Below are positions 1-48,100 of a stretch of 48,100 nucleotides of DNA, piece after piece. The stretch covers positions 1-48,100 of the forward strand of contig JACROR010000011.1 of the NCBI GenBank assembly GCA_016214345.1. Reading direction: 5' to 3'. Positions within the stretch are counted from its first letter, which is position 1. Each line of letters starts with the position of its first letter. Source of the stretch: Candidatus Niyogibacteria bacterium (lineage in GTDB: Bacteria > Patescibacteriota > Minisyncoccia > JACROR01). Both the position numbers and the translations under genes were made by a program. The notes under the pieces are model-generated. The model had not been told where the DNA came from. It worked only from the letters and a program-made list of their open reading frames with translations, and did not search any database.

Positions 1-82
1 GACTTTTTCCTGCGCGAACCATGCATACCGCGGTAGCTCGCAGCTTGGGAAGTTTCTCGTTTGTTGTATATGCCATTTTCAT
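1..82 (-). CDS. Partial (N-terminus only) putative IS481/IS3-like transposase, runs off the window edge
   Basis: Manual translation MKMAYTTNEKLPKLRATAVCMVRAGKS (ATG at 82 or 76). It resembles the N-terminal HTH lead-in of CPR integrase-core transposases as I recall them; only 27 codons are visible. Confidence 0.35.
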   Translation of the reverse strand, partial: MKMAYTTNEKLPKLRATAVCMVRAGKS

Positions 83-132
83 ACCCTAAACCCTCATGGG
101 GGTATTCCAAGGTATTGAACCATTACGAGGGG

Positions 133-161
133 TTGACTTATTTTAAGCCTCGTGGTATTAT
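133..161 (+). promoter_or_regulatory. Sigma70-type promoter for ORF 221
   Basis: TTGACT(133-138)-17 nt-TATTAT(156-161) with extended -10 TG; SD AAAGGAGG at 208-215. Confidence 0.7.
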
Positions 162-220
162 TTAATAAATTTAGAACAGCAACTTAACAACCTAAAACTT
201 TTTTCTGAAAGGAGGCAGTA

Positions 221-1447
221 ATGCCTAATGATAGATGCACGATTGCCACACATTGGAGACCGCATTTTGACGAATTGCTTGCCGTCGCCATTAAGCAAAT
301 TTATGACGGCGAAGAAGAAGTGGATTTGGTTTTAGTAAAAGACGGCTTAAAACCGTTTTTGATGACTGAAAGCGGAATGCTCGCCTTAGAGCGAATTGAA
401 AAAGAAGGCGTAATATTTCTCGGCATAGGCAGAGGAGAAATGGACGACCACGGCCAAGACGAGTGCGCCGCGACGCTCATGGCCAAACGCCTCGGAACGG
501 AAAAAGCTCCGGAACTACGCCGACTGCTCAAATTCGCGCTCCGCCGCGATACCAAGGGCGGGCAACCGTTGGACTTGGACGACATCATTGCCGCGCTGCA
601 CGATCTCTATCCGGAAAATCCGAATAAGGTCCGGGAGTTCACTGATCTGGTGATCAACGCGGAAATACAAGAAGCGATATTCCGCGAATGCCTGACGCAA
701 ACGCATCCGATACCGAACCTTGAAAAGTTCCACGCCAACGCCGTACGCCTGCTTCGCGAAGAAACCGAAAAGCAATCCGCGGAATACGGCGAACACCAAG
801 AAAAAGTTTCCGGCCGCATCATGATCTATCTTCAAAAAAGGCAAAGCGGCCAAATCCAGGATTTTGATCTGGTAGATACTGTTTCGCTTCTTTTGCGAAG
901 AAAGCCCGATCAAGCCGCCGAATGGATCATGGAAGCGGTGAAAGCCGAGATCACGCGCCAGACGGAATTTCATGTTACCGTAAAAACGGAATATGAAAAA
1001 AACGCGCGCGAAGAGATCATGCGGGTCGGCGGCGCGGAACTCAAAGTGGCTGTCATAGAATCCGGCCACCGGCTAATCACCAAATACGGTCTCTACAAGG
1101 GAGCGGGAGTGGTGGTCAAGCGCAATCCCGAAACCGGCCATGTGCAAATCGCGCGCAGCAAACAACACACCCAAAAGCCGAAATGGCGCGGGAAAGGCGA
1201 TTTATTCACTCTCCGCGACGTGGTTATGCCGCTGCGGCGCGCCGAACAGATCGCGAACGGCATTGAGCCGTCATCCGAAATCGCGCTAAGCGGCCAAGAC
1301 GGCCCGAAAGGAGCGGAGTGCTGGTATTATGATCCGAGGATAGATATTATTCTCAACGGATCGCTCACCCATCCGGACATGCCGGCAACCAAACTCCTCT
1401 TTTCCGAAGTTGAGCGGATCGTGAAAGAAACGCTCAAAAAGGCTTAA
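221..1447 (+). CDS. Hypothetical protein, MYG1/DHH-like metal-dependent hydrolase N-terminus
   Basis: 408 aa with strong SD. Motifs IATHWRPHFDE and GIGRGEMDDH resemble MYG1-type THxxxHxDE and GGxFDHH. Confidence 0.5.
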   Translation: MPNDRCTIATHWRPHFDELLAVAIKQIYDGEEEVDLVLVKDGLKPFLMTESGMLALERIEKEGVIFLGIGRGEMDDHGQDECAATLMAKRLGTEKAPELRRLLKFALRRDTKGGQPLDLDDIIAALHDLYPENPNKVREFTDLVINAEIQEAIFRECLTQTHPIPNLEKFHANAVRLLREETEKQSAEYGEHQEKVSGRIMIYLQKRQSGQIQDFDLVDTVSLLLRRKPDQAAEWIMEAVKAEITRQTEFHVTVKTEYEKNAREEIMRVGGAELKVAVIESGHRLITKYGLYKGAGVVVKRNPETGHVQIARSKQHTQKPKWRGKGDLFTLRDVVMPLRRAEQIANGIEPSSEIALSGQDGPKGAECWYYDPRIDIILNGSLTHPDMPATKLLFSEVERIVKETLKKA

Positions 1448-1453
1448 ACAAAA

Positions 1454-1483
1454 TGTCCCGTCCGCCAGCTGGCGGACGGGACA
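1454..1483. repeat. Perfect 30-bp palindrome (TCCGCC-core family)
   Basis: TGTCCCGTCCGCCAGCTGGCGGACGGGACA; the 18-bp core is identical at 33426-33443. Confidence 0.9.
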
Positions 1484-1489
1484 AAATTT

Positions 1490-1530
1490 AACCCCTCACC
1501 TACAAAGTAGGTGAGGGGTTATTTTATTGT
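1490..1530 (+). terminator. Hairpin/intrinsic terminator between convergent genes; CCCCWCAC-family inverted repeat
   Basis: AACCCCTCACCTAC-aaa-GTAGGTGAGGGGTT (14-bp stem) followed by a T-rich tract. Confidence 0.7.
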
Positions 1531-1536
1531 TGTTGT

Positions 1537-2457
1537 TTATTTTGTTAATTCTTCCAATCTTTTCCCGAAATCGTTTCCGGGAGCAAACTCAAACCAGGTG
1601 TATCCGGCGTTACGATTGACCAATAATGCCGGATGTCGCCCGTCTTCTATATAAGAACCGGCGAGCATCTGCAAAACAAAACTGTATATCTCGTCCTTAT
1701 CATGATAACTCTCTTTCATTCCGCAAAATCCTTTATGGGTATTGCGAAGTTCTTCGGTAAAATCCTTGAAATTAAAACTCTTCATTTCCTCGGCGAGCTT
1801 ATAAGCCGTCAGAACTAACTGAAAGTAAGAATTCTTGCGGAGTTTTGCAAAGATCTTCCCTTCGCGCATGATCATGCGCGACAGCAAACGTATCTCGTCT
1901 TCCATAACCTGCTGGCTGTCATTCTTATACACCCAAGGCGACGCGTTTTCCAACGCCTCATCTTTCATCAGAAAAATAATGTCGCGAAAACTCTCTGTCT
2001 GGCTGCCCCTCAACAATCCTTTGAAAGTATTTTGCTTCATAGAAGAAACTATGATAACTTTTTTGCCATATTCTTCGTACAAATCAGCTAAGGGCGCGAA
2101 ATAATGATCTCCGCTTCCGATCACTAAAATATCCGGAGCGGTTTCGGGATCAGATAAAAACGAAACGGCAACGCTGTATATGTGCTCATCGGTTACATCA
2201 TCATCACGCATGCCCTCGGTCGTCAAAACCGGCATAGCATAAGGGATCGCCCGCAAAATTTCTTTGATCTCCGACATATTTCCCGGCACGCAATGATACG
2301 GCATGAAAATCAAAAATTGCGATAAATAACCGCGCTTGGAAAATTCGGAAATCAACGCGTCCCATCTGATAGACATGCCGCGCTCTTTTATGGGGATGGT
2401 CAAATTGTCAAAATCTCCCACAACCGCGATGCGAAGCTTTTTCTGGGAACTGTCCAT
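1537..2457 (-). CDS. NYN domain (LabA/DUF88, PIN-like) protein with C-terminal extension
   Basis: VVGDFDNL and LVIGSGDHYFAPL...GKKVIIVS motifs. SD AGGGAG favours ATG 2457 over GTG 2463. Confidence 0.75.
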   Translation of the reverse strand: MDSSQKKLRIAVVGDFDNLTIPIKERGMSIRWDALISEFSKRGYLSQFLIFMPYHCVPGNMSEIKEILRAIPYAMPVLTTEGMRDDDVTDEHIYSVAVSFLSDPETAPDILVIGSGDHYFAPLADLYEEYGKKVIIVSSMKQNTFKGLLRGSQTESFRDIIFLMKDEALENASPWVYKNDSQQVMEDEIRLLSRMIMREGKIFAKLRKNSYFQLVLTAYKLAEEMKSFNFKDFTEELRNTHKGFCGMKESYHDKDEIYSFVLQMLAGSYIEDGRHPALLVNRNAGYTWFEFAPGNDFGKRLEELTK

Positions 2458-2586
2458 AAGCACTCCCTTCTGTCATTTTTAAAGTACTAAGTTATCCGAA
2501 CTGCCATATTCCATAATTCCGAATAAATATATCACATTTGGTAAAACATTGCAATGGTCGCTTTTTACCTATAATCTAAATATTAA

Positions 2587-3459
2587 ATGGCAACCCAACC
2601 TAAAGAAAAATATAAAACCATAACGCTGGATGAAAAGAGTTATCCGGCGCTGCTTCGTGAAATTCCCGACCCGCCTGAAACCCTCTACATGCTCGGCAAT
2701 TTCCATGATTGGCATAAACCCGCGATAGCGATCGTAGGCACCCGAAAAGCCACCTCTTACGGCCTGCGCGCGGCGCGCGCCCTCGGATGCGAATTGGCAG
2801 CCGCCGGCATAACCGTGGTAAGCGGACTCGCCCTGGGTATTGACGCGGAAGCGCACCGAGGCGCCTTGGAAGCGAACGGCAACACCGTCGCCGTTTTAGG
2901 GTCGGGCATAAACATGATCTATCCGGCGACCAATCGTCCACTCGCGGAAAAAATAATAGAGCAAGGCGGCGCTGTAATATCGGAATTTTCCCCAGATCTT
3001 CCGCCGGAAAAATGGACCTTCCCGCAAAGAAACCGCATAATCGCCGGATTATCAAACGTAACGCTCGTAATTGAGGCCCCGGAAAAAAGCGGCGCGCTTA
3101 TTACCGCTTACCTCGCGCTGGAATACAACCGCGAAGTCGCCGCCCTGCCCGGAGAAATAACTTCCCTCAATTCACAAGGCACGAACAAGCTCATAAAACT
3201 GGGAGCGGCTATAATAAGAAGTGCGGACGATGTGCTGGAACTCTTGGGATTAAACGCTCCTAATCCGAAAACTTTATTTGACAAATTGGACAAAATAGAA
3301 AATGTTATACTGCAATGCCTAAACAAACCGCAGAACAAAGATGAAATGCTTGACCTAACGCAATTGCCTGCAGACATATTAAATCAAAAATTGTCTTCGC
3401 TTGAATTAAAAGGCGCGATTAAAAATAACGGAGGATTATATGAAATTAGTAATAGTTGA
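2587..3459 (+). CDS. dprA: DNA-processing protein DprA
   Basis: YPALLREIPDPP, AIVGTRKATSYG, VSGLALGID, FPQRNRIIAGLS, EAPEKSGALITA. Confidence 0.97.
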   Translation: MATQPKEKYKTITLDEKSYPALLREIPDPPETLYMLGNFHDWHKPAIAIVGTRKATSYGLRAARALGCELAAAGITVVSGLALGIDAEAHRGALEANGNTVAVLGSGINMIYPATNRPLAEKIIEQGGAVISEFSPDLPPEKWTFPQRNRIIAGLSNVTLVIEAPEKSGALITAYLALEYNREVAALPGEITSLNSQGTNKLIKLGAAIIRSADDVLELLGLNAPNPKTLFDKLDKIENVILQCLNKPQNKDEMLDLTQLPADILNQKLSSLELKGAIKNNGGLYEISNS

Positions 3460-5578
3460 GTCGCCCACCAAAGCCAAAACCATATCCAGATTTTTGGGAA
3501 AAGGTTTCACCGTGAAATCAAGCTACGGCCATGTCCGCGATCTTCCGGCATATAAACTGGGAATTGATCTGGAAAATAATTTTGAACCGCAATACGTCAT
3601 TCCCAAAAAATCCGCCAAAATAGTCAAAGATCTGAAAAGCGAATTGAAAAACGCGGACACTCTGATACTCGCGACCGATGAAGACCGCGAGGGCGAGGCT
3701 ATTGCCTGGCATTTACTCCAAGCGTTGGATGTGAATGGCGCCGGCGCCAAAAAGAAAAAAAAGGATGCGGATACTCCAAAAATTCCGCCCAAAATAGAAC
3801 GCATAGTTTTTCACGAAATAACCAAACCGGCTATAGAAAAAGCGCTTAGCTCGCCGCGGAACTTAGACCTTAACATGATAGACGCGCAACAAGCCCGCCG
3901 CGTTTTAGATCGTTTGGTAGGCTACAAACTGTCCCCTTTTCTCTGGAAAAAACTGATGCGCGGATTATCGGCCGGACGCGTGCAAAGCGTAGCCCTCCGC
4001 ATCATCGTAGAACGGGAAAAAGAAATAAAAGCCTTCCTGTCGCAGAAATACTGGCAAATAAACGCGCTGCTCAAAAAAACCGCCGCGACTGAAACCAACG
4101 AGACATTCCCGGCGCAAATGACCGCCATAGACGACAAGCCCATAGAAAAGCCCGGTCTTTTGGACGAAAATGAAACGCAAAAAATTTTAACGGATCTGAA
4201 CGCCGCGGATTGGAAAGTCGCGTCCATTGAAAAAAGACGCGTGGAAAAAACTCCCAAACCGCCCTTCACCACAAGTTCCTTGCAACAAGAAGCGTGGTCG
4301 CGTCTGCATTTTTCCGCCAAAAAAACCATGATGATCGCCCAGCAATTATACGAAGGCGTGGAATTAAAAAATAAAGGGCAGCTCGGTCTTATAACTTACA
4401 TGCGGACGGATTCCGTGAATATCGCGGGCGAAGCGCTCGCCGCCGCCTCGGCATTCATAAAGCAGGAACTGGGAGAAAAATATTCTCTGCCGGAGCCTCG
4501 CGTTTTCAAGACCAAATCCAAAACCGCGCAGGAGGCGCACGAAGCCATCCGTCCCACCCATCCGGACATCACCCCCAAATCCATAAAAACCGAATTAAGC
4601 CGCGACCAATTCGTGCTCTACGAAATTATATGGCAAAGATTTATCGCGTCGCAGATGGCGCCCGCTGTTTTTGACGGCACTACGGCAATAATTGACGCCG
4701 CCAACGCTTCGGCGGGACGCAAATATAGCTTTCATTCTTCCGGACAAATTATGCTTTTTGACGGATACATAAAAATTTACCCAATAAAAACCGAGGACTC
4801 GCTGTTGCCCAATCTTCAAGAAAACGACGCACTAACGGCGGAAAAAATAGAAAGCTCGCCGCATGAAACCGAACCGCCTCCGCGCTACACCGAAGCATCG
4901 CTCGTAAAAACTTTAGAAAAATTCGGCATAGGCCGCCCCTCCACTTACGCGCCCATTATCTCCACCATCCAAGACCGCGGCTATGTTACGAAAAACGACG
5001 CCAAAAGCTTTCTGCCCACCGAAATGGGAGAAAAAGTGGACAATATTTTGCTGGAACATTTCCCGCAAATCGTGGACATAGATTTTACGGCCAAAATGGA
5101 AGAAAGTTTGGACCAAATCGCGTCCGGAGAAAAAGCATGGCGGCCGACTCTCAAAGAATTTTACGAACCGTTTGAAAAACACCTCAAAGAAAAATACGAA
5201 ACCGTGGCAAAACAAAATTTGACCGAACCCACGGACGAAAAATGCGACAAATGCGGCGCGCCGCTCATCATCCGCTACGGCCGTTTCGGCAGATTTATGG
5301 CCTGCTCCGCCTTTCCGGAATGCAAATTCACCAAAGCATTGCCTCCGGTATCGCTAAACATCAAATGTCCCAAATGCGGCGACGGCGATGTGATAGAACG
5401 AAGAACCAAAAAAAGGCGGCTTTTCTACGGCTGTTCCAATTATCCCAAATGCGATTTTGCCACCTGGCAAAAACCCACGGGCAAATTGTGCATAGAATGT
5501 TCGTCGCCCTTAGTTGAATTGAAAAGCGGCATAAAATGCTCAAATAAAAACTGCAAATTCAAAGAAGGCGAAAAATGA
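3440..5578 (+). CDS. topA: DNA topoisomerase I
   Basis: LVIVESPTKAKTI, ATDEDREGEAIAWH, SAGRVQS, LITYMRTDS, C-terminal Zn ribbons. Confidence 0.98.
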   Translation: MKLVIVESPTKAKTISRFLGKGFTVKSSYGHVRDLPAYKLGIDLENNFEPQYVIPKKSAKIVKDLKSELKNADTLILATDEDREGEAIAWHLLQALDVNGAGAKKKKKDADTPKIPPKIERIVFHEITKPAIEKALSSPRNLDLNMIDAQQARRVLDRLVGYKLSPFLWKKLMRGLSAGRVQSVALRIIVEREKEIKAFLSQKYWQINALLKKTAATETNETFPAQMTAIDDKPIEKPGLLDENETQKILTDLNAADWKVASIEKRRVEKTPKPPFTTSSLQQEAWSRLHFSAKKTMMIAQQLYEGVELKNKGQLGLITYMRTDSVNIAGEALAAASAFIKQELGEKYSLPEPRVFKTKSKTAQEAHEAIRPTHPDITPKSIKTELSRDQFVLYEIIWQRFIASQMAPAVFDGTTAIIDAANASAGRKYSFHSSGQIMLFDGYIKIYPIKTEDSLLPNLQENDALTAEKIESSPHETEPPPRYTEASLVKTLEKFGIGRPSTYAPIISTIQDRGYVTKNDAKSFLPTEMGEKVDNILLEHFPQIVDIDFTAKMEESLDQIASGEKAWRPTLKEFYEPFEKHLKEKYETVAKQNLTEPTDEKCDKCGAPLIIRYGRFGRFMACSAFPECKFTKALPPVSLNIKCPKCGDGDVIERRTKKRRLFYGCSNYPKCDFATWQKPTGKLCIECSSPLVELKSGIKCSNKNCKFKEGEK

Positions 5579-7296
5579 GCTGGGAAGAATACACCAAACA
5601 ATTGGACCGCTGTGGCGTCCCCCAAGACGGACGAGACTTGATCAAACAAGCTTTTTTGTTCGCGCATCAAGCGCACGAAAATCAAACCCGTTTCTCCGGA
5701 GAACCGTATGTGAACCACACCATAAATGTTTCTTTGAAAGTGGCGGCTTTGCGTTTGAACGCGGCGGGCATAGCGGCCGCACTGCTTCACGACACGGTGG
5801 AAGACGACAAGGCCTCGCTTAAAACCATACGCAAAAAATTCGGCCCCGAAGTCGCCCTCTTGGTGAACGGCTTAACCAAGGTTAAAAAAATAAAATATCA
5901 GGGCGTAGAGCGGCAAGTGGAATCCATGCGCAAAATGTTTTTGGCGCTGGCCGAAGACATCAGGGTGGTCATCATCAAACTGATGGATCGCATGCACAAC
6001 ATGGAAACTCTGGAATACCACCCCAAAGAAGAAAAAAGAAAACGGATCGCTCTGGAAACTCTGGAAATTTACGCCCCTCTCGCCGACCGCCTCGGCATGT
6101 GGAATGTAAAATCGCAACTGGAAGACTTGGCTTTTAAGTATGTCTATCCCGAAGAATACAAATGGATTACGGAAGAAGTAAAAGAAAAAATTCCGGAACG
6201 GGAAAAATATTTAGAAACCATTCTGCCCATATTAAAAAAAGGGTTAAACAAAGAAGGAGTGCGGCCGCTGGAAGTTTCTTGGCGCGCGAAACATTATTAC
6301 AGCATCTGGAAAAAACTCTCCAAAAAAGGCATGGACTGGGGGCGCATCAAAGACCTGGCCGCCATGAGAATCATAGTTAAAGACATAGAAGCCTGCTACG
6401 CGACCTTGGGTGTCATACACACGCTCTGGCGGCCTCTGCCCGGGAGAATAAAGGATTACATAGCTCTGCCCAAACCCAACGGCTACCAGAGTCTGCACAC
6501 CACGGTTTTTTGCGAAAACGGCAAAATAACGGAATTCCAAATCAGGACTCCGGAAATGCATCGGGACGCGGATTTCGGCATCGCGGCGCACTGGGCTTAC
6601 GAGATGGCCGGCAAAAAAAGCGACGGCTCGCCGGCGCAATCGCAAAAATTCGCGTGGGTGCGCCAGCTCCAAGAATGGCAAAAAGATTTCAAAAAAGGCA
6701 AGCAATCCAGCCAAGAATTTTTAGATTCGCTCAAGATCGATTTTTTCAAAGATCGCATATTCGCGCTGACGCCCAAAGGCGATGTCATTGATCTGCCGGA
6801 AGACGCGACACCGATTGACTTCGCTTATCATATCCATTCCGAGATAGGAGACCAAACGTCGGGATGCAAAGTAAACGGCCGCATGGTGCCTCTCTCTCAT
6901 AGCTTAAAATCGGGCGATGTGGTGGAGATGCTCATCCAAAAAAACAAAAAACCCTCCCAAGAATGGCTGGAACTGGCGAAAACCTCGCTCGCCAAGAACC
7001 GCATACGCTCCGCGATAAAAAAGAAGTCTCTTTTGTTGCGTCCCCAGGCCGCGCAACCAAGAACCGAGCTGGTCATTACCGCCGCGAACCGCGTAGGATT
7101 GATCAAAGACATAAGCGCGATATTCGCGGGATTCCGCATCAACATAGAATCCATAAAAAGCGAAACCGCGGGTACGGATTATCCCATAGTGAGCATAGTA
7201 TTCACGCCCAAAAACGAAGAGCAAACGGAAAAAATAAAAACCCGGATAAAAAAATTACCGGGAATTGAAAATATAAATTTAAAACCGCATCGCTGA
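5575..7296 (+). CDS. rel: RelA/SpoT family bifunctional (p)ppGpp synthetase/hydrolase (HD-SYNTH-TGS-ACT)
   Basis: RFSGEPY, LLHDTVED, KDYIALPKPNGYQSLHTTV, EFQIRT, TPIDFAYHIH, C-terminal ACT. Confidence 0.95.
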   Translation: MSWEEYTKQLDRCGVPQDGRDLIKQAFLFAHQAHENQTRFSGEPYVNHTINVSLKVAALRLNAAGIAAALLHDTVEDDKASLKTIRKKFGPEVALLVNGLTKVKKIKYQGVERQVESMRKMFLALAEDIRVVIIKLMDRMHNMETLEYHPKEEKRKRIALETLEIYAPLADRLGMWNVKSQLEDLAFKYVYPEEYKWITEEVKEKIPEREKYLETILPILKKGLNKEGVRPLEVSWRAKHYYSIWKKLSKKGMDWGRIKDLAAMRIIVKDIEACYATLGVIHTLWRPLPGRIKDYIALPKPNGYQSLHTTVFCENGKITEFQIRTPEMHRDADFGIAAHWAYEMAGKKSDGSPAQSQKFAWVRQLQEWQKDFKKGKQSSQEFLDSLKIDFFKDRIFALTPKGDVIDLPEDATPIDFAYHIHSEIGDQTSGCKVNGRMVPLSHSLKSGDVVEMLIQKNKKPSQEWLELAKTSLAKNRIRSAIKKKSLLLRPQAAQPRTELVITAANRVGLIKDISAIFAGFRINIESIKSETAGTDYPIVSIVFTPKNEEQTEKIKTRIKKLPGIENINLKPHR

Positions 7297-7321
7297 ACGC
7301 GGGGCAATTTCTAAATATACA

Positions 7322-7359
7322 ATCCAGTCAATTTCTCCGTATGGAGAAATTGACTGGAT
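7322..7359. terminator. 17-bp hairpin between convergent rel and parB
   Basis: ATCCAGTCAATTTCTCC-gtat-GGAGAAATTGACTGGAT. Confidence 0.7.
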
Positions 7360-7362
7360 GAT

Positions 7363-8335
7363 CTAAATAGTGAACCGGTCTAGCGCGTCTTTTTCCACGC
7401 CTGATAAAGTATTGCTATCAAATACTTTTTCTTGCTCCGCATTGCCCACAATATCGTCTAACGCGGAAGCCAGCTGAACGGGAACATCGGACATATGCGA
7501 TTCCACGGGCGGCATATCGTTGCCGTCTAGCAAGGCTTCTTTCGGCGCGTCTTCCGAAGATACCGCTTCCGTTTCCGGCATAATATCCGTGTTGTCCTCC
7601 ATCCGGTCTTTGTCCACTTTGGCCAAGAAATTTTTCTTCCAGCACCCGCGTATTCTGATCAGGCAAACCGTCTTGCTTTCGCGCCCGCTCGTAAGCAATG
7701 CGCCTTGCCGCATGCTCCGCGTCGCGCACCGACAATTTTTTATAAACTATATCTTTAAAAAGTATTTTTTGCGCTTCCGGCTTGTCAGAGAGCATCAAAA
7801 GCGGACGAGTGTGGCCTTCGTTTATGGAACCGTCAACCAAAGCCTGTTTGATTTCTTCCGGTAGCACAAGAAGCCGCATGGTGTTGGCCACAAATTCGCG
7901 GCTTTTGCCGATCTTCGCGGCAATCTCTCTTTGCTTCATTCCGAAAGTATCCGCCATTTGTTTGAAAGCAATGGCGCGCTCAATTGGTCCCAAATCTTCT
8001 CTCTGCACATTTTCCACCAACGCCAATTCCAATTTAACTTTCTCCGCCGGCTCTGCGCGGATAATTACGGGCACTTGCAAGAGGCCCGCCAATTTAGAGG
8101 CGCGAAGCCGTCGCTCGCCTGCGATAAGCTCATAATTAACCGCAGTGCCATTTGGGACTTCGTGCTCACAACGCACCACCACCAATGGCTGTAAAACTCC
8201 ATACTGGCGGATGGATTCGGAGAGCTCACGCAATCGGCTTTCGTCAAATTCATGCCTCGGCTGAAAAGGATTGGGCTTTATTTTTTCGGTTTCTACCCAA
8301 AAAATGCTATTTTGAATTTGATTATTTTGATTCAT
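7363..8335 (-). pseudogene. parB: ParB/Spo0J partition protein with apparent frameshift/deletion near 7630
   Basis: PNPFQPRHEF, GVLQPLVV, LIAGERRLRA, ENVQREDL and HTH. After RVLEEK the frame becomes non-ParB-like, while an alternative frame gives an acidic tail ending LDRFTI at 7363. ORF 7418-8335 could still encode a truncated protein. Confidence 0.7.
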
Positions 8336-8473
8336 CTATGTGTATGTGTATGAGAAATTATACTGCGGGGTGTTGTCTAAAATCTAACAAAAAAGTATAA
8401 TGGTTGGCAAGGGGAAAATTTATGCCGGAGCGCCCGTCTTGGGCGGGCAAAGCATTTTGAAAAATTAAAATTT

Positions 8474-8560
8474 GCCGGAGTGGCGGAATTGGCATACGCG
8501 CACGACTCAAAATCGTGTTCCCGTAAGGGATTAAGGGTTCAACTCCCTTCTCCGGCACCA
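8474..8560 (+). tRNA. tRNA-Leu(CAA)
   Basis: GCCGGAG/CTCCGGC acceptor stem, CACGA-CTCAAAA-TCGTG anticodon arm, long variable arm, GGTTCAACTCC T-arm, encoded CCA. Confidence 0.97.
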
Positions 8561-8611
8561 CAAGAGTACTTCAGAAAATATAGTCGCAAAGCTCCTTATT
8601 TTCTTGGTCGC

Positions 8612-8754
8612 ATTTGTTCCCTGTTTGTCTAAACTCCCGTTTTGTCAAAGAGCGTAGCGATTTGTAACAAAACGCAATGCAGGGAGGCCGAAGGCCGAGT
8701 CGTAAGCAAGGCGATTGGTTACAAACAGCAATCCTGTAAGGGTTCGGAACGAAT
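8612..8754 (+). repeat. Multi-branched hairpin element in the tRNA spacer
   Basis: Nested helices 8612-20/8746-54, 8621-28/8721-28, 8633-36/8697-8700 and 8638-45/8667-74. 8633-8680 matches the reverse complement of 47953-48000 at 39/48 nt. Confidence 0.7.
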
Positions 8755-8818
8755 CTAATACCCCCTCATCTTTCAATGGATAGGATGCAAGCTTCCGAAG
8801 CTTGCGATGTAGGCCCGT

Positions 8819-8913
8819 CCCCACACTAATCCTCTTGTCGTTCAATGGACAGGACACCTCCCTCCGAAGGAGGAGATGCAGGTTCGATTCCTGCCGAGAG
8901 GATTAGTGTGGGG
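8819..8913. mobile_element. Inverted-repeat-bounded cassette carrying the inner tRNA
   Basis: CCCCACACTAAT (8819-8830) / ATTAGTGTGGGG (8902-8913); same repeat as at 32780/33076. Mobility is inferred. Confidence 0.6.
8831..8902 (+). tRNA. Inner intact tRNA-Arg(CCG)
   Basis: CCTCTTG/CGAGAGG acceptor, GTTC-AATGGACA-GGAC, CCTCC-CTCCGAA-GGAGG, GCAGG-TTCGATT-CCTGC, discriminator A. No encoded CCA. Confidence 0.93.
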
Positions 8914-8981
8914 GTGAGAATTCCTACTGAGGGGACAACAAAATAGGTTATAGTTTCTAGGTTATAACTTACGAGTGACAA

Positions 8982-9506
8982 TCATTTTGTAGCTCGGCGG
9001 TTTTTCATTACATAAAAAATAAGAATTCCTGAAAGAATGCCTACAACCGCCCCGCCTAAAATATCCGCCGGCCAATGAATACCGCCAACCACTCGGGATA
9101 TGGAAATTAAAACCGCGCCTGCAAAAAATACGCTGCCCCAAACGCGATCGTACAAAAACACGACCATAGCCAAAGCGAAGAAAAACGCCGCGTGCCCGGA
9201 AGGAAAAGCTGAACCAGTACTATGATCAATCAATCGGTAAACGTCCACTACCTCAAACGGCCGCGGTTTGGCATAAAAAAATCGGATGATCTCCGTGACA
9301 ATAAAGCGCGAAAATAAAACCGCGATCAAAGAATCTATCAACATCCGAAAACCGCGCTGATTGCGATAAAAAATGGCGAGCGCCACAAGTCCACCTACCA
9401 GCCAATACTCCAAATAGCTCGCCAAAAAAATAAAAAATGTATCCAGCCAATCAAATCTCCCAGCGAAACTATTTAAATAATTAAATAAAGTAAGATCCAT
9501 AATCAA
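8982..9506 (-). CDS. PAP2 family phosphatase (BcrC-like undecaprenyl-diphosphatase)
   Basis: KPRPF, FPSGHA and SRVVGGIHWPADI motifs; hydrophobic. Confidence 0.92.
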   Translation of the reverse strand: MIMDLTLFNYLNSFAGRFDWLDTFFIFLASYLEYWLVGGLVALAIFYRNQRGFRMLIDSLIAVLFSRFIVTEIIRFFYAKPRPFEVVDVYRLIDHSTGSAFPSGHAAFFFALAMVVFLYDRVWGSVFFAGAVLISISRVVGGIHWPADILGGAVVGILSGILIFYVMKNRRATK

Positions 9507-9517
9507 ATGCCGCTAAA

Positions 9518-10156
9518 TTAAGTATAACTCATGCGACTATTAATGTCCTCCTCGCTTACCGCCCCCTCCCGTAACATCTTTGGCGGCCATATCGTGCAAT
9601 CAACCACGGTGGATGACCTACTCTCTGGCAAATCACCCACGTCCAACAAATAATCCGGCCCAAACGGAACGCGCCTAAATTCCGCTGCCACTTCTTCCGC
9701 GCTTGATAAAGAATTTCTACCAGATAAATTGGCCGATGTGCCGGTAACAGGCCCGCCGAATTTTTCCATGATTTTCAAAATTAGACGATAATCAGGCATG
9801 CGAACTCCGATAGTCAAACCTCCCTCCCGCACACCGAACGGCATCCAGCCGCGGGACGGCAGAACGCAAGTTACTTTGCCGGGCCAAACTCGAGACAAAA
9901 ATTCTTTTACGCGGAGATCGGAAACGAACGCGACCTCATCCAACATCACAAAGGAAGAAATAAAAACCGGCAAAGCTTTCTCAAGGCCGCGCCCCTTTAT
10001 CGTAAAAACCCGCTCTATCGCCTGTTCATTTTTCGCGTTAGCGATCAAACCATAAACCGTATCCGTGGGTGCCGCCAAAACTTTTCCTTGCTTCAAAAAA
10101 GCCGCTGCGCGGCTCACAATTTCCTCTTCGTTATTTTTTACTGGAATGCGCTCCAT
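9518..10156 (-). CDS. tsaC: L-threonylcarbamoyladenylate synthase (Sua5/TsaC)
   Basis: PTDTVYGL, KGR, WPGKVT, GVRMPD, TSANLSG, SSTVVD. Confidence 0.95.
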   Translation of the reverse strand: MERIPVKNNEEEIVSRAAAFLKQGKVLAAPTDTVYGLIANAKNEQAIERVFTIKGRGLEKALPVFISSFVMLDEVAFVSDLRVKEFLSRVWPGKVTCVLPSRGWMPFGVREGGLTIGVRMPDYRLILKIMEKFGGPVTGTSANLSGRNSLSSAEEVAAEFRRVPFGPDYLLDVGDLPESRSSTVVDCTIWPPKMLREGAVSEEDINSRMSYT

Positions 10157-10160
10157 TACT

Positions 10161-10844
10161 TCATTCTTTATTTGCTAAAATTCGCTCGGCCCGCGTCAGA
10201 TCTTCCGGGCGCCCCACGGGAATCCACTCCGAAGAAATTTCTCCGAAAAATACGTGATCTTTCATCATTTTACTGATGGCGCTCGTCAAATAATATTCCC
10301 CGCTCTCGCTTTTTTCCGCTTCATAGTTAAAAATTCTCCCGTCCAAAACCATGGGCCCCGTGGAAACCATATGGGATTGGGGTTGCTCGGGTTTTTCTTC
10401 AATATCAATTATTTTATTTTCCCCGTCCATCATCACCACGCCAAAAGGCCGCGGGTCTTCCACTTCTTTGACAGAAATAGCGAGATCGCGCGAAGCCAAA
10501 CGGCAAAGCCCTTCTTTTCCATGTATATCATCCGCGTAAAGCATCATGAATTTTTCATCGCCCAACAATCCGCGGCAAAGCCCAAGCGCGTGCGCCGTAC
10601 CCAGCTTCTCTTTCTGCCAGACATAATTTATTTTCTTGCCTTGAAAATTCTCACCTAAAAAATTCCGGATCTTATCTCCCAAATATCCGACAACCAAAAT
10701 AAGTTCGTCCGCCTCCGGCGGCAACGCGCCGATCGCGTATTCGATCAAAGTTTTTCCGCGCACTTTAAGCAACGGCTTGGGAGTATTTAAAGTAAGCGGC
10801 AACATGCGCACACCCTCTCCCGCCGCCAAAATAACAGCTCGCAT
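10161..10844 (-). CDS. Sugar-phosphate nucleotidyltransferase (GlmU/RmlA-like NTP transferase)
   Basis: AVILAAGEGVRMLPLT..PKPLL, LGTAHA, EEKP; directly downstream of glmS. Confidence 0.9.
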   Translation of the reverse strand: MRAVILAAGEGVRMLPLTLNTPKPLLKVRGKTLIEYAIGALPPEADELILVVGYLGDKIRNFLGENFQGKKINYVWQKEKLGTAHALGLCRGLLGDEKFMMLYADDIHGKEGLCRLASRDLAISVKEVEDPRPFGVVMMDGENKIIDIEEKPEQPQSHMVSTGPMVLDGRIFNYEAEKSESGEYYLTSAISKMMKDHVFFGEISSEWIPVGRPEDLTRAERILANKE

Positions 10845-10890
10845 AATTTTTATTTACTAACACGAATCTGAACTTTTTTCCATTGCGCCC

Positions 10891-12723
10891 CTATTCCACC
10901 GTTACGGATTTGGCCAAATTTCTCGGCTTATCCACATCCGCTCCGCGCGCTATCGCCATATGATACGCGAATAGTTGCAAAGGAATAACCGAAAGTATGG
11001 GCGAGATTGCCTCCGTCACTTTAGGCACAAAAATCACATCATCGGCGTGATTGCCGGTTTCTTTATCTCCATTCTCACATATGGCAATAATTTTACCGCG
11101 GCGCGCCTTAATTTCCTGCATATTGGACAAAGTTTTATCGTAAACGCTATCCCGCAAAGCAATAACCACCGATGGAAAATCTTTATCAATAACCGCAATA
11201 GGGCCGTGTTTCATCTCACCCGCCGGATAACCTTCAGCGTGCACATAAGATATTTCTTTTAATTTTAAAGCTCCCTCCAAGGCCACGGGCCAGCTGTATT
11301 TTCTGCCCAAATACAAAAAATTGGGAAATTTCTTGTAACGCCCGGCCATGGCCTTTATCTGGGCGTCCTGTTTCAAGATTTTCACTATCTTATCGGGAAG
11401 CGCGAGCATATCCGCCAATATAACCTTTGCCTGCTCCGAAGTCAGAAGCCTCATACGTCCTATGTAAACCGCCATAAGCGCGAGCACCACCAATTGCGAT
11501 ATGAAGGCTTTGGTGGAGGCCACGGCGATTTCCGGCCCCGCGTGATTATAAACTCCGGCGTGCACCTCGCGCGCTATGGTTGACCCCACGACATTCACGA
11601 TGCCTAAAGTCAAAAGTCCTTTTCGTTTGGCTTCTTTAATGGCCTCCAAGGTATCCGCGGTTTCTCCGGATTGGGAAATGGCGATTACGGCGGTATTTTT
11701 ATCCAACGGCAATGAATGGTAGCGAAACTCCGAAGCGTGCTCAACTTCAACGGGCACGCGCGCATATTCTTCAAAAAGATACTTGCCAACCAGCGCCGCG
11801 TAATAAGAAGTACCGCAAGCCACTATCACAAAACGGTTTACGTTATAGAGCCGCTCTTCCACCGGCTCCAAGCCGCCCAATTTCACTTCTCCATCTTTGT
11901 AAACTATTCTGCCACCTATGGTATTTTTAACCACCTGCGGAGCCTCAAAAATCTCTTTCTGCATAAAATGTTCAAATCCGCCTTTCTTGGATTCTTCTAT
12001 GTCCCAATCAATGGTATCAATGGTCTTATTAAGTTTCTTTTTGGAAAAATCAAAAATATCAAAACCGTCCGGAGTCAATACCACCATTTCATTATCATTT
12101 AAATAAATTACTTTTTTGGTGTGATTGACCACCGCGGCCGCGTCAGACGCCACGAAATATTCATCGTTTCCCACGCCAACTAAAAGTGGGGATCCGCGGC
12201 GCGCCGCGACCAACACATGAGGATTTTGAGAATCTATCACGGCAATGCCGAATGTTCCGGTCACATGGCGAAGCGCGTCTCGCACCGTGTCTTCCAGACT
12301 GCCCAATCCCAGTCCTCTCTCTATCAAATGCGCGAGCACTTCCGTATCGGTCGCGGAAATAAATTTATGTCCCTCGCGCGACAATACGCCCTTCAAAAAT
12401 TCATGATTTTCAATAATGCCGTTATGCACCACAAAAATCCGCTTATTGCAACAATGATGCGGATGCGCGTTGGCCACGGTAGGTTCGCCATGAGTCGCCC
12501 ATCTGGTATGGGCAATGGCGCAAGACGCGTTGGGAATAGAGCTTAATTTTTCCTCTAAAGACGCTATTTTACCGACAGATTTTTTTAAAAACGGATGAGA
12601 CAGATCGCTATGAAACCCAACTATGCCCGAAGAATCATAGCCACGGTATTCCAACCGCTTGATGCCTTCCAATGCCACCTTAATGGCGTTTTTTTTGCCT
12701 ATGTAACCGACTATTCCGCACAT
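10891..12723 (-). CDS. glmS: Glutamine--fructose-6-phosphate transaminase
   Basis: MCGIVG, LEYRGYDSSG, HTRWATHG, SQSGETADT, DKPRNLAKSVTVE. Confidence 0.99.
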   Translation of the reverse strand: MCGIVGYIGKKNAIKVALEGIKRLEYRGYDSSGIVGFHSDLSHPFLKKSVGKIASLEEKLSSIPNASCAIAHTRWATHGEPTVANAHPHHCCNKRIFVVHNGIIENHEFLKGVLSREGHKFISATDTEVLAHLIERGLGLGSLEDTVRDALRHVTGTFGIAVIDSQNPHVLVAARRGSPLLVGVGNDEYFVASDAAAVVNHTKKVIYLNDNEMVVLTPDGFDIFDFSKKKLNKTIDTIDWDIEESKKGGFEHFMQKEIFEAPQVVKNTIGGRIVYKDGEVKLGGLEPVEERLYNVNRFVIVACGTSYYAALVGKYLFEEYARVPVEVEHASEFRYHSLPLDKNTAVIAISQSGETADTLEAIKEAKRKGLLTLGIVNVVGSTIAREVHAGVYNHAGPEIAVASTKAFISQLVVLALMAVYIGRMRLLTSEQAKVILADMLALPDKIVKILKQDAQIKAMAGRYKKFPNFLYLGRKYSWPVALEGALKLKEISYVHAEGYPAGEMKHGPIAVIDKDFPSVVIALRDSVYDKTLSNMQEIKARRGKIIAICENGDKETGNHADDVIFVPKVTEAISPILSVIPLQLFAYHMAIARGADVDKPRNLAKSVTVE

Positions 12724-12767
12724 GGTTGATTTTCTTAATTGAGCGAAGCGAGATTTTGAAAATCGCC

Positions 12768-12866
12768 ACCCCTCACCTTTTAATTATTTTTTTAATATCT
12801 GCAGATTTTAAATTATTCGCGCTAATTTTTATCCTAATGCAATTTAATTTGCCAAAGGTGAGGGGT
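12768..12866. repeat. CCCCWCAC-family 13-bp inverted repeat enclosing a 73-nt AT-rich spacer
   Basis: ACCCCTCACCTTT (12768-80) / AAAGGTGAGGGGT (12854-66). An adjacent hairpin at 12728-12764 has GAGCGAAGCGA in its loop. Confidence 0.75.
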
Positions 12867-12926
12867 TCTCAAAAATTATAACCGCTTTGCTTCTTAATTT
12901 TTGGAAAATTGGTGCGGGATAACAAT

Positions 12927-13676
12927 TTATTTCAATAATTTCCATAATTGCTTGAATAAAATACGCTGCGTTTCCGAAATTTTATTATCCCGTATGATAA
13001 CTCCGAACGGCTTATTATCCTCGGCCACGGAAATGAGCGCCACCTTCGGACCGTACACCAAAACATAAGAAGGCGCGTCCTGGGGCAGCCACTTTCTTTC
13101 CGCCAATTTAATATTAACCGGATCACCGCCCTCTCCCAAAGCAATCACGCGGGTTTCAATGCCTTTTTTAATTTTTTCCTTGGTAAATTCCGGAAACAGA
13201 CGATAAAGATAATCGCGCACAGAGCGGGAAGAATAAACGTAATATATTTTTTCGGACAATACTTCAGTGGTGGCCAATACATCGTCCAAAATTTTTTTAA
13301 TCCCGCTGTCATCGTCAAAATATTCCACCGAGGGCCTGCCTCCCTGCTTGGCATAAAAAGACATCAGGGTGGGCATGGCCCGTTCAATTTTCTTTTTTTG
13401 GGAAATCAAATTTTGCTCGGTGCCCCGCAAAACATCCAAAACTTTTTCCGGAGATTCAACTAAAAAACGTCTTTTTAATCCGTATCTCTCTGAGGATACC
13501 AAACCTTTGCCGCTCAAACTGTTTAAAATATCATGCACTGTGCCACGATTGATGCCCGTGCGCTCCGCGATAGTCCGTATGGCGGCTGAACCCAAAGGAA
13601 GCATGGCCGCGTAAACCGCGGATTCTTTTTCGTCCAACCCTATGGATTTAAAAATAGATTGTATTTCCGGAGGCAT
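12927..13676 (-). CDS. TrmB family transcriptional regulator
   Basis: N-terminal wHTH (GLDEKESAVY..IAERTGINRGTVHDILNSLSGKGLV) plus TrmB-like C-terminal domain. Confidence 0.88.
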   Translation of the reverse strand: MPPEIQSIFKSIGLDEKESAVYAAMLPLGSAAIRTIAERTGINRGTVHDILNSLSGKGLVSSERYGLKRRFLVESPEKVLDVLRGTEQNLISQKKKIERAMPTLMSFYAKQGGRPSVEYFDDDSGIKKILDDVLATTEVLSEKIYYVYSSRSVRDYLYRLFPEFTKEKIKKGIETRVIALGEGGDPVNIKLAERKWLPQDAPSYVLVYGPKVALISVAEDNKPFGVIIRDNKISETQRILFKQLWKLLK

Positions 13677-13762
13677 AAAATAAATAAACTAATCCTTATT
13701 ACTTAAAGATATGGTGACTTCGGCATTTTGTCAAAGAAGTTTCTGCATGCCTGTGGAAAAAT

Positions 13763-13794
13763 CAAAACAACGGCTTATTTAAGCCGTTGTTTTG
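13763..13794 (-). terminator. Intrinsic terminator after leuS
   Basis: CAAAACAACGGCTTA-tt-TAAGCCGTTGTTTTG. Confidence 0.7.
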
Positions 13795-13812
13795 GACTTA
13801 ATCTGTCAATGA

Positions 13813-16218
13813 TTATATAACAATATTCACCAACCTGCCACGAACCACAATCACCTTTTTAGGATCCTTGCCCTCTAGTAGTTCTTTGATACGCGGCTGT
13901 TTCAAGGCAAATTCCCGCAAACCGTCCTCCCCCAAATCAGCGTCAACCTCTGCCTTGTCGCGCACCTTACCATTTATTTGAATAACAAGCTCATAAACTT
14001 CTTCTTTAACTAGTTCGGGATTATATTCCGGCCATTTTTCCGAATGTATGGAAGTTTTATGGCCAAGTTGCTCCCAAATTTCTTCGGCCATGTGCGGCGC
14101 GAACGGCGCCAATATTTTTATGAATAATTCGTAAACTCCGCGAGACAATTCTTCTTGTTCGTCCATAGCGTTGGTGAATATCATCAACTGCGATATGGCC
14201 GTATTGAACCTAAAACCCTCAATATCCTCGGAAACTTTTTTGATAGTTTGATGCGATAATTTTTCCATATTTCCGCCGGACTGAGAATCAATCAAATTAT
14301 TTTGCGCTCTCCACGCCTTTTCCAAAAATCTCCTGGCGCCGATAATACTCTCCGAACTCCAAGCCACCGTCTGGTCAAAGGGACCCATGAACATCTCATA
14401 AACGCGAAGCGTGTCGGCGCCATAAGCCTCCACGATATCATCAGGATTAACCACATTGCCGTAACGCTTGCTCATTTTTTTGCCGTCTTTCGCGGTGATC
14501 AATCCCACGTTCTGCAGCCGCGAAAACGGCTCCGGATGATCAACCACGCCCAGATCATACAAAAACTTGTGCCAAAAACGCGCGTAGATCAGATGGCGCG
14601 TGGCGTGTTCCGCTCCTCCCACGTAAACATCCACGGGCGACCAATATTTTTCTTTTTTCTTATCAACCAATTCCTTGCCATTTTGCGGATCAATATATCG
14701 CAAATAATACCAACTGGAACCGGCCCACTGGGGCATGGTGTTGGTTTCCCTCTTGCCTTTCCCACTACATTTGGGACATTTCACGTTTACCCACTCGGCA
14801 ATATTGGCAAGCGGAGATTCGCCCGTACCCATCGGCTCGTAAAACTTCACTTCCGGCAATTTAACCGGCAGATCGCTCTCCGGCACCGCTACCACTCCGC
14901 ATTTTTCACAATGGATAAGCGGGATGGGCTCGCCCCAATAACGCTGGCGCGAAAATACCCAATCGCGCAATTTGTATTTAACGGTTGTTTTTCCTCCCAC
15001 AAATTCAGTTATGGATTTTTTAGCTTTTTCCGCATCCATACCGTTAAATTTGCCCGAACTGACCAATTTACCATCTCCGATGTATGCGTCTTCCAACACG
15101 GGACATTTCGGTTCCGGATAAAACTGGCAGATTACTTGTTTAATCGGCAATTTAAATTTTTTGGCAAAAACCCAGTCACGCTCATCATGCGCCGGCACCG
15201 CCATAACCGCTCCGGTCCCATAATGCGCCAAAACGTAATCGGCTATAAAAATGGGTAGCTCCTCTCCATTGGCGGGATTGATCGCTTTCACGCCTTGCAG
15301 CTTCACTCCGGTTTTTTCTTTGTCTGCAGCCGTCCGTTCTATTTCAGGCTTATTTCTTGAAACCTCTATGTATTCCGCGGCTTTTTTCCAATTGTTTATT
15401 TCAGGCCGCAGCGCTTTCACCAATTCATGTTCCGGCGCGAGCGCCACGTAAGTCGCGCCGAAAAGCGTATCCGCTCTCGTGGTGAAAACTTTTATCTTAA
15501 AGTCCGTTCCTTTGATCGTGAAATCGATCTCCGCGCCCTCGGAACGGCCTATCCAATTTCTTTGCGATTCCTTGATGGATGCCGGCCAATTCAAACCTTC
15601 CAAGTCTTGGAGCAATCTATCGGCATAATCCGTGATCCGCAAAACCCACTGCCGTAACGGCCGTTTCTCAACGATACTACCGCATCTCTCACACTTGCCA
15701 CCCTCCAGATCTTCATTGGCCAACCCGGTTTTGCAAGACGGACACCAATTGATCGGCTCATGCGATTCATAAGCCAAACCACGCTCGAACAATTTCAAAA
15801 ATATCCACTGCGTCCACCGATAATATTCCGGATTCGTGGTATTGATCTCCCTATCCCAATCGTAATTAAATCCCAGCAATGATAATTGTTCCTTAAAGCG
15901 CGCGATGTTTTTTTTCACCGCTACGCGCGGATGGAGTTTATTTTTGATCGCGAAATTTTCCGCAGGAAGCCCGAAAGCATCCCAACCCATAGGATGCAAA
16001 ACGGCAAAACCGTTCATCCGCTTGAAGCGCGAGTAAATATCGCTCGCGAAATATCCTTTGGGATGCCCCACATGCAGGCCATCTCCGGAGGGATACGGGA
16101 ACATGTCCAAAACATAACTTTTAGGGCCCTTCAAAGTATCCGATATTTTATACAAACCGCTCTTTTCCCACGCCTCGCGCCATTTTTTTTCTATTTTTTT
16201 ATGATTATATTCAGCCAT
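13813..16218 (-). CDS. leuS: Leucine--tRNA ligase
   Basis: MFPYPSGDGLHVGH, MGWDAFGLPAEN, DWVFSRQRYWGEPIP, KMSKR. Confidence 0.99.
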   Translation of the reverse strand: MAEYNHKKIEKKWREAWEKSGLYKISDTLKGPKSYVLDMFPYPSGDGLHVGHPKGYFASDIYSRFKRMNGFAVLHPMGWDAFGLPAENFAIKNKLHPRVAVKKNIARFKEQLSLLGFNYDWDREINTTNPEYYRWTQWIFLKLFERGLAYESHEPINWCPSCKTGLANEDLEGGKCERCGSIVEKRPLRQWVLRITDYADRLLQDLEGLNWPASIKESQRNWIGRSEGAEIDFTIKGTDFKIKVFTTRADTLFGATYVALAPEHELVKALRPEINNWKKAAEYIEVSRNKPEIERTAADKEKTGVKLQGVKAINPANGEELPIFIADYVLAHYGTGAVMAVPAHDERDWVFAKKFKLPIKQVICQFYPEPKCPVLEDAYIGDGKLVSSGKFNGMDAEKAKKSITEFVGGKTTVKYKLRDWVFSRQRYWGEPIPLIHCEKCGVVAVPESDLPVKLPEVKFYEPMGTGESPLANIAEWVNVKCPKCSGKGKRETNTMPQWAGSSWYYLRYIDPQNGKELVDKKKEKYWSPVDVYVGGAEHATRHLIYARFWHKFLYDLGVVDHPEPFSRLQNVGLITAKDGKKMSKRYGNVVNPDDIVEAYGADTLRVYEMFMGPFDQTVAWSSESIIGARRFLEKAWRAQNNLIDSQSGGNMEKLSHQTIKKVSEDIEGFRFNTAISQLMIFTNAMDEQEELSRGVYELFIKILAPFAPHMAEEIWEQLGHKTSIHSEKWPEYNPELVKEEVYELVIQINGKVRDKAEVDADLGEDGLREFALKQPRIKELLEGKDPKKVIVVRGRLVNIVI

Positions 16219-16286
16219 AAGATAACTTTATTCTACTATCCTAAAATTTTTTTACAAAATACTGTACATGTTCTTATGTAAACCTC

Positions 16287-16321
16287 CCATAATGTGCGTG
16301 ACTCGGTGACGCACATTATGG
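16287..16321. repeat. REP-like palindrome left of RAYT
   Basis: CCATAATGTGCGT-gactcggtg-ACGCACATTATGG. Confidence 0.88.
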
Positions 16322-16333
16322 TAAAATATCTCT

Positions 16334-16984
16334 ATGAGAAAATTTACTCCAGAAAAAGAAAATTTTTACCACATCGTAAATCGCGGAACCGAAAAACGAC
16401 GAATATTCCTGAATCACAAAGATTATGAAAGATTTATTGCCAATATGGTCGCCTTTAATACCGAAAACGATCCCCGACTTAATATTTCACGATATAATCT
16501 TAATAAAATTTTTCAGCACATCCCCACCAATCGGCTGGTTAAAATACATGCTTTCTGCCTACTACCGAACCACTTTCATTTATTATTAGAACAGTTGGCT
16601 GAAAACGGGATCTCTCGATTTATGCACAGATTAGAGATGGGCTATGCCAGATATTTTAATATTTTGCATAACAGAAACGGCAATCTTTTCCAGGGCGCAT
16701 ATAAATTGGTGCCAATGGAAGATGAGGCGCATCAATTATATTTACCTATTTATATCCACCTTAATCCGCTTGACTTGTTGCCGACTGAAAAACATTGGCG
16801 AGAAAATGGAATTAAAGATCACCACCAAGCCATGGCTTTTCTTAAAAAATATCCGTGGTCAAGTTTTACAGAATACTACGGAACTGGCAACCTCCCCTTC
16901 ATAAGCAAAGAATTACTAAATGATCTTTATAAAAATTCTGACGATTGGGATCGTGCAATAATGTCTTGGTCCTCCAAAAAGTAA
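16334..16984 (+). CDS. REP-associated tyrosine transposase (RAYT, HUH/Y1 family)
   Basis: YHIVNRG, AFCLLPNHFHLLL (HUH), GNLFQG, YIHLNP, YPWSS. AT-richer than its flanks. Confidence 0.92.
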   Translation: MRKFTPEKENFYHIVNRGTEKRRIFLNHKDYERFIANMVAFNTENDPRLNISRYNLNKIFQHIPTNRLVKIHAFCLLPNHFHLLLEQLAENGISRFMHRLEMGYARYFNILHNRNGNLFQGAYKLVPMEDEAHQLYLPIYIHLNPLDLLPTEKHWRENGIKDHHQAMAFLKKYPWSSFTEYYGTGNLPFISKELLNDLYKNSDDWDRAIMSWSSKK

Positions 16985-16995
16985 ATATCTTCTTA

Positions 16996-17028
16996 AAAAA
17001 TGTGCGTCACCGAGTCACGCACATTTTT
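16996..17028. repeat. REP-like palindrome right of RAYT (inverted copy)
   Basis: 16999-17025 is the exact reverse complement of 16291-16317 (27 nt). Confidence 0.88.
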
Positions 17029-17560
17029 ACAAAAAGCGAAACAAGCCCTTTAATACTAAAACGATCGCGGCGACCGTCGTAGCCTGGAACAACGCGCCTG
17101 ACCATGGTCCTTTCTTCCAACGATATGATGTATGAACAACGTGCGCTTTATAAAACCAAGAAAAAGGCGCGCAAGGAAAAATTATGAAAAACATGCTCGC
17201 AATATCCGGCAAAATTGCGCTGAAAGAAATCCATGAAAGCACTGCCAAATCCCACCAAGTGAAAGATAAGTTAAGCATCAAAAAAGCAATAGCCATGCCA
17301 AGCAATCCATCTAACGCCGCCCTGCTCAAATCTTTCAAAAATAACCGCCTATCCCGAGAAAACCCGCGCCTGTCGCGTCCTGCCTCGCCGCCTTCAACAA
17401 CGGAAGACAATTGATAATCCCAATGCGGAACGGCATCCGCCAGATAATGGCTCAAAACGGCAATTCCAAAAATCGCCGCCGCCTTAGGCGCGGTAAACGG
17501 ATGAGTCAAAAACGGCGCTACCGCGGCCGCGGTAATCACGACATGGGAAGAAATAATCAT
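17027..17560 (-). CDS. Membrane protein, putative metal-dependent hydrolase-like
   Basis: Multi-TM; SHV, SHYLADAVPHWD, LPD and HxxH motifs. Confidence 0.6.
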   Translation of the reverse strand: MIISSHVVITAAAVAPFLTHPFTAPKAAAIFGIAVLSHYLADAVPHWDYQLSSVVEGGEAGRDRRGFSRDRRLFLKDLSRAALDGLLGMAIAFLMLNLSFTWWDLAVLSWISFSAILPDIASMFFIIFPCAPFSWFYKAHVVHTSYRWKKGPWSGALFQATTVAAIVLVLKGLFRFL

Positions 17561-18381
17561 AAGCTTAAATTAAAAAAATTTATGGCGTTTTGCGTGGTAA
17601 TTTCCGCCACTTTTTCCAAAGACAAATTGCGCAATTCAGCGATTTTTTTAACGACCTCAATCGCATAAAGCGGCTCGTTTCTTTTACCGCGATATGGTTC
17701 GGGCGCCGCGTAAGGCGCGTCAGTTTCTATTAAAATTCTGTTCAAAGGCAGGCTCCGCAAATCGTCATAATGCGAATATTTGGCAAAAGTAATCACGCCG
17801 GTAAACGAAAGATAAAATCCCAAGCCTAAATATTTTTCCACATTTTCCCAACTGCCGGCGCCTCCGAAAAAATGCATATCCGCCGCAACGCCGGAATACT
17901 CTTGCAAAATATGCAAAAGATCTTCATGGGCATCGCGGCAATGTATCACCAGCGGCTTTTTTACCCGCAAAGAAAGCTCGATTTGTTGCCTGAAAATATC
18001 CTGCTGTTTTATTTTATCTTCTTCTTTTTTAACGTGAAAATAATCCAATCCGCATTCGCCTACGGCAACCACCTTATCTTTTTTCGCCAAATTTTCATAA
18101 AAATCCGCGTCAAAAACTCCCGCCTCTTCTACCTCTTCGGACATTTCATCCGTGTCATGAAAATGCTCTCCCGCGTGAATAGGATGCATGCCCACGGCGG
18201 CAAACATGCCGTCATAACGCTCCGCGATCTCCACCGCTTTTTGGGAAGTTACTTTCTGCGTTCCAATATTGACGCACCCGACTCCCGCACCGAGCGTTCT
18301 CTCAATCACCTCCTCCCTATCCGCGTCAAAAGCGGCGAAATTAAGATGAGAGTGGGCATCTATGAATTTTAATTTTTCCAT
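17557..18381 (-). CDS. tatD: TatD family DNase
   Basis: IDAHSHL, VGMHP, AVGECGLDY, IHCRDA, IETDAPY, GKRNEP. Confidence 0.96.
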   Translation of the reverse strand: MEKLKFIDAHSHLNFAAFDADREEVIERTLGAGVGCVNIGTQKVTSQKAVEIAERYDGMFAAVGMHPIHAGEHFHDTDEMSEEVEEAGVFDADFYENLAKKDKVVAVGECGLDYFHVKKEEDKIKQQDIFRQQIELSLRVKKPLVIHCRDAHEDLLHILQEYSGVAADMHFFGGAGSWENVEKYLGLGFYLSFTGVITFAKYSHYDDLRSLPLNRILIETDAPYAAPEPYRGKRNEPLYAIEVVKKIAELRNLSLEKVAEITTQNAINFFNLSL

Positions 18382-18399
18382 ACCAGCACAAATAAAATT

Positions 18400-18663
18400 T
18401 TATTCCAAAGACATGATCTGCAAACCGTTTTCTTCTATTTCCTTTTTCTGGCCAAAATCATCCGATTTGAAACGCAAAACATAACCAACTTTCTTTTCTA
18501 TTTTTCTGCCCGTATATCTAGAGGTTTGTGGATCCCACTCTTCAAGCATCAGTGTATCGCCTTCCGCCGCCTCAAAATCAGCCGTCCTTACTTCAAATTT
18601 TTTCTTGCCAAACGCCACCAGTTCAAAAAATTCCGGCCAAATTTTCTTTTTGATCAATGCCAT
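18400..18663 (-). CDS. DUF3850/ASCH-like (PUA fold) small protein
   Basis: KIWPEFFELV..GKKKFEVR..DF..GD.L.LEEWDP....YTGR; start overlaps the metG stop. Confidence 0.8.
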   Translation of the reverse strand: MALIKKKIWPEFFELVAFGKKKFEVRTADFEAAEGDTLMLEEWDPQTSRYTGRKIEKKVGYVLRFKSDDFGQKKEIEENGLQIMSLE

Positions 18664-20258
18664 TATTTAGACGCGGCCTCTTTATCCAATCGCGGGAAAA
18701 GTCCGACGTGATCTTTTACCGTAAAACTTTTCATTTTTTCCAAAGGCATATTGGGTGTTATGCCAAAAATATCAAATATTTTCGTAGCGGTTTCTGGCAT
18801 GAACGGCAGAAGCATCCGCGCCGCGGAGGACACTCCGTAAGCCAAGTTCCACAATACCGCCAGAGTTTTTTCCCGATCGGTTTTAACCAATTTAAACGGC
18901 TCGTAGTTCTGAACATAATGATCCAACTCTCCCACCAGCCGCCAAATTGCATCTCCCGCCTTTTGCAAATTCAGCTCGTTCATCGCGCGCTCATATTCCG
19001 GCAAAATGAATTTTTCTATCACATAATCAGCGCTGAAATATTCGGTTTCAAAACCTTCCTCTTTCGCGCTATCCGGCTGAAGTCCGATATTTTTTTTGAA
19101 AGGAACGGAGCTTATCAAATCCTCGTCCGGACGCGAAACCGCGCCATCGGCATACAACTTTATCATCTTGCTCGTCCTGCTCACTAAATTGCCAAGCCCG
19201 TTCGCCAAATTGGCATTATACGCGTCTCTTAATTTATCCTCGGTAAAATCGCCGTCTTCAAAAGTGGAAGTCTCCCGCAAAAGAAAATATCGCACCGCCT
19301 CCGCCCCGTATTTTCCAACCATCGCGAACGGGTCCACGACATTGCCAAGTGTTTTGGACATTTTCTGCCCGCCGGAAGTGATAAATCCATGAGCTACGAT
19401 CTTTTTGGGCAACGGCAAACCGGCGGATAAAAGCATCGCTGGCCAGATCGCGGCATGAAAGCGCAAAATATCCTTGCCGATCAAATGAATATCCGCTGGC
19501 CAAAAATTCTGAAACAATTCGTCATGGCCGCTGCCAAATCCCAGTGCCGAAATATAATTAGTGAGCGCGTCGCACCACACATACATGGTCTGCTCCGGAT
19601 CTTCCGGTACGGGAACACCCCAAGATATATCACGGGAAGGGCGGGAAAAACTCACATCCTCCAATCCTTCGGCAAGCAGAGCTAAAATTTCATTCTTACG
19701 GGACACGGGCACGATCTCCATCTCGCCCGACTCAACAGCGCTCTTTATCTTATCCGTGTATTTAGAAAGCCGGAAAAAGTAATTTTCTTCTTCAATGACT
19801 TCCGGCGCCTGCCCATGGTCCGCGCACTTTCCATCTATCAAATCTTTCTCCGTAATAAAAGCTTCGTGCCCCACGCAATAGAGTCCCTGATAAGATTTTT
19901 TGTAAATATCGCCTCTTTCCGCCAATTTTTTCCAGATCAGAACGGCCGCCGGCCAATGTCTCGCTTCATCCGAAGTACGTATGAAATCATTATTGGAAAT
20001 ATTTAAAGTACGCAACAAGTCGCGCACTTTCAAAGAATTTCCATCAACAAAATCACGGACCGGCACGCCCTCCTTTTCCGCCGAACGCGCGATCTTCGCG
20101 CCATGTTCATCCGTACCCGTTAAAAAATAAACCTCCTTGCCAAGAAGTTTATTATAACGGGCTATAACGTCGGCCATGGCCGCCTCTTTGGCAAAACCCA
20201 TGTGCGGAGGCGCATTTACGTAAGCGATGGCCGTAGTGATATAAAAATTTTTACTCAT
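18663..20258 (-). CDS. metG: Methionine--tRNA ligase
   Basis: FYITTAIAYVNAPPHMG, LTGTDEHG, YVWCDALTNY, IGKDILRFHA, KMSKT. Confidence 0.98.
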   Translation of the reverse strand: MSKNFYITTAIAYVNAPPHMGFAKEAAMADVIARYNKLLGKEVYFLTGTDEHGAKIARSAEKEGVPVRDFVDGNSLKVRDLLRTLNISNNDFIRTSDEARHWPAAVLIWKKLAERGDIYKKSYQGLYCVGHEAFITEKDLIDGKCADHGQAPEVIEEENYFFRLSKYTDKIKSAVESGEMEIVPVSRKNEILALLAEGLEDVSFSRPSRDISWGVPVPEDPEQTMYVWCDALTNYISALGFGSGHDELFQNFWPADIHLIGKDILRFHAAIWPAMLLSAGLPLPKKIVAHGFITSGGQKMSKTLGNVVDPFAMVGKYGAEAVRYFLLRETSTFEDGDFTEDKLRDAYNANLANGLGNLVSRTSKMIKLYADGAVSRPDEDLISSVPFKKNIGLQPDSAKEEGFETEYFSADYVIEKFILPEYERAMNELNLQKAGDAIWRLVGELDHYVQNYEPFKLVKTDREKTLAVLWNLAYGVSSAARMLLPFMPETATKIFDIFGITPNMPLEKMKSFTVKDHVGLFPRLDKEAASK

Positions 20259-21312
20259 CTACTCCGGCAATTAATTGCTTATGCTTGGTAATATCCGTGG
20301 CAATCTCCACTAAAATAGCCGCTACCGGCACCGCCAAAATAAATCCGAAAAATCCCGCGATCTCGTTGCCTATCAACAAAGACAAAACAACCATTATCGG
20401 ATTAACACCAATGGTCTTTCTCACCACTAAAGGGTAAATCAAATGATTTTCAAATTGCTGTACTATTATATAAAATCCTAAAACTATCAATCCTAAAATC
20501 GGTTTCTGTATAAAAGCTATGGCAATGGCGGGAATGGCCGCCAAAACCGGACCGAACATGGGGATCAACTCAAACACGGCGGAAAGCATTGCCAAAGAAA
20601 GCGCGTACCGCACCTGTAAAATAGTCAACCCTAAAAACACCAAAACCCCCACTAAGATTCCCAATAAAATCTGTCCCTGCAACCATTTTCCGATCTTATG
20701 GCTGGAACGAGCCCACAGATCCAGCAAATAAACTTCATATTCCGGAGGCGCTATAATATGCAAAAAGTCTTCAATGCCGCGCTCCTGCACCGCCAAATAA
20801 AACGATATCACTATGATCAAAACTAACGACAGCGCCCCACCAAACACATAAGAGATTGCGCCAAAAAATCCTCCGGCCGCTCCCTCAAAAGACGATTTAA
20901 AATTAATAATAGTGTTGCTCACGTAATCTAAGGTAGACGGAGGCATGTCCGGCAAAAATTGCGCCACATAAGGATTGGAGATATTGGCTTGCAAATAAGC
21001 CGGCAATTGCACGGCAAAATCTGACATTTCAGCGAACAATGGCGGTACGATTATATAAAACAGCGAGCTTAAAACCAAAAAAGTTATTAAATAAACCGCG
21101 ATAATTCCAAGCACTCGCGGAACGCGATTACGGATAAACCATCGGGATAATTGTTCTAACGCGGACGCGATCACCACCGAAACCAAAATAATCGCTACCA
21201 CATTTCTTATCCGATACAAAAATATTACCAGCACTACCAAAAGTATGGCGCGTACAACCGTGCCAGTAGTAATCTCTATGGTATGTTTTTCGCCTTTTCC
21301 GCCGTTGAACAT
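20251..21312 (-). CDS. AI-2E family transporter
   Basis: Multi-TM; WLQGQ, LIPMFGP, QQFENHLIYP, GFILAVP. Confidence 0.93.
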   Translation of the reverse strand: MFNGGKGEKHTIEITTGTVVRAILLVVLVIFLYRIRNVVAIILVSVVIASALEQLSRWFIRNRVPRVLGIIAVYLITFLVLSSLFYIIVPPLFAEMSDFAVQLPAYLQANISNPYVAQFLPDMPPSTLDYVSNTIINFKSSFEGAAGGFFGAISYVFGGALSLVLIIVISFYLAVQERGIEDFLHIIAPPEYEVYLLDLWARSSHKIGKWLQGQILLGILVGVLVFLGLTILQVRYALSLAMLSAVFELIPMFGPVLAAIPAIAIAFIQKPILGLIVLGFYIIVQQFENHLIYPLVVRKTIGVNPIMVVLSLLIGNEIAGFFGFILAVPVAAILVEIATDITKHKQLIAGVDE

Positions 21313-21320
21313 AATTCGCT

Positions 21321-22571
21321 TTAAAAAATATTTAACTTTTTGTGCGGACCGATAACCGCTAAATTCAGACGCCGCGGATCCAAAATATCTTGCGCTACGA
21401 CCTTGATCTCATTTTTGGAAAGTCGCTCCATTTTGCCCAACATCTCTTCCGGAGATAATATTTCTTTCTGAAACATCGCTTGCTCTCCGTAGAACATGGC
21501 CACCTCATCGGACGACTCAAAAGACAAGGCCATTGTACCACGAAGGTATTCCTTGGCAAAACGCAATTCCCGCTCGGAAGCTCCGCTTTTATACAACTGG
21601 CTGAAAATGCGCGTCATTTTTTTAACCGCCCTTACCAGATCCTTATGCGGCACTCCGGCATTGGCCACGAGCTCTCCGCCATAAGTGCTGCTGCTTACTT
21701 GCGCTCTTATATAATAAGTAAGACCCAACTTCTCTCTGATCTCCATAAAAAGGCGGGAAGACATATTTCCGCCCAATATAACGCTCAAAAGGGAGAGGGC
21801 ATATTTCCTTTCGTCAAACATGTCGTAAGCTTGCGCTCCCAGCACCAAATGCGTCTGATCGGATTCTTTATATTTTATTTTCACCCGCGGTCCAGACTGG
21901 CTATATTTTACCGGTTTCATTTTGGGCGCGAATCCTCGCGGCATTTTTTCAAAAGCCCGGTTAATTTTGGAAAACGCGTCTCCCGCGTTTATATTTCCCG
22001 CCACCACGACTAACGCGTTTGGAGCGAGATAATGCGAATTTTTATACTTCAAAATATCAGGCCGCGTTATGCCTGAAACCGTATCCGGAGTCCCGCCCAC
22101 GTCCCATCCCGCGGGTTGGTCTCCGTACATTAATGCATCAAAAACATCCATTACGTGGCGCTGAGGCATGTCCTGGTACATGTGAAGCTCTTGCAAGATC
22201 ACGCCACGCTCCTTATCTATCTCTCCCGCCGGAAACAGCGGATTTATCAAAATGTCGGAAACAATATCTATGGATTTACCAATGTGCTTCGCCGCGCTTT
22301 TCACCCAAAATCCGGTGATCTCTTTGGAAGTGAAGGCGTTGTGTTCCGCTCCCAAACCATCCAGCGCCCTGTTCACGTCTCCCGCCGTGGGACGGCGTTT
22401 GGTTCCTTTAAAAAATAGGTGCTCCAAAAAATGCGATATGCCGCTTATTCGCTTTTCCTCGTAAACCGAACCAGTATTGACCAAGACCAAAACCGTCGCC
22501 GCTTCAGTGCTTTTCATGGGCACAACCAGCGCGCGCAAGCCGTTATTGAATTTTTTAATTTTGTAATTCAT
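21321..22571 (-). CDS. M16 family (pitrilysin-like) zinc peptidase
   Basis: GISHFLEHLFFKGT (HxxEH), NAFTSKE, SSRLFMEIREKLGL. Confidence 0.95.
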   Translation of the reverse strand: MNYKIKKFNNGLRALVVPMKSTEAATVLVLVNTGSVYEEKRISGISHFLEHLFFKGTKRRPTAGDVNRALDGLGAEHNAFTSKEITGFWVKSAAKHIGKSIDIVSDILINPLFPAGEIDKERGVILQELHMYQDMPQRHVMDVFDALMYGDQPAGWDVGGTPDTVSGITRPDILKYKNSHYLAPNALVVVAGNINAGDAFSKINRAFEKMPRGFAPKMKPVKYSQSGPRVKIKYKESDQTHLVLGAQAYDMFDERKYALSLLSVILGGNMSSRLFMEIREKLGLTYYIRAQVSSSTYGGELVANAGVPHKDLVRAVKKMTRIFSQLYKSGASERELRFAKEYLRGTMALSFESSDEVAMFYGEQAMFQKEILSPEEMLGKMERLSKNEIKVVAQDILDPRRLNLAVIGPHKKLNIF

Positions 22572-22573
22572 TA

Positions 22574-23890
22574 TTATTTATTAATATAACGGATTAGCTT
22601 CTCTGTCGCCACGCGTTCCTGTTTGCCGCTGTCGCGGTCGCGCACCGTGACCGTTCCATCTTCCAGCGTGTCAAAATCAACGGTTACGCAATAAGGCGTT
22701 CCGATCTCATCCTGCCGCCTGTAACGTTTTCCTATGTTGCCATTATCGTCCCACATTATATTAGGAATCTCTTTTTTCAAGTCCCGATATATCTCCCGCG
22801 CCCTTCCCACCAATTCCGGTTTATTTTTAAGCAAAGGAAAAACTGCCGCTTTCACGGGCGCAATCTTGGGATCCAATTGCATGAGCTCCCTTTTTTCTCC
22901 GTTCATCTCATCTTCGGAGTAAGCGTCGCAAAGCGCGGCAAGCACCGTGCGATCAAGTCCGAAAGACGGCTCTATGCAATGCGGCACGAACCTCTCCTTC
23001 GCCGCTTCGTCCAAATAATCAAGCTTTATCTTGCTATGTTCGGCGTGGCGCGACAAATCGTAATCGGTGCGATATGCCAATCCGTAAAGCTCTTTTCTGC
23101 CAAAAGGAAAATCATACTCTATGTCTATGGTGCGTTTTGAATAAAACGCACGATCCGCTTCCGGCACTTCAAGCTCATGCACGTTATCGGCGCCGATCCC
23201 GACATCTTTGATAAAAGCGTGCATCTCGTTGCGAAAATGCTCAAAAGTTTCCGCCCAATCCTTAGGCGCGATAAAATATTCTATCTCCATCTGTTCAAAC
23301 TCACGCGCGCGAAAAGTAAAATCACGCGGCGCGATCTCGTTGCGAAACGCTTTCCCGATCTGCGCCATGCCGAAAGGCAACTTGGGATGAAAAGAATCAA
23401 TAATATTTTTATAATTCACGAACATTCCCTGGGCCGTCTCCGGACGCAAATAAGAAATCGTGCTTTCATCCTGCGTAGCGCCTACATGCGTAGTAAACAT
23501 CATGTTGAACTGGCGCTCCTCGCCCAACTTACCGCCGCACTCCGGACATTTAGCGCGGTCATCCAGCTGATCCGCGCGGAAACGCTTCTTGCAGCCGGAG
23601 CACTCCACCAGCGGATCAGAAAATCCCGAAGCATGGCCCGTGGCCTGCCAGACTTTCTGATTCATAAGAATCGCCGCGTCTACCCCGTACATATCTTCCC
23701 TGTCCTCCACAAAACGCTTCCACCACAAATCGCGAATATTGTTTTTAAGCGCCACCCCCAAAGGGCCGTAATCCCAGGTGCCGGCAAGACCGCCGTAAAT
23801 TTCCGAACCCGAATAAATAAATCCGCGCCGCTTCGCCAATGATATTATTTTTTCCATCTTATTATCCATAAGCCATTTACGCGCCACCAA
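22574..23890 (-). CDS. glyQS: Glycine--tRNA ligase, homodimeric alpha2 type
   Basis: LAKRRGF, YLRPETAQG, QIGKAFRNEI, EPSFGLDR, GKRYRRQDEIGTP. The start may be a few codons downstream. Confidence 0.97.
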   Translation of the reverse strand: MVARKWLMDNKMEKIISLAKRRGFIYSGSEIYGGLAGTWDYGPLGVALKNNIRDLWWKRFVEDREDMYGVDAAILMNQKVWQATGHASGFSDPLVECSGCKKRFRADQLDDRAKCPECGGKLGEERQFNMMFTTHVGATQDESTISYLRPETAQGMFVNYKNIIDSFHPKLPFGMAQIGKAFRNEIAPRDFTFRAREFEQMEIEYFIAPKDWAETFEHFRNEMHAFIKDVGIGADNVHELEVPEADRAFYSKRTIDIEYDFPFGRKELYGLAYRTDYDLSRHAEHSKIKLDYLDEAAKERFVPHCIEPSFGLDRTVLAALCDAYSEDEMNGEKRELMQLDPKIAPVKAAVFPLLKNKPELVGRAREIYRDLKKEIPNIMWDDNGNIGKRYRRQDEIGTPYCVTVDFDTLEDGTVTVRDRDSGKQERVATEKLIRYINK

Positions 23891-23895
23891 CTAAA

Positions 23896-25803
23896 CTATT
23901 GACCATTCTGAACCTGATATTCTCCGGACTTTATTTGCGTATCCGAGAAAAGCTGCGTGGTAAGCGCGCCCTTGGCATCCCGCAAAACCACCCCCGTAAA
24001 AGTGTCGTCTCCTTCGGCTATGGCATCCGATATCAATACCGGCATTCCCCCGACTTGCGAAAGAGAAGGAATTAACCCCAGCTGAAAAGCAATCTCACGC
24101 GCCGGCCTTAAAATGCCGGTGCCCGCCTTAAGCTCTCCCACCTCCCACACGATCTTGCCGCTAAGCTCGTCAAAAGCGATCTTTTCATCAGACGGCAGAG
24201 AACGCCCCAGCCAACTCATATAAGAAGGCAGGGAAGCGTAAACTTTAACATTTTTCAGATCATTAGACCAATTGGCAAGCGACCATACTAAGGTATAGGT
24301 AGTTTTTTGTCCGACTTGCGGCGGTAATGGCCCGTCATTCGGCATCAGAGTGGAATAAAAATATCCCTGACTGGATAATTGCAAATTGGAAGAAATTTTT
24401 ACTTCTTTAAAAAGCCGTCCGTCTATATCCACGCCGTCAAATCCCTGCGGCCGCTCTCCGGCGTACATATGAGCCTGAAGGCGAGCTGAGAAATTAATAT
24501 CCTCCGCTTGTTTTATAGGCAGACTTTTCAAAATATCCAGACTAAACGATACGTCTCCCTCTTGACCGGCGGCAAGATAAGCAAAAATCGGATTGGAAGA
24601 CGAATTCCAAATCATAGTATTGTCGCTGCCCCTGTAAAATCCTTGACCCGTGTAAACGGTTTTCTTGTCCCATCCGCCGCCTTCAATGCCAATTTCCAAA
24701 ACGACATTTTTTACGGTAACCGGCAAATTATTTTTCCAATGAACCTTAACCTCCAAACGATCTCCCGCTTTGGCGATATACTCATCTCGGTTGTTAATAG
24801 TCGCCGATAGATCCAAGAACGGCTTCCTTAAAGTGGTCGTGATCACTCCCGCTCCGTAAACCACCAAGTGGCCGTCCTTGTCCATGGCGCCAACAGATAA
24901 TTTAAACAACTTGCTCTCCAAATCATTTCCATCTATCTTGCCCTTAACGCGTATAATCCTTTGCTGTTGAGGGGCGAGATCTTTTACTTCCCAGGTATTA
25001 TTGGAAAAGGATGGCAAAGGATCGGCGGATATGAATTCAAAACCTTGCGGATATATCGCCTCCAAAGTCAGTCCTTGTATGACTTCCGCTGAATTGGAAT
25101 TATACGTTATATCCAATAATATCTCCTGCCCTATGTTGCTCTGTTCAGGAACATTCAAAGAAATACCGATAGGTGAAGTAATCAATTTAAAAGAATAGGG
25201 CGCGTTTTTGGCAAGAATGGCATTAGAGCCCTGCGCGCGATACTCCAAAATCGCGGCCGCTTCTTCAACGCTTCCCTGTTCGCCAAAAACCGTGGCTTCA
25301 AAAACTTCTTCCACGTATTCACCTGCCGCGACATGCCCTAAATAACGCTTCTCGGTCAAAGGAGACGTCAGGTCGCCTTTTTTATTGACTGGCCGGGAAT
25401 TATCCGGATAATTGAAGGTGATTTCCACGCCCTCCAACGCTATATCATTTTTATTTTGCATAATCACGTGCCATGAGGCTTTTTCCCCTCCATTTATGCT
25501 TTGCGGCCCAGCCACGTTGAAACTCAAATTGTCGGACGACACGCCGCCAAACCATCCAAACAAAAAACCCAACGCGGCAAAAAGCACTACTGCCACGAAT
25601 AAAGACAGTCCCACGATCAATTTAGTCATATGCGGCATTTTGGGAGATGCGGGCGCGGCAATGCCTTTCCATTCCAAAGGAGCCTCTTCCGTCTCTCTCT
25701 TATAAGCCCTGACCTCTTCCAGCGTGTCCTTGGCAAATCTTCGCTTCAGATCTTTGCTTTGACCGTATAGCTTCCTTTTTAATTTTTCCAAACCATCCGC
25801 CAT
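23896..25803 (-). CDS. Membrane-anchored beta-rich (Ig-like/DUF11-like repeat) surface protein
   Basis: One TM helix followed by repeated beta-sandwich-like segments. Start reassigned to ATG 25803 because TATAAT lies 7 nt upstream and it avoids overlap with recO. Confidence 0.65.
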   Translation of the reverse strand: MADGLEKLKRKLYGQSKDLKRRFAKDTLEEVRAYKRETEEAPLEWKGIAAPASPKMPHMTKLIVGLSLFVAVVLFAALGFLFGWFGGVSSDNLSFNVAGPQSINGGEKASWHVIMQNKNDIALEGVEITFNYPDNSRPVNKKGDLTSPLTEKRYLGHVAAGEYVEEVFEATVFGEQGSVEEAAAILEYRAQGSNAILAKNAPYSFKLITSPIGISLNVPEQSNIGQEILLDITYNSNSAEVIQGLTLEAIYPQGFEFISADPLPSFSNNTWEVKDLAPQQQRIIRVKGKIDGNDLESKLFKLSVGAMDKDGHLVVYGAGVITTTLRKPFLDLSATINNRDEYIAKAGDRLEVKVHWKNNLPVTVKNVVLEIGIEGGGWDKKTVYTGQGFYRGSDNTMIWNSSSNPIFAYLAAGQEGDVSFSLDILKSLPIKQAEDINFSARLQAHMYAGERPQGFDGVDIDGRLFKEVKISSNLQLSSQGYFYSTLMPNDGPLPPQVGQKTTYTLVWSLANWSNDLKNVKVYASLPSYMSWLGRSLPSDEKIAFDELSGKIVWEVGELKAGTGILRPAREIAFQLGLIPSLSQVGGMPVLISDAIAEGDDTFTGVVLRDAKGALTTQLFSDTQIKSGEYQVQNGQ

Positions 25804-25819
25804 AATCTCTATTATACAT

Positions 25820-26404
25820 CTATAAGCCGCTCGCATAAATGCCGTCATCAAAGAGTTTTGAAATTTGAAACACTCCGACCGCCGAAACAAAAACATCACT
25901 CCAACCGCCAGTATCAACGACCTCCTTTAATTCCGACCGTAGCGCGCCATCTATATATCCCAGATGAGCCAGCAAGCGAACACCGAAAACTTTTTCCGCC
26001 GTAGCGGCAGAAGAAAATACTCCGCCTTTTCGCGCGAAATCCATAAAACCGCGCAACAGATCCCATATGCCATCATCGCGCTCGCTCCCTTGCACCATTC
26101 TATCCACTAAACGCAGAGCGCTGGACATCGCATGCCGCGCCGCGAGATCCGGTGCGCCGGCAAAAAAATTCAAACGCTCTTCAATATCCGTAAGGCGCAT
26201 ATATTCGGAATTTCCCGTGAACATGAGGCGTGCCTCCGAGCCGGTGTTTATATGGCCCTTTAATTTGGACTGCGCAGTGCGCACGCTCTTTGCCACCAAA
26301 CTTATCTTGCCGAAATCTTTGGTGAACAAATTTATGAATTTATCCGCCTCACCCATGTCGTAATGCGATAAAATTATTCCTTCGGTTTTATGGATCGCCG
26401 CCAT
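25820..26404 (-). CDS. recO: DNA repair protein RecO
   Basis: TEGIIL...GEADK...FTKDFGKISLVAKSVR...SKL; C-terminal LLAHLGY. Confidence 0.93.
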   Translation of the reverse strand: MAAIHKTEGIILSHYDMGEADKFINLFTKDFGKISLVAKSVRTAQSKLKGHINTGSEARLMFTGNSEYMRLTDIEERLNFFAGAPDLAARHAMSSALRLVDRMVQGSERDDGIWDLLRGFMDFARKGGVFSSAATAEKVFGVRLLAHLGYIDGALRSELKEVVDTGGWSDVFVSAVGVFQISKLFDDGIYASGL

Positions 26405-26407
26405 GAA

Positions 26408-29400
26408 TTATTTTTTTATGCCAATGGTAACCACGCCGTAATCCAACGCGAGCTCCTCCTTAAAAAAGTCTTCCGGGATCGCGTTCAAATTTATCTCCCG
26501 CGCCGAAACGGCAACCATCAGATCATTTTTATATTTTTCCAAAAGAGAGCGCGCCTCACCCTCCGCGACAAACGCCAAGTCTACTTTGTCCTGCGGCAAT
26601 AAATTCATATTTTTCCGCATATCCTGAATTTTTCGCGCCAATTCGCGCAGCATTCCCTCTTCTTTAAGTTCTTGAGAAATGACGAGATCCAATTCCACGT
26701 CGCCAACAATGCTTTCATCAAAAATAATTTCTTTAACATTCAATTCATCTTTCAAAAGACGCGCAAGTTTCTCATCAGGCTCTAGGTTTTGGTTTTTAGT
26801 TTTTAGTTTTAGCGCGGCAAGCGGCTGGCGCACCTTGATGCCGGCTTTGGCGCGCGCCTCCAACCCCAGAGAAACCAAACGGCGAACCTCTTGCATGAAT
26901 CTGACGAGCGCCATCTCTGCCTCATCGGGTCGTGGCAACTCCGGATAATCTTCCAAATGCACGCTTTCTTTATCGCCGCCCAACAACTGATAAATTTTCT
27001 CGGACACAAAAGGAGCGAACGGCGCGGTTAGTTTAGCGAACTGAAGGAAAACATAACGGGTCGTGGCGACTGCCGACGCCTTATCCTCACCTTCTTCTTT
27101 AAAACGTTCGCGCGATCTTCGCAAATACCAGGTTGACAGATCATCCACGAATTCGCCCACAGGCCTTACCGCCCTGTCTAACTCATAACTATCCATGCTT
27201 GCCGACACTTCGGACAAAACTTCTTTCAATCTTGCCACGATCCATTTATCCAGCATATTCTCACTTTTTGGAGGCTTAGCCTCCAAATCGGTATATACGC
27301 CCTCCGGCGCGTACATCTCATAAAAATTATAAACATTGGTCAGGCGCAAAATGATCTTTTTATTGATCTCGTCCACGCCTTTCTCGGAAAAATTCAAACT
27401 CTCGGCGCGCACCACAGGAGACGACAATAAATACAAACGCAGCGCGTCCGCTCCGTATTTTTCCACCACCTCCATCGGATCGGGATAATTTTTCAACCGC
27501 TTGGACATTTTTTGTCCGTCCTCCGCCAAAATAATTCCGCTGGTTATGACATTTTTAAACGCAGGCTTGCCGAAAAGCGCCGTGGAAAGCACCAAAAGAT
27601 TATAAAACCACCCGCGCGTCTGATCCACCGCTTCGGCGATGAATTCCGCGGGAAAATTTTTCTCAAACAATTCCTTATTCTCAAAAGGATAATGAATCTG
27701 CCCATAAGGCATGGAGCCGGACTCAAACCAGCAATCAAAAACTTCCGGCACGCGCGAGACTTCTCCGCCGCATGAACAGGGCAATTTAATTTCATCAATG
27801 TAGGGACGATGAAAATCCAACTCAAAATTAGCGTTGTGTGGCAACGGATAAAAATCTAGCGCCTGCACTTCGGCGTAATGTATAAAATTGTCTTTGTCTT
27901 CCTTCATGGCTAATGAGCGAGGCGTATCCGCGCCCTCCGCTCCGGCAGAAAGCATCCAAATCGGATATTCGTGGCTCACAATCAAAATATTTTTGCCGCG
28001 ATATTTTTTATCAATGTCATACAAAAATCCTGCCATGCGATTTTTAAGTTCCGTCAGATTTTCACCCTCCGGAGGATTTTTATAAAATTTCTCCTCGCGC
28101 GATGAAAAATATTTATGATAATTCGCCGCGTCCTGCCTGTCAAAAATTCCTACATTATATTCGCGCGCGCGCGGATCGGCTATAACAGCATTTTGCGCGA
28201 CACCCAGCTCCTTTGCCACAATCTCCGCGGTTTCTTGAGTACGCCTAAAATCCGAATGAATAATCAGGTTAACGCCTTTTCCTTTGAGCGCCGCGGCCGA
28301 TTTTTTGGCTTCGGCGCGCCCCTTTTCCGTAAGCGCGTAATGATTATTTTCAATATTTGAATTAACTATGTTTTTAACATTATTTTCCGATTCGCCATGC
28401 CGCATCACGAAATATTTATTACCAGACAAAGCGGACGATGCGCGCAGGTCTTCGCGCGATCCCAAAACTTTTACAGCCTCGCACTTACCGCACCGCCACA
28501 CGGGCAACGGCGCGCCCCAAAAACGCGAACGGGAGATGGCCCAATCGCGCGCGCCCGTGAGCCATTTGCCGAAACGCCCGTCTTTAATATGCCCCGGCAC
28601 CCAGTTTATTTTTTGATTATTATCCAGCAGTCCACCCTTGCCATCTTTAATGGAGGTTACTTTTACGAACCACGAAGAAGCCGCGTAATTCAGTAGCGGC
28701 GTGTCGCATCTCCAGCAATGCGGATACGAGTGCGTGATCTTTTTCTTATCAAAAAAATTGCCGTGCTCTTGCAAGTATTTTATTACGGCGATGTCCGCGG
28801 ACAGCCGTTCTTTTTCATCTTCGGACTTCGGTTTTACGTACATTCCCGCGAAATCCGTTACCTCCGGCTTGAATTTTCCGTCCATGCTCACATGCTGGAT
28901 AAAAGGCAAATTTTCTTTTTGTCCCAAATTCATGTCGTCCTCGCCGAACGCCGGCGCGATATGCACCACGCCGGCGCCTTCCTCCGTGGTTACAAAATCC
29001 GCGCCGTAAATTTTATAGGCATTTTCCCACTTATCCGTCTCTTCCCGGTCCGAGGCCGGTCCGCCTTGGGCGGAAAAAATTGGTTGATATTTTTTACCGA
29101 CTAAATTACTGCCTTTAAACTCAGAAATTATTTCATACGGCTCATCTTTTAATACTTCAGCAATTCTCTCTTTCGCAAAAATATAAAATTCCGGAATTTT
29201 TAATTTTTCGTTTTTAATTTTTAGCTTACAATAAACAATTTCGTTATTTATTGCGAGCGCCACATTCCCCGGCAGAGTCCACGGCGTTGTCGTCCACGCC
29301 AAAATATAAGTATTTTCATCAGTCGTAAAATCTCCAATCTTCTGTCCCGCTTCCAATTTAAACTTCACCGTCACCGACAGATCGGTAATATCCTTGTATC

Positions 29401-29986
29401 CTTGCGCCACTTCAAAATTGGCAAGCGTGGTCTCACAGCGCGGGCAGATGTGCATCGGCTTGTACCCTTCATATATAAGCCCCTTGTCGTAGAGCGTTTT
29501 GAAAACCCACCATACCGATTCGGTATAGGTGGCGTCCATGGTCTTGTAGTCGCTTTCCATGTCTACAAAGCGTCCCACGCGCGGAATTATTTTTTTCCAA
29601 TCATCCGAGTAACGAAGCACGCTTTTTTTCGCCGCTTCGTTAAATTTCGCGATGCCGAATTTTTCTATGTCTTTTTTGTGTTCCAACCCCAGATCTTTTT
29701 CGATCAAATTCTCCACTGGCAATCCATGACAGTCCCAACCCCAGCGGCGCGGAACCCTGTACCCTTTCATGGTGCGATAGCGCGGCACCGCGTCTTTCAA
29801 AATACTCTGCAAAATATGCCCGTAATGCGGCAAGCCCGTGGCAAAAGGCGGGCCGTCGTAAAATACAAAATCTCCGCGCGGCGCGGCTTTCTCAAGCGAT
29901 CGTTCAAAAATGCGATTTTCCTGCCAAAACCGCAAAACCTCCTCCTCGCCCCATTTATTTTTGCCGGATTTTTCTTCTTCGGACAT
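26408..29986 (-). CDS. ileS: Isoleucine--tRNA ligase (type 2-like) with inserted histidine-phosphatase domain
   Basis: DGPPFATGLPHYGH, GWDCHGLP, WTTTPWTLP, DWAISRSRFWG, KMSKR; internal RHGES domain. Confidence 0.98.
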   Translation of the reverse strand: MSEEEKSGKNKWGEEEVLRFWQENRIFERSLEKAAPRGDFVFYDGPPFATGLPHYGHILQSILKDAVPRYRTMKGYRVPRRWGWDCHGLPVENLIEKDLGLEHKKDIEKFGIAKFNEAAKKSVLRYSDDWKKIIPRVGRFVDMESDYKTMDATYTESVWWVFKTLYDKGLIYEGYKPMHICPRCETTLANFEVAQGYKDITDLSVTVKFKLEAGQKIGDFTTDENTYILAWTTTPWTLPGNVALAINNEIVYCKLKIKNEKLKIPEFYIFAKERIAEVLKDEPYEIISEFKGSNLVGKKYQPIFSAQGGPASDREETDKWENAYKIYGADFVTTEEGAGVVHIAPAFGEDDMNLGQKENLPFIQHVSMDGKFKPEVTDFAGMYVKPKSEDEKERLSADIAVIKYLQEHGNFFDKKKITHSYPHCWRCDTPLLNYAASSWFVKVTSIKDGKGGLLDNNQKINWVPGHIKDGRFGKWLTGARDWAISRSRFWGAPLPVWRCGKCEAVKVLGSREDLRASSALSGNKYFVMRHGESENNVKNIVNSNIENNHYALTEKGRAEAKKSAAALKGKGVNLIIHSDFRRTQETAEIVAKELGVAQNAVIADPRAREYNVGIFDRQDAANYHKYFSSREEKFYKNPPEGENLTELKNRMAGFLYDIDKKYRGKNILIVSHEYPIWMLSAGAEGADTPRSLAMKEDKDNFIHYAEVQALDFYPLPHNANFELDFHRPYIDEIKLPCSCGGEVSRVPEVFDCWFESGSMPYGQIHYPFENKELFEKNFPAEFIAEAVDQTRGWFYNLLVLSTALFGKPAFKNVITSGIILAEDGQKMSKRLKNYPDPMEVVEKYGADALRLYLLSSPVVRAESLNFSEKGVDEINKKIILRLTNVYNFYEMYAPEGVYTDLEAKPPKSENMLDKWIVARLKEVLSEVSASMDSYELDRAVRPVGEFVDDLSTWYLRRSRERFKEEGEDKASAVATTRYVFLQFAKLTAPFAPFVSEKIYQLLGGDKESVHLEDYPELPRPDEAEMALVRFMQEVRRLVSLGLEARAKAGIKVRQPLAALKLKTKNQNLEPDEKLARLLKDELNVKEIIFDESIVGDVELDLVISQELKEEGMLRELARKIQDMRKNMNLLPQDKVDLAFVAEGEARSLLEKYKNDLMVAVSAREINLNAIPEDFFKEELALDYGVVTIGIKK

Positions 29987-30044
29987 GAATCTATTGTAAT
30001 AAAAAAAGCGCCTTTATTAAAGCGCTTTCCATAATCAAATATTA

Positions 30045-31646
30045 TCACATTTTATCCGGCGCGTTGATGCCCAGAAGGCCCAAAACGGTTTTCAGGATCT
30101 TTTGCGTTTCGCTGATCAAATAAATCCTCGCCGCCTCGTTCTCTCCGGAATTCAGCACCCGCACATCGCGGTAAAATCCGCTGAAAGCGTAAGCCAATTC
30201 GTAGGCGTAAGAGGTCAGGCGATGCACCTGATAATCCGCGGCCGTATCTTCCACAATCTCCGAAAATCTCGCCAATTTTTTGATCAAGGCAAGTTCCGAT
30301 GGATGTTGCAACCCCACGATAGAAATTCGTTTCTTTAATTTCGCCCCGCCTTTAGCATTCTTCAAAATACTGCTTATCCTCGCGTGGGCATATTGCACGT
30401 AATAAACCGGATTTTCCGCCGACTGCTTTTTGGCAAGCTCCAGATCAAAATCCATGTGGGTATTTAACGCCTTGTCCAAGAAAAACCACCGCAGCGCGTC
30501 AATGCCAACTTCCCGCAGCAGGTCTTCCAAATAAATCACGTTACCCGCGCGTTTGGAAAACTTTTTGCGCAATGCGCCAACTTTTAGCGTTACTAATTGC
30601 GAAATTAAAATATTCAGGTCGCCCTTCCAACCGAGCATTTTTTTCGTCGCCTCCATTCTTTTGACATGACCATGATGATCCGCGCCCCAGATGTCAATCA
30701 CTTTTTTGTATCCTCGTTTGAATTTATCCGCGTGATAAGTGATGTCCGACAAAAAATAGGAATATGATTTATCCGAGCGCACCACCACGCGATCCTCGTC
30801 GTCTCCGAACTCGGCGGTTTTCAGCCACATTGCTCCGTCTTTTTCATAAACCAGTTTTTCTTTTTGGAGCGACGTCAAAGTCTTTTCAAAAATTCCTTTG
30901 GCGCGCAAAGCGCCCTCTTCCGAATACCATTTTCCGAATTTTATTCCCAAATCAGCCTCAATGAATTTTTTATTATCTTTCTGAATCTCTTCCGCAAGCA
31001 AAAATCCCGCCTCGCCATATAGATTAGTTTGTAGTTTGTAGTCCGCCGGCTGGCGGATAGGTTGTAGGTTTTTGAGTTTCGCGCTTTGCGCTTTACGCTT
31101 TACGCTCAAATAATCCGTCAGATATTTCGTGCCCTCGCCCAGCGCGGTTTTACCCAGCTCTTTTATCTGCGCGGACTCTTTGGAATCATTGATGAAATAT
31201 TCCCGATCCACGCGGCAACCCGCGTAAACAAACACGCGGGAGAGCGCGTCGCCGTAAAAAGCGCCTCGGCCGTGGCCGATATGAAGTTTGCCGGTCGGAT
31301 TGGCGGAAATGAATTCCAAATTAATCTTTCCGGCTTTTTTGGGAAATTTTTTGCCTAAACTTTCAAATGCGCGCCGGAGCGCCGCGTGAGAAAGCCAAAA
31401 ATTCAGAAATCCGGGGCCCGCCACCTCCGTCTTCTCTACATATTCATTGAATCGCGCAGATCCACGCAATTTATCCGCGAGCTTTTGAGCTACTTCTTTG
31501 GGATTGCCCGTCCGCAAAACCAAAGCGGCGTTCGTGGCATAATCTCCGAACCGCTCTTCCGCCGCGACTTCAAAATTTATCTCTTTGCCATAAAGATTAA
31601 AAATCGCTTTTTTGAGTTCGGTTTTCAGAAAATCGCGCGTGGTCAT
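30045..31646 (-). CDS. argS: Arginine--tRNA ligase
   Basis: FGDYATNAAL, GPGFLNF, EFISANPTGKLHIGHGR, GADHHG, YYVQYAHARI. Start moved to ATG 31646 because the upstream extension overlaps a terminator and a small ORF. Confidence 0.96.
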   Translation of the reverse strand: MTTRDFLKTELKKAIFNLYGKEINFEVAAEERFGDYATNAALVLRTGNPKEVAQKLADKLRGSARFNEYVEKTEVAGPGFLNFWLSHAALRRAFESLGKKFPKKAGKINLEFISANPTGKLHIGHGRGAFYGDALSRVFVYAGCRVDREYFINDSKESAQIKELGKTALGEGTKYLTDYLSVKRKAQSAKLKNLQPIRQPADYKLQTNLYGEAGFLLAEEIQKDNKKFIEADLGIKFGKWYSEEGALRAKGIFEKTLTSLQKEKLVYEKDGAMWLKTAEFGDDEDRVVVRSDKSYSYFLSDITYHADKFKRGYKKVIDIWGADHHGHVKRMEATKKMLGWKGDLNILISQLVTLKVGALRKKFSKRAGNVIYLEDLLREVGIDALRWFFLDKALNTHMDFDLELAKKQSAENPVYYVQYAHARISSILKNAKGGAKLKKRISIVGLQHPSELALIKKLARFSEIVEDTAADYQVHRLTSYAYELAYAFSGFYRDVRVLNSGENEAARIYLISETQKILKTVLGLLGINAPDKM

Positions 31647-31689
31647 AAATTCATTATCGTTTTGTTTACCGTATTTTGCAAACCTTACC

Positions 31690-31723
31690 AAAATAAAAGG
31701 CGCTCCGTTTAACGGAACGCCTT
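31690..31723 (-). terminator. Intrinsic terminator after the small ORF
   Basis: Minus strand AAGGCGTTCCGTTAAACGGAGCGCCTT followed by TTATTTT. Confidence 0.65.
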
Positions 31724-31756
31724 GATAGCTGGTCTTATTGCGCGCCCTTACTTCTC

Positions 31757-31846
31757 CTAAATATAAGGAAAAAGGAGCGCGAATAGGATAAGCAGGAAAC
31801 ACGCGATCATGCACAGATGAGCCAATTTTTCAAAAGCGTTGCGCAT
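31757..31846 (-). CDS. Small single-TM peptide (29 aa), not in the ORF track
   Basis: SD AAAGGAG, then MRNAFEKLAHLCMIACFLLILFALLFPYI*, then a terminator. Confidence 0.55.
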   Translation of the reverse strand: MRNAFEKLAHLCMIACFLLILFALLFPYI

Positions 31847-31857
31847 ACTCTTCTCCT

Positions 31858-32214
31858 TTAAATGTGGCGGATGGTTTGGCGGCGGTCGCAGAGCAATTTT
31901 TTCTCGCGGCCGCGCGGTCCATGAGATTCGTGAATCTTGTCGCCCTTCCGCACGATCACGCCGTGCATCCGGAATATCTGATGCCGCGGCTCAAAGGTCG
32001 GAACATTTTCCAGAGCGCTCTCCGCGATAACATGCTCCGATGCCCCGCTTTCCGCCGGCTTTTCTGCCGCAAGCACCGGCTCTTTCCGCCGTTCGCGCGG
32101 ATGATGATCGCTTTGCGCGGCAACCCGCGCGCGCTTCGCCTGCCGTTCCTCTTTGACGATCAGAAAATCGTCCAACGACCGGAAAAGGCGCCTATTCGAT
32201 ATTGGCCTTGCCAT
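31858..32214 (-). CDS. Hypothetical basic protein (118 aa)
   Basis: SD GGAGG upstream of ATG; apparent operon with the small TM peptide; no recognisable motif. Confidence 0.55.
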   Translation of the reverse strand: MARPISNRRLFRSLDDFLIVKEERQAKRARVAAQSDHHPRERRKEPVLAAEKPAESGASEHVIAESALENVPTFEPRHQIFRMHGVIVRKGDKIHESHGPRGREKKLLCDRRQTIRHI

Positions 32215-32328
32215 AAAACCTCCAAAAATGTTGTAAAATAACCGTTTTTTACTTTAAAAACAATATATCACTTTTTACCAGAAAAGTCAATAGTTTAATA
32301 ACCTCCTGAAAATGAGTATTATTTCAAT

Positions 32329-32772
32329 ATGCCTACGCTGATACAAAACAAACGGGCGCATTTTGATTACGAGATCCTGGAAAAATTGGAAGCCGGTTTG
32401 GAATTGCGCGGCTTTGAAACCAAAGCGTTGAAAAACGGCATGGGAAGTCTGGTGGGTAGCCGCGTGCTTATCCGCGGCGGAGAGGCCTTTGTGGTCAATA
32501 TGGAAATAGCGCCCTACCAGCCGGCCAACGCGCCCAAAGATTACGACTCACGCGCTCCGCGGCGGCTGCTTTTACACAAAAAAGAAATAAGCTATCTGGA
32601 AGGCAAATCTCATGAGAAAGGCTTGACTTTGGTGCCAATTTCGTTGTATACTAAGGGCAATTTGATCAAGCTGGAATTCGGCGTGGGTCGCGGCAAGAAA
32701 AAATCCGACAAACGGGAAGCAATCCAAGAGCGTGAAACCAAACGCAAAATAGAGCGCACATTGAAATTGTAG
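32329..32772 (+). CDS. smpB: SsrA-binding protein SmpB
   Basis: NKRAHFDYEILEKLEAGLEL.G.E.K, RRLLLHKKEI, GLTLVP, GKKKSDKRE. Confidence 0.98.
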   Translation: MPTLIQNKRAHFDYEILEKLEAGLELRGFETKALKNGMGSLVGSRVLIRGGEAFVVNMEIAPYQPANAPKDYDSRAPRRLLLHKKEISYLEGKSHEKGLTLVPISLYTKGNLIKLEFGVGRGKKKSDKREAIQERETKRKIERTLKL

Positions 32773-32779
32773 GGTCTGA

Positions 32780-33076
32780 CCCCCACACTAATTAAGGATT
32801 TGAATCATGTTCTATGTTTATATATTACAAAGTTTGAAAGATAAACAATTATACATCGGCTACTCCGAAGATTTGAAACGCAGAATACAAGAACATGATT
32901 CAGGCAAAAATAAATCAACAAAATACCGAAGACCATTTAGACTGGTTTATTACGAGGCGTATCAATCGAAAATGGATGCGCAAAACAGAGAAACCAATTT
33001 AAAGCTTTTTGGTAGGGCGTTGGGAGGATTAAAGCGGAGAATTAAAATCAGCTTAAATCCTTAATTAGTGTGGGGG
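32780..33076. mobile_element. 22-bp inverted-repeat-bounded cassette carrying a GIY-YIG gene
   Basis: CCCCCACACTAATTAAGGATTT (32780-32801) / AAATCCTTAATTAGTGTGGGGG (33055-33076), a perfect inverted repeat. Mobility is inferred. Confidence 0.7.
32807..33064 (+). CDS. Stand-alone GIY-YIG nuclease
   Basis: FYVYILQS...LYIGYSEDLKRRIQEH..G...STKYRRP..LVYYE......A..RE..LK. Confidence 0.93.
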   Translation: MFYVYILQSLKDKQLYIGYSEDLKRRIQEHDSGKNKSTKYRRPFRLVYYEAYQSKMDAQNRETNLKLFGRALGGLKRRIKISLNP

Positions 33077-33416
33077 ATGATCGGCTTCGAAGGAGGTTTG
33101 ATAATTTTGCTTCAGGCAGAGCATGGCAACACAACTCTTTAAACTGATTGCCAAAAATCATTGCAAACAAACAACTTGCATACGCTTAACGCCTAAGGGC
33201 GTTTCGCCGTCCGCTTCGCTGACATCCTATACGCGAAACCGGGCGTAAACTTATAGGGTCTGATTCTGCGATGTCTCTAAACAGAATGACCAACAGAGGC
33301 AAACCTTTCCGGTTTTTGTCTGATTAACACCGTAAAGTTCTACCAATCAGTCTAAGTCTGTAAACCGCGAATTAAACAACCTTCTCACGCGGGTTCGATT
33401 CCCGCCGTCTCCACAA
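33073..33416 (+). ncRNA. ssrA: tmRNA
   Basis: GGGGATG/CGTCTCC acceptor with G3-U, T-arm GCGGG-TTCGATT-CCCGC, tag ORF ANKQLAYA* at 33163-33189, downstream of smpB. The 3' end reads ACAA. Confidence 0.93.
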
Positions 33417-33425
33417 GAATAACGA

Positions 33426-33443
33426 GTCCGCCAGCTGGCGGAC
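33426..33443. repeat. Palindrome GTCCGCCAGCTGGCGGAC
   Basis: Identical to 1460-1477. Confidence 0.85.
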
Positions 33444-33486
33444 GACTATATTTTTGTAGGATGTCGCGCTTTGCGCGGCGCCACAA

Positions 33487-33524
33487 ACAAAAAACAGCTC
33501 CGCTTTGGCGGAGCTGTTTTTTGT
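33487..33524 (+). terminator. Intrinsic terminator after tmRNA
   Basis: ACAAAAAACAGCTCCGC-tttg-GCGGAGCTGTTTTTTGT. Confidence 0.8.
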
Positions 33525-33568
33525 TATCTGTTTTGGAAAAGGCATGAAAGTATGATATTAAACAGCTT

Positions 33569-34276
33569 ATGCGCATTCAAAAATATTTTTCGCAAAATAA
33601 AATAATGTCGCGCCGGGAAACCGAAGACTATATCCGCCAAGGCCTGATTTCATGCAACGGCAAAGTCGTAAAAGATTTAGGTTTTCAAATGGACCCCGCA
33701 AAAGACAAAATTAAAATTTTAAAGGCGTTGAAATTTGAAAAATCGGGTCTTCGCGAGAAAATAACATTCGCCTTAAACAAACCAAAAGGATTTGTTTCTT
33801 CTAAAAATAAATCGGAGGGCAAAACTATCTTTGAAATTTCCGATGATTTTTTAGAATTGAATGCCGTGGGCCGGCTGGATAAAGAAAGCGAGGGTTTGAT
33901 TTTGCTTTCCAATGACGGAGTAATAACTTCCGCGGTCACCGGCAGCGACCATAAAATTGAAAAAGAATATGAAGTAAAAACGCGCGAAAAACTAAACGCG
34001 GGGATGATCAGAAAAATGGAAAACGGCCTAATGCTTGATGATGGCATGACTTTACCGGCAGAAGCGCGGCTGATAAATGATAAAACTTTCAGAATAATTT
34101 TACGCGAAGGCAGTAAACATCAAATCCGCAGAATGGCCGCCGCGCTTAATTTAACGATTTTGCAATTAAAAAGACTGCGGGTGGGAAATATTACTTTGGA
34201 CAAATTGCCTATTGGAAAATATAGAAAACTTTCAGAAAGTGAAATTCAAAATTTAAAAAAAATTAGCAAGAATTAA
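33569..34276 (+). CDS. RsuA/RluB family pseudouridine synthase
   Basis: S4 domain, LNKPKG, VGRLDKESEGLILLSNDG, EKEYEV, HQIRRM. Confidence 0.95.
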   Translation: MRIQKYFSQNKIMSRRETEDYIRQGLISCNGKVVKDLGFQMDPAKDKIKILKALKFEKSGLREKITFALNKPKGFVSSKNKSEGKTIFEISDDFLELNAVGRLDKESEGLILLSNDGVITSAVTGSDHKIEKEYEVKTREKLNAGMIRKMENGLMLDDGMTLPAEARLINDKTFRIILREGSKHQIRRMAAALNLTILQLKRLRVGNITLDKLPIGKYRKLSESEIQNLKKISKN

Positions 34277-34392
34277 ACAAGGCGATATGATCGCCCTACC
34301 AGGATCAATTGCGCCCCTCTCCTTAATATGCTTATATGTATAGGCATCGGCACTTTAAAAATTATATAAAAATATGAATTTACGGAGGGAAT

Positions 34393-35208
34393 ATGCGCAT
34401 AAAATGCTCTTTTTTGATCGCCTTTTGGGCAATAATTGTAAGCATGGCAATTTCATTAGCCGACACTCCTAACACGTACGCCGCGGATGCGGGCAAGTCG
34501 CTCCCTTTTCAGGTCGGCGAAAGACTCGTTTATGAAATTTCTTGGTCAGGATTTATCGGCGGCGAGGCTATTATCCAAATAAACGGACAAGTTCAGCGAG
34601 AAGACGCGCGCGTACTCCTAATTAACACTACCGCGAGATCCACGGGCCTATTACGCCTGTTATACCCCATTGAAGACGTGTCATTGTCTTATTTTGACAT
34701 TGATAACCTGCGAAGTTGCGGCGCGGATGTTCATATTACGGAAAACAATTACAAAAAACACGCGGAAATAACTTTTGATCATAAAAAAAATATCGCCACT
34801 TACAAGACCAACGAAGAAACACCGCAAGAATATCCCATAACTAAAAATACGAATGACGCATTTTCCGCTCTTTACGCCTTCCGCGCCATGCGTGACCGGA
34901 TAAAGATTGGCGAATCCATGTCTCTTCCGGTATTTGACGATCGCAAACAACACGAACTTATCATAAAGGTTCTTCGCCAAGAAAAAGTCTCGCTCGCGCG
35001 CGGAAGCGTTAACACAATAGTAGCGACATTTTTTCTGGAATCCGGCGGCCTATTCCAACAAAAAGGTGAAATGACTGTTTGGTTTAGCGACGACGCGGCT
35101 TTCGCGCCCATAAAGATCAAGGCGAACGCTTCTATCGGAACATTTTACATAACTCTCAAAGAATGGAGCGGCGTAACGCTACAAGTCGTTCCTTTCAAAA
35201 CGCGATAA
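34393..35208 (+). CDS. Secreted DUF3108-like protein
   Basis: Signal peptide, PFQVGERLVYEISW, D.FSALY..R, VWFSDD...PIKIK; SD GGAGG. Confidence 0.8.
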   Translation: MRIKCSFLIAFWAIIVSMAISLADTPNTYAADAGKSLPFQVGERLVYEISWSGFIGGEAIIQINGQVQREDARVLLINTTARSTGLLRLLYPIEDVSLSYFDIDNLRSCGADVHITENNYKKHAEITFDHKKNIATYKTNEETPQEYPITKNTNDAFSALYAFRAMRDRIKIGESMSLPVFDDRKQHELIIKVLRQEKVSLARGSVNTIVATFFLESGGLFQQKGEMTVWFSDDAAFAPIKIKANASIGTFYITLKEWSGVTLQVVPFKTR

Positions 35209-35226
35209 TCGTAGAACAAAACGGTT

Positions 35227-35264
35227 TAAAAATCGCCGCCATTAATTGGAACGGCGATTTTTTA
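35227..35264 (+). terminator. Intrinsic terminator
   Basis: AAAAATCGCCG...CGGCGATTTTTT. Confidence 0.65.
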
Positions 35265-35267
35265 ATA

Positions 35268-35317
35268 GTTTACATAGGTGCCACCTATGTAAACGGTTTC
35301 CAAGGTGGCACCTTGGA
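35268..35317. repeat. Inverted pair of REP-like palindromes (AGGTG-S-CACCT core)
   Basis: GTTTACATAGGTGCCACCTATGTAAAC (35268-94) and TCCAAGGTGGCACCTTGGA (35299-317). Confidence 0.8.
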
Positions 35318-35432
35318 TTGAGATAAAACCTAAAAACTAGCACCTACAACTAAAACCTATTTCGCGCTTGAACGGCGCGAAACTATGTGCTAATCTATTT
35401 AAATATATAAGGCCGCGAGAGGCCTTTAATTC

Positions 35433-35954
35433 ATAAAGCATCTGGAAAAAAGACCAAGGATCAACAATAGAATAACTGCGTCTCCCCTACAGTTAGTGGG
35501 CAATCAAGGCGAAAACTTGGGCGTAGTCAGCATAGAGGAGGCTCTCCGCCTGGCGGAAGAAGCCGGACTGGACTTGATCGAGATAGCGCCTACCGCCAAG
35601 CCGCCCGTGTGCCGGATCATGGAATACGGCAAATACCTCTACCTGCAGGAAAAAAAGGCGCGCGAATCGGCGAAAAAATCGCACACCAGCGAATTGCGGA
35701 ATTTGCGGGTCAACATCGGCACTTCCCAGCACGACCTGGAATTGAAGGCTCAAAAGGCTTCGGAATTCTTGAAAGACGGAGATCGCGTGCGGATAGAGCT
35801 GGCGCTCAAAGGACGCGCCAAATATATGGATAAAAGCTTCATAAATGAGCGCCTCCAGCGGATATTGCATCTTATAACGGAAAAGCATAAAATCATGGAA
35901 AGTCCCAAAAAGGGGCCCCGCGGCATATCCATACTTATAGAAAAAGACAAATAA
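35433..35954 (+). CDS. infC: Translation initiation factor IF-3, non-AUG start
   Basis: RINNRI..LQLVG..GENLGVV, LDLIEIAPTAKPPVCRIMEYGKYLY. The frame opens after TAA 35427-29 with no ATG/GTG/TTG before the conserved N-terminus; ATA 35433 or CTG 35442 are candidates. Confidence 0.92.
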   Translation: MKHLEKRPRINNRITASPLQLVGNQGENLGVVSIEEALRLAEEAGLDLIEIAPTAKPPVCRIMEYGKYLYLQEKKARESAKKSHTSELRNLRVNIGTSQHDLELKAQKASEFLKDGDRVRIELALKGRAKYMDKSFINERLQRILHLITEKHKIMESPKKGPRGISILIEKDK

Positions 35955-35955
35955 T

Positions 35956-36156
35956 ATGGCCAAGACCAATTACAAAACCAATAAGTCCTACGCCAAACGG
36001 CTGAAAATCACCAAAAACGGCAAGGTGCTCGCGCGCGTGGCGGGACAAAACCATTTCAATGCCAAAGAATCGCGTTCCAAGCAAATGGGACAAAAAGGCT
36101 GGGTGGCCTTTCCTTTGGGCAAAAAAGAGCTTAAGAAATATCTGCCCAATCTGTAA
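35956..36156 (+). CDS. rpmI: 50S ribosomal protein L35
   Basis: KTNKSYAKRLKITKNGK...GQNH; infC-rpmI-rplT order. Confidence 0.93.
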   Translation: MAKTNYKTNKSYAKRLKITKNGKVLARVAGQNHFNAKESRSKQMGQKGWVAFPLGKKELKKYLPNL

Positions 36157-36172
36157 ATTAAATTAAACTTTT

Positions 36173-36529
36173 ATGACACGGGTAAAACGAGGAACTACGG
36201 CGATAAAGAAACGAAGGACGATCTTGCGCAAGACCAAGGGTTTTAAGTGGGGGCGCAAATCCAAAGAACGACTCGCCAGAGAGGCGCTGCTTCACGCGGG
36301 CACGCACGCCTTCAACGACCGCCGCAAGAAAAAAAGGGATTTCCGCGCGCTCTGGCAGATACAGATAGGCGCCGCGACGAGGATCCACGGACTCTCTTAC
36401 AGCAGATTTATTGATGGCATGAAAAAAGCGGGACTCAACTTGAACCGAAAAGTACTCTCCGAGATGGCGCAAAAACAACCGGACATCTTCAAAGAAATAG
36501 TGGAATCGGTTAAACAAGTAAAAGCGTAG
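36173..36529 (+). CDS. rplT: 50S ribosomal protein L20
   Basis: MTRVKRG, DRRKKKRDFRALW, SYSRFI, LNRKVLSEMA. Confidence 0.98.
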   Translation: MTRVKRGTTAIKKRRTILRKTKGFKWGRKSKERLAREALLHAGTHAFNDRRKKKRDFRALWQIQIGAATRIHGLSYSRFIDGMKKAGLNLNRKVLSEMAQKQPDIFKEIVESVKQVKA

Positions 36530-36555
36530 AGCTAAAAACTTAAAAAATGGCGTCA

Positions 36556-36587
36556 CAAAAAATTTCCCCAAGGTGGGAAATTTTTTG
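36556..36587. terminator. Bidirectional terminator rplT/polX
   Basis: CAAAAAATTTCCC...GGGAAATTTTTTG. Confidence 0.75.
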
Positions 36588-36588
36588 T

Positions 36589-38340
36589 TTATCGCGAGAA
36601 TCTTTTATGTTTTGGCTTTTTCATGAATGCCAGAAATTTTTGAAGCGGCAAAGTGTTTATGATATCCGATCTCTCACACCAACCGGCGCGCGCCTGGCCT
36701 AGGCCGTATTCCAAAAAACGCATGTGCGACGTGGCATGGGCGTCCGAACTTATGGAAAATTTAACGCCTGACGCTTTCGCCCGCCTGATGTTTTCTACTT
36801 TAAGATCCAATCGCGAAGGATAGGCGTCTATCTCCAAAATGGTGCCGGTACGTTTGGCCGCCGCGAAAATTTTTTCCATATCCAAAGAGATCGCCGCTCT
36901 TTCATTGATGATCCTGCCCGTGGGATGGAAAATAATGTCCACATGAGGATTTTCCATAGCACGAATGACGCGTGCTGTTTGTTCTTTTTCGCTTAAATTA
37001 AAATGCGAATGCACCGCCGTCCCCACCACATCCAAGCGGGACAAAACCCGATCTTCAATGTCCAAAGATCCGTCTTTTAAAATATTCACCTCCGCGCCGG
37101 ACAATACGCGGATCTTTTTGCCGCGCCTTTGCAATTTCGCGTTCAAAAGGGCGATCGCTTTCACTTGACGGAGCAGTTTTTTCTCATCCGATCCTCCGGT
37201 CATAGCCAAACTCTTGGTGTGGTCGGTGATAGCTATGTATTCCAAGCCGAGCCGCTCCGCCTCCTCCGCCATCTCTTCCAAAGAATTGTCTCCGTCCGTC
37301 CAATTAGTCTGGGTTTGCAAATCGCCGCGCAAATCTCCGTAGCCGATTAATTTGGGCAGTTTATGCCTTGCCGCCGCCTCTATCTCTCCTGAATTCAATC
37401 TCATCTCGGGCGCTATCCAATCCATGCCGAGTTTTTTGTAAATTTCCTCCTCATCTTTGCCGGCAGCGCGTTTCTTCCCGCGCCATAAACCGTATTCGTT
37501 TAATTTGTATCCGCGCTTAATGGCAATTTTGCGCAAGGCCACATTGTGGTCCTTGTTGCCCGTAAAATACTGAAGCGCCGCTCCGAAAGAAGCCATGGGT
37601 ATGACCCGCAGATCGGCATCGATGCCCGCGCTCAAACGAACCAAGGATTTGGTCTTGCCTTGGGCATAGATCCGAACCACTTCGGGCATGCCGACAAAAG
37701 CTTTCATCGCCTCGGCCGGATGTTCGGCTACCGCCAATAGATCCAGATCCCCTATGGTTTCCCGCATTCTCCGCAACGACCCCGCGGACTCCACCTTTTT
37801 CACCCCGCGCGCGGCAAGCAGCCGTTTTTTTATCTCTTCCGCCAGAGGGCGAACATCACCCAACAAAGATCTGCCGCCGGACTTTTTGTGGAACTCTATG
37901 CTTTTTAAAATTTTGTCTTCAAATTTTTTGCCGAAATGAGGCAAGCCGCGAAGCCGGCCTCGGCGCGCCGCGTGCTCCAATTCTCGAACATTTTTTATTT
38001 TTAATTTTTGGTATAAGATCTTTATGGTTTTGGGACCCACGCCCTCTATCGCCGTCAAGCCACGCACATCAACCGGCATTTTCTTTTTTAACGCGTCATG
38101 ATCTTTGACATGACCGGTTTTTAAATACTCTTCTATCCGCTCCGCGATACCTTTGCCAACGCCCGGAATTTTTTCCAATCCAGCCAATCCCTCCCTTTTA
38201 TAAATATCCGCCACGTCTTCCTCCATCGCCTCCAACGCAGTCGCCACTTTTTCAAAAGCGCGCGGCTTAAAAAGAACTTCCCGTATGGAAAGAAGTTCGG
38301 ACATCTCAAAAAATATTTCGGATAGTTTTCGGTTGTTCAC
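36589..38340 (-). CDS. polX: DNA polymerase/3'-5' exonuclease PolX (PolX + PHP)
   Basis: IPGVGKGIA, AGSLRRMRETIGDLDLL, LQYFTGNKDHN, ITDHT, HPTGR, SSDAH. Confidence 0.96.
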   Translation of the reverse strand: MNNRKLSEIFFEMSELLSIREVLFKPRAFEKVATALEAMEEDVADIYKREGLAGLEKIPGVGKGIAERIEEYLKTGHVKDHDALKKKMPVDVRGLTAIEGVGPKTIKILYQKLKIKNVRELEHAARRGRLRGLPHFGKKFEDKILKSIEFHKKSGGRSLLGDVRPLAEEIKKRLLAARGVKKVESAGSLRRMRETIGDLDLLAVAEHPAEAMKAFVGMPEVVRIYAQGKTKSLVRLSAGIDADLRVIPMASFGAALQYFTGNKDHNVALRKIAIKRGYKLNEYGLWRGKKRAAGKDEEEIYKKLGMDWIAPEMRLNSGEIEAAARHKLPKLIGYGDLRGDLQTQTNWTDGDNSLEEMAEEAERLGLEYIAITDHTKSLAMTGGSDEKKLLRQVKAIALLNAKLQRRGKKIRVLSGAEVNILKDGSLDIEDRVLSRLDVVGTAVHSHFNLSEKEQTARVIRAMENPHVDIIFHPTGRIINERAAISLDMEKIFAAAKRTGTILEIDAYPSRLDLKVENIRRAKASGVKFSISSDAHATSHMRFLEYGLGQARAGWCERSDIINTLPLQKFLAFMKKPKHKRFSR

Positions 38341-38345
38341 TGTAA

Positions 38346-38990
38346 CTATATATGAGGTTTTTGGCGCATTTTAAGCTGCGCGAAATTTATGGAGGCGGGA
38401 ATTCTCTTGGAGCTCATGTGCGGATATAGAAATAAAATGCACAAAGACCCCAAAAACGATAACGCGCTGGCGCCGATGAATAATACTTCAAAGCCGAATT
38501 TGCCGACAATGATGCCACCCAAAGCGCCGGACAAAGAAGTTGCCATGCCCACGGAAAAAACGCTCTCCACGCTCCATTCAAAACTCGTATGACCCTTATC
38601 AATGTGGCGGGTAAAAATTCCATACCACGCCGGAACCACGAAAGACATGGCTACTCCCAAAAAACTCTGGATTAAATAAATATGGACAGGCGTGCTGGCA
38701 AAAATGAAAAGCAAAATGGCGGCACTGGCGGCCACATAACCAAAAAATAGCGCGAAAAAATCATCCCGCTCGCCATCCGTGCGGTCCAAAAACCGGGCAA
38801 TAGGCAACTGCAAAATGGATTTGGTAACCCAATACGCCGCGGTGGCAAATCCGGCGACCTCCGCCCCTCCGCCCGCAATCCGATCGGTCAAAAATATGGC
38901 AAATACCGGCCCAAACGAGCCAAACGCCGAATTAATGACAAAATCTATGGATACTATGATCTTTATTATTTTATTTATATTAGCCAACAT
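38346..38990 (-). CDS. Half-size (6-TM) MFS-like membrane protein
   Basis: LQLPIARFLDR (motif-A-like), about six hydrophobic segments. Confidence 0.75.
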   Translation of the reverse strand: MLANINKIIKIIVSIDFVINSAFGSFGPVFAIFLTDRIAGGGAEVAGFATAAYWVTKSILQLPIARFLDRTDGERDDFFALFFGYVAASAAILLFIFASTPVHIYLIQSFLGVAMSFVVPAWYGIFTRHIDKGHTSFEWSVESVFSVGMATSLSGALGGIIVGKFGFEVLFIGASALSFLGSLCILFLYPHMSSKRIPASINFAQLKMRQKPHI

Positions 38991-38999
38991 AATTTAATT

Positions 39000-39863
39000 T
39001 TAACATTGTTCCGCCATAAACGCAGCGCCTAGCGCCCCGCCTAAGCGTCCCAGCTTGCTGAAAATAATTTTGGTTCGCTTAGCCTGAGGAGAGATCACAA
39101 ATTTAAAAACACCTTTCTTTATCCCGGACAAAAGCAGGGTTTTGGCTTCGGCTATTCCTCCGCTCAAGATCACGGTTTCAGGATCAAAAATATTTATTAT
39201 ATTGGCTATACCCACACCCAAATTCGCTCCCAAATCGCCAAATATTTGTCTGGCATGTTTGTCGCCTTGCTTCGCGCGCCGGAACGCCTCCGAAAATCCG
39301 ATACCTAAAGAATTTTTTATGAATTTATTGGAAGCCACATCCTCAAGATCAAATGTTCCATTTTTATCAAATGCCGTGATCATGTGCCCCACCTCGCCCG
39401 CGGCTCCATGCGAACCAAAACCAATGCGCCCATCCGCCATCCATGCCCCGCCAATACCGGAACCAACGGTCAAATAAAAAACATTCTTTAAATTTTTCGC
39501 GCGCCCAACCGCTTTTTCCGCCAACAAAAAACAATGGACATCATGTTCCATCACGATTTTCGGATATTTAAGCTTCTTCGCCACAAGCCGCCTTAATGGC
39601 TGGCCGTTCAAATAAGGCATATTGGGACTAACCAGCACTTTGGAACGCGAACTGTCCATAACGCCCGCCACGGCAATTCCTATGCCGCCCAACTTATCCG
39701 TGCCAGCCTCTTGGCGGAGTTTACCGGACATCTTAAAAATTACCTCCGATAAACCGCGCAAATTCCGAGGCGTATCGGAAACATCATGACGCAATATTTT
39801 TTTATTCTTCACCAGAACCGCCTTAATGGTGGAAGCCCCTATATCAAATCCCAAATAATACAT
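39000..39863 (-). CDS. ROK family sugar kinase
   Basis: LGFDIGASTIK, EHDVHC, LTVGSGIGG, GAAGEVGHM, ILSGGI. Confidence 0.93.
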   Translation of the reverse strand: MYYLGFDIGASTIKAVLVKNKKILRHDVSDTPRNLRGLSEVIFKMSGKLRQEAGTDKLGGIGIAVAGVMDSSRSKVLVSPNMPYLNGQPLRRLVAKKLKYPKIVMEHDVHCFLLAEKAVGRAKNLKNVFYLTVGSGIGGAWMADGRIGFGSHGAAGEVGHMITAFDKNGTFDLEDVASNKFIKNSLGIGFSEAFRRAKQGDKHARQIFGDLGANLGVGIANIINIFDPETVILSGGIAEAKTLLLSGIKKGVFKFVISPQAKRTKIIFSKLGRLGGALGAAFMAEQC

Positions 39864-39909
39864 AAATGTAAAAAATGTTTCGTAATTTTATTATTTCAAT
39901 AACGAATAA

Positions 39910-40917
39910 TCAGCCGCGGAAAAGTTGCCGCGCTTCCTCCCAAAATTCCGGATGATTATACTTAACTTTCAACCAATACCACCACTCCGCCCCCCAAAGA
40001 TAGACCTTGGGAAAACCCGCGGCGCGCGCATAATTTATATTATCACGAAACTGCCGCAAATTAAGAGATTTTGACTGCTCTTCCCAAGAAATATCATACA
40101 CCCTCTTATGCGCCCATGGTTCCGCCTGCAATTCGGAAACAATAATCGGTTTATGCGGATAAAACAGACGGACTAGATTGGCTTTCAACCAAAAAAACTT
40201 AGGCGGCAAAGGATATTTTACATATCCCAACCACGGGCTCCACACAATTCTGTACATCGTGGTTCCAAAAATATCCGCCCGTTTGGCGGCGCGAAACCAC
40301 GAGCCGAATTCACCGCTATCCGTTACCATCACGGGGCGGCTGACATCCAAAGAACGCACCAAATCTATTTCTTTTTGCAAAAATGAGACGTCCGGACCGG
40401 GACATTCGCCAAATGGAAGAAACGGCTCATTTTCCACTTGCCAGGCATAAATATTCGTTTTATCTTTATATCGTTTTACAATCTCCGAGAGTAGAACCAA
40501 AATTTTTTCTTGCTGAGCTTTTTCATCTAAAACTTTCGCCCATTCCGGCGCATGGCATTCCGGCCAACGCGGAACCTTCCTGCCCATAACCAAAACTAAT
40601 TCTGTGCCGCGGCGTTCCGCCTCATAAATCATCCAATCGTAATCGCTCCAAATATATTTACCGCTCTCCACCTCCACATCAGGCCAATAAACCGGTAAGC
40701 GAAGCGATTTTGGGCGCAAATCGTCCAAAATCGCCGTATAAGTTTTCCGCCAATCAAGCCCTAAAGATTCACTCCAGGGGCGGGAAAATGCCACGCCCCA
40801 GGCGATATCCGAAGAAAATCCTTCCGGCTGGCGCATCGCTAAACTCAATAAAAATAACGCGCCCAAAAACAAAATCAGCGCCACCATCCATAAAAATTTT
40901 TTTGCGCGCGCACTCAT
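39910..40917 (-). CDS. Membrane-anchored clan GH-A glycoside hydrolase (GH5/GH42-like)
   Basis: N-terminal TM, WQVENEPF (acid/base), VSELQAEPW (nucleophile candidate). Confidence 0.75.
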   Translation of the reverse strand: MSARAKKFLWMVALILFLGALFLLSLAMRQPEGFSSDIAWGVAFSRPWSESLGLDWRKTYTAILDDLRPKSLRLPVYWPDVEVESGKYIWSDYDWMIYEAERRGTELVLVMGRKVPRWPECHAPEWAKVLDEKAQQEKILVLLSEIVKRYKDKTNIYAWQVENEPFLPFGECPGPDVSFLQKEIDLVRSLDVSRPVMVTDSGEFGSWFRAAKRADIFGTTMYRIVWSPWLGYVKYPLPPKFFWLKANLVRLFYPHKPIIVSELQAEPWAHKRVYDISWEEQSKSLNLRQFRDNINYARAAGFPKVYLWGAEWWYWLKVKYNHPEFWEEARQLFRG

Positions 40918-41810
40918 ACCACAAGCAAGGCCAATCCAATGCCAATTAATGAAACAGCGGTTATTTTTTGTATTACTATGCCCTGTGTGATTTTTTCTTC
41001 AAAAAGTTGCGGCATTTTAGCGGACAAAAGCAAAGAAAGCGCCAACACGAAAAAATATTGCACGCCCTGAAGCGCGTTAATCAAGGTGGCGCTTCCCAAA
41101 TAAATCGCGTAATTCAAAATTAAAAACGCGAGACCCGCCAAGATTTTATTAGCGACAAAAAGCCCTCCCGCGCGCGCATTAAGCGCCCTGACAGAATTAA
41201 AAATAAGCTCTCGGTTGGCTGACGGTATAAGCAAGATAAGCGCCCCCACAAAACTTCCCAGACGAGTCCAGATAAATCCTGAAAGAAACGGCTGATGCAT
41301 AAAAACATATTTAATCAAAATATAAAAAATTCCGAAAAGAAAAGCCGCTAAAACCGACATTAAAATATTGTGCCAGGCGCGCCTATCTGCCTGTTCGATG
41401 GGCTCTATAAAAATCCCGATGCCTCCCAAGACCAAAAAAAATAAAGCCGCCAACTGCATAAAAGTCAGCCGCTCGTCTAAAAATGCGTATGATCCCAAAT
41501 AAACGAAAACTGACGTAAATCCTCCGACCATGGGCAACACACGCGAAGCTTCTCCGGACTTTAGCGCGGAAAATAAAACCAAAAGAGCAAAGAGAAAAAC
41601 CATACCCACAACCAGGCTTGCCAAAAGTTGCGTCATCCCAGACCAAACCATGTCAAAAGGAAAAAGCAACGCCGCAAAAGCGCTTAAAACTCCCACATAA
41701 AATGTATAAACCAGCGGACTGGTAACAATACGATTCAAAATAAATTTATCGCCCACGGAACTTAATGCTCCGAAAAAATAAGCGATAATAGCCACCGGTA
41801 TCCAATTCAT
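40914..41810 (-). CDS. EamA/DMT family transporter
   Basis: About 10 TM in two repeats; ALKSGEASRVLP, FLDERL. Confidence 0.85.
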   Translation of the reverse strand: MNWIPVAIIAYFFGALSSVGDKFILNRIVTSPLVYTFYVGVLSAFAALLFPFDMVWSGMTQLLASLVVGMVFLFALLVLFSALKSGEASRVLPMVGGFTSVFVYLGSYAFLDERLTFMQLAALFFLVLGGIGIFIEPIEQADRRAWHNILMSVLAAFLFGIFYILIKYVFMHQPFLSGFIWTRLGSFVGALILLIPSANRELIFNSVRALNARAGGLFVANKILAGLAFLILNYAIYLGSATLINALQGVQYFFVLALSLLLSAKMPQLFEEKITQGIVIQKITAVSLIGIGLALLVV

Positions 41811-43063
41811 AAAAGCATAAAATTATTTTTACAAATTTTTGCGTAAGCCGCGGCGCTCGGGCGTATTCTCCGCTCTTGCGTGCGATAATCAATTTCCACG
41901 AGCCCAAACCTCGGCCAAAAGCCCTTATCCCATTCAAAATTATCCAGAAGCGACCAATAAAAATATCCGCGGACATCCGCGCCGTCATCTATCGCGGCCG
42001 CGACATTTTTCAATGACTCAACCACAAACCATTCGCGCCGAGAATCCATGGCATCCGCCAGGCCATTCTCGGTGATATAAATCGGACATTTATATTTTTT
42101 GAGATCTAAAATGACATAATACAGGGCTTCGGGGAATAGTTCCCAGCCCATATCCGAAATTTTTTTATTTTCATTCTTATTGAAACCGTAGTCTATCCGA
42201 TTATGAAAATAATGATTAAGCCCGATGAAATCTATATGCCCGCTTATCTTGTCCAAAAATCTGAAATTCCACCACCAATCAGCCAAAAATTTAATAAAAT
42301 TATTAATTAATTTAGCGCCTTGGGCGGAAAAGTAAATATTGTTTTTAGCAATGCCTACTATAGCACCGGGCTGTATTTTTTTTATGATTCCATAAGCCAA
42401 AATATGCGCGCTAATCAAATTATTTATAACCTGCCAATAAGCAAAGATATTTTTCTTCTGCGGCGGCCAAATATCGCGCAAATAGCCGTTAGTGGAGTAA
42501 ATCATAGGTTCATTTATGGTCATCCAAAATTTTAAACCCGTACCGGAAAATTCTCTGACCAGCCTTTCTGCCAGCCTCGCAAAATCCCGCGGCGCCTCGG
42601 CATTTAACCAGGCCCCCTTATCCCGGAACCAAAACGGTTGCGTCCAATGATAAATGGTCAAAAACGGCTCCAGCCCTCTTTCGCGCAGCGCGAGAATTAC
42701 TTCGCGATAATGCGCCAGCTCCTTTTCATCAAAAATCCCCTCCTGGGGCTCCACCCGCGACCACTCTATGGAAAAGCGATGACAGTTATGCCCCAGCGAG
42801 CGCGCCAAATCAAAGTCTTTTTCATAACGATTATAGTGATCGCAAGCCGCGCCTGAAATATAATTTTCTTTTTGAAGCGGACTGGGATAATTTTTTAAAA
42901 TATAATCCGGCCAAATCCCGTTTTGAGCGGCTAAAACCAGACGATCAGCGTTTTTCTTCTCCCACTCGGACCAATCATTGTTATTCCCACCCTCTACCTG
43001 GTGCGCCGATGTCGCCGCTCCCCAATAAAAATTTGGTGGAAAATTAAATTGTTTGTCCTTCAT
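41807..43063 (-). CDS. Glycoside hydrolase family 1 (beta-glucosidase)
   Basis: FPPNFYWGAATSAHQVEG, RFSIEWSRVEP, TINEP, YITENG, WSLLDNFEW. Start ATG 43063. Confidence 0.96.
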   Translation of the reverse strand: MKDKQFNFPPNFYWGAATSAHQVEGGNNNDWSEWEKKNADRLVLAAQNGIWPDYILKNYPSPLQKENYISGAACDHYNRYEKDFDLARSLGHNCHRFSIEWSRVEPQEGIFDEKELAHYREVILALRERGLEPFLTIYHWTQPFWFRDKGAWLNAEAPRDFARLAERLVREFSGTGLKFWMTINEPMIYSTNGYLRDIWPPQKKNIFAYWQVINNLISAHILAYGIIKKIQPGAIVGIAKNNIYFSAQGAKLINNFIKFLADWWWNFRFLDKISGHIDFIGLNHYFHNRIDYGFNKNENKKISDMGWELFPEALYYVILDLKKYKCPIYITENGLADAMDSRREWFVVESLKNVAAAIDDGADVRGYFYWSLLDNFEWDKGFWPRFGLVEIDYRTQERRIRPSAAAYAKICKNNFMLL

Positions 43064-43108
43064 ATTTCTCAATTATATCATACCGTAAATTTAACAAGTA
43101 AACGCAAC

Positions 43109-43309
43109 ACTTTTCGCTAAACGCCCTTTCAACACGGCCTCTATTTTTAAGAAACAAGCAGAGTATTCCCGTATGACTGGGATGGAGAGGCACAATAATA
43201 TGGCCGGAACGGCCCTTATCAATATAGGCTGTTATGCGGGAATGCTCTGCTTGTTTCCACACTAATGACCCATACCAACCCAGTGTTTCAAAAACGTTTA
43301 GCGAAAAGT
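43109..43309 (+). ncRNA. Structured ~200-nt rod with central bubble; 6S RNA candidate
   Basis: 15-bp closing stem 43109-23/43295-309 and 27-bp inner stem 43151-77/43231-57 with G-U pairs on the + strand, separated by unpaired strands. Confidence 0.45.
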
Positions 43310-43339
43310 ACAAAGTGCTTCAAAGTTGAATGCGCCCGC

Positions 43340-43348
43340 TTATCCACA
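43340..43348 (+). promoter_or_regulatory. DnaA box
   Basis: Perfect TTATCCACA; inverted near-match TGCGGAAAA at 43358-66. Confidence 0.5.
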
Positions 43349-43522
43349 GCCCCTATTTGCGGAAAATCTACGCTTAGTATATCTTTAGAAATGGAAGGGC
43401 TTAAAAGTAAGAGTTATCCGCGAAACCAAGAGGCTTTGTTAAAAAGCAAAAAATAATTTTCGTTGACCGTTTAACGCCCGCCTTTAAACCCTCCTGTTTT
43501 TTAAAAAAATATAACCAAAAAT

Positions 43523-43556
43523 AAAAAGCCCCGGCTAACACGCTGGGGTCTTTTTT
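43523..43556. terminator. Bidirectional intrinsic terminator
   Basis: AAAAAGCCCCGGC...GCTGGGGTCTTTTT. Confidence 0.65.
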
Positions 43557-43574
43557 ATGCGCGACGCGCGCGGT

Positions 43575-44129
43575 TTACTTCAAATATCGCATAGTAACCA
43601 CAAAAACATCTTCTCCCTTGCCTTTATGCACCACCGGATGAGAAAAATCTTTTTTATATATTTCTTGGAGCTTTTTAGCGAGTTTTTGCGCCATCTGATT
43701 TTCCGAAGTATGAACCGTGAGCTCTCCCGCGCTTAATTTTATTTCCAAAATCCTGTCCAAAGGATCTTTTTCTTGCATCTTACCGGCTACCACGCTCAAA
43801 ATATGAATAATTTCTTTCTGCCTTGCGGACGGCAAGCCGGAAATACGAATTTCTCCTTCGTACTGTTTACGCCGCGCCATCTGGCAGGCGGGACATAATT
43901 GAAAGGCTACGCGACGAGCTTTCTCCACGTTTTTATGGCTTCGCAAATTATAATGCCAAGATTTAGCGTAATATACCAACCCGCAATCCGAGCAAAAAAC
44001 AATATCGGCCTTCCCCGGACCGAATTCCTCGGTTTCCCGCCGAGACTCCTTGGGTCGTACGAAATATTCTCTCGGCGCGGGCTCTCTGCCCTGACGCGCG
44101 GATTTTTTAACAAACCTGTTGTTGTTCAT
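43575..44129 (-). CDS. Zn-binding hypothetical protein (BCAM0308/NMD3-like)
   Basis: CSDCG..Y....W and LCPACQ, EGEIRISG, DPLDRI, TSENQMAQKLA. Confidence 0.65.
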   Translation of the reverse strand: MNNNRFVKKSARQGREPAPREYFVRPKESRRETEEFGPGKADIVFCSDCGLVYYAKSWHYNLRSHKNVEKARRVAFQLCPACQMARRKQYEGEIRISGLPSARQKEIIHILSVVAGKMQEKDPLDRILEIKLSAGELTVHTSENQMAQKLAKKLQEIYKKDFSHPVVHKGKGEDVFVVTMRYLK

Positions 44130-44133
44130 AAAC

Positions 44134-45291
44134 TTATTTTACAATAATACTCCAAGTTTCGTAAATGGAAGCAGCGACGATTCCCAGCGCGACCAGCCAT
44201 TTAAAATACGGATTGAGGCGCGTTCGGCCGGAAGACATCATCATCCTGTCCGCCATTTCTAAAATAAAAACTCCGGAAATGCCCAGTCCTGCCGCCCCGA
44301 TAAAACCCAAGATGTCTGTCAATCCGATAATATTTTTCCAAAAAAATAAAATAGGGGGCAACACGCAAGCAAACCAGGCTAAATAAATATTAATTCCGTA
44401 ATCGGTCCTAAACAGTTCTTTAAAATCGGCCACCGTGGCAAGATACGAAGTGAACACCGCCAAAAAACCGATAAGAGATCCGATGATCAAACCTCTGGTT
44501 CCCAAAAAGCCGGCCAAACCGGACAAGGCTTCTTCGCTCGTGTGTATGCCGGTTACGCCCAAAACTCCCAACGCGAAAATAAGCGAAAAGATCGCCGCGA
44601 TCATGGTGCTTACGAATATCACGATCCGCAAATCACGCAAAGTGGTGCCGCGCATAATGTCTCTCACTTCCGGAATAACGGAAAAACCGGTTAAAGCGAA
44701 CAGCCACACGCCATACGGCAAAAACCAATCACCGCTAAAAGACAAATTCCATGCGAAATTATCGGCGTCTATCCGCTGCCATGACGCCGCGACTAAATAA
44801 ATTATAAAAAACAATAAAGGGATGGTCAGATAAAAATTGATCACCCCGATCTTTTCAAACCGCAGAAGAGAAAAAATATCCGCCACTATAAAAAATACGA
44901 CGGAAAAACCGAAAACTCCCAGACCTCCCAAGATCCCCTGAAAAATATTATTAAGAAAAATTCCTCCCAAAATTCCGTACGCGAGCAAAGATCCATAATA
45001 ACCGATAAGCGTCAACAACAACGCCAAACGGCTGGCGGAAAGCCCCAAATATTTATAAACGTAACCGGTAAAACGATGCTTGCCTTCCGTTAAAAAAGCC
45101 ACGTCCCCATACAAGCCCTGGATTACCAGAACTAAAGCAAGCGCCACCACAAAATGCGTGAGTCCCCAAAAAAGGCCGGATCGCGCTATGGCAAAAGGCA
45201 AGGCGAAAATGCCGGCTCCGATGATCATTCCGGTCAAAAGACCGACACCTTCCAGATAATAAAATCCTTTGGATCGCTTAATCTCGTTCAT
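44134..45291 (-). CDS. Aromatic amino acid permease family (HAAAP/APC)
   Basis: GMIIGAGIFALPFA, PYGVWLFALTGFSVIPEV; about 11 TM. Confidence 0.88.
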   Translation of the reverse strand: MNEIKRSKGFYYLEGVGLLTGMIIGAGIFALPFAIARSGLFWGLTHFVVALALVLVIQGLYGDVAFLTEGKHRFTGYVYKYLGLSASRLALLLTLIGYYGSLLAYGILGGIFLNNIFQGILGGLGVFGFSVVFFIVADIFSLLRFEKIGVINFYLTIPLLFFIIYLVAASWQRIDADNFAWNLSFSGDWFLPYGVWLFALTGFSVIPEVRDIMRGTTLRDLRIVIFVSTMIAAIFSLIFALGVLGVTGIHTSEEALSGLAGFLGTRGLIIGSLIGFLAVFTSYLATVADFKELFRTDYGINIYLAWFACVLPPILFFWKNIIGLTDILGFIGAAGLGISGVFILEMADRMMMSSGRTRLNPYFKWLVALGIVAASIYETWSIIVK

Positions 45292-45736
45292 CCTCTTTAT
45301 GCTCCATGATCATAAGTTTTTCCTCAACCAACCAAAGAGCAAAAAGAATAAATATGATAAGCGCCGCGGCCGCCACCGCCACCGCGTACATTTGAAAACC
45401 TATGCTCATACCCATGGCCGCGGTTGCCCAAATGCCTGCCGCGGTCGTCAATCCCTTAACCTGGCCACCTTGCAAAAAAATAAGTCCCGCGCCTAAAAAT
45501 CCCACTCCAACCACCACTTGAGAAGCGATGCGCGAAGGATCAAGACTTGATATGCCAAGATCGCTCCCCAAACCCTCGGCAGACAATATGGTAAACAACG
45601 CGGAACCCAACGCGATCAGCGCGTAAGTGCGCATACCGGCGGCTTTCCGCGAATATCTTCTTTCAAATCCGATAAGCGCGCCTAAAAATGCCGCCAAAGA
45701 TATCTGAAAAATAATACGCAACGTGACATTATCCAT
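45278..45736 (-). CDS. mgtC: MgtC/SapB family membrane protein
   Basis: GALIGFER, AGMRTYALI, DPSRIASQVVVGVGFLGAG, GLTTAAGIW. Confidence 0.95.
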   Translation of the reverse strand: MDNVTLRIIFQISLAAFLGALIGFERRYSRKAAGMRTYALIALGSALFTILSAEGLGSDLGISSLDPSRIASQVVVGVGFLGAGLIFLQGGQVKGLTTAAGIWATAAMGMSIGFQMYAVAVAAAALIIFILFALWLVEEKLMIMEHKEDERD

Positions 45737-45740
45737 ATTT

Positions 45741-46316
45741 TTATATTTCTACTATTTTTTCTTTACGCACTAATTCCAAAACTTTTTCTATTAAAATTTT
45801 CGGATCAGAATCATAAACCACCTTGCCCTGACCGCGGTGCGATTTTTCTATTATTTCCCGTAAAATATCCGCGGTGCCGCCCGTGTTGGTCAACACGCCT
45901 ATGGGCTTATCGTCTTCAAAGGCAATGGTGAATTCATTTAATGTCCCCATCCTGCCGCATCCCACGATCACCGCGTCCGCCGCGCGTGTTAGCAGCAAAT
46001 TGCGTCCGGAATAACCAAATCCCGTATAAACTATCATATCAAAATAATCAACGGGCAATTTATATGTCTCTATGTGCTCTTTTTCAGAACCGGCCGGAGA
46101 CAAACCAATGGATATGCCTCCTGCCTCTTTTGCGCCTATGGCCGCCCAAAAAGGAATGCCGGTGGTCGCGCCCGTAACCAAAATGGCGTTATGCCGCACG
46201 ATCTCTTCTCCCAACACCTTGGCTTGCTCCAGGGCATTGGCGGAACAATGTCCCGTTTCCGCGGCTCCGGAAACGCAAATTTTAAATTTCATGTGAGAAT
46301 GGCGTGACGGTTTCAT
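45741..46316 (-). CDS. LOG/SLOG family protein (TIGR00725-like)
   Basis: LVTGATTGIP, AKEAGG.SIGLSP, TGFGYSGRN, GRMGTLNE. Confidence 0.85.
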   Translation of the reverse strand: MKPSRHSHMKFKICVSGAAETGHCSANALEQAKVLGEEIVRHNAILVTGATTGIPFWAAIGAKEAGGISIGLSPAGSEKEHIETYKLPVDYFDMIVYTGFGYSGRNLLLTRAADAVIVGCGRMGTLNEFTIAFEDDKPIGVLTNTGGTADILREIIEKSHRGQGKVVYDSDPKILIEKVLELVRKEKIVEI

Positions 46317-46340
46317 GTCAAAATTATACCATACAATGAT

Positions 46341-47714
46341 TTATTTTAATTCCACAGAATCTTTATATCGAGGCGCTATAGCTTCAATGCCCAAATAATC
46401 TTTTACTTTTTGCGCCATGAACAACAGCGATTTCGGTTCGCCCTGCACCAGTAAAATTTTCTTCAGAGTGTCCACGCTCCTTTCCGCGAAACGAAATAAA
46501 GCCGCGCTATCCGGATGCGCGGAATATCCGCTAATGGCCACTATTTTGGCGCGCGCAGGAATCTCTTCGCCGAAAATAGTAACGGTTTTCGCGCCGTCTT
46601 GAATGTGGCGACCGAGCGTTCCCGCCGCCTGATAACCTATCAAAAGCAGCGTGCTTTTGGGATCGGAAAGATAGCGGCGCTCATGATGCAAGATTCTGCC
46701 TCCGGTTGACATGCCGGATCCCGCTATCACTATTTTAGGCGGCAGAACTTCATTGATGGATTTGGATTCCTCGGTGGTCAAAGTAAAACGAAGTCCGGGA
46801 AACTTAAAAATATCATCACCGGACGAAATCAAATACGCAGCCTCTTTATTGAAGTAATCTTCGTGCTTCTTATACACTTCAGTCGCATGAATGGCCAAAG
46901 GACTGTCCACAAAAACCGGAACTTGCGGTATCCGGCCATGTTCCACTAAATTATTCAATTCAAATAACAGCTCCTGCGTGCGTTCCAAAGAAAACGCCGG
47001 AATCATGAGTGTCCCGCCGGCCTTCATCGCGTCTTCTATGGCGCGCTCTAATTTTAATTTCCGTTCTTCTTGGGTTTCATGCAAGCGATCTCCGTAAAGC
47101 GCCTCCATCACCAAATAATCCGCGTCCCGCACTTCATAAGTAGGACGTAAAAGCGGCGTAGGCGAATTGCCCAAATCTCCCGTCACATATATTTTCTTGC
47201 CGTTGACCTGTATTTCAAAGATGGCGGATCCCAATATATGCCCGGAATCCCGCAAAATTATTTTAAAATCGCTTACCGCCACCGCCTCCCCGTAACGCCG
47301 CGTTTCCCAAATTTTTAACGCGCGCGCCAGATCCTCTTGGCTGTATAAAAACTTTTTTCCTCCCGCTTCGCCATTATCATTGCCGCGTTTCGCCTCTTTT
47401 TCCATGATGTTCAAAGAATCTTTCAAATTAAGCTCCGCCAGATCCTTGGTAGGCGGCGTGGAATATATTTTTCCCCGAAAACCGTCTTTAACCAATTTAG
47501 GAATAAGCCCCACATGATCCAAATGGGCATGCGTTATGAAAAGCGCGCTTACTGACGCGGGGTCAAAAAGAAACGGTTCTTCATTCCGTTTGGCGCATTC
47601 TCCGGCGCATTGGAACAGTCCGCAATCCACGAGAATTTTAGCGGTATCGGATTCAAACAAAAAACAACTGCCCGTGACTTCTTGCGCCCCTCCGTAAAAT
47701 GTAAGTTTAACCAT
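46341..47714 (-). CDS. MBL-fold beta-CASP ribonuclease
   Basis: GGAQEVTGSC, THAHLDHVG, GHILGSA, PAFSLERTQE, AGSGMSTGGRILHH, YSAH. Confidence 0.95.
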   Translation of the reverse strand: MVKLTFYGGAQEVTGSCFLFESDTAKILVDCGLFQCAGECAKRNEEPFLFDPASVSALFITHAHLDHVGLIPKLVKDGFRGKIYSTPPTKDLAELNLKDSLNIMEKEAKRGNDNGEAGGKKFLYSQEDLARALKIWETRRYGEAVAVSDFKIILRDSGHILGSAIFEIQVNGKKIYVTGDLGNSPTPLLRPTYEVRDADYLVMEALYGDRLHETQEERKLKLERAIEDAMKAGGTLMIPAFSLERTQELLFELNNLVEHGRIPQVPVFVDSPLAIHATEVYKKHEDYFNKEAAYLISSGDDIFKFPGLRFTLTTEESKSINEVLPPKIVIAGSGMSTGGRILHHERRYLSDPKSTLLLIGYQAAGTLGRHIQDGAKTVTIFGEEIPARAKIVAISGYSAHPDSAALFRFAERSVDTLKKILLVQGEPKSLLFMAQKVKDYLGIEAIAPRYKDSVELK

Positions 47715-47776
47715 ATAAATATTATAGCAAATAACTGCGCTACTCGTGAATTAAATCCAATTGCCATAATTATTTT

Positions 47777-47799
47777 ATACATAGGTGCCACCTATGTAT
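47777..47799. repeat. REP-like palindrome, copy of 35271-35291
   Basis: ATACATAGGTGCCACCTATGTAT. Confidence 0.85.
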
Positions 47800-47804
47800 T
47801 TTAC

Positions 47805-48016
47805 ATTGCAAAACTCCGTTAAGTGCGGAGAAATTGATTTTTTCAGCAATCAAGGGGGTTTCTATTTGGGTCGCGCTCGCGACCTTTCTAAAATAGGGGG
47901 GTTGTAAATGCTCCCCCTTGCTTGATGAAAAGATTGATTTTGGAGCACTAAAGTACTGCGTTTAGCAACCAATCGCTTCGCTCTTGGACAAAACGGGAGC
48001 GTAGGAGTTTTGCAAT
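47805..48016. repeat. Composite hairpin element bounded by a 13-bp inverted repeat
   Basis: ATTGCAAAACTCC (47805-17) / GGAGTTTTGCAAT (48004-16); internal rod 47822-47949 and the 48-nt module shared with 8633-8680. Confidence 0.65.
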
Positions 48017-48100
48017 TCAAAGTATGTATTTTATTTCAGCCGAAATTAATGCCTTTTCCGCTAATGCTGCCAATTCTTCGCCAATCAAACCTTCCACTTT
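48017..48100 (-). CDS. 3' end of an unidentified CDS entering from beyond the window
   Basis: Open frame KVEGLIGEELAALAEKALISAEIKYIL*. Confidence 0.4.
   Translation of the reverse strand, partial: KVEGLIGEELAALAEKALISAEIKYIL

Follow-up and report, generated by a model that had tools for sequence, protein, structure and literature searches.

The four inverted repeats present in the 48,100-nucleotide window (the whole stretch of DNA that was analysed) belong to one superfamily of small insertions. The full form of the element has a length of approximately 300 bp and contains one gene, which encodes a GIY-YIG nuclease; the shorter forms are empty or are filled by AT-rich sequence or by a complete tRNA gene. 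Members of the superfamily are delimited by perfect inverted repeats that open with a C-run followed by CAC, which reads CCCC(A/T)CAC in the genome that contains the window (G000; 691,332 bases in 32 contigs, 92.6% complete).

The window contains eight CCCCWCAC matches, all of which are parts of the four paired inverted repeats. Shuffled windows contain 1.27 matches on average, and at least eight matches were found in 0 of 100 shuffles. Genome-wide, 59 matches were observed, compared with 17.3 ± 4.5 in 60 simulated first-order Markov genomes, and 20 correctly matched pairs are positioned no more than 600 nt apart, whereas such pairs are absent from 60/60 simulations. The original prediction described four inverted repeats, at the coordinates given below, as one repeat family whose copies differ in what they hold (empty, AT-rich, tRNA and GIY-YIG), and proposed a comparison with shuffled sequence; all four repeats were located, the pairs are enriched over shuffled and simulated sequence, and the copies form a true family. 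Additional members, the ends of which are variants such as TCCCTCAC and TCCCGCAC, came from a motif-free census of perfect inverted repeats. Many family copies are located at contig ends; because several copies touch the ends, the family copy numbers given here are upper bounds.

The window copies have perfect arms of 12–22 bp. The full-length element is located at positions 32780–33076 of the forward strand, between smpB and ssrA. Its 22-bp perfect arms (CCCCCACACTAAT...) enclose a stand-alone ORF for an 85-aa, UPF0213-like GIY-YIG nuclease (32807–33064, forward strand; PF01541, E 7.9e-17), and the RNA fold of the element closes the arms with a z value of −7.6. The right arm overlaps nucleotides 1–4 of the tmRNA gene (33073–33416, forward strand; score 118.9 bits), so that the first four G of the tmRNA are the last four bases of the arm. 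This overlap and the targeting of stable-RNA genes are points that were absent from the original prediction. The unit shares CCCCACACTAAT with the tRNA cassette of the window and with two rRNA-borne copies.

The hairpin-bounded tRNA cassette (8819–8913, forward strand) has 17-bp arms around an intact tRNA-Arg(CCG) at about 8830/8831–8902/8903, which scores 61.8 bits and is enclosed by the 11-nt arm extensions CCCCACACTAA and TTAGTGTGGGG. The cassette is positioned in the T-loop of a resident tRNA-Arg(CCG) gene on the same strand. The 5′ part of the resident gene, composed of the acceptor, D arm, anticodon arm, and 5′ T-stem, is located at 8762–8813, and its 3′ part, composed of the T-loop end, 3′ T-stem, 3′ acceptor strand, and discriminator, at 8920–8935. 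The two parts are collinear with the intact orthologue from the sister species G001, the T-arm of which reads GTAGG-TTCGATT-CCTAC. ARAGORN does not call the resident gene, even with the insert removed in silico, and the tRNA in the cassette is the only tRNA-Arg with a CCG anticodon that the program calls in the genome. This copy is better read as a tRNA with bounding hairpin arms that has entered the T-loop of the resident tRNA-Arg(CCG) than as a case of active cargo capture.

The other two window copies lack genes. The member at 12768–12866, in the glmS/TrmB-like spacer, has 12–13-bp arms (inverted repeat at 12769–12865) and a 73-nt AT-rich interior, of which a second copy was not found in the genome, making it a single-copy member. 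The cargo-less hairpin of 27–33 nt at 1489–1521 is positioned between convergent genes. Its 12-bp perfect arms (1492–1518) open with CCCCTCACCTAC, extend to 15 pairs with the flanks, and surround the 3-nt loop AAA. The hairpin is either a minimal family member or a solo-arm derivative, and resembles a two-way terminator. A near-identical copy is present at C17:18589, and a 145-nt element at C21:14682, within the 23S gene, has 11 arm bases in common with the hairpin.

The ORF-plus-arms module is conserved across CPR/Patescibacteria genomes. The ORF-bearing form is about 295–300 bp long, and its UPF0213-like GIY-YIG ORF encodes 83–85 aa. Flanking inverted repeats, counted at a score of at least 12, are present at 64 of the best 80 homologue loci, mostly from CPR genomes, compared with 2/264 shifted control positions. 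The armed loci have CCC..CAC ends in 57 of 64 cases, a median span of about 300, and a median arm of 19.5. At locus L057, from a MAG, the element occupies the same place as that in the window, between smpB and ssrA. Residues Y5, Y16, G18, R26, H30, and E62 are invariant in 13 GIY-YIG sequences, and the catalytic residues are intact. The nearest solved relatives of the 85-aa ORF are UPF0213 proteins of 96–107 aa, with PDB 1zg2 as a structural relative (E 4.4e-10). The homing endonuclease SegB is larger than the 85-aa ORF and has a DNA-binding part; a separate DNA-binding domain was not found in the 85-aa ORF, in which a single Pfam domain spans residues 1–66. Each of the four GIY-YIG genes of G000 has a tRNA or tmRNA gene no more than about 120 nt away.

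The arms are conserved in pairing. In 59 registered loci, all from other genomes, own-arm pairing is 0.54–1.00 at positions 4–21, compared with 0.24–0.69 for arms swapped between loci, and drops to background at position 22. Three to four pair types at each position maintain the pairing, which stops after about 21 bp. The earlier claim that the inner arms vary among copies yet stay complementary within each copy therefore holds on loci from other genomes.

The ORF-less copies of G000 include family A, with seven copies of 88–100% identity, and family B, with four copies plus a 41-nt arms-only copy. All 21 arm bases (21/21) are identical between the C1 GIY-YIG unit and family B. This identity, together with the unit conserved in 64/80 loci, bears out the proposal that the family is tied to the GIY-YIG gene.

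Family copies cluster at stable-RNA genes, in three ways. In the first, the copy is positioned just 5′ of a tRNA or tmRNA gene and the first 7–10 nucleotides of the tRNA are duplicated, which leaves an intact tRNA downstream of the element. The tRNA or tmRNA begins 4–6 nt inside the right arm at 13 of the 80 homologue loci, and the left flank contains an exact copy of tRNA nucleotides 1 to 7–11 in 10 of 12 tRNA cases. In the second, the copy is located in the T-loop of a tRNA-Arg gene and brings in a foreign tRNA whose anticodon matches that of the resident gene, which decays. A second nested case, tRNA-Arg(TCT) on C8, has the same right junction, TGAGAATTCCTAC, as that at tRNA-Arg(CCG). The orthologues of both nested tRNA-Args are intact in G001. 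U33 has been lost from the outer TCT copy. In the third, genes for 16S, 23S, or RNase P RNA are interrupted by copies, which take the place of the short native helix tip in the cases checked. The rRNA copies of G000 comprise three in 16S (C6:1854, 2216, and 3297) and two in 23S (C21:13159 and 14682). The ORF is co-oriented with the host gene in 5/5 rRNA or RNase P RNA hosts. The target duplications have irregular lengths of 9–10 bp at tRNA-Phe, 7–11 at other tRNAs, and 3–5 (TCAA-like) at some family A and B copies; none was found at T-loop or rRNA sites. The enrichment at RNA genes could partly be due to survivorship in a gene-dense genome.

The copies are insertions relative to sister genomes. 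The relatives compared were the same-genus or same-family genomes G001, G002, and G003, and the smpB–ssrA spacer is without the element in all three. G001 lacks the copies of families A and B, the 41-nt arms-only copy and, together with its spacer, the copy at 12769. At two 16S sites, 10 nt (G001) and 19 nt (G003) are present where G000 has 130- and 135-nt elements. The tRNA-Phe gene is intact in G001, with a single copy of the 10 bases that flank the G000 insert twice. Presence/absence differences between G000 and its relatives are thus observed at the smpB–ssrA, family A, family B, 16S, and tRNA-Phe sites. G001 keeps the 1489–1521 hairpin at the same site, with a compensated arm change, and a short hairpin at the site in the RNase P RNA gene, so some members may be old or useful to the host. 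The original prediction named fixed terminators at all copies as a finding that would refute it; this description fits one copy, the 1490–1520 hairpin, which is terminator-like and kept in G001.

Sequence comparisons make it probable that the GIY-YIG nuclease drives mobility of the element at the DNA level, and that an RNA helix formed by the arms lets host RNA genes tolerate the insert. The nuclease would cut targets such as the conserved D-arm and T-loop boxes of tRNA genes, and the cutting would promote copying-in of its own unit. It may also act in trans on ORF-less copies with the same arm ends, and joining may proceed via short matches between the C/G-run ends of the element and the target. 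The unit would then be co-transcribed with the host RNA gene, with which it is co-oriented in most cases, and the arms would pair into a helix of about 21 bp. This helix may insulate the fold of the host RNA, or RNase III, the gene for which was found in G000, may excise it in the manner known from classical rRNA intervening sequences. The public RNA runs examined consisted mainly of rRNA from other organisms. A tRNA downstream of the element would be released by RNase P, and T-loop insertions would survive only if the insert supplies a working tRNA. Both the conservation of arm pairing rather than arm sequence and the survival of essential single-copy RNA genes would follow from such an RNA-level helix. 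The absence of an evident DNA-binding domain from the 85-aa GIY-YIG protein counts against this reading, as do the irregular target duplications. More tentatively, the elements may be autonomous and CPR-wide, approximately 300 bp long, with the nuclease of about 85 aa as the sole gene, hairpin arms of about 21 bp, stable-RNA target sites, expression from the host transcript, neutralisation at the RNA level, ORF-less offspring, and tRNA cassettes that overwrite resident tRNA genes via their T- or D-loops.

Alternatively, the GIY-YIG gene could be a passenger, a free-standing homing endonuclease gene located in or near pre-existing hairpin elements and tRNA genes. Something else would then spread the hairpins, for instance recombination or replication slippage of the host at hairpins, a transposase missing from the assembly, or transfer from phage. 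Nuclease genes are missing from the hairpin-bounded tRNAs, similarity to the GIY-YIG ORF was not found in the interiors of families A and B, and the irregular target duplications are also compatible with a passenger gene. Clear arms are lacking at 16 of the 80 GIY-YIG loci, and C-run arms are absent from both GIY-YIG units read in G001 (of three matches), one of which instead duplicates about 50 nt of tRNA-Leu; the arms are therefore dispensable for some GIY-YIG genes of the clade. We nevertheless consider a passenger role unlikely, since even distant CPR lineages have an ORF-plus-arms unit with one terminal motif and a uniform length of about 300 bp, two of the three G000 arm subfamilies each include a GIY-YIG-bearing member, and searches of the 92.6%-complete G000 for three transposase families (DDE_Tnp_1, rve, and OrfB_IS605) gave no match.

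It is improbable that the repeats are immobile host stems, either leader–trailer helices or intrinsic terminators, with common ends recognised by a host RNA-processing factor. The hairpin at 1492 does have, by consensus match, a GC-rich stem followed by a T-run on both strands, and its retention in G001 with a compensated change, the short hairpin at the RNase P RNA site of G001, and the arms stopping at about 21 bp would all suit a host function. Leader–trailer pairing of 11–13 bp was found in 4 of 46 G000 tRNAs, but the other 42 have no such stem. Moreover, near-identical whole units are present at unrelated sites, resident tRNA genes are interrupted, and the corresponding sites of the sister species are empty, the comparison revealing clean junctions and a duplication of target bases.

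An intron-like element acting at the RNA level, the hairpin RNA of which enters loops in stable RNAs before reverse transcription or recombination establishes it in the DNA, could account for insertions in RNA hairpin loops, such as those in the T-loop and those inside 16S and RNase P RNA. Such an element is very improbable, because the unit is without a reverse transcriptase and because plain spacers also hold copies, as do the 5′ ends of tRNAs, where the target duplication is of the DNA type. In addition, scans of the window and of the loci selected gave no intron family, group I and group II included, at the Rfam gathering score.

The RAYT HUH transposase had been proposed as a candidate mover. 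The RAYT-like gene of the window (16334–16984) carries on both flanks its own, different hairpin, of which the genome has six copies, and a CCCCWCAC pair was not found among the private hairpin pairs of the Y1_Tnp genes. A REP/REPIN-type family moved by RAYT-like Y1 (HUH) transposases can thus hardly be the source of the repeats and was rejected: one of the six Y1_Tnp matches is located in the window and some left flanks end with GTAG, a tetranucleotide typical of REP sequences, but this GTAG corresponds to tRNA nucleotides 7–10, C-run arms flank none of the six Y1 genes, four of which have hairpin pairs of their own, and the units consist of two distant arms rather than self-palindromic REP doublets.

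The family resembles several known systems in part. Bacterial MITEs, such as Correia and ERIC, are small, ORF-less, present in many copies, bounded by terminal inverted repeats, and can fold as RNA hairpins. Families A and B are similarly small ORF-less inverted-repeat units in several near-identical copies; however, they have no DDE-type partner, for which the 300-bp GIY-YIG unit is the candidate here (GIY-YIG nucleases are not known as transposases), their target duplication has no fixed length, and the bias towards stable-RNA genes is strong. REP/REPIN sequences with RAYT are hairpin-forming repeats in small spacers, as are copies of the family, and a true RAYT-associated example is present in the same genome; nevertheless, the CCCCWCAC arms, architecture, and partner gene are all unlike those of the RAYT-flanking hairpins. 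The intact GIY-YIG catalytic core resembles that of free-standing homing endonucleases, and the unit is present or absent at conserved sites. SegB, a free-standing GIY-YIG homing endonuclease from the tRNA gene cluster of phage T4, is likewise encoded among tRNA genes and cuts DNA lacking its own gene, which promotes the inheritance of itself and its flanks (PMC2330249). In contrast to the units described here, SegB is a phage protein without bounding inverted repeats, ORF-less derivatives, or insertion within RNA genes.

The closest anatomical counterparts are rRNA intervening sequences (IVSs). The IVS of Coxiella burnetii 23S rRNA contains an S23p ORF and has terminal inverted repeats that form a 28-bp stem, and excision by RNase III was shown for rRNA IVSs (PMC4990558). 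Like the copies described here, IVSs are inserts in single-copy rRNA genes, with a long terminal stem, a possible small ORF, and a patchy distribution (PMC4990558). Location at a helix tip in an rRNA gene is found for the sister copies in G000, but not for the four window copies. The hairpin family differs in that its ORF encodes a GIY-YIG nuclease and not S23p, its sites extend to plain spacers and to genes for tRNA, tmRNA, and RNase P RNA, and it occurs also as tRNA-bearing and as multi-copy ORF-less units; excision by RNase III is only inferred for it. Insertions in CPR rRNA genes that encode GIY-YIG proteins and are neither group I nor group II introns are already published (PMC11270868). 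Loci L068, L082, L113, and L136 are of the same kind and from the same organism clade. The main text of that paper covers only rRNA genes and does not contain the terms "inverted repeat" or "palindrom". The suggestion that the system is undescribed consequently fails for GIY-YIG ORFs in CPR rRNA inserts, but stands, within the literature searched, for the arms, tRNA targeting, ORF-less copies, and tRNA cassettes.

The origin hypotheses still listed for IVSs include "remnant of transposition" and "ORF needed for mobility" (PMC4990558). The family described here has the anatomy of IVSs and a nuclease gene, was copied recently inside a single genome, and has cleanly empty sites in a sister species; this combination makes the origin and spread of IVSs testable. 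If the elements are autonomous and GIY-YIG-driven, they would give classical rRNA intervening sequences a mechanism of mobility, and would partly explain why CPR rRNA genes hold unusually many non-intron inserts. At 300 bp and with a nuclease of 85 residues, the unit would rank among the smallest self-contained mobile elements. The repeats break assemblies, and the interrupted 16S, 23S, RNase P RNA, and tRNA genes affect annotation and marker-gene work in CPR. The nested tRNA-Arg genes point to the replacement of essential single-copy tRNA genes by foreign ones, and the hairpin-bounded tRNA cassettes would, if the more tentative reading is true, represent a route of horizontal tRNA replacement.

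The four inverted repeats with CCCC(A/T)CAC arms described in the original prediction are all present in the window, exactly where it had placed them. The motif CCCCWCAC matches the window eight times, and all eight matches are arms of these repeats; 1.27 matches are expected, and none of 100 shuffled sequences reached eight. The genome of the host (G000), which has 691,332 bases in 32 contigs and approximately 45% GC, and includes the window as contig C3, contains 59 matches, compared to 17.3 ± 4.5 in 60 genomes simulated with a first-order Markov model. Correct pairing of two matches no more than 600 nt apart occurs 20 times in G000 and in none of the 60 simulations. A census of perfect inverted repeats in G000 that did not rely on the motif identified additional family members with variant ends, for example TCCCTCAC, TCCCGCAC, and CCCCGCAC.

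The window copies of these C-run elements, the arms of which start with a run of cytosines followed by CAC, differ in content. The 297-bp unit at 32780-33076 is located between its upstream neighbour smpB (32329-32772) and the tmRNA gene (33073-33416), nucleotides 1-4 of which are the last four guanines of the right arm. The unit encodes an 85-residue GIY-YIG protein that consists of the catalytic domain alone, the nearest solved relatives of which are UPF0213 proteins. The catalytic residues do not vary among 13 relatives. When the unit is folded as RNA, its 22-bp arms close one large hairpin (z -7.6). The 95-nt unit at 8819-8913 contains an intact tRNA-Arg(CCG) with the acceptor stem lengthened by 11 paired bases. 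The 97-nt copy at 12769-12865 is an AT-rich, single-copy member positioned in the spacer that separates glmS from a TrmB-like gene, and the 27-nt hairpin at 1492-1518 resembles a terminator on either strand.

Several of the C-run hairpins are enclosed in a further inverted repeat, which is imperfect and of the GATTTTGAAAATCGC / TCTCAAAAATTATA type (window 12740-12768 and 12866-12900; C9:5273, C8:121087, and C8:124050 in other contigs), which suggests a larger composite repeat. At two unrelated loci (window 1492-1518 versus the sister species G001, and C4:28468-28664 versus G001:C10 about 5167-5196), the arms of short hairpins in equivalent positions start with CCCCTCACC in G000 and CCCCCACC in G001. 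This parallel difference is a concerted change. A second family of palindromes, with the core CCGCCAGCTGGCGG, is found directly after genes, including just 3' of the tmRNA gene (window 1454-1483 and 33424-33445; C5:2840 and C8:126061), and was terminator-like in the scan.

Two families of multi-copy elements in G000 lack an ORF. Family A is approximately 135 nt long and has seven copies with 88-100% identity; family B is approximately 195 nt long and has four copies, as well as a fragment of 24 nt and a copy of 41 nt with hardly more than the two arms; these copy numbers are upper bounds, because several copies reach contig ends. A second full-length nuclease unit, of 298 bp, is located on contig C1. 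Its ORF is 59% identical to that of the window unit, and its 21-nt arms match those of family B at every base. The sequence CCCCACACTAAT is common to the window nuclease unit, the tRNA cassette, and two AT-rich copies. Thus, a nuclease-bearing member is present in two of the three arm subfamilies. Many contigs of G000 terminate inside these repeats (C1/C6, C9, C11, C17, and C32), and C1 and C6 overlap at their 3' ends, in reverse orientation, over a stretch with two elements. The overlap joins the 16S gene, tRNA-Ile, these two elements, and tRNA-Ala.

Homologues of the GIY-YIG protein were found in 34 of 41 related genomes, with G000 counted, in numbers of up to nine per genome, and some contain stop codons. 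A wider scan, in which each species was represented by one genome and an alignment of six sequences served as the query, confirmed 565 relatives, and the best 80 of these 565 are, according to their titles, nearly all from Patescibacteria/CPR MAGs. Flanking inverted repeats with a score of at least 12 are present at 64 of the best 80 loci, compared to two of 264 shifted control positions. The arms start with a C-run followed by CAC at 57 of the 64 arm-bearing loci, and the median span and arm length are approximately 300 nt and 19.5 bp. In the 59 loci that are in register, the two arms of one locus pair at 0.54-1.00 at positions 4-21, with three to four types of base pair per position, and reach background by position 22, whereas arms swapped between loci pair at 0.24-0.69. 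Since arms of the same locus pair through varied types of base pair and swapped arms pair less, the inner part of the arm conserves pairing and not sequence. The length of the helix is set, at about two turns. The unit composed of the ORF and its arms is old and widespread.

The C-run elements are insertions, with unusually clear signs of recent movement. Filled and empty sites were compared by flank-anchored local alignments with G001, a species of the same genus that is syntenic with G000 at approximately 83% identity. The smpB-ssrA spacer is without the nuclease unit in G001 and in the further relatives G002 and G003. Also absent from G001 are a copy of family A, a copy of family B, the 41-nt copy, and the copy at 12769. 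The tRNA-Phe gene of G001 is intact and preceded by one copy of the ten bases GCCGAGGTAG; in G000, a 134-nt element is inserted after nucleotide 10 of the tRNA, and GCCGAGGTAG is present on both its sides. Hardly any of the C26 region around one copy of family A has an equivalent in either G001 or G003.

GIY-YIG genes are also present in G001 at sites without any in G000 (G001:C20 about 27760-28180, locus L053, and about 25330-25700), and neither of two GIY-YIG units examined in G001 has C-run arms. One of these C20 genes is positioned 5' of tRNA-Leu with a duplication of approximately 50 nt, which includes upstream bases and the 5' part of the tRNA, and the left copy is broken by a GC-rich palindrome. 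At a tRNA-Gln, locus L010 is laid out in the same way. Palindromes of the GCCTGCC...GGCAGGC type recur by tRNA genes and GIY-YIG remnants (G000 C8 about 18480-18500 and C1 about 2095-2110; G001 L053) and appear to represent a third family of small hairpins.

The elements are found preferentially at stable-RNA genes. In G000, each of the four GIY-YIG genes has a tRNA or tmRNA gene no more than approximately 120 nt away, and elements are located inside the 16S (three), 23S (two), and RNase P RNA (one) genes. At two 16S insertion sites, relatives hold native stretches of 10 and 19 nt, which we take to be the tips of helices h17 and h44. Before tRNA-Ala of G000, two elements, one of them the C1 nuclease unit, are arranged in tandem, each followed by CCCGTAG (tRNA nucleotides 4-10), and a decayed copy of this stretch is located further upstream. 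In 13 of the best 80 loci of the wider scan, the start of a tRNA or tmRNA is located 4-6 nt inside the right arm; for 10 of the 12 tRNAs among them, nucleotides 1 to 7-11 are repeated exactly in the left flank. Two of the 80 have an opposite-strand tRNA at the right arm, one has a tRNA just upstream, and five are within genes for 16S, 23S, or RNase P RNA, in each case in the orientation of the host gene.

Some insertions into tRNA genes contain a tRNA themselves. The tRNA-Arg(CCG) gene of G001 is intact, with the T-arm GTAGG-TTCGATT-CCTAC, and in G000 the cassette occupies that T-loop. ARAGORN gave no call for the outer tRNA-Arg(CCG) when the insert was removed in silico with 12 choices of boundaries, and its identity is based on collinearity with G001. 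The tRNA-Arg(TCT) on contig C8 has the same nesting: the outer gene, intact in G001, lacks U33 and has an altered T-stem, and the inner tRNA is clearly different from it, with the same anticodon. Arm extensions of 11-13 bp are also present on tRNA-Gln(TTG) and tRNA-Ser(GGA); extensions of at least 11 bp are found in four of the 46 tRNAs of G000, and none of 183 control positions reaches even 8 bp. The tRNA-Ser(GGA) of G001 is without the extension and its genomic context differs from that in G000. Other tRNA-Arg-like matches in G001 proved to be different isoacceptors rather than copies bounded by arms. In other CPR loci, one of 73 tRNAs is arm-bounded, a tRNA-Thr from another CPR MAG (L119:1259-1357) with 13-bp arms CCCCGCACCTTCT and a tRNA D-loop fragment on its left flank, and it is followed at about 1385-1410 by a lone hairpin of 25 nt that belongs to this family too. 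The simplest account of the cassettes is survivorship, in which the disruption of an essential tRNA can persist only when the insert supplies a working copy.

The anticodon stem of the outer tRNA-Arg(CCG) (window 8762-8813) differs from that of the G001 orthologue by fully compensated changes. Because the stem matches that of tRNA-Arg(GCG) at locus L145, exchange between tRNA-Arg genes is as good a reading as selection, and the sequence of the compensated stem hints at such an exchange. In the resident tRNA-Arg(CCG), the acceptor stem resembles the arm end CCCCTCA, a post hoc likeness without co-variation in G001.

The toleration of elements within host RNA would fit the classical model of rRNA intervening sequences (IVS), on account of the fixed helix of approximately 21 bp, the co-orientation with the host gene, the location at sites with just short native stretches in relatives, and the presence of an RNase III gene. 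In the Coxiella IVS, the model is backed by experiments, with a 28-bp terminal stem and cleavage by RNase III (PMC4990558). None of the public sequencing runs contained half of the sampled words (the best, 0.31). In one DNA and three RNA public runs compared with the 16S gene, depth and joints were dominated by rRNA of other organisms, and the missing coverage of the inserts is uninformative on excision. Only the error-free contigs of the DNA run (records 5 and 8) reproduce the assembly, namely at the left junction of the 2216 copy and at the right junction of the 3297 copy, both inside the 16S gene on contig C6, and this run may be derived from the source sample.

The best candidate for the mover is, by inference, the GIY-YIG nuclease inside the unit, because the RAYTs are associated with other hairpins and searches of G000, which is 92.6% complete, were negative for DDE_Tnp_1, rve, and OrfB_IS605. 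However, the target duplications are irregular, the interiors of families A and B are unrelated to the ORF, and clear arms are missing at 16 of the 80 GIY-YIG loci, as are C-run arms at both of the G001 units examined. The alternative mobiliser in the original prediction, the RAYT, can be dismissed, since the RAYT-like Y1_Tnp gene of the window (16334-16984) is bordered by its own 12-13-bp hairpins (16288-16322 and 16995-17027) and C-run arms are present at none of the six Y1_Tnp genes. That interpretation is otherwise supported in part: the repeat family and the GIY-YIG link stand, and cargo capture remains conjectural. The window RAYT hairpin has six copies in G000, and private hairpin pairs are present at four of the six Y1_Tnp genes, those on C21, C2, and C15 each having a different pair. 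The Y1_Tnp genes of G000 and their private hairpins form a textbook REP/RAYT layout, several times in 0.69 Mb.

PMC11270868 describes GIY-YIG ORFs within rRNA inserts of CPR bacteria that do not belong to the group I or group II introns, and regards them as sparse and outside homing; inverted repeats are not mentioned in its main text. The T4 homing enzyme SegB, also of the GIY-YIG type, is encoded in a cluster of tRNA genes (PMC2330249). In the literature searched, we found no account of the arm-bounded unit, the duplication of tRNA 5' ends, the ORF-less families, or nested tRNA replacement. Nor did the searches retrieve work that links GIY-YIG to inverted repeats or MITEs, deals with UPF0213/YhbQ, or places GIY-YIG genes at tRNA genes in CPR bacteria. 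The C-run elements belong with IVS-like inserts and free-standing GIY-YIG genes, and their link to the replacement of tRNA genes is unexpected.

What the first reader, a model, noticed from the sequence alone, without database searches (positions are those of the whole stretch)
8762..8938. A tRNA nested inside a tRNA: intact tRNA-Arg(CCG) in the T-loop of another tRNA-Arg(CCG)
Seen: the outer gene has a full acceptor stem (8762-68/8928-34), D-arm, CCG anticodon arm and T-stem (GTAGG/CCTAC). Its T-loop holds about 100 nt made of CCCCACACTAAT, a complete and sequence-distinct tRNA-Arg(CCG) (8831-8902), and ATTAGTGTGGGG. The repeat extends the inner acceptor stem into one ~19-bp helix. The two tRNAs have different stem sequences, so this is not a simple tandem duplication. 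Established: bacterial tRNA introns are mostly group I introns in the anticodon loop, and integrative elements usually restore a tRNA with a partial end rather than an internal whole copy. Inference, two options: (a) a hairpin-bounded element inserted into the host tRNA while carrying a same-anticodon replacement, or (b) an excisable intron releases two tRNAs from one precursor. The boundary is ambiguous: rejoining gives T-loop TGAGAATT or CCCGATT.
Basis: partly seen in the sequence, partly recalled or inferred. Interest (0 to 1): 0.95.

Follow-up and report, generated by a model that had tools for sequence, protein, structure and literature searches.

The report
Replacement tRNA inserted inside old tRNA
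A small hairpin-ended insertion element carrying a complete arginine tRNA gene sits in the T-loop of the genome's original arginine tRNA gene of the same anticodon, so the inner gene appears to have replaced the outer one, which is now decaying.

Summary
Window 8762-8935 is a cloverleaf-shaped tRNA-Arg(CCG) gene interrupted between T-loop positions 57 and 58. The insert holds an intact tRNA-Arg(CCG) (8831-8902) between 12-bp inverted ends (8819-8830 and 8902-8913). An independent re-assembly of the probable source run gives the same sequence.

It is not unique. The same genome nests tRNA-Arg(TCT) inside tRNA-Arg(TCT). Hairpin-flanked tRNA-Gln(TTG) and tRNA-Ser(GGA) also sit beside remnants of older genes of the same anticodon.

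A same-genus genome has uninterrupted genes at both Arg loci. Its Arg(TCT) gene matches the outer copy, so the outer genes are ancestral and the hairpin-tRNA units were inserted. The outer copies have lost conserved positions (G10, U33, T54-T55).

The 12-bp ends mark a family of hairpin-bounded insertions. [quoted passage not shown]

Best reading: a palindromic, IVS- or MITE-like element with a tRNA cargo replaced the resident tRNA. The "intron that yields two tRNAs" reading is not supported. There is no EndA gene, no bulge-helix-bulge motif and no ribozyme match.

The insertion mechanism, the RNA processing and the reason cargo and target share an anticodon are all inferred. I found no published precedent.

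The parts
8474..8560 (+). tRNA-Leu(CAA), the upstream neighbour and a synteny anchor.
   Evidence: ARAGORN and Rfam at 57.1 bits. It matches the G001 gene at 83 of 85 positions. G001 has the same Leu(CAA)-Arg(CCG) order.
8620..8745 (+). One and a half copies of a dispersed palindromic repeat (core GCGATTGGTTACAAA) that fill the Leu-Arg spacer. G001 has no counterpart of this stretch.
   Evidence: A regex scan found 14 core sites in G000 with at most 2 mismatches, at window 8657 and 8711 among others. The alignment with G001 has a gap here.
8762..8817 (+). 5' part of the outer (ancestral) tRNA-Arg(CCG): acceptor 5' strand, D arm, anticodon arm, T-stem 5' strand and T-loop positions 54-57 (now CCCG).
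   Evidence: Read directly from the sequence. Acceptor and T stem match the uninterrupted G001 Arg(CCG). Positions 8763-8813 are 90% identical to G000 tRNA-Arg(GCG).
8819..8830 (+). Left inverted end, CCCCACACTAAT, of the inserted element.
   Evidence: The same 12 nt end hairpin-bounded elements in 16S, 23S, upstream of tmRNA and elsewhere. They also flank G001 tRNA-Leu(TAG).
8831..8902 (+). Inner, intact tRNA-Arg(CCG). It is the only Arg(CCG) gene called in the genome.
   Evidence: Rfam RF00005 at 61.8 bits and ARAGORN. It matches the G001 Arg(CCG) at 60 of 72 positions and is 89% identical to a tRNA of another family, G024.
8902..8913 (+). Right inverted end, ATTAGTGTGGGG. Its first A is the inner tRNA's discriminator base.
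8914..8919 (+). Six extra bases, GTGAGA, between the right end and the outer T-loop remainder. GGGGTGAGAATTCCTAC is shared with the second nested locus and with metagenome locus L161.
   Evidence: These bases are absent from the empty G001 allele.
8920..8935 (+). 3' part of the outer tRNA-Arg(CCG): T-loop positions 58-60, T-stem 3' strand, acceptor 3' strand and discriminator A.
12768..12866 (.). An intergenic 99-nt hairpin-bounded element of the related family B, with ends ACCCCTCACC...GGTGAGGGGT.
   Evidence: Inverted-repeat scan and its sequence.
32781..33075 (+). A 295-nt member of the same end family (CCCCACACTAAT...ATTAGTGTGGGG). It holds an 85-aa GIY-YIG nuclease ORF (32807-33064) and abuts the tmRNA 5' end (33073).
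   Evidence: Pfam GIY-YIG E 7.9e-17. G003 has only a 13-nt gap at this site.

Best explanation
The outer 'tRNA' (8762-8817 plus 8920-8935) is the genome's original tRNA-Arg(CCG) gene. About 102 nt (8818-8919) were inserted between T-loop positions 57 and 58.

The insert is a member of a family of hairpin-bounded (palindromic) insertion elements whose ends are CCCCACACTAAT...ATTAGTGTGGGG. [quoted passage not shown] Some members carry a small GIY-YIG nuclease gene.

In this copy the interior is a complete, foreign-looking tRNA-Arg(CCG). Its acceptor stem stacks on the terminal helix. That inner gene is now the working CGG decoder, and the interrupted outer gene is a decaying relic.

Shown by tool results: the insertion, the family membership, the empty allele and the decay of the outer gene.

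Inferred:
(i) The long duplex of 19-22 bp is cut from the transcript in the way rRNA intervening sequences are cut by RNase III. RNase P and 3' trimming then mature the inner tRNA, and the outer pieces are discarded.
(ii) Cargo and target share an anticodon because every tRNA gene here is single-copy. An insertion into a tRNA gene would then survive only if it brought a replacement. Alternatively, homology between cargo and target guided the event.
(iii) The mobilising enzyme is unknown. The element-borne GIY-YIG nuclease is the leading candidate.
For: 1. Empty alleles. G001 (same genus) has Leu(CAA)-Arg(CCG) and Phe-Arg(TCT)-Val with uninterrupted Arg genes. The break points fall exactly between TTCG and ATT of the T loop.

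2. The outer gene is the ortholog for TCT. The rejoined outer TCT matches G001 Arg(TCT) at 69 of 73 positions, the inner at only 56 of 72. The CCG outer shares its acceptor stem and T stem with G001 Arg(CCG).

3. The pattern recurs.
- Of 46 G000 tRNAs, 4 have leader-trailer helices of 12-18 bp: Arg TCT, Arg CCG, Ser GGA and Gln TTG. The other 42 have 10 bp or fewer.
- All four lie in or beside remnants of an older gene of the same anticodon.
- G001 has the same arrangement at Leu(TAG), with ends identical to the window's, and at Gln(CTG).

4. Family membership. Six elements of 95-295 nt in G000 share the 12-bp ends or close variants of them (allowed up to 2 mismatches), while their interiors are unrelated. 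Two lie inside the 16S and 23S genes. G011, from another family, has three more.

5. Decay of the outer genes. CCG has T10 opposite T25 and T54T55 changed to CC. TCT has G10 to A, U33 to C and an extra C. Default ARAGORN calls the rejoined TCT outer for 0 of 130 boundary combinations.

6. Turnover of tRNA genes in the genus. Of 34 isoacceptors compared between G000 and G001, 19 are at least 90% identical and 15 are 63-88% identical. The low group includes every hairpin-flanked one.

7. The enzymes the model needs are encoded. RNase III is present. All four GIY-YIG genes lie within 120 nt of a tRNA or tmRNA gene.

8. The assembly is supported by a second assembler.
Against: - No RNA data exist, so neither processing nor the non-function of the outer gene is shown.
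- For the CCG locus, identity does not separate ortholog from newcomer. The outer matches G001 at 59 of 72 positions and the inner at 60 of 72. The outer's anticodon stem equals that of G000 Arg(GCG), which needs an extra gene-conversion step.
- No consistent target-site duplication is seen. Two G011 copies have 4-nt flanking repeats, but the G000 copies do not.
- The extra GTGAGA at the right junction is unexplained.
- The small GIY-YIG proteins have no DNA-binding domain, and no transposase function is known for them.
- How a tRNA comes to lie exactly between the ends is not explained, nor why the same ends carry Arg in G000 and Leu in G001.
- The outer stems are still perfectly paired. That fits a recent event but also fits residual constraint.
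- The insertion is polarised on one congener plus the decay marks. No deeper outgroup was obtained.
Confidence: 0.7

Rival explanations
1. True intron. The hairpin-tRNA unit is cut out of the outer pre-tRNA by a protein endonuclease and the outer halves are re-ligated, for example by RtcB. One precursor would then give two functional tRNA-Arg(CCG) molecules. The same machinery would splice the family's copies out of 16S and 23S rRNA.
For: RtcB is encoded in this 691-kb genome. Members of the same end family sit inside the single-copy 16S and 23S genes and must be removed or tolerated at the RNA level. The helix extends beyond the DNA repeat through G.U pairs on the sense strand. The outer stems are intact, and default ARAGORN accepts the rejoined CCG outer for 7 of 209 boundary combinations.
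Against: - No EndA, no bulge-helix-bulge motif in the sequence and no ribozyme match at E<=10.
- Rejoining leaves a T loop without T54 and T55 (CCG) or with an extra base (TCT).
- G10 is lost in both outers and U33 in one.
- The rejoined TCT outer is called for 0 of 130 boundary combinations at default thresholds.
- RNase III products (5'-P and 3'-OH; recalled) are not RtcB substrates.
- The G.U excess over A.C is not significant under a strand-symmetric count: 6 against 2, p 0.29.
Confidence: 0.07
2. Nuclease-driven allele replacement (intron-less homing) rather than transposition. A GIY-YIG or other nuclease cuts the resident tDNA. Repair then copies a divergent, cut-resistant tRNA allele with its hairpin flanks from incoming DNA of another strain, sometimes imprecisely, which leaves pieces of the old gene.
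For: - All 4 GIY-YIG genes lie within 120 nt of tRNA or tmRNA genes. One follows G001's hairpin-flanked Gln(CTG).
- Identity between G000 and G001 tRNAs is bimodal.
- New copies always sit at the syntenic site of the same isoacceptor.
- Many tRNAs have partial copies nearby.
- Precedent: T4 SegB, a GIY-YIG homing nuclease in a tRNA cluster (PMC2330249; search listing and the start of its abstract seen).
Against: - The two Arg loci are clean insertions at one T-loop position with no loss of outer bases. That looks like cut-and-paste rather than recombination at homologous points.
- No nuclease gene lies next to either Arg locus.
- The ends are shared with elements in non-tRNA sites.
- These short GIY-YIG proteins are not shown to be site-specific.
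Confidence: 0.13
3. Relic of a classical tRNA-targeting integrative element (tyrosine integrase). The hairpin and GGGGTGAG would be an attachment-site arm left behind after most of the element was deleted.
For: - Metagenome locus L161 has an intact outer-type tRNA-Arg(TCT), then 49 nt holding an empty hairpin plus TGAG, then a 16-nt repeat of the tRNA 3' end starting at A58. That is an att-like duplication.
- Several G000 tRNAs have 18-43-nt 3'-end repeats 60-130 nt downstream.
- T loops are known integrase targets (recalled).
Against: - The nested loci have no duplicated 3' end.
- No integrase lies nearby. The genome's single tyrosine recombinase is elsewhere and there is no serine recombinase.
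- Two loci would need the same near-total internal deletion.
- The ends belong to a family of 95-295-nt elements.
Confidence: 0.04
4. Assembly chimera of two tRNA-Arg alleles or strains.
For: The genome is a metagenome-assembled draft of 32 contigs. tRNA genes are repeats of a sort. Only one run holds the sequence.
Against: - An independent assembler gives an identical 6710-nt contig across both junctions at depth about 91.
- The junctions carry unique sequence.
- The same architecture occurs at other loci, in G001, and partly in an unrelated metagenome contig.
Confidence: 0.02

Closest known systems
Bacterial rRNA intervening sequences (IVSs), cut out by RNase III without re-ligation. The short, uncharacterised insertions in CPR rRNA genes belong here (PMC11270868; outline and found passages read).
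   Same: About 100-300 nt with complementary ends forming a long helix. Placed at the tip of a hairpin loop of a stable RNA gene. Sporadic distribution. Some copies carry a small ORF. Members with identical ends lie in this genome's 16S and 23S genes, and RNase III is encoded.
   Different: The host here is a tRNA T loop, and the interior is a complete tRNA gene. The host RNA probably cannot work in two pieces, so the element supplies the function it destroys. The passages I saw of that paper do not mention tRNA: the term search found 0 occurrences of 'tRNA' in the main text. Its supplements could not be seen.
Bacterial MITEs and palindromic elements such as Neisseria Correia elements (cut by RNase III when transcribed) and Rickettsia palindromic elements. 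These are recalled; no paper on them was read.
   Same: Short, non-coding, terminal inverted repeats, many copies, inserted in or next to genes, folding as hairpins in RNA.
   Different: Only the outer 8-12 bp are conserved between copies. The interiors are unrelated and the inner stems differ yet stay complementary. No consistent target duplication is seen. The larger copies carry a GIY-YIG nuclease, not a transposase. I know of no tRNA cargo in those families.
Phage T4 SegB, a free-standing GIY-YIG homing nuclease in a tRNA gene cluster (PMC2330249; search listing and the start of its abstract seen).
   Same: GIY-YIG nuclease genes sit next to tRNA genes, with preferential replacement of a relative's tRNA region.
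   Different: SegB is a larger, site-specific enzyme acting in phage co-infection, with no hairpin ends and no nesting. The proteins here are 83-129-aa catalytic domains of unknown specificity.
Archaeal non-canonical tRNA introns (bulge-helix-bulge, any position including the T loop) and split or permuted tRNAs. Recalled.
   Same: An insertion in a tRNA outside the anticodon loop. The hairpin at the exon-intron junction stacks on tRNA helices.
   Different: This is a bacterium, as shown by its tmRNA. It has no EndA and no 3-nt bulges. The outer gene is decayed and the insert is itself a tRNA.
Group I introns in bacterial tRNA anticodon loops (review PMC3984707; search listing only).
   Same: An intervening sequence in a bacterial tRNA gene.
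   Different: Wrong loop. About 100 nt is too short for a ribozyme core, and Rfam gives no intron match at E<=10.
tRNA-targeting integrative elements (tyrosine integrases with att sites in the T or anticodon loop). Recalled.
   Same: The break is in the T loop. The related locus L161 shows a duplicated tRNA 3' end.
   Different: The nested loci have no duplicated 3' end and no integrase. The unit is about 100 nt and restores function with a whole gene rather than a partial end.

Membership tests
Group I or group II intron in a tRNA gene | A ribozyme core recognisable by covariance models, with insertion in the anticodon loop. | tested here: not met
   Rfam scan of 8300-9100 at E<=10 lists only tRNA and chance hits. 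The insert is about 102 nt and lies in the T loop.
Archaeal-type protein-spliced (BHB) intron | A bulge-helix-bulge motif at the junctions and a splicing endonuclease (EndA) in the genome. | tested here: not met
   The helix is continuous, with no 3-nt bulges. PF01974 finds nothing in G000 (92.6% complete), while the control rings in 4 archaea. RtcB is present.
rRNA-type intervening sequence (IVS) | Complementary ends forming a helix of 20 bp or more that replaces or extends a hairpin loop of a stable RNA. | tested here: met
   19 Watson-Crick pairs plus 3 further pairs in the T loop. Copies with the same ends lie inside 16S and 23S.
rRNA-type intervening sequence (IVS) | Excision from the transcript by RNase III without re-ligation. 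| not testable with these tools
   An RNase III gene is present. No RNA run was listed.
MITE or TIR transposon | Terminal inverted repeats shared by multiple dispersed copies. | tested here: met
   6 copies in G000, 1 in G001 and 3 in G011 share CCCCACACTAA.../...TTAGTGTGGGG.
MITE or TIR transposon | A target-site duplication of fixed length, and an autonomous partner encoding a transposase. | tested here: inconclusive
   4-nt flanking repeats occur in 2 of 3 G011 copies and in none clearly in G000. The two ORF-bearing copies encode GIY-YIG nucleases, not a known transposase.
REP or REPIN elements mobilised by RAYT (Y1) transposases | The hairpins match the ones that flank the RAYT gene. | tested here: not met
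   Six Y1_Tnp-like genes are present, but each is flanked by its own, different hairpins.
tRNA-integrating element (tyrosine or serine recombinase) | A direct repeat of the tRNA 3' part at the far end, and a recombinase gene in the element. | tested here: not met
   There is no repeat of the 3' end at the nested loci. The neighbours are housekeeping genes. The one tyrosine recombinase lies elsewhere and there is no resolvase.
Functional tRNA (outer gene) | Conserved G10, U33 and T54-T55-C56, and detection by tRNA finders. | tested here: not met
   Neither ARAGORN nor Rfam detects it as it stands. After in-silico rejoining, default ARAGORN calls it for 7 of 209 (CCG) and 0 of 130 (TCT) boundary combinations. 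The lost positions are listed.
Functional tRNA (inner gene) | A full cloverleaf, a score above the Rfam gathering threshold, and being the sole gene for its anticodon. | tested here: met
   61.8 bits against a threshold of 29. It is the only Arg(CCG) among the 46 tRNAs called.

The most novel reading that the evidence does not exclude
The YCCCNCAC...GTGNGGGR hairpins are a new class of selfish 'stable-RNA parasites' in CPR bacteria. They insert into rRNA, tRNA and tmRNA genes and are removed at the RNA level because their terminal helix mimics a tRNA acceptor stem. Family-B ends, CCCCTCA/TGAGGGG, are identical to the Arg(CCG) acceptor stem. The tRNA-processing enzymes or RNase III would then excise them, possibly followed by re-ligation. 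The tRNA-bearing members would be mobile replacement cassettes that knock out a resident single-copy tRNA and make the cell depend on the cargo. That would drive the rapid isoacceptor turnover seen in this genus (15 of 34 isoacceptors below 90% identity between congeners). It might also give escape from tRNA-targeting toxins.
Probability: 0.15. Interest if true: 0.95.

Novelty: new variant of a known kind. Interest (0 to 1): 0.78.

Why it matters
I could find no report of a bacterial tRNA gene interrupted in its T loop by an element whose payload is a working copy of the same isoacceptor. The searches were made, which gave no hit on nested tRNAs. The CPR rRNA-insertion paper read does not mention tRNA in its main text.

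The finding ties together three loose threads in CPR biology:
- the unexplained short insertions in their rRNA genes;
- the many small GIY-YIG and Y1 nuclease genes in tiny genomes;
- an unexpectedly high turnover of tRNA genes between close relatives.

It also has a practical consequence for annotation. tRNA finders report only the inner gene, and the relics go unseen. Synteny-based orthology of tRNAs in these genomes can therefore be wrong.

If the hairpins are processed at the RNA level, they offer a simple natural system for releasing one RNA from inside another.

Tried and rejected
- **Search for the right-junction motif elsewhere.** GGGGTGAGAATTCC occurs in only 1 of 401 class genomes, G000 itself. 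None had a tRNA within 200 nt, so they are chance hits and that scan was poorly chosen. A 19-mer over metagenome contigs gave 4 loci, of which only L161 was relevant. Viral contigs gave 0 hits for the 17-mer, 61 irrelevant hits for the 14-mer, and 0 hits for ends plus a tRNA-sized gap.
- **A BLAST of the whole nested stretch in 40 relatives** matched only tRNA-sized pieces. No match spanned a junction.
- **Pattern for the Gln/Ser-type ends in 151 class genomes.** 9 genomes had hits. Only G000 (2) and G001 (1) had a tRNA inside. The reversed control pattern gave 5 hits. The order holds only 4 genomes.
- **RNA-level selection on the helices.** G.U against A.C is 29 to 8 on the sense strand with a G.U-tolerant helix definition. 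The antisense control gives 22 to 16, and a strand-symmetric definition gives 6 to 2 (p 0.29). I treat this as inconclusive.
- **RAYT/REP link.** Rejected, because the hairpins flanking the six Y1 genes are different.
- **Integrase or serine recombinase next to the locus.** None.
- **Expression.** No RNA holder was listed among the sequencing runs. Runs X2, X18 and X19 carried only tRNA-like pieces from other organisms.
- **Paper supplements** were closed. Those of PMC11270868 (insertion-site tables) might list similar short insertions, and I could not see them.
- **Literature.** Searches gave nothing relevant. Searches gave the papers cited.
- **Not done.** No structure or complex prediction was needed. 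No protein database search was run.
Full report
**The observation.** The window holds tRNA-Leu(CAA) at 8474-8560 and, 200 nt downstream, a stretch (8762-8935) that reads as a tRNA-Arg(CCG) cloverleaf with a foreign body in its T loop.
- The outer acceptor stem (CCCCTCA/TGAGGGG), anticodon arm and T stem (GTAGG/CCTAC) pair perfectly. The D stem has one T-T mismatch.
- The foreign body is CCCCACACTAAT, a complete tRNA-Arg(CCG) (8831-8902), then ATTAGTGTGGGG and six more bases (GTGAGA).
- ARAGORN and Rfam see only the inner gene.
- The whole stretch folds into the nested shape far better than shuffles do: z -5.7, 0 of 200.
- A Logan contig of run X1 reproduces 8494-9300 without a difference at depth about 91. 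X1 is probably the source sample, so this rules out an assembler quirk but is not an independent sample.

**The case is not isolated.** The genome (G000, 691 kb, 32 contigs, 46 tRNAs, one per anticodon apart from two Met(CAT) genes) has a second case at C8:18559-18737.
- There an Arg(TCT)-like cloverleaf is interrupted at the same T-loop position. The insert is CCCCCCACTTTAT, an intact tRNA-Arg(TCT), ATAAAGTGGGGGG and TGAGA.
- I measured leader-trailer pairing for all 46 tRNAs. Four stand out: Arg TCT 18 bp, Arg CCG 14, Ser GGA 13 and Gln TTG 12. The rest have 10 bp or fewer.
- Gln(TTG) lies between the 5' part (through the D arm) and the T arm plus acceptor 3' strand of an older tRNA-Gln.
- Ser(GGA) lies downstream of the first 12 nt of the G001-type Ser(GGA).

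**Polarity: what was inserted into what.** G001, the only other genome of the genus, has the same gene order at both Arg loci but uninterrupted genes.
- Its Arg(TCT) matches the rejoined G000 outer gene at 69 of 73 positions. The differences include G10 to A and U33 to C in G000. It matches the inner gene at only 56 of 72.
- Its Arg(CCG) has the outer gene's acceptor stem and T arm with a normal TTCGATT loop. The insert falls exactly between TTCG and ATT.
- For CCG the overall identities do not discriminate (outer 59 of 72, inner 60 of 72). The outer anticodon stem equals that of G000 Arg(GCG), with 63 of 72 positions shared overall. I read this as a later conversion, but that step is inferred.
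- Rejoining the outer genes in silico gives a default ARAGORN call for 7 of 209 boundary pairs (CCG) and 0 of 130 (TCT).
- Together with the lost conserved bases, this marks the outer genes as relics.

**What the insert is.** The 12-nt ends are not private to this locus.
Each is a long hairpin with a different interior and a different, but complementary, inner stem.
- One lies inside the 16S gene and one inside the 23S gene. One is 40 nt from 5S and one is upstream of tRNA-Met.
- One (window 32781-33075) is directly upstream of tmRNA and encodes an 85-aa GIY-YIG nuclease.
- At that site G003 has a 13-nt gap, G001 a different 128-nt hairpin and G000 the 295-nt element.
- G001 carries the same ends around a tRNA-Leu(TAG), downstream of the first about 13 nt of the G000-type Leu(TAG).
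- G011, from another family, has three copies. Two have 4-nt flanking repeats and one abuts a tRNA 5' end. In all, 3 of 61 genomes searched have the family.
- A wider inverted-repeat scan shows related families with ends YCCCNCAC...GTGNGGGR. Family B ((G)CCCCTCACCCAG...) has at least 14 copies: two in 16S, one in 23S, others abutting the 5' ends of tRNA-Phe and tRNA-Ala, and one in the window at 12768-12866. One family-B copy carries a second GIY-YIG gene.
- The ends of Gln(TTG) and Ser(GGA) (TCCCGCA...) resemble a non-tRNA copy on C22.

**Context.**
- All four GIY-YIG hits in G000 lie within 120 nt of a tRNA or tmRNA gene. By my own rough arithmetic, about 2% of the genome lies that close to such a gene.
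- The genome also has six Y1 (RAYT-like) genes, each with its own hairpins.
- It carries a REP-like palindrome at 15 or more sites and a further dispersed palindromic repeat with 14 core sites found.
- Many tRNAs have partial copies nearby.
- Between G000 and G001, 19 of 34 comparable isoacceptors are at least 90% identical and 15 are 63-88% identical. The low group includes every hairpin-flanked one. Flanking protein genes are 72-88% identical at the DNA level. tRNA genes in this genus are evidently replaced often.

**Mechanism.**
- Shown: an insertion of a family member at T-loop position 57/58, a tRNA as its interior, and decay of the host gene.
- Inferred: in the transcript, the 12-bp terminal helix plus the inner acceptor stem (19 Watson-Crick pairs, 22 with the G.U extension) is an RNase III-type substrate, as in rRNA intervening sequences. 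The enzyme is encoded. The inner pre-tRNA is then finished by RNase P and 3' trimming.
- Published work on CPR rRNA genes describes short uncharacterised insertions as "probably" such IVSs and does not mention tRNA (PMC11270868).
- The shared anticodon is most simply explained by selection. With single-copy tRNA genes, an insertion into a tRNA gene would survive only if the cargo replaces it. Homology-guided or nuclease-driven replacement, as with T4 SegB (PMC2330249), is the main alternative.
- I cannot say how a tRNA comes to lie exactly between the ends, why the same ends carry Arg in one genome and Leu in the other, or what the extra GTGAGA is.
- GGGGTGAGAATTCCTAC is shared by both Arg loci and by metagenome locus L161. 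In L161 an intact outer-type Arg(TCT) is followed by an empty hairpin and a repeat of the tRNA 3' end.

**Against the intron reading.**
- No ribozyme match.
- No EndA and no bulge-helix-bulge motif.
- Decayed outer genes.
- No significant excess of G.U over A.C in the helices when counted symmetrically.
- RtcB is present, and the rRNA copies must be dealt with somehow, so I keep a small probability for this reading.

**Verdict.** The finding is real and, as far as my searches reach, unreported. It is a new variant of known kinds (IVS- or MITE-like palindromic insertions, tRNA gene replacement) rather than a new kind of intron.

Noticed in passing
G000:C8:18559-18737 (L003 1423-1601): A second nested pair. 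An intact tRNA-Arg(TCT) with ends CCCCCCACTTTAT/ATAAAGTGGGGGG sits in the T loop of a decayed tRNA-Arg(TCT). G001 has the empty allele.
   Followed up: yes
G000:C1:1930-2211 and G000:C26:21350-21650: tRNA-Gln(TTG) and tRNA-Ser(GGA) are flanked by 12-13-bp inverted ends (TCCCGCA...) followed by GAGG. Each lies beside pieces of an older gene of the same anticodon.
   Followed up: yes
window 32781-33075: A 295-nt hairpin-bounded element with an 85-aa GIY-YIG ORF abuts the tmRNA 5' end. The last GGGG of its right end is the tmRNA's own first four bases. Relatives have other hairpins or nothing at this site.
   Followed up: yes
G000:C6:1671-3509 (16S rRNA gene): The 16S gene is 1839 nt against a 1533-position model. 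It holds three hairpin-bounded insertions (1854-1958, 2216-2345, 3297-3431). The 23S gene holds at least two (C21:13159-13292, 14682-14826). I did not test whether the rRNA is fragmented or spliced.
   Followed up: partly
window 16334-16984 and five other G000 sites: Six Y1_Tnp (RAYT-like) genes in a 691-kb genome, each flanked by its own pair of palindromes. That is unusually many for so small a genome.
   Followed up: partly
window 8620-8745 and about 47962 (minus strand); 14 core sites found in G000: A dispersed palindromic repeat with the core GCGATTGGTTACAAA, often near tRNA genes. One copy lies inside the broken outer tRNA-Gln.
   Followed up: partly
G000, 15 or more sites (e.g. C8:18489, C10:28048, C17:12407): A REP-like perfect palindrome, GCCTGCCTGCCGGCAGGCAGGC, scattered through intergenic regions and next to tRNAs.
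   Followed up: no
G000 tRNAs Asp, Leu(GAG), Ser(TGA), Leu(CAG), Tyr, Ile(TAT), Val(TAC), Met, Cys: Partial copies of the tRNA lie 50-130 nt away: 18-43-nt 3' ends, or 20-26-nt 5' ends. Several of the intervening inserts contain an inverted copy of the same T-arm segment plus a small hairpin. G001 has the same insert type after Leu(CAA).
   Followed up: partly
G000 against G001, all tRNAs: Identity by anticodon is bimodal: 19 of 34 at 90% or more, 15 of 34 at 63-88%. This suggests frequent replacement of tRNA genes within one genus.
   Followed up: partly
Family-B element ends, e.g. window 12768-12866 and C8:18273-18408: The first seven base pairs of family-B hairpins (CCCCTCA/TGAGGGG) are identical to the acceptor stem of the ancestral tRNA-Arg(CCG). 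I could not tell whether this is common origin, mimicry or chance.
   Followed up: no
G000:C8:98396-99682: A full-length RtcB RNA ligase gene (477-aa ORF) in a genome with no EndA. Its substrate here is unknown.
   Followed up: no

What the first reader, a model, noticed from the sequence alone, without database searches (positions are those of the whole stretch)
32766..33079. Same inverted repeat brackets a GIY-YIG nuclease gene and forms the 5' end of tmRNA
Seen: a perfect 22-bp inverted repeat (32780-32801/33055-33076) shares the 12-bp CCCCACACTAAT arm of the nested-tRNA cassette. It tightly encloses the 85-aa GIY-YIG ORF: the left arm contains its SD-like AAGGA and the right arm its TAA stop. 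The last four Gs of the right arm are nucleotides 1-4 of the tmRNA acceptor stem. Both CCCCACACTAAT cassettes are preceded within a few nt by TGTAGG (8808-13 and 32768-73). Removing 32775-33075 would rejoin GGG+GATGA into the same GGGGATGA tmRNA start. Inference: this is the nuclease-carrying member of an element family targeting tRNA-like genes. In an smpB-GIY-ssrA transcript, the repeat helix would compete with the tmRNA acceptor stem.
Basis: partly seen in the sequence, partly recalled or inferred. Interest (0 to 1): 0.88.

Follow-up and report, generated by a model that had tools for sequence, protein, structure and literature searches.

The report
Palindrome-bracketed nuclease cassette inside tmRNA gene
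A small nuclease gene wrapped in a perfect 22-bp hairpin sits at the very start of the tmRNA gene of a tiny groundwater bacterium, and it belongs to a large, apparently undescribed family of hairpin elements that settle in tRNA, tmRNA and rRNA genes without breaking them.

Summary
A perfect 22-bp inverted repeat (32780-32801 / 33055-33076) encloses an 85-aa GIY-YIG ORF, and its last four Gs are tmRNA nt 1-4.

It is a lineage-specific insertion. A same-family genome has smpB and ssrA 9 nt apart. 21 of 24 other class genomes have spacers under 100 nt. A genome of another family carries the same cassette at the same site.

The arms belong to a genome-wide palindrome family (CCC-N1-3-CAC ... GTG-N-GGG). 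This 691-kb Patescibacteria genome holds 28 perfect copies, 13 of them at stable-RNA loci: three in 16S, two in 23S, three enclosing whole tRNAs, three abutting tRNA/tmRNA 5' ends.

A second GIY-YIG paralog is bracketed by a different arm variant that also has non-coding copies.

Across 201 class genomes, such hairpins occur in 83 of 164 genomes with this GIY-YIG and in 2 of 37 without it.

At tRNA 5' ends the element rebuilds the first nucleotides from its own right arm and leaves an orphan 5' fragment upstream.

Best reading: a selfish, REP/RAYT-like palindromic cassette family whose nuclease is a minimal Slx1/UPF0213-type GIY-YIG, tolerated because the stem lets RNA processing remove it.

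Mobility chemistry and RNA processing are untested. Recent transfer is not shown.

The parts
32329..32772 (+). smpB (147 aa), upstream host gene; normally abuts ssrA
   Evidence: ORF; PF01668 E=3e-46; spacer to ssrA is -21..+98 nt in 21 of 24 class genomes
32623..32652 (+). promoter-like TTGACT-18-TATACT inside smpB; possible ssrA promoter (weak, also coding)
   Evidence: 10 of 12 matches; hexamers also present in G001, G002, G003 and G108 sequences printed; not tested
32772..32779 (+). GGGTCTGA: orphan, imperfect copy of the tmRNA 5' end left upstream of the insert
   Evidence: identical in G108; analogous exact 5-11 nt repeats of tRNA nt 1-10 at 7 tRNA-adjacent cassettes
32780..32801 (+). 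left arm of the 22-bp inverted repeat; holds SD-like AAGGA (32794-32798); outer end CCCCCACAC is the family motif
   Evidence: 22 of 22 identical in G108
32801..32813 (+). 5' strand of an inner perfect 13-bp stem that covers the ATG (32807-32809)
   Evidence: I2; part of the MFE fold; C>T here is matched by G>A at the partner in G108
32807..33064 (+). 85-aa minimal GIY-YIG nuclease ORF (UPF0213 / bacterial Slx1-like)
   Evidence: dN/dS 0.065 against the G108 copy; Y5, Y16, G18, R26, H30, E62, K66 conserved in at least 99% of 107 homologs
32890..32902 (+). 3' strand of the inner 13-bp stem, inside the ORF
33055..33076 (+). right arm of the inverted repeat; holds the TAA stop (33062-33064); its last GGGG are tmRNA nt 1-4
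33073..33416 (+). tmRNA (ssrA), tag ANKQLAYA*, full-length match
   Evidence: ARAGORN 33073-33414; Rfam RF00023 118.9 bits, model 1-374
8819..8913 (+). sister element in the window: the same 12-nt arms enclosing tRNA-Arg(CCG), set in the T-loop of an outer tRNA-Arg(CCG)-like sequence
   Evidence: second case of the same design at G000 C8:18616-18716

Best explanation
The feature is a roughly 300-bp selfish cassette: a minimal GIY-YIG nuclease gene (UPF0213 / bacterial Slx1-like) wrapped in a perfect 22-bp palindrome. It belongs to a family of palindromic elements found across this Patescibacteria class and in wider Patescibacteria MAGs, whose ends read CCC(C)-N-CAC ... GTG-N-(G)GGG. It sits inside the first nucleotides of ssrA. 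Its right arm ends in GGGG and so rebuilds the tmRNA 5' end, while the displaced original 5' piece (GGGTCTGA) remains upstream as an orphan.

Because smpB and ssrA are normally almost fused, the cassette is most likely transcribed as part of the smpB-ssrA precursor (inferred). In that RNA the two arms pair. This brings the insert's ends together so that a double-strand RNase (RNase III is encoded) and then RNase P could release mature tmRNA (inferred). The pairing also buries the SD, the AUG (inner 13-bp stem) and the stop codon, which would keep nuclease translation low (inferred).

At the DNA level the nuclease is proposed to cut either target genes or the hairpin/cruciform ends. That would spread both nuclease-bearing cassettes and non-coding or tRNA-carrying hairpins with the same ends, as RAYT transposases are thought to spread REP/REPIN elements (inferred from arm sharing and co-occurrence).

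Shown: the anatomy, empty sites, family membership, enrichment at stable-RNA genes, GIY-hairpin co-occurrence, and purifying selection on the ORF. Not shown: any cleavage activity, the transposition or homing chemistry, and RNA processing.
For: Anatomy.

Empty or different junctions: G003 has smpB stop + 9 nt + GGGGATGATCGG. G001 (same genus) has a 128-nt spacer with another hairpin. G002 has a 51-nt spacer. 21 of 24 class genomes have spacers of -21 to +98 nt, and only G001 has a leader hairpin that overlaps the tmRNA start.

Same cassette at the same site in G108, a different family.

Family within this genome: 5 elements with CCC[CG]CACACTAAT ends. One is in a 16S hairpin tip, one in a 23S hairpin tip, one around tRNA-Arg, and one 116 nt upstream of tRNA-Met. 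In all, 28 perfect inverted repeats begin CCC-N1-3-CAC, against 0 and 1 for two control patterns, and 13 of the 28 lie at stable-RNA loci.

Second paralog: C1:14285-14533 (59% identical) is bracketed by CCCCTCACCCAGAAAGCCTTT arms that abut tRNA-Ala. The same 21-nt arms bracket 195-nt non-coding elements elsewhere in the genome.

Recent gain: G001's 16S has 99%-identical flanks but lacks the hairpin.

Bracketing is general: inverted-repeat score of at least 26 in 41 of 111 GIY loci against 0 of 111 controls.

tRNA linkage: 54 of 115 hits have a same-strand tRNA/tmRNA within 200 nt, against 1 on the opposite strand. All 4 GIY-YIG ORFs of G000 lie within about 120 nt of one.

5'-end regeneration with direct repeats appears at all 7 tRNA-adjacent hairpin cassettes examined.

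Co-occurrence: hairpins matching CCCCNCAC-N20-170-GTGNGGGG occur in 83 of 164 GIY-positive genomes and 2 of 37 GIY-negative genomes (odds ratio 17.9, p=7e-8). A reversed control pattern shows no difference, 16 of 164 against 3 of 37.

Protein: dN/dS is 0.065 and the core residues are conserved. The nearest solved relatives are the UPF0213 proteins 1zg2 and 1ywl.

Fold: the stems form in the MFE structure, z=-4.8. RNase III is encoded.
Against: No biochemical or RNA data are available. The RNA-run contigs cover only the tmRNA body of relatives.

Imperfect arms show no excess of G:U over A:C mismatches, 31 against 27. So nothing singles out selection on the sense RNA.

Synonymous divergence between the G000 and G108 cassettes (pS 0.61) is about as high as for the flanking smpB (0.65). 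Recent transfer is therefore not shown, and old vertical descent with losses is possible.

Strong, long-lasting purifying selection on an ORF kept at one site also fits a host-useful gene.

G011 has 15 CCCCACACTAAT arms; the one pair spaced like a cassette holds no GIY ORF, and the one GIY cassette of that genome whose arms I read carries other arms (CCCCCACACCTTT). G108 has the cassette but no such hairpins.

Related genomes are not independent, so the Fisher test overstates the association.

GIY-YIG enzymes are not known transposases. The 5-11 bp repeats at tRNA sites are absent at the rRNA sites.

The genome also encodes 5-6 Y1 (RAYT-like) transposases.
Confidence: 0.55

Rival explanations
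1. Plain free-standing homing endonuclease gene. The GIY-YIG enzyme cuts only cassette-free alleles of the same tRNA/tmRNA gene, and the cassette is copied in by break repair. The palindrome is just an RNA-level insulator. The many non-coding hairpins are an unrelated or decayed by-product that the enzyme does not move.
For: The nuclease ORF lies in a conserved essential gene and empty alleles exist. The same site is occupied in two families. Tsurumaki et al. 2024 (PMC11270868, passages read) already class CPR rRNA-insert GIY-YIG ORFs with homing endonucleases. SD and AUG are sequestered, as is usual for tightly controlled homing endonuclease genes (recalled knowledge).
Against: Non-coding elements carry the same 13-21 nt arms but unrelated cargo, so they are not simple deletion derivatives. 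They lie at many non-homologous sites. The hairpins are almost confined to GIY-positive genomes. The protein is the minimal Slx1/UPF0213 type with no DNA-binding extension (85 aa), unlike the long site-specific GIY-YIG homing enzymes (recalled).
Confidence: 0.17
2. Domesticated processing factor. The small GIY-YIG protein is kept by the host because it recognises the CCCC-N-CAC stems, in RNA or DNA, and removes or resolves them. That would be needed once hairpins sit in rRNA, tRNA and tmRNA genes.
For: dN/dS is 0.065 across near-saturated synonymous divergence at one fixed site. 164 of 201 class genomes carry the family. The arm sequence is 100% conserved between G000 and G108. Dunin-Horkawicz et al. 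2006 (PMC1564403, passages read) note a fusion of a prokaryotic Slx1-like domain to a tRNA methyltransferase and suggest a role in RNA metabolism.
Against: Copy number varies from 0 to 16 matches per genome and sites are patchy. The closest relatives lack this copy. No RNase activity is known for this fold (recalled).
Confidence: 0.1
3. The palindromes are REP-like elements moved by the genome's Y1 (RAYT-like) transposases, and the GIY-YIG ORF is passive cargo.
For: G000 has 5 Y1_Tnp matches over the cut-off and one below it, and many other palindrome families.
Against: The five Y1 genes over the cut-off have other palindromes beside them (for example ..ATGTGCGT.., ACTTGGAGG.., CTACATAAGT..), not CCC-N-CAC arms. 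CCC-N-CAC hairpins track GIY-YIG presence; Y1 presence across genomes was not tested.
Confidence: 0.08
4. A locally evolved regulatory or processing hairpin of the smpB-ssrA operon that happens to enclose an ORF; nothing is mobile.
For: G001 and G002 also have small hairpins just upstream of ssrA. The stem is predicted to be stable.
Against: The arms share 13 nt with four other loci in the genome. The cassette is absent from the nearest relatives. Leader hairpins overlapping the tmRNA start are absent in 23 of 24 other class genomes.
Confidence: 0.03

Closest known systems
REP / REPIN elements with their RAYT (Y1, HUH) transposases
   Same: There are many short palindromes per genome, and a single-copy nuclease gene is flanked by inverted copies of the same palindrome. 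Non-coding hairpin copies are dispersed. Different nuclease paralogs pair with different palindrome variants in one genome (Di Nocera et al. 2013, PMC3733652, abstract read).
   Different: The enzyme is a GIY-YIG fold, not a Y1/HUH transposase. There is no unpaired GTAG/CGTC tag. Many copies lie inside stable-RNA genes rather than downstream of ORFs. Some copies carry whole tRNA genes.
Non-intron insertion sequences of CPR rRNA genes, some encoding GIY-YIG (Tsurumaki et al. 2024, J Bacteriol, PMC11270868)
   Same: The paper reports GIY-YIG ORFs in rRNA inserts that are neither group I nor group II introns, and many short (<200 bp) uncharacterised inserts at stem-loop tips, possibly RNase III IVS (passages read). 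Two of 30 GIY loci here are in 23S, and five hairpins are in this genome's rRNAs.
   Different: A term search of that paper's main text finds no 'inverted repeat', 'hairpin', 'palindrom' or 'tRNA'. The shared arms, the tRNA/tmRNA 5'-end insertions, the tRNA cargo and the link to genome-wide hairpins are not described in the passages I read. Its supplements could not be seen.
rRNA intervening sequences (IVS) removed by RNase III
   Same: These are long stem-loop insertions at helix tips, sporadically distributed, sometimes with an ORF. The host encodes RNase III.
   Different: Here the same element type also occupies tRNA, tmRNA and protein-gene 5' ends. Excision is not shown. Classical IVS sites are helices 25 and 45 of 23S (recalled).
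Free-standing GIY-YIG homing endonuclease genes (for example phage T4 Seg proteins) and I-TevI
   Same: A GIY-YIG nuclease gene is inserted in or beside a conserved gene, distribution is patchy, and translation signals are buried in a hairpin (recalled for I-TevI).
   Different: This protein is an 85-aa minimal domain with no DNA-binding module. A palindromic bracket is present. Non-coding sister elements exist. No intron is found (Rfam finds none).
Integrative elements that target tRNA/tmRNA genes and restore the displaced end
   Same: The insert lies in a tRNA/tmRNA gene with a direct repeat of the gene's end, and the element supplies the replacement end.
   Different: The 5' end is replaced rather than the 3' end. 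The element is 0.1-0.3 kb, not kilobases. There is no integrase.

Membership tests
GIY-YIG nuclease superfamily (PF01541), minimal UPF0213 / bacterial Slx1-like branch | Sequence match to the GIY-YIG domain profile above the curated cut-off | tested here: met
   PF01541 E=7.9e-17, 61.8 bits against a cut-off of 22.6; PDB relatives 1zg2 (E=4e-10) and 1ywl, both 'UPF0213'
GIY-YIG nuclease superfamily (PF01541), minimal UPF0213 / bacterial Slx1-like branch | Conserved core residues (two Tyr, Gly, Arg, His, Glu) | tested here: met
   Y5 0.99, Y16 0.99, G18 1.00, R26 1.00, H30 0.99, E62 0.99 among 107 homologs. Which residues are catalytic is recalled, not tested.
GIY-YIG nuclease superfamily (PF01541), minimal UPF0213 / bacterial Slx1-like branch | Nuclease activity | not testable with these tools
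No NCBIfam family scores over its cut-off.
Homing endonuclease gene | Nuclease ORF inserted in a conserved host gene, with cassette-free alleles in relatives | tested here: met
Homing endonuclease gene | Carried by a self-splicing intron or intein | tested here: not met
   Rfam finds only tmRNA and tRNAs in the window. The ORF fills the whole loop (253 nt between the arms, 258-nt ORF).
Homing endonuclease gene | Enzyme cleaves the empty allele | not testable with these tools
   Needs biochemistry.
REP/RAYT-type palindromic element system | Many copies of a short palindrome per genome | tested here: met
   28 perfect CCC-N1-3-CAC inverted repeats in G000 against 0 and 1 for the controls; up to 34 pattern matches in other genomes
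REP/RAYT-type palindromic element system | Nuclease gene flanked by inverted copies of the same palindrome | tested here: met
   41 of 111 loci against 0 of 111 controls
REP/RAYT-type palindromic element system | The nuclease is a Y1/HUH tyrosine transposase | tested here: not met
   The enclosed ORF is GIY-YIG. The five Y1_Tnp genes over the cut-off lie elsewhere, beside other palindromes.
REP/RAYT-type palindromic element system | Unpaired GTAG or CGTC tag at one end | tested here: inconclusive
   GTAG/TTAG often precedes the left arm, but there it is tRNA U8-A9-G10. It is absent at the rRNA and ssrA sites.
RNase III-excised intervening sequence (IVS) | Long stem-loop inserted in a stable-RNA transcript | tested here: met
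RNase III-excised intervening sequence (IVS) | Removed from the transcript by RNase III | not testable with these tools
   An RNase III gene is present. RNA contigs are uninformative.
TIR transposon / MITE pair | Terminal inverted repeats shared by coding and non-coding copies | tested here: met
TIR transposon / MITE pair | Target-site duplication of fixed length | tested here: inconclusive
   5-11 bp direct repeats at 7 of 7 tRNA-adjacent cassettes. None at the 16S site, where the helix tip is replaced.
TIR transposon / MITE pair | Transposase of a known family | tested here: not met
   Only a GIY-YIG domain is found.

The most novel reading that the evidence does not exclude
A minimal Slx1/UPF0213-type GIY-YIG nuclease is the dedicated mobilising enzyme of a REP/REPIN-like palindromic element family in Patescibacteria. 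It would be the first such system not based on a Y1 transposase. The elements colonise the 5' ends of tRNA and tmRNA genes, rRNA helix tips and start codons by rebuilding the displaced end from their own arm. Some carry whole tRNA genes that replace, or nest inside, the resident isoacceptor gene, so tRNA genes themselves become mobile cargo.
Probability: 0.35. Interest if true: 0.85.

Novelty: new variant of a known kind. Interest (0 to 1): 0.76.

Why it matters
Small stand-alone GIY-YIG (UPF0213) proteins are very common in bacteria, and I found no assigned function for them. Here they are tied to a concrete DNA partner, a palindrome with conserved CCC-N-CAC ends, and to concrete targets: nt ~4-10 of tRNA/tmRNA genes, rRNA helix tips and start codons.

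That makes their function directly testable: does the protein cut these stems or the empty sites?

It would also help explain the unusually frequent non-intron insertions in rRNA genes of candidate-phyla-radiation bacteria, which a 2024 survey left uncharacterised.

It shows how a selfish element can live inside essential RNA genes of a 0.7-Mb genome without a ribozyme, by regenerating the gene's end and folding itself out of the way.

Finally, it suggests that tRNA genes can be exchanged as cassette cargo.

Tried and rejected
Recent horizontal transfer between G000 and G108. I first read the 84% cassette identity, against 66% for smpB and 60% for tmRNA, as recent homing. I rejected this after finding that synonymous divergence is about equal: pS 0.61 for the ORF and 0.65 for smpB. 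The higher identity reflects constraint on the protein and the arms.

RNA evidence. The look-up of sequencing runs and read laying gave only Logan contigs. RNA runs X4 and X6 cover only 33100-33414 (tmRNA body, about 95% alike, so relatives). Nothing can be said about transcription or processing of the cassette. One DNA contig of X3 joins 32768 to 33071, and its extra length fits the G001-type 128-nt spacer. That is a relative's allele, not an excision product.

Sense-strand wobble test. G:T against A:C mismatches in 57 distinct imperfect arms came to 31 against 27, p=0.69. There is no signal either way.

G011:C25. A pair of CCCCACACTAAT arms 313 nt apart looked like a third GIY cassette. It is two adjacent non-coding hairpins.

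TGTAGG as a target motif. Rejected.

Within-genome arm matching in other genomes. Arms of the GIY cassette and of non-coding hairpins look alike in G122, G196, G010, G004 and G006 but not in G108, G173, G062, G003 or G104. Only part of each genome's hairpins was listed, so I did not count this as a test.

NCBIfam. No family scores over its cut-off.

Literature. Searches on 'GIY-YIG'+'tmRNA' and 'GIY-YIG'+'tRNA genes'+'inverted repeat' returned only organelle or phage papers by listing. 'UPF0213'+'GIY-YIG' and 'YhbQ'+'GIY-YIG' gave 0 papers. 'GIY-YIG'+'COG2827' gave 1 irrelevant paper. 'candidate phyla radiation'/'palindromic'/'tRNA'/'insertion'/'hairpin' gave nothing on this. My statement that the architecture is undescribed rests on these searches.

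The 23S helix number (H63) and 16S helix numbers (h10, h17, h44) are recalled from model positions, not verified.

Structure prediction, complex prediction, fold search, the protein-atlas search and the large protein searches were not used.
Full report
**1. What is at the coordinates**

The window is contig C3 of a 691-kb, 32-contig genome with about 45% G+C. Its relatives are Patescibacteria/CPR MAGs.

- smpB is at 32329-32772 (PF01668, E=3e-46).
- The inverted repeat is perfect: 32780-32801 against 33055-33076, 22 nt, with 253 nt between the arms.
- Between the arms lies an 85-aa ORF, 32807-33064, matching PF01541 GIY-YIG at E=7.9e-17.
- The tmRNA starts at 33073 by both ARAGORN and Rfam (118.9 bits, full model).
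- The left arm holds AAGGA 8 nt before the ATG. The right arm holds the TAA stop. The last four Gs of the right arm are tmRNA nt 1-4.
- A second perfect stem of 13 bp (32801-32813 / 32890-32902) covers the ATG.
- CCCCACACTAAT occurs four times in the window against 0.13 expected.

**2. It is an insertion, and the site is usually empty**

Among 41 relatives searched with the smpB-to-ssrA DNA, three informative junctions were read:

- G003 (same family) has the smpB stop, then TAAAAAAAC, then GGGGATGATCGG.
- G002 has a 51-nt spacer with a small hairpin.
- G001 (same genus) has a 128-nt spacer with a different 13-bp hairpin, whose right arm also ends in the tmRNA Gs.

In 24 further class genomes with an ARAGORN-called tmRNA, 21 have an upstream ORF ending -21 to +98 nt from ssrA. 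G001 has 127 nt. One start call is doubtful and one locus is at a contig edge. None but G001 has a leader hairpin of at least 10 bp that overlaps the tmRNA start.

So ssrA is normally almost fused to smpB. The cassette must lie inside the precursor unless it carries its own promoter. One weak match, 9 of 12, lies at 33020-33048.

A DNA contig of another groundwater study joins 32768 to 33071 with extra length that fits the G001 allele.

**3. The same cassette elsewhere**

G108, from a different family of the class, has the cassette at the same place. Nucleotide identity to the window:

| Segment | Identity |
|---|---|
| smpB | 294 of 444 |
| tmRNA | 207 of 342 |
| cassette | 249 of 297 |
| left arm | 22 of 22 |
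| preceding GGGTCTGA | identical |

This is not evidence of recent transfer. Synonymous divergence of the ORF (pS 0.61, dN/dS 0.065) is close to that of smpB (pS 0.65).

What it does show is strong purifying selection on the protein and on the primary sequence of the arms. The inner stem over the ATG carries one compensatory pair of changes, C>T with G>A.

**4. The arms belong to a genome-wide family**

In the whole genome, CCC[CG]CACACTAAT ends bracket five elements:

- the ssrA cassette;
- a 95-nt unit enclosing tRNA-Arg(CCG) (window 8819-8913);
- a 130-nt hairpin at a hairpin tip of 16S (Rfam model ~458);
- a 134-nt hairpin at a hairpin tip of 23S (model ~1763);
- a 127-nt hairpin 116 nt upstream of tRNA-Met.

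A census of perfect inverted repeats (arms of at least 10 nt, spacer up to 450) finds 28 whose left arm begins CCC-N1-3-CAC. Two control patterns give 0 and 1.

Thirteen of the 28 are at stable-RNA loci: 3 in 16S, 2 in 23S, 1 beside 5S, 3 enclosing whole tRNAs (Gln, Arg-CCG, Arg-TCT), 3 abutting the 5' end of tRNA-Ala, tmRNA and tRNA-Phe, and 1 in the rRNA spacer.

The rest are intergenic. Some look like terminators.

G001's 16S has 99%-identical flanks but carries GTCTTCGGAT where G000 has the hairpin. At least that copy is therefore a recent gain.

**5. Two nuclease paralogs, two arm variants**

tblastn finds a 59%-identical paralog at C1:14285-14533. It is bracketed by CCCCTCACCCAGAAAGCCTTT arms whose last Gs are the first nucleotides of tRNA-Ala(TGC).

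The same 21-nt arms bracket 195-nt non-coding elements at C4:19581 and C11:9537, and a 95% version at C4:28468. Their interiors are unrelated to the ORF. Shorter CCCCTCACCCAG hairpins occur at about ten more sites.

So each of the two arm variants has one nuclease-bearing copy and several non-coding copies in the same genome.

All four GIY-YIG ORFs of the genome lie within about 120 nt of a same-strand tRNA or tmRNA gene.

**6. The design is general**

- The ORF family is found in 164 of 201 class genomes, with 1-16 matches each.
- In the 30 best loci, 19 have a perfect bracketing repeat of at least 13 bp.
- With 80 more public loci, 41 of 111 analysable loci score at least 26, against 0 of 111 in a reversed control.
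- In 31 of those 41 the right arm begins at or before the end of the stop codon.
- Of 115 hits, 24 have a tRNA/tmRNA starting within 60 nt downstream on the same strand, 7 at 61-200 nt, 23 within 200 nt upstream on the same strand, 1 on the opposite strand, and 60 have none.
- Two of the 20 loci scanned with Rfam are inside 23S.

At the seven tRNA-adjacent hairpin cassettes examined (L028, L029, L030, L036, L156, G000 C1, G000 C8:18273), the layout is the same:

- an orphan copy of tRNA nt ~1-10 comes first;
- then a left arm that starts with the complement of the tRNA's first 3-5 nt;
- then the cargo;
- then a right arm that ends in those same 3-5 nt and runs on into the intact tRNA.

The ssrA case follows this layout with an imperfect repeat, GGG(G)TCTGA against GGGGATGA.

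A second arm type, (ATG)CCC(C)GTAG..., sits exactly on the ATG of protein genes.

**7. Link between nuclease and hairpins**

The pattern CCCCNCAC-N20-170-GTGNGGGG is too short-spaced to include a nuclease cassette. It matches in 85 of 201 class genomes, with up to 34 matches per genome. The reversed control gives 0-2.

Sorted by presence of the GIY-YIG family, hairpins occur in 83 of 164 positive genomes and 2 of 37 negative genomes (odds ratio 17.9, p=7e-8). The control pattern shows no difference, 16 of 164 against 3 of 37.

The genomes are related, so the p-value overstates the case. The 37 negatives are, however, spread over many families.

Exceptions exist in both directions:

- G108 has the cassette but no such hairpins.
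- G011 has 15 CCCCACACTAAT arms; the one pair spaced like a cassette holds no GIY ORF, and the one GIY cassette of that genome whose arms I read carries other arms.

**8. tRNA cargo**

In G001, tRNA-Leu(TAG) is enclosed exactly by CCCCACACTAAT / ATTAGTGTGGGG. The orthologous G000 gene has no arms and differs strongly in its acceptor, variable and T arms, while the neighbouring tRNA-Gly differs at a single position. This looks like replacement of the resident gene by a cassette-borne one.

G000 has two nested cases. In each, an armed tRNA-Arg sits in the T-loop of an outer sequence with the same anticodon (CCG in the window, TCT at C8:18616-18716). Both have the same right flank, TGAGAATTCCTAC.

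More armed tRNAs are visible in G154, G104 and G012.

**9. How it probably works**

*Shown:*
- The cassette does not destroy ssrA, because its right arm supplies nt 1-4.
- In the predicted fold of 32765-33420, both stems form and the acceptor stem does not (MFE -187 kcal/mol, z=-4.8).
- RNase III is encoded.

*Inferred:*
- The precursor is cut in the long stem and then trimmed by RNase P.
- The SD, AUG and stop codon are buried once the right arm is transcribed, so the nuclease is made sparingly.

The protein is the minimal UPF0213 type: relatives 1zg2 and 1ywl, with no NCBIfam family over its cut-off. Dunin-Horkawicz et al. 2006 place the domain-only prokaryotic proteins in the Slx1 branch (PMC1564403, passages read). 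I infer that this protein belongs with them. Slx1 enzymes are structure-specific (recalled), which suits a palindrome that can extrude as a hairpin or cruciform.

I therefore favour a REP/RAYT-like relationship between the nuclease and the palindromes.

The chemistry remains open:
- Direct repeats of 5-11 bp occur at tRNA sites but not at rRNA sites.
- Imperfect arms show no excess of G:U over A:C mismatches, 31 against 27.

**10. What is known**

Tsurumaki et al. 2024 surveyed CPR rRNA inserts. They found GIY-YIG ORFs only in inserts that are not group I or II introns, together with many short uncharacterised inserts at stem-loop tips, and suggested that some are RNase III IVS. A term search of the main text finds none of 'inverted repeat', 'hairpin', 'palindrom' or 'tRNA'.

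REP/RAYT systems are the closest mechanistic analogue (abstract of PMC3733652). G000 also has five Y1_Tnp genes over the cut-off and one weaker match; the five have other palindromes beside them.

My searches found no description of GIY-YIG cassettes with conserved palindromic ends in tRNA/tmRNA 5' ends. Supplements were closed.

**11. Verdict**

This is a new variant of known kinds (REP/RAYT-like palindromes, homing-endonuclease cassettes, IVS), with a distinctive end-regenerating insertion into stable-RNA genes.

Interest is 0.76. The main uncertainties are whether the nuclease moves the elements and whether the stems are processed in RNA.

Noticed in passing
window 33424-33490; G000 C1 ~14100-14190 (-); G000 C8 ~3130-3215 (-): A conserved trailer of about 75 nt (..GAGTCCGCC..GGCGGACGACTATATTTTTGTAGGATG.CGC..GCGGCGCCACAA) follows three alanine-type RNA genes: tmRNA, tRNA-Ala(TGC) and tRNA-Ala(GGC). 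Its function is unknown.
   Followed up: partly
window 8750-8935 and G000 C8:18558-18740: There are two nested tRNAs. In each, an arm-bracketed tRNA-Arg (CCG; TCT) sits in the T-loop of an outer tRNA-like sequence with the same anticodon. Both have the same right flank, TGAGAATTCCTAC.
   Followed up: partly
window 16367-16759 (+), with hairpins 16287-16321 and 16996-17028: A Y1_Tnp (PF01797) RAYT-like ORF is flanked by its own palindromes (..ATGTGCGT / ACGCACAT..). The genome has four more such matches over the cut-off, each beside a different palindrome family, and one weaker match.
   Followed up: partly
G001:C10:24387-24493 (L071) against G000 C28:1212-1296: tRNA-Leu(TAG) of the sister species is enclosed by CCCCACACTAAT arms and is a divergent allele, while the adjacent tRNA-Gly differs at a single position. 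This suggests that a cassette-borne tRNA replaced the resident gene.
   Followed up: partly
G000 C6:5467-5650 joined with C1:14588-14190 (contig ends): In the rRNA operon spacer, a non-coding hairpin and the second GIY-YIG cassette sit in tandem before tRNA-Ala. Each is preceded by its own copy of the tRNA-Ala 5' piece, which points to repeated insertion at one site.
   Followed up: partly
loci L041, L044, L048, L095, L098, L114, L136, L138 and others: A second arm type, (ATG)CCC(C)GTAG.., places GIY-YIG cassettes exactly on the start codon of protein genes. The ATG is rebuilt by the right arm.
   Followed up: no
window 43257; G000 C12:29343, C18:5917, C23:3255, C5:1585: Another repeat family shares ..CCACACTAATGA[CT]CCATACC.. 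and is adjacent to 13-15 bp hairpins (GAAACAAG.AGAG). It is not explained.
   Followed up: no
L002 6923-7059 (-) = G000 C21 ~11922-12058: A weak group I intron match (33.7 bits, below the gathering score) lies just beyond the 3' end of the 23S match.
   Followed up: no
window 32623-32652: TTGAC[TA]-18-TATACT inside the 3' part of smpB is kept in G001, G002, G003 and G108. It could be the ssrA promoter, or merely a conserved SmpB coding motif.
   Followed up: no
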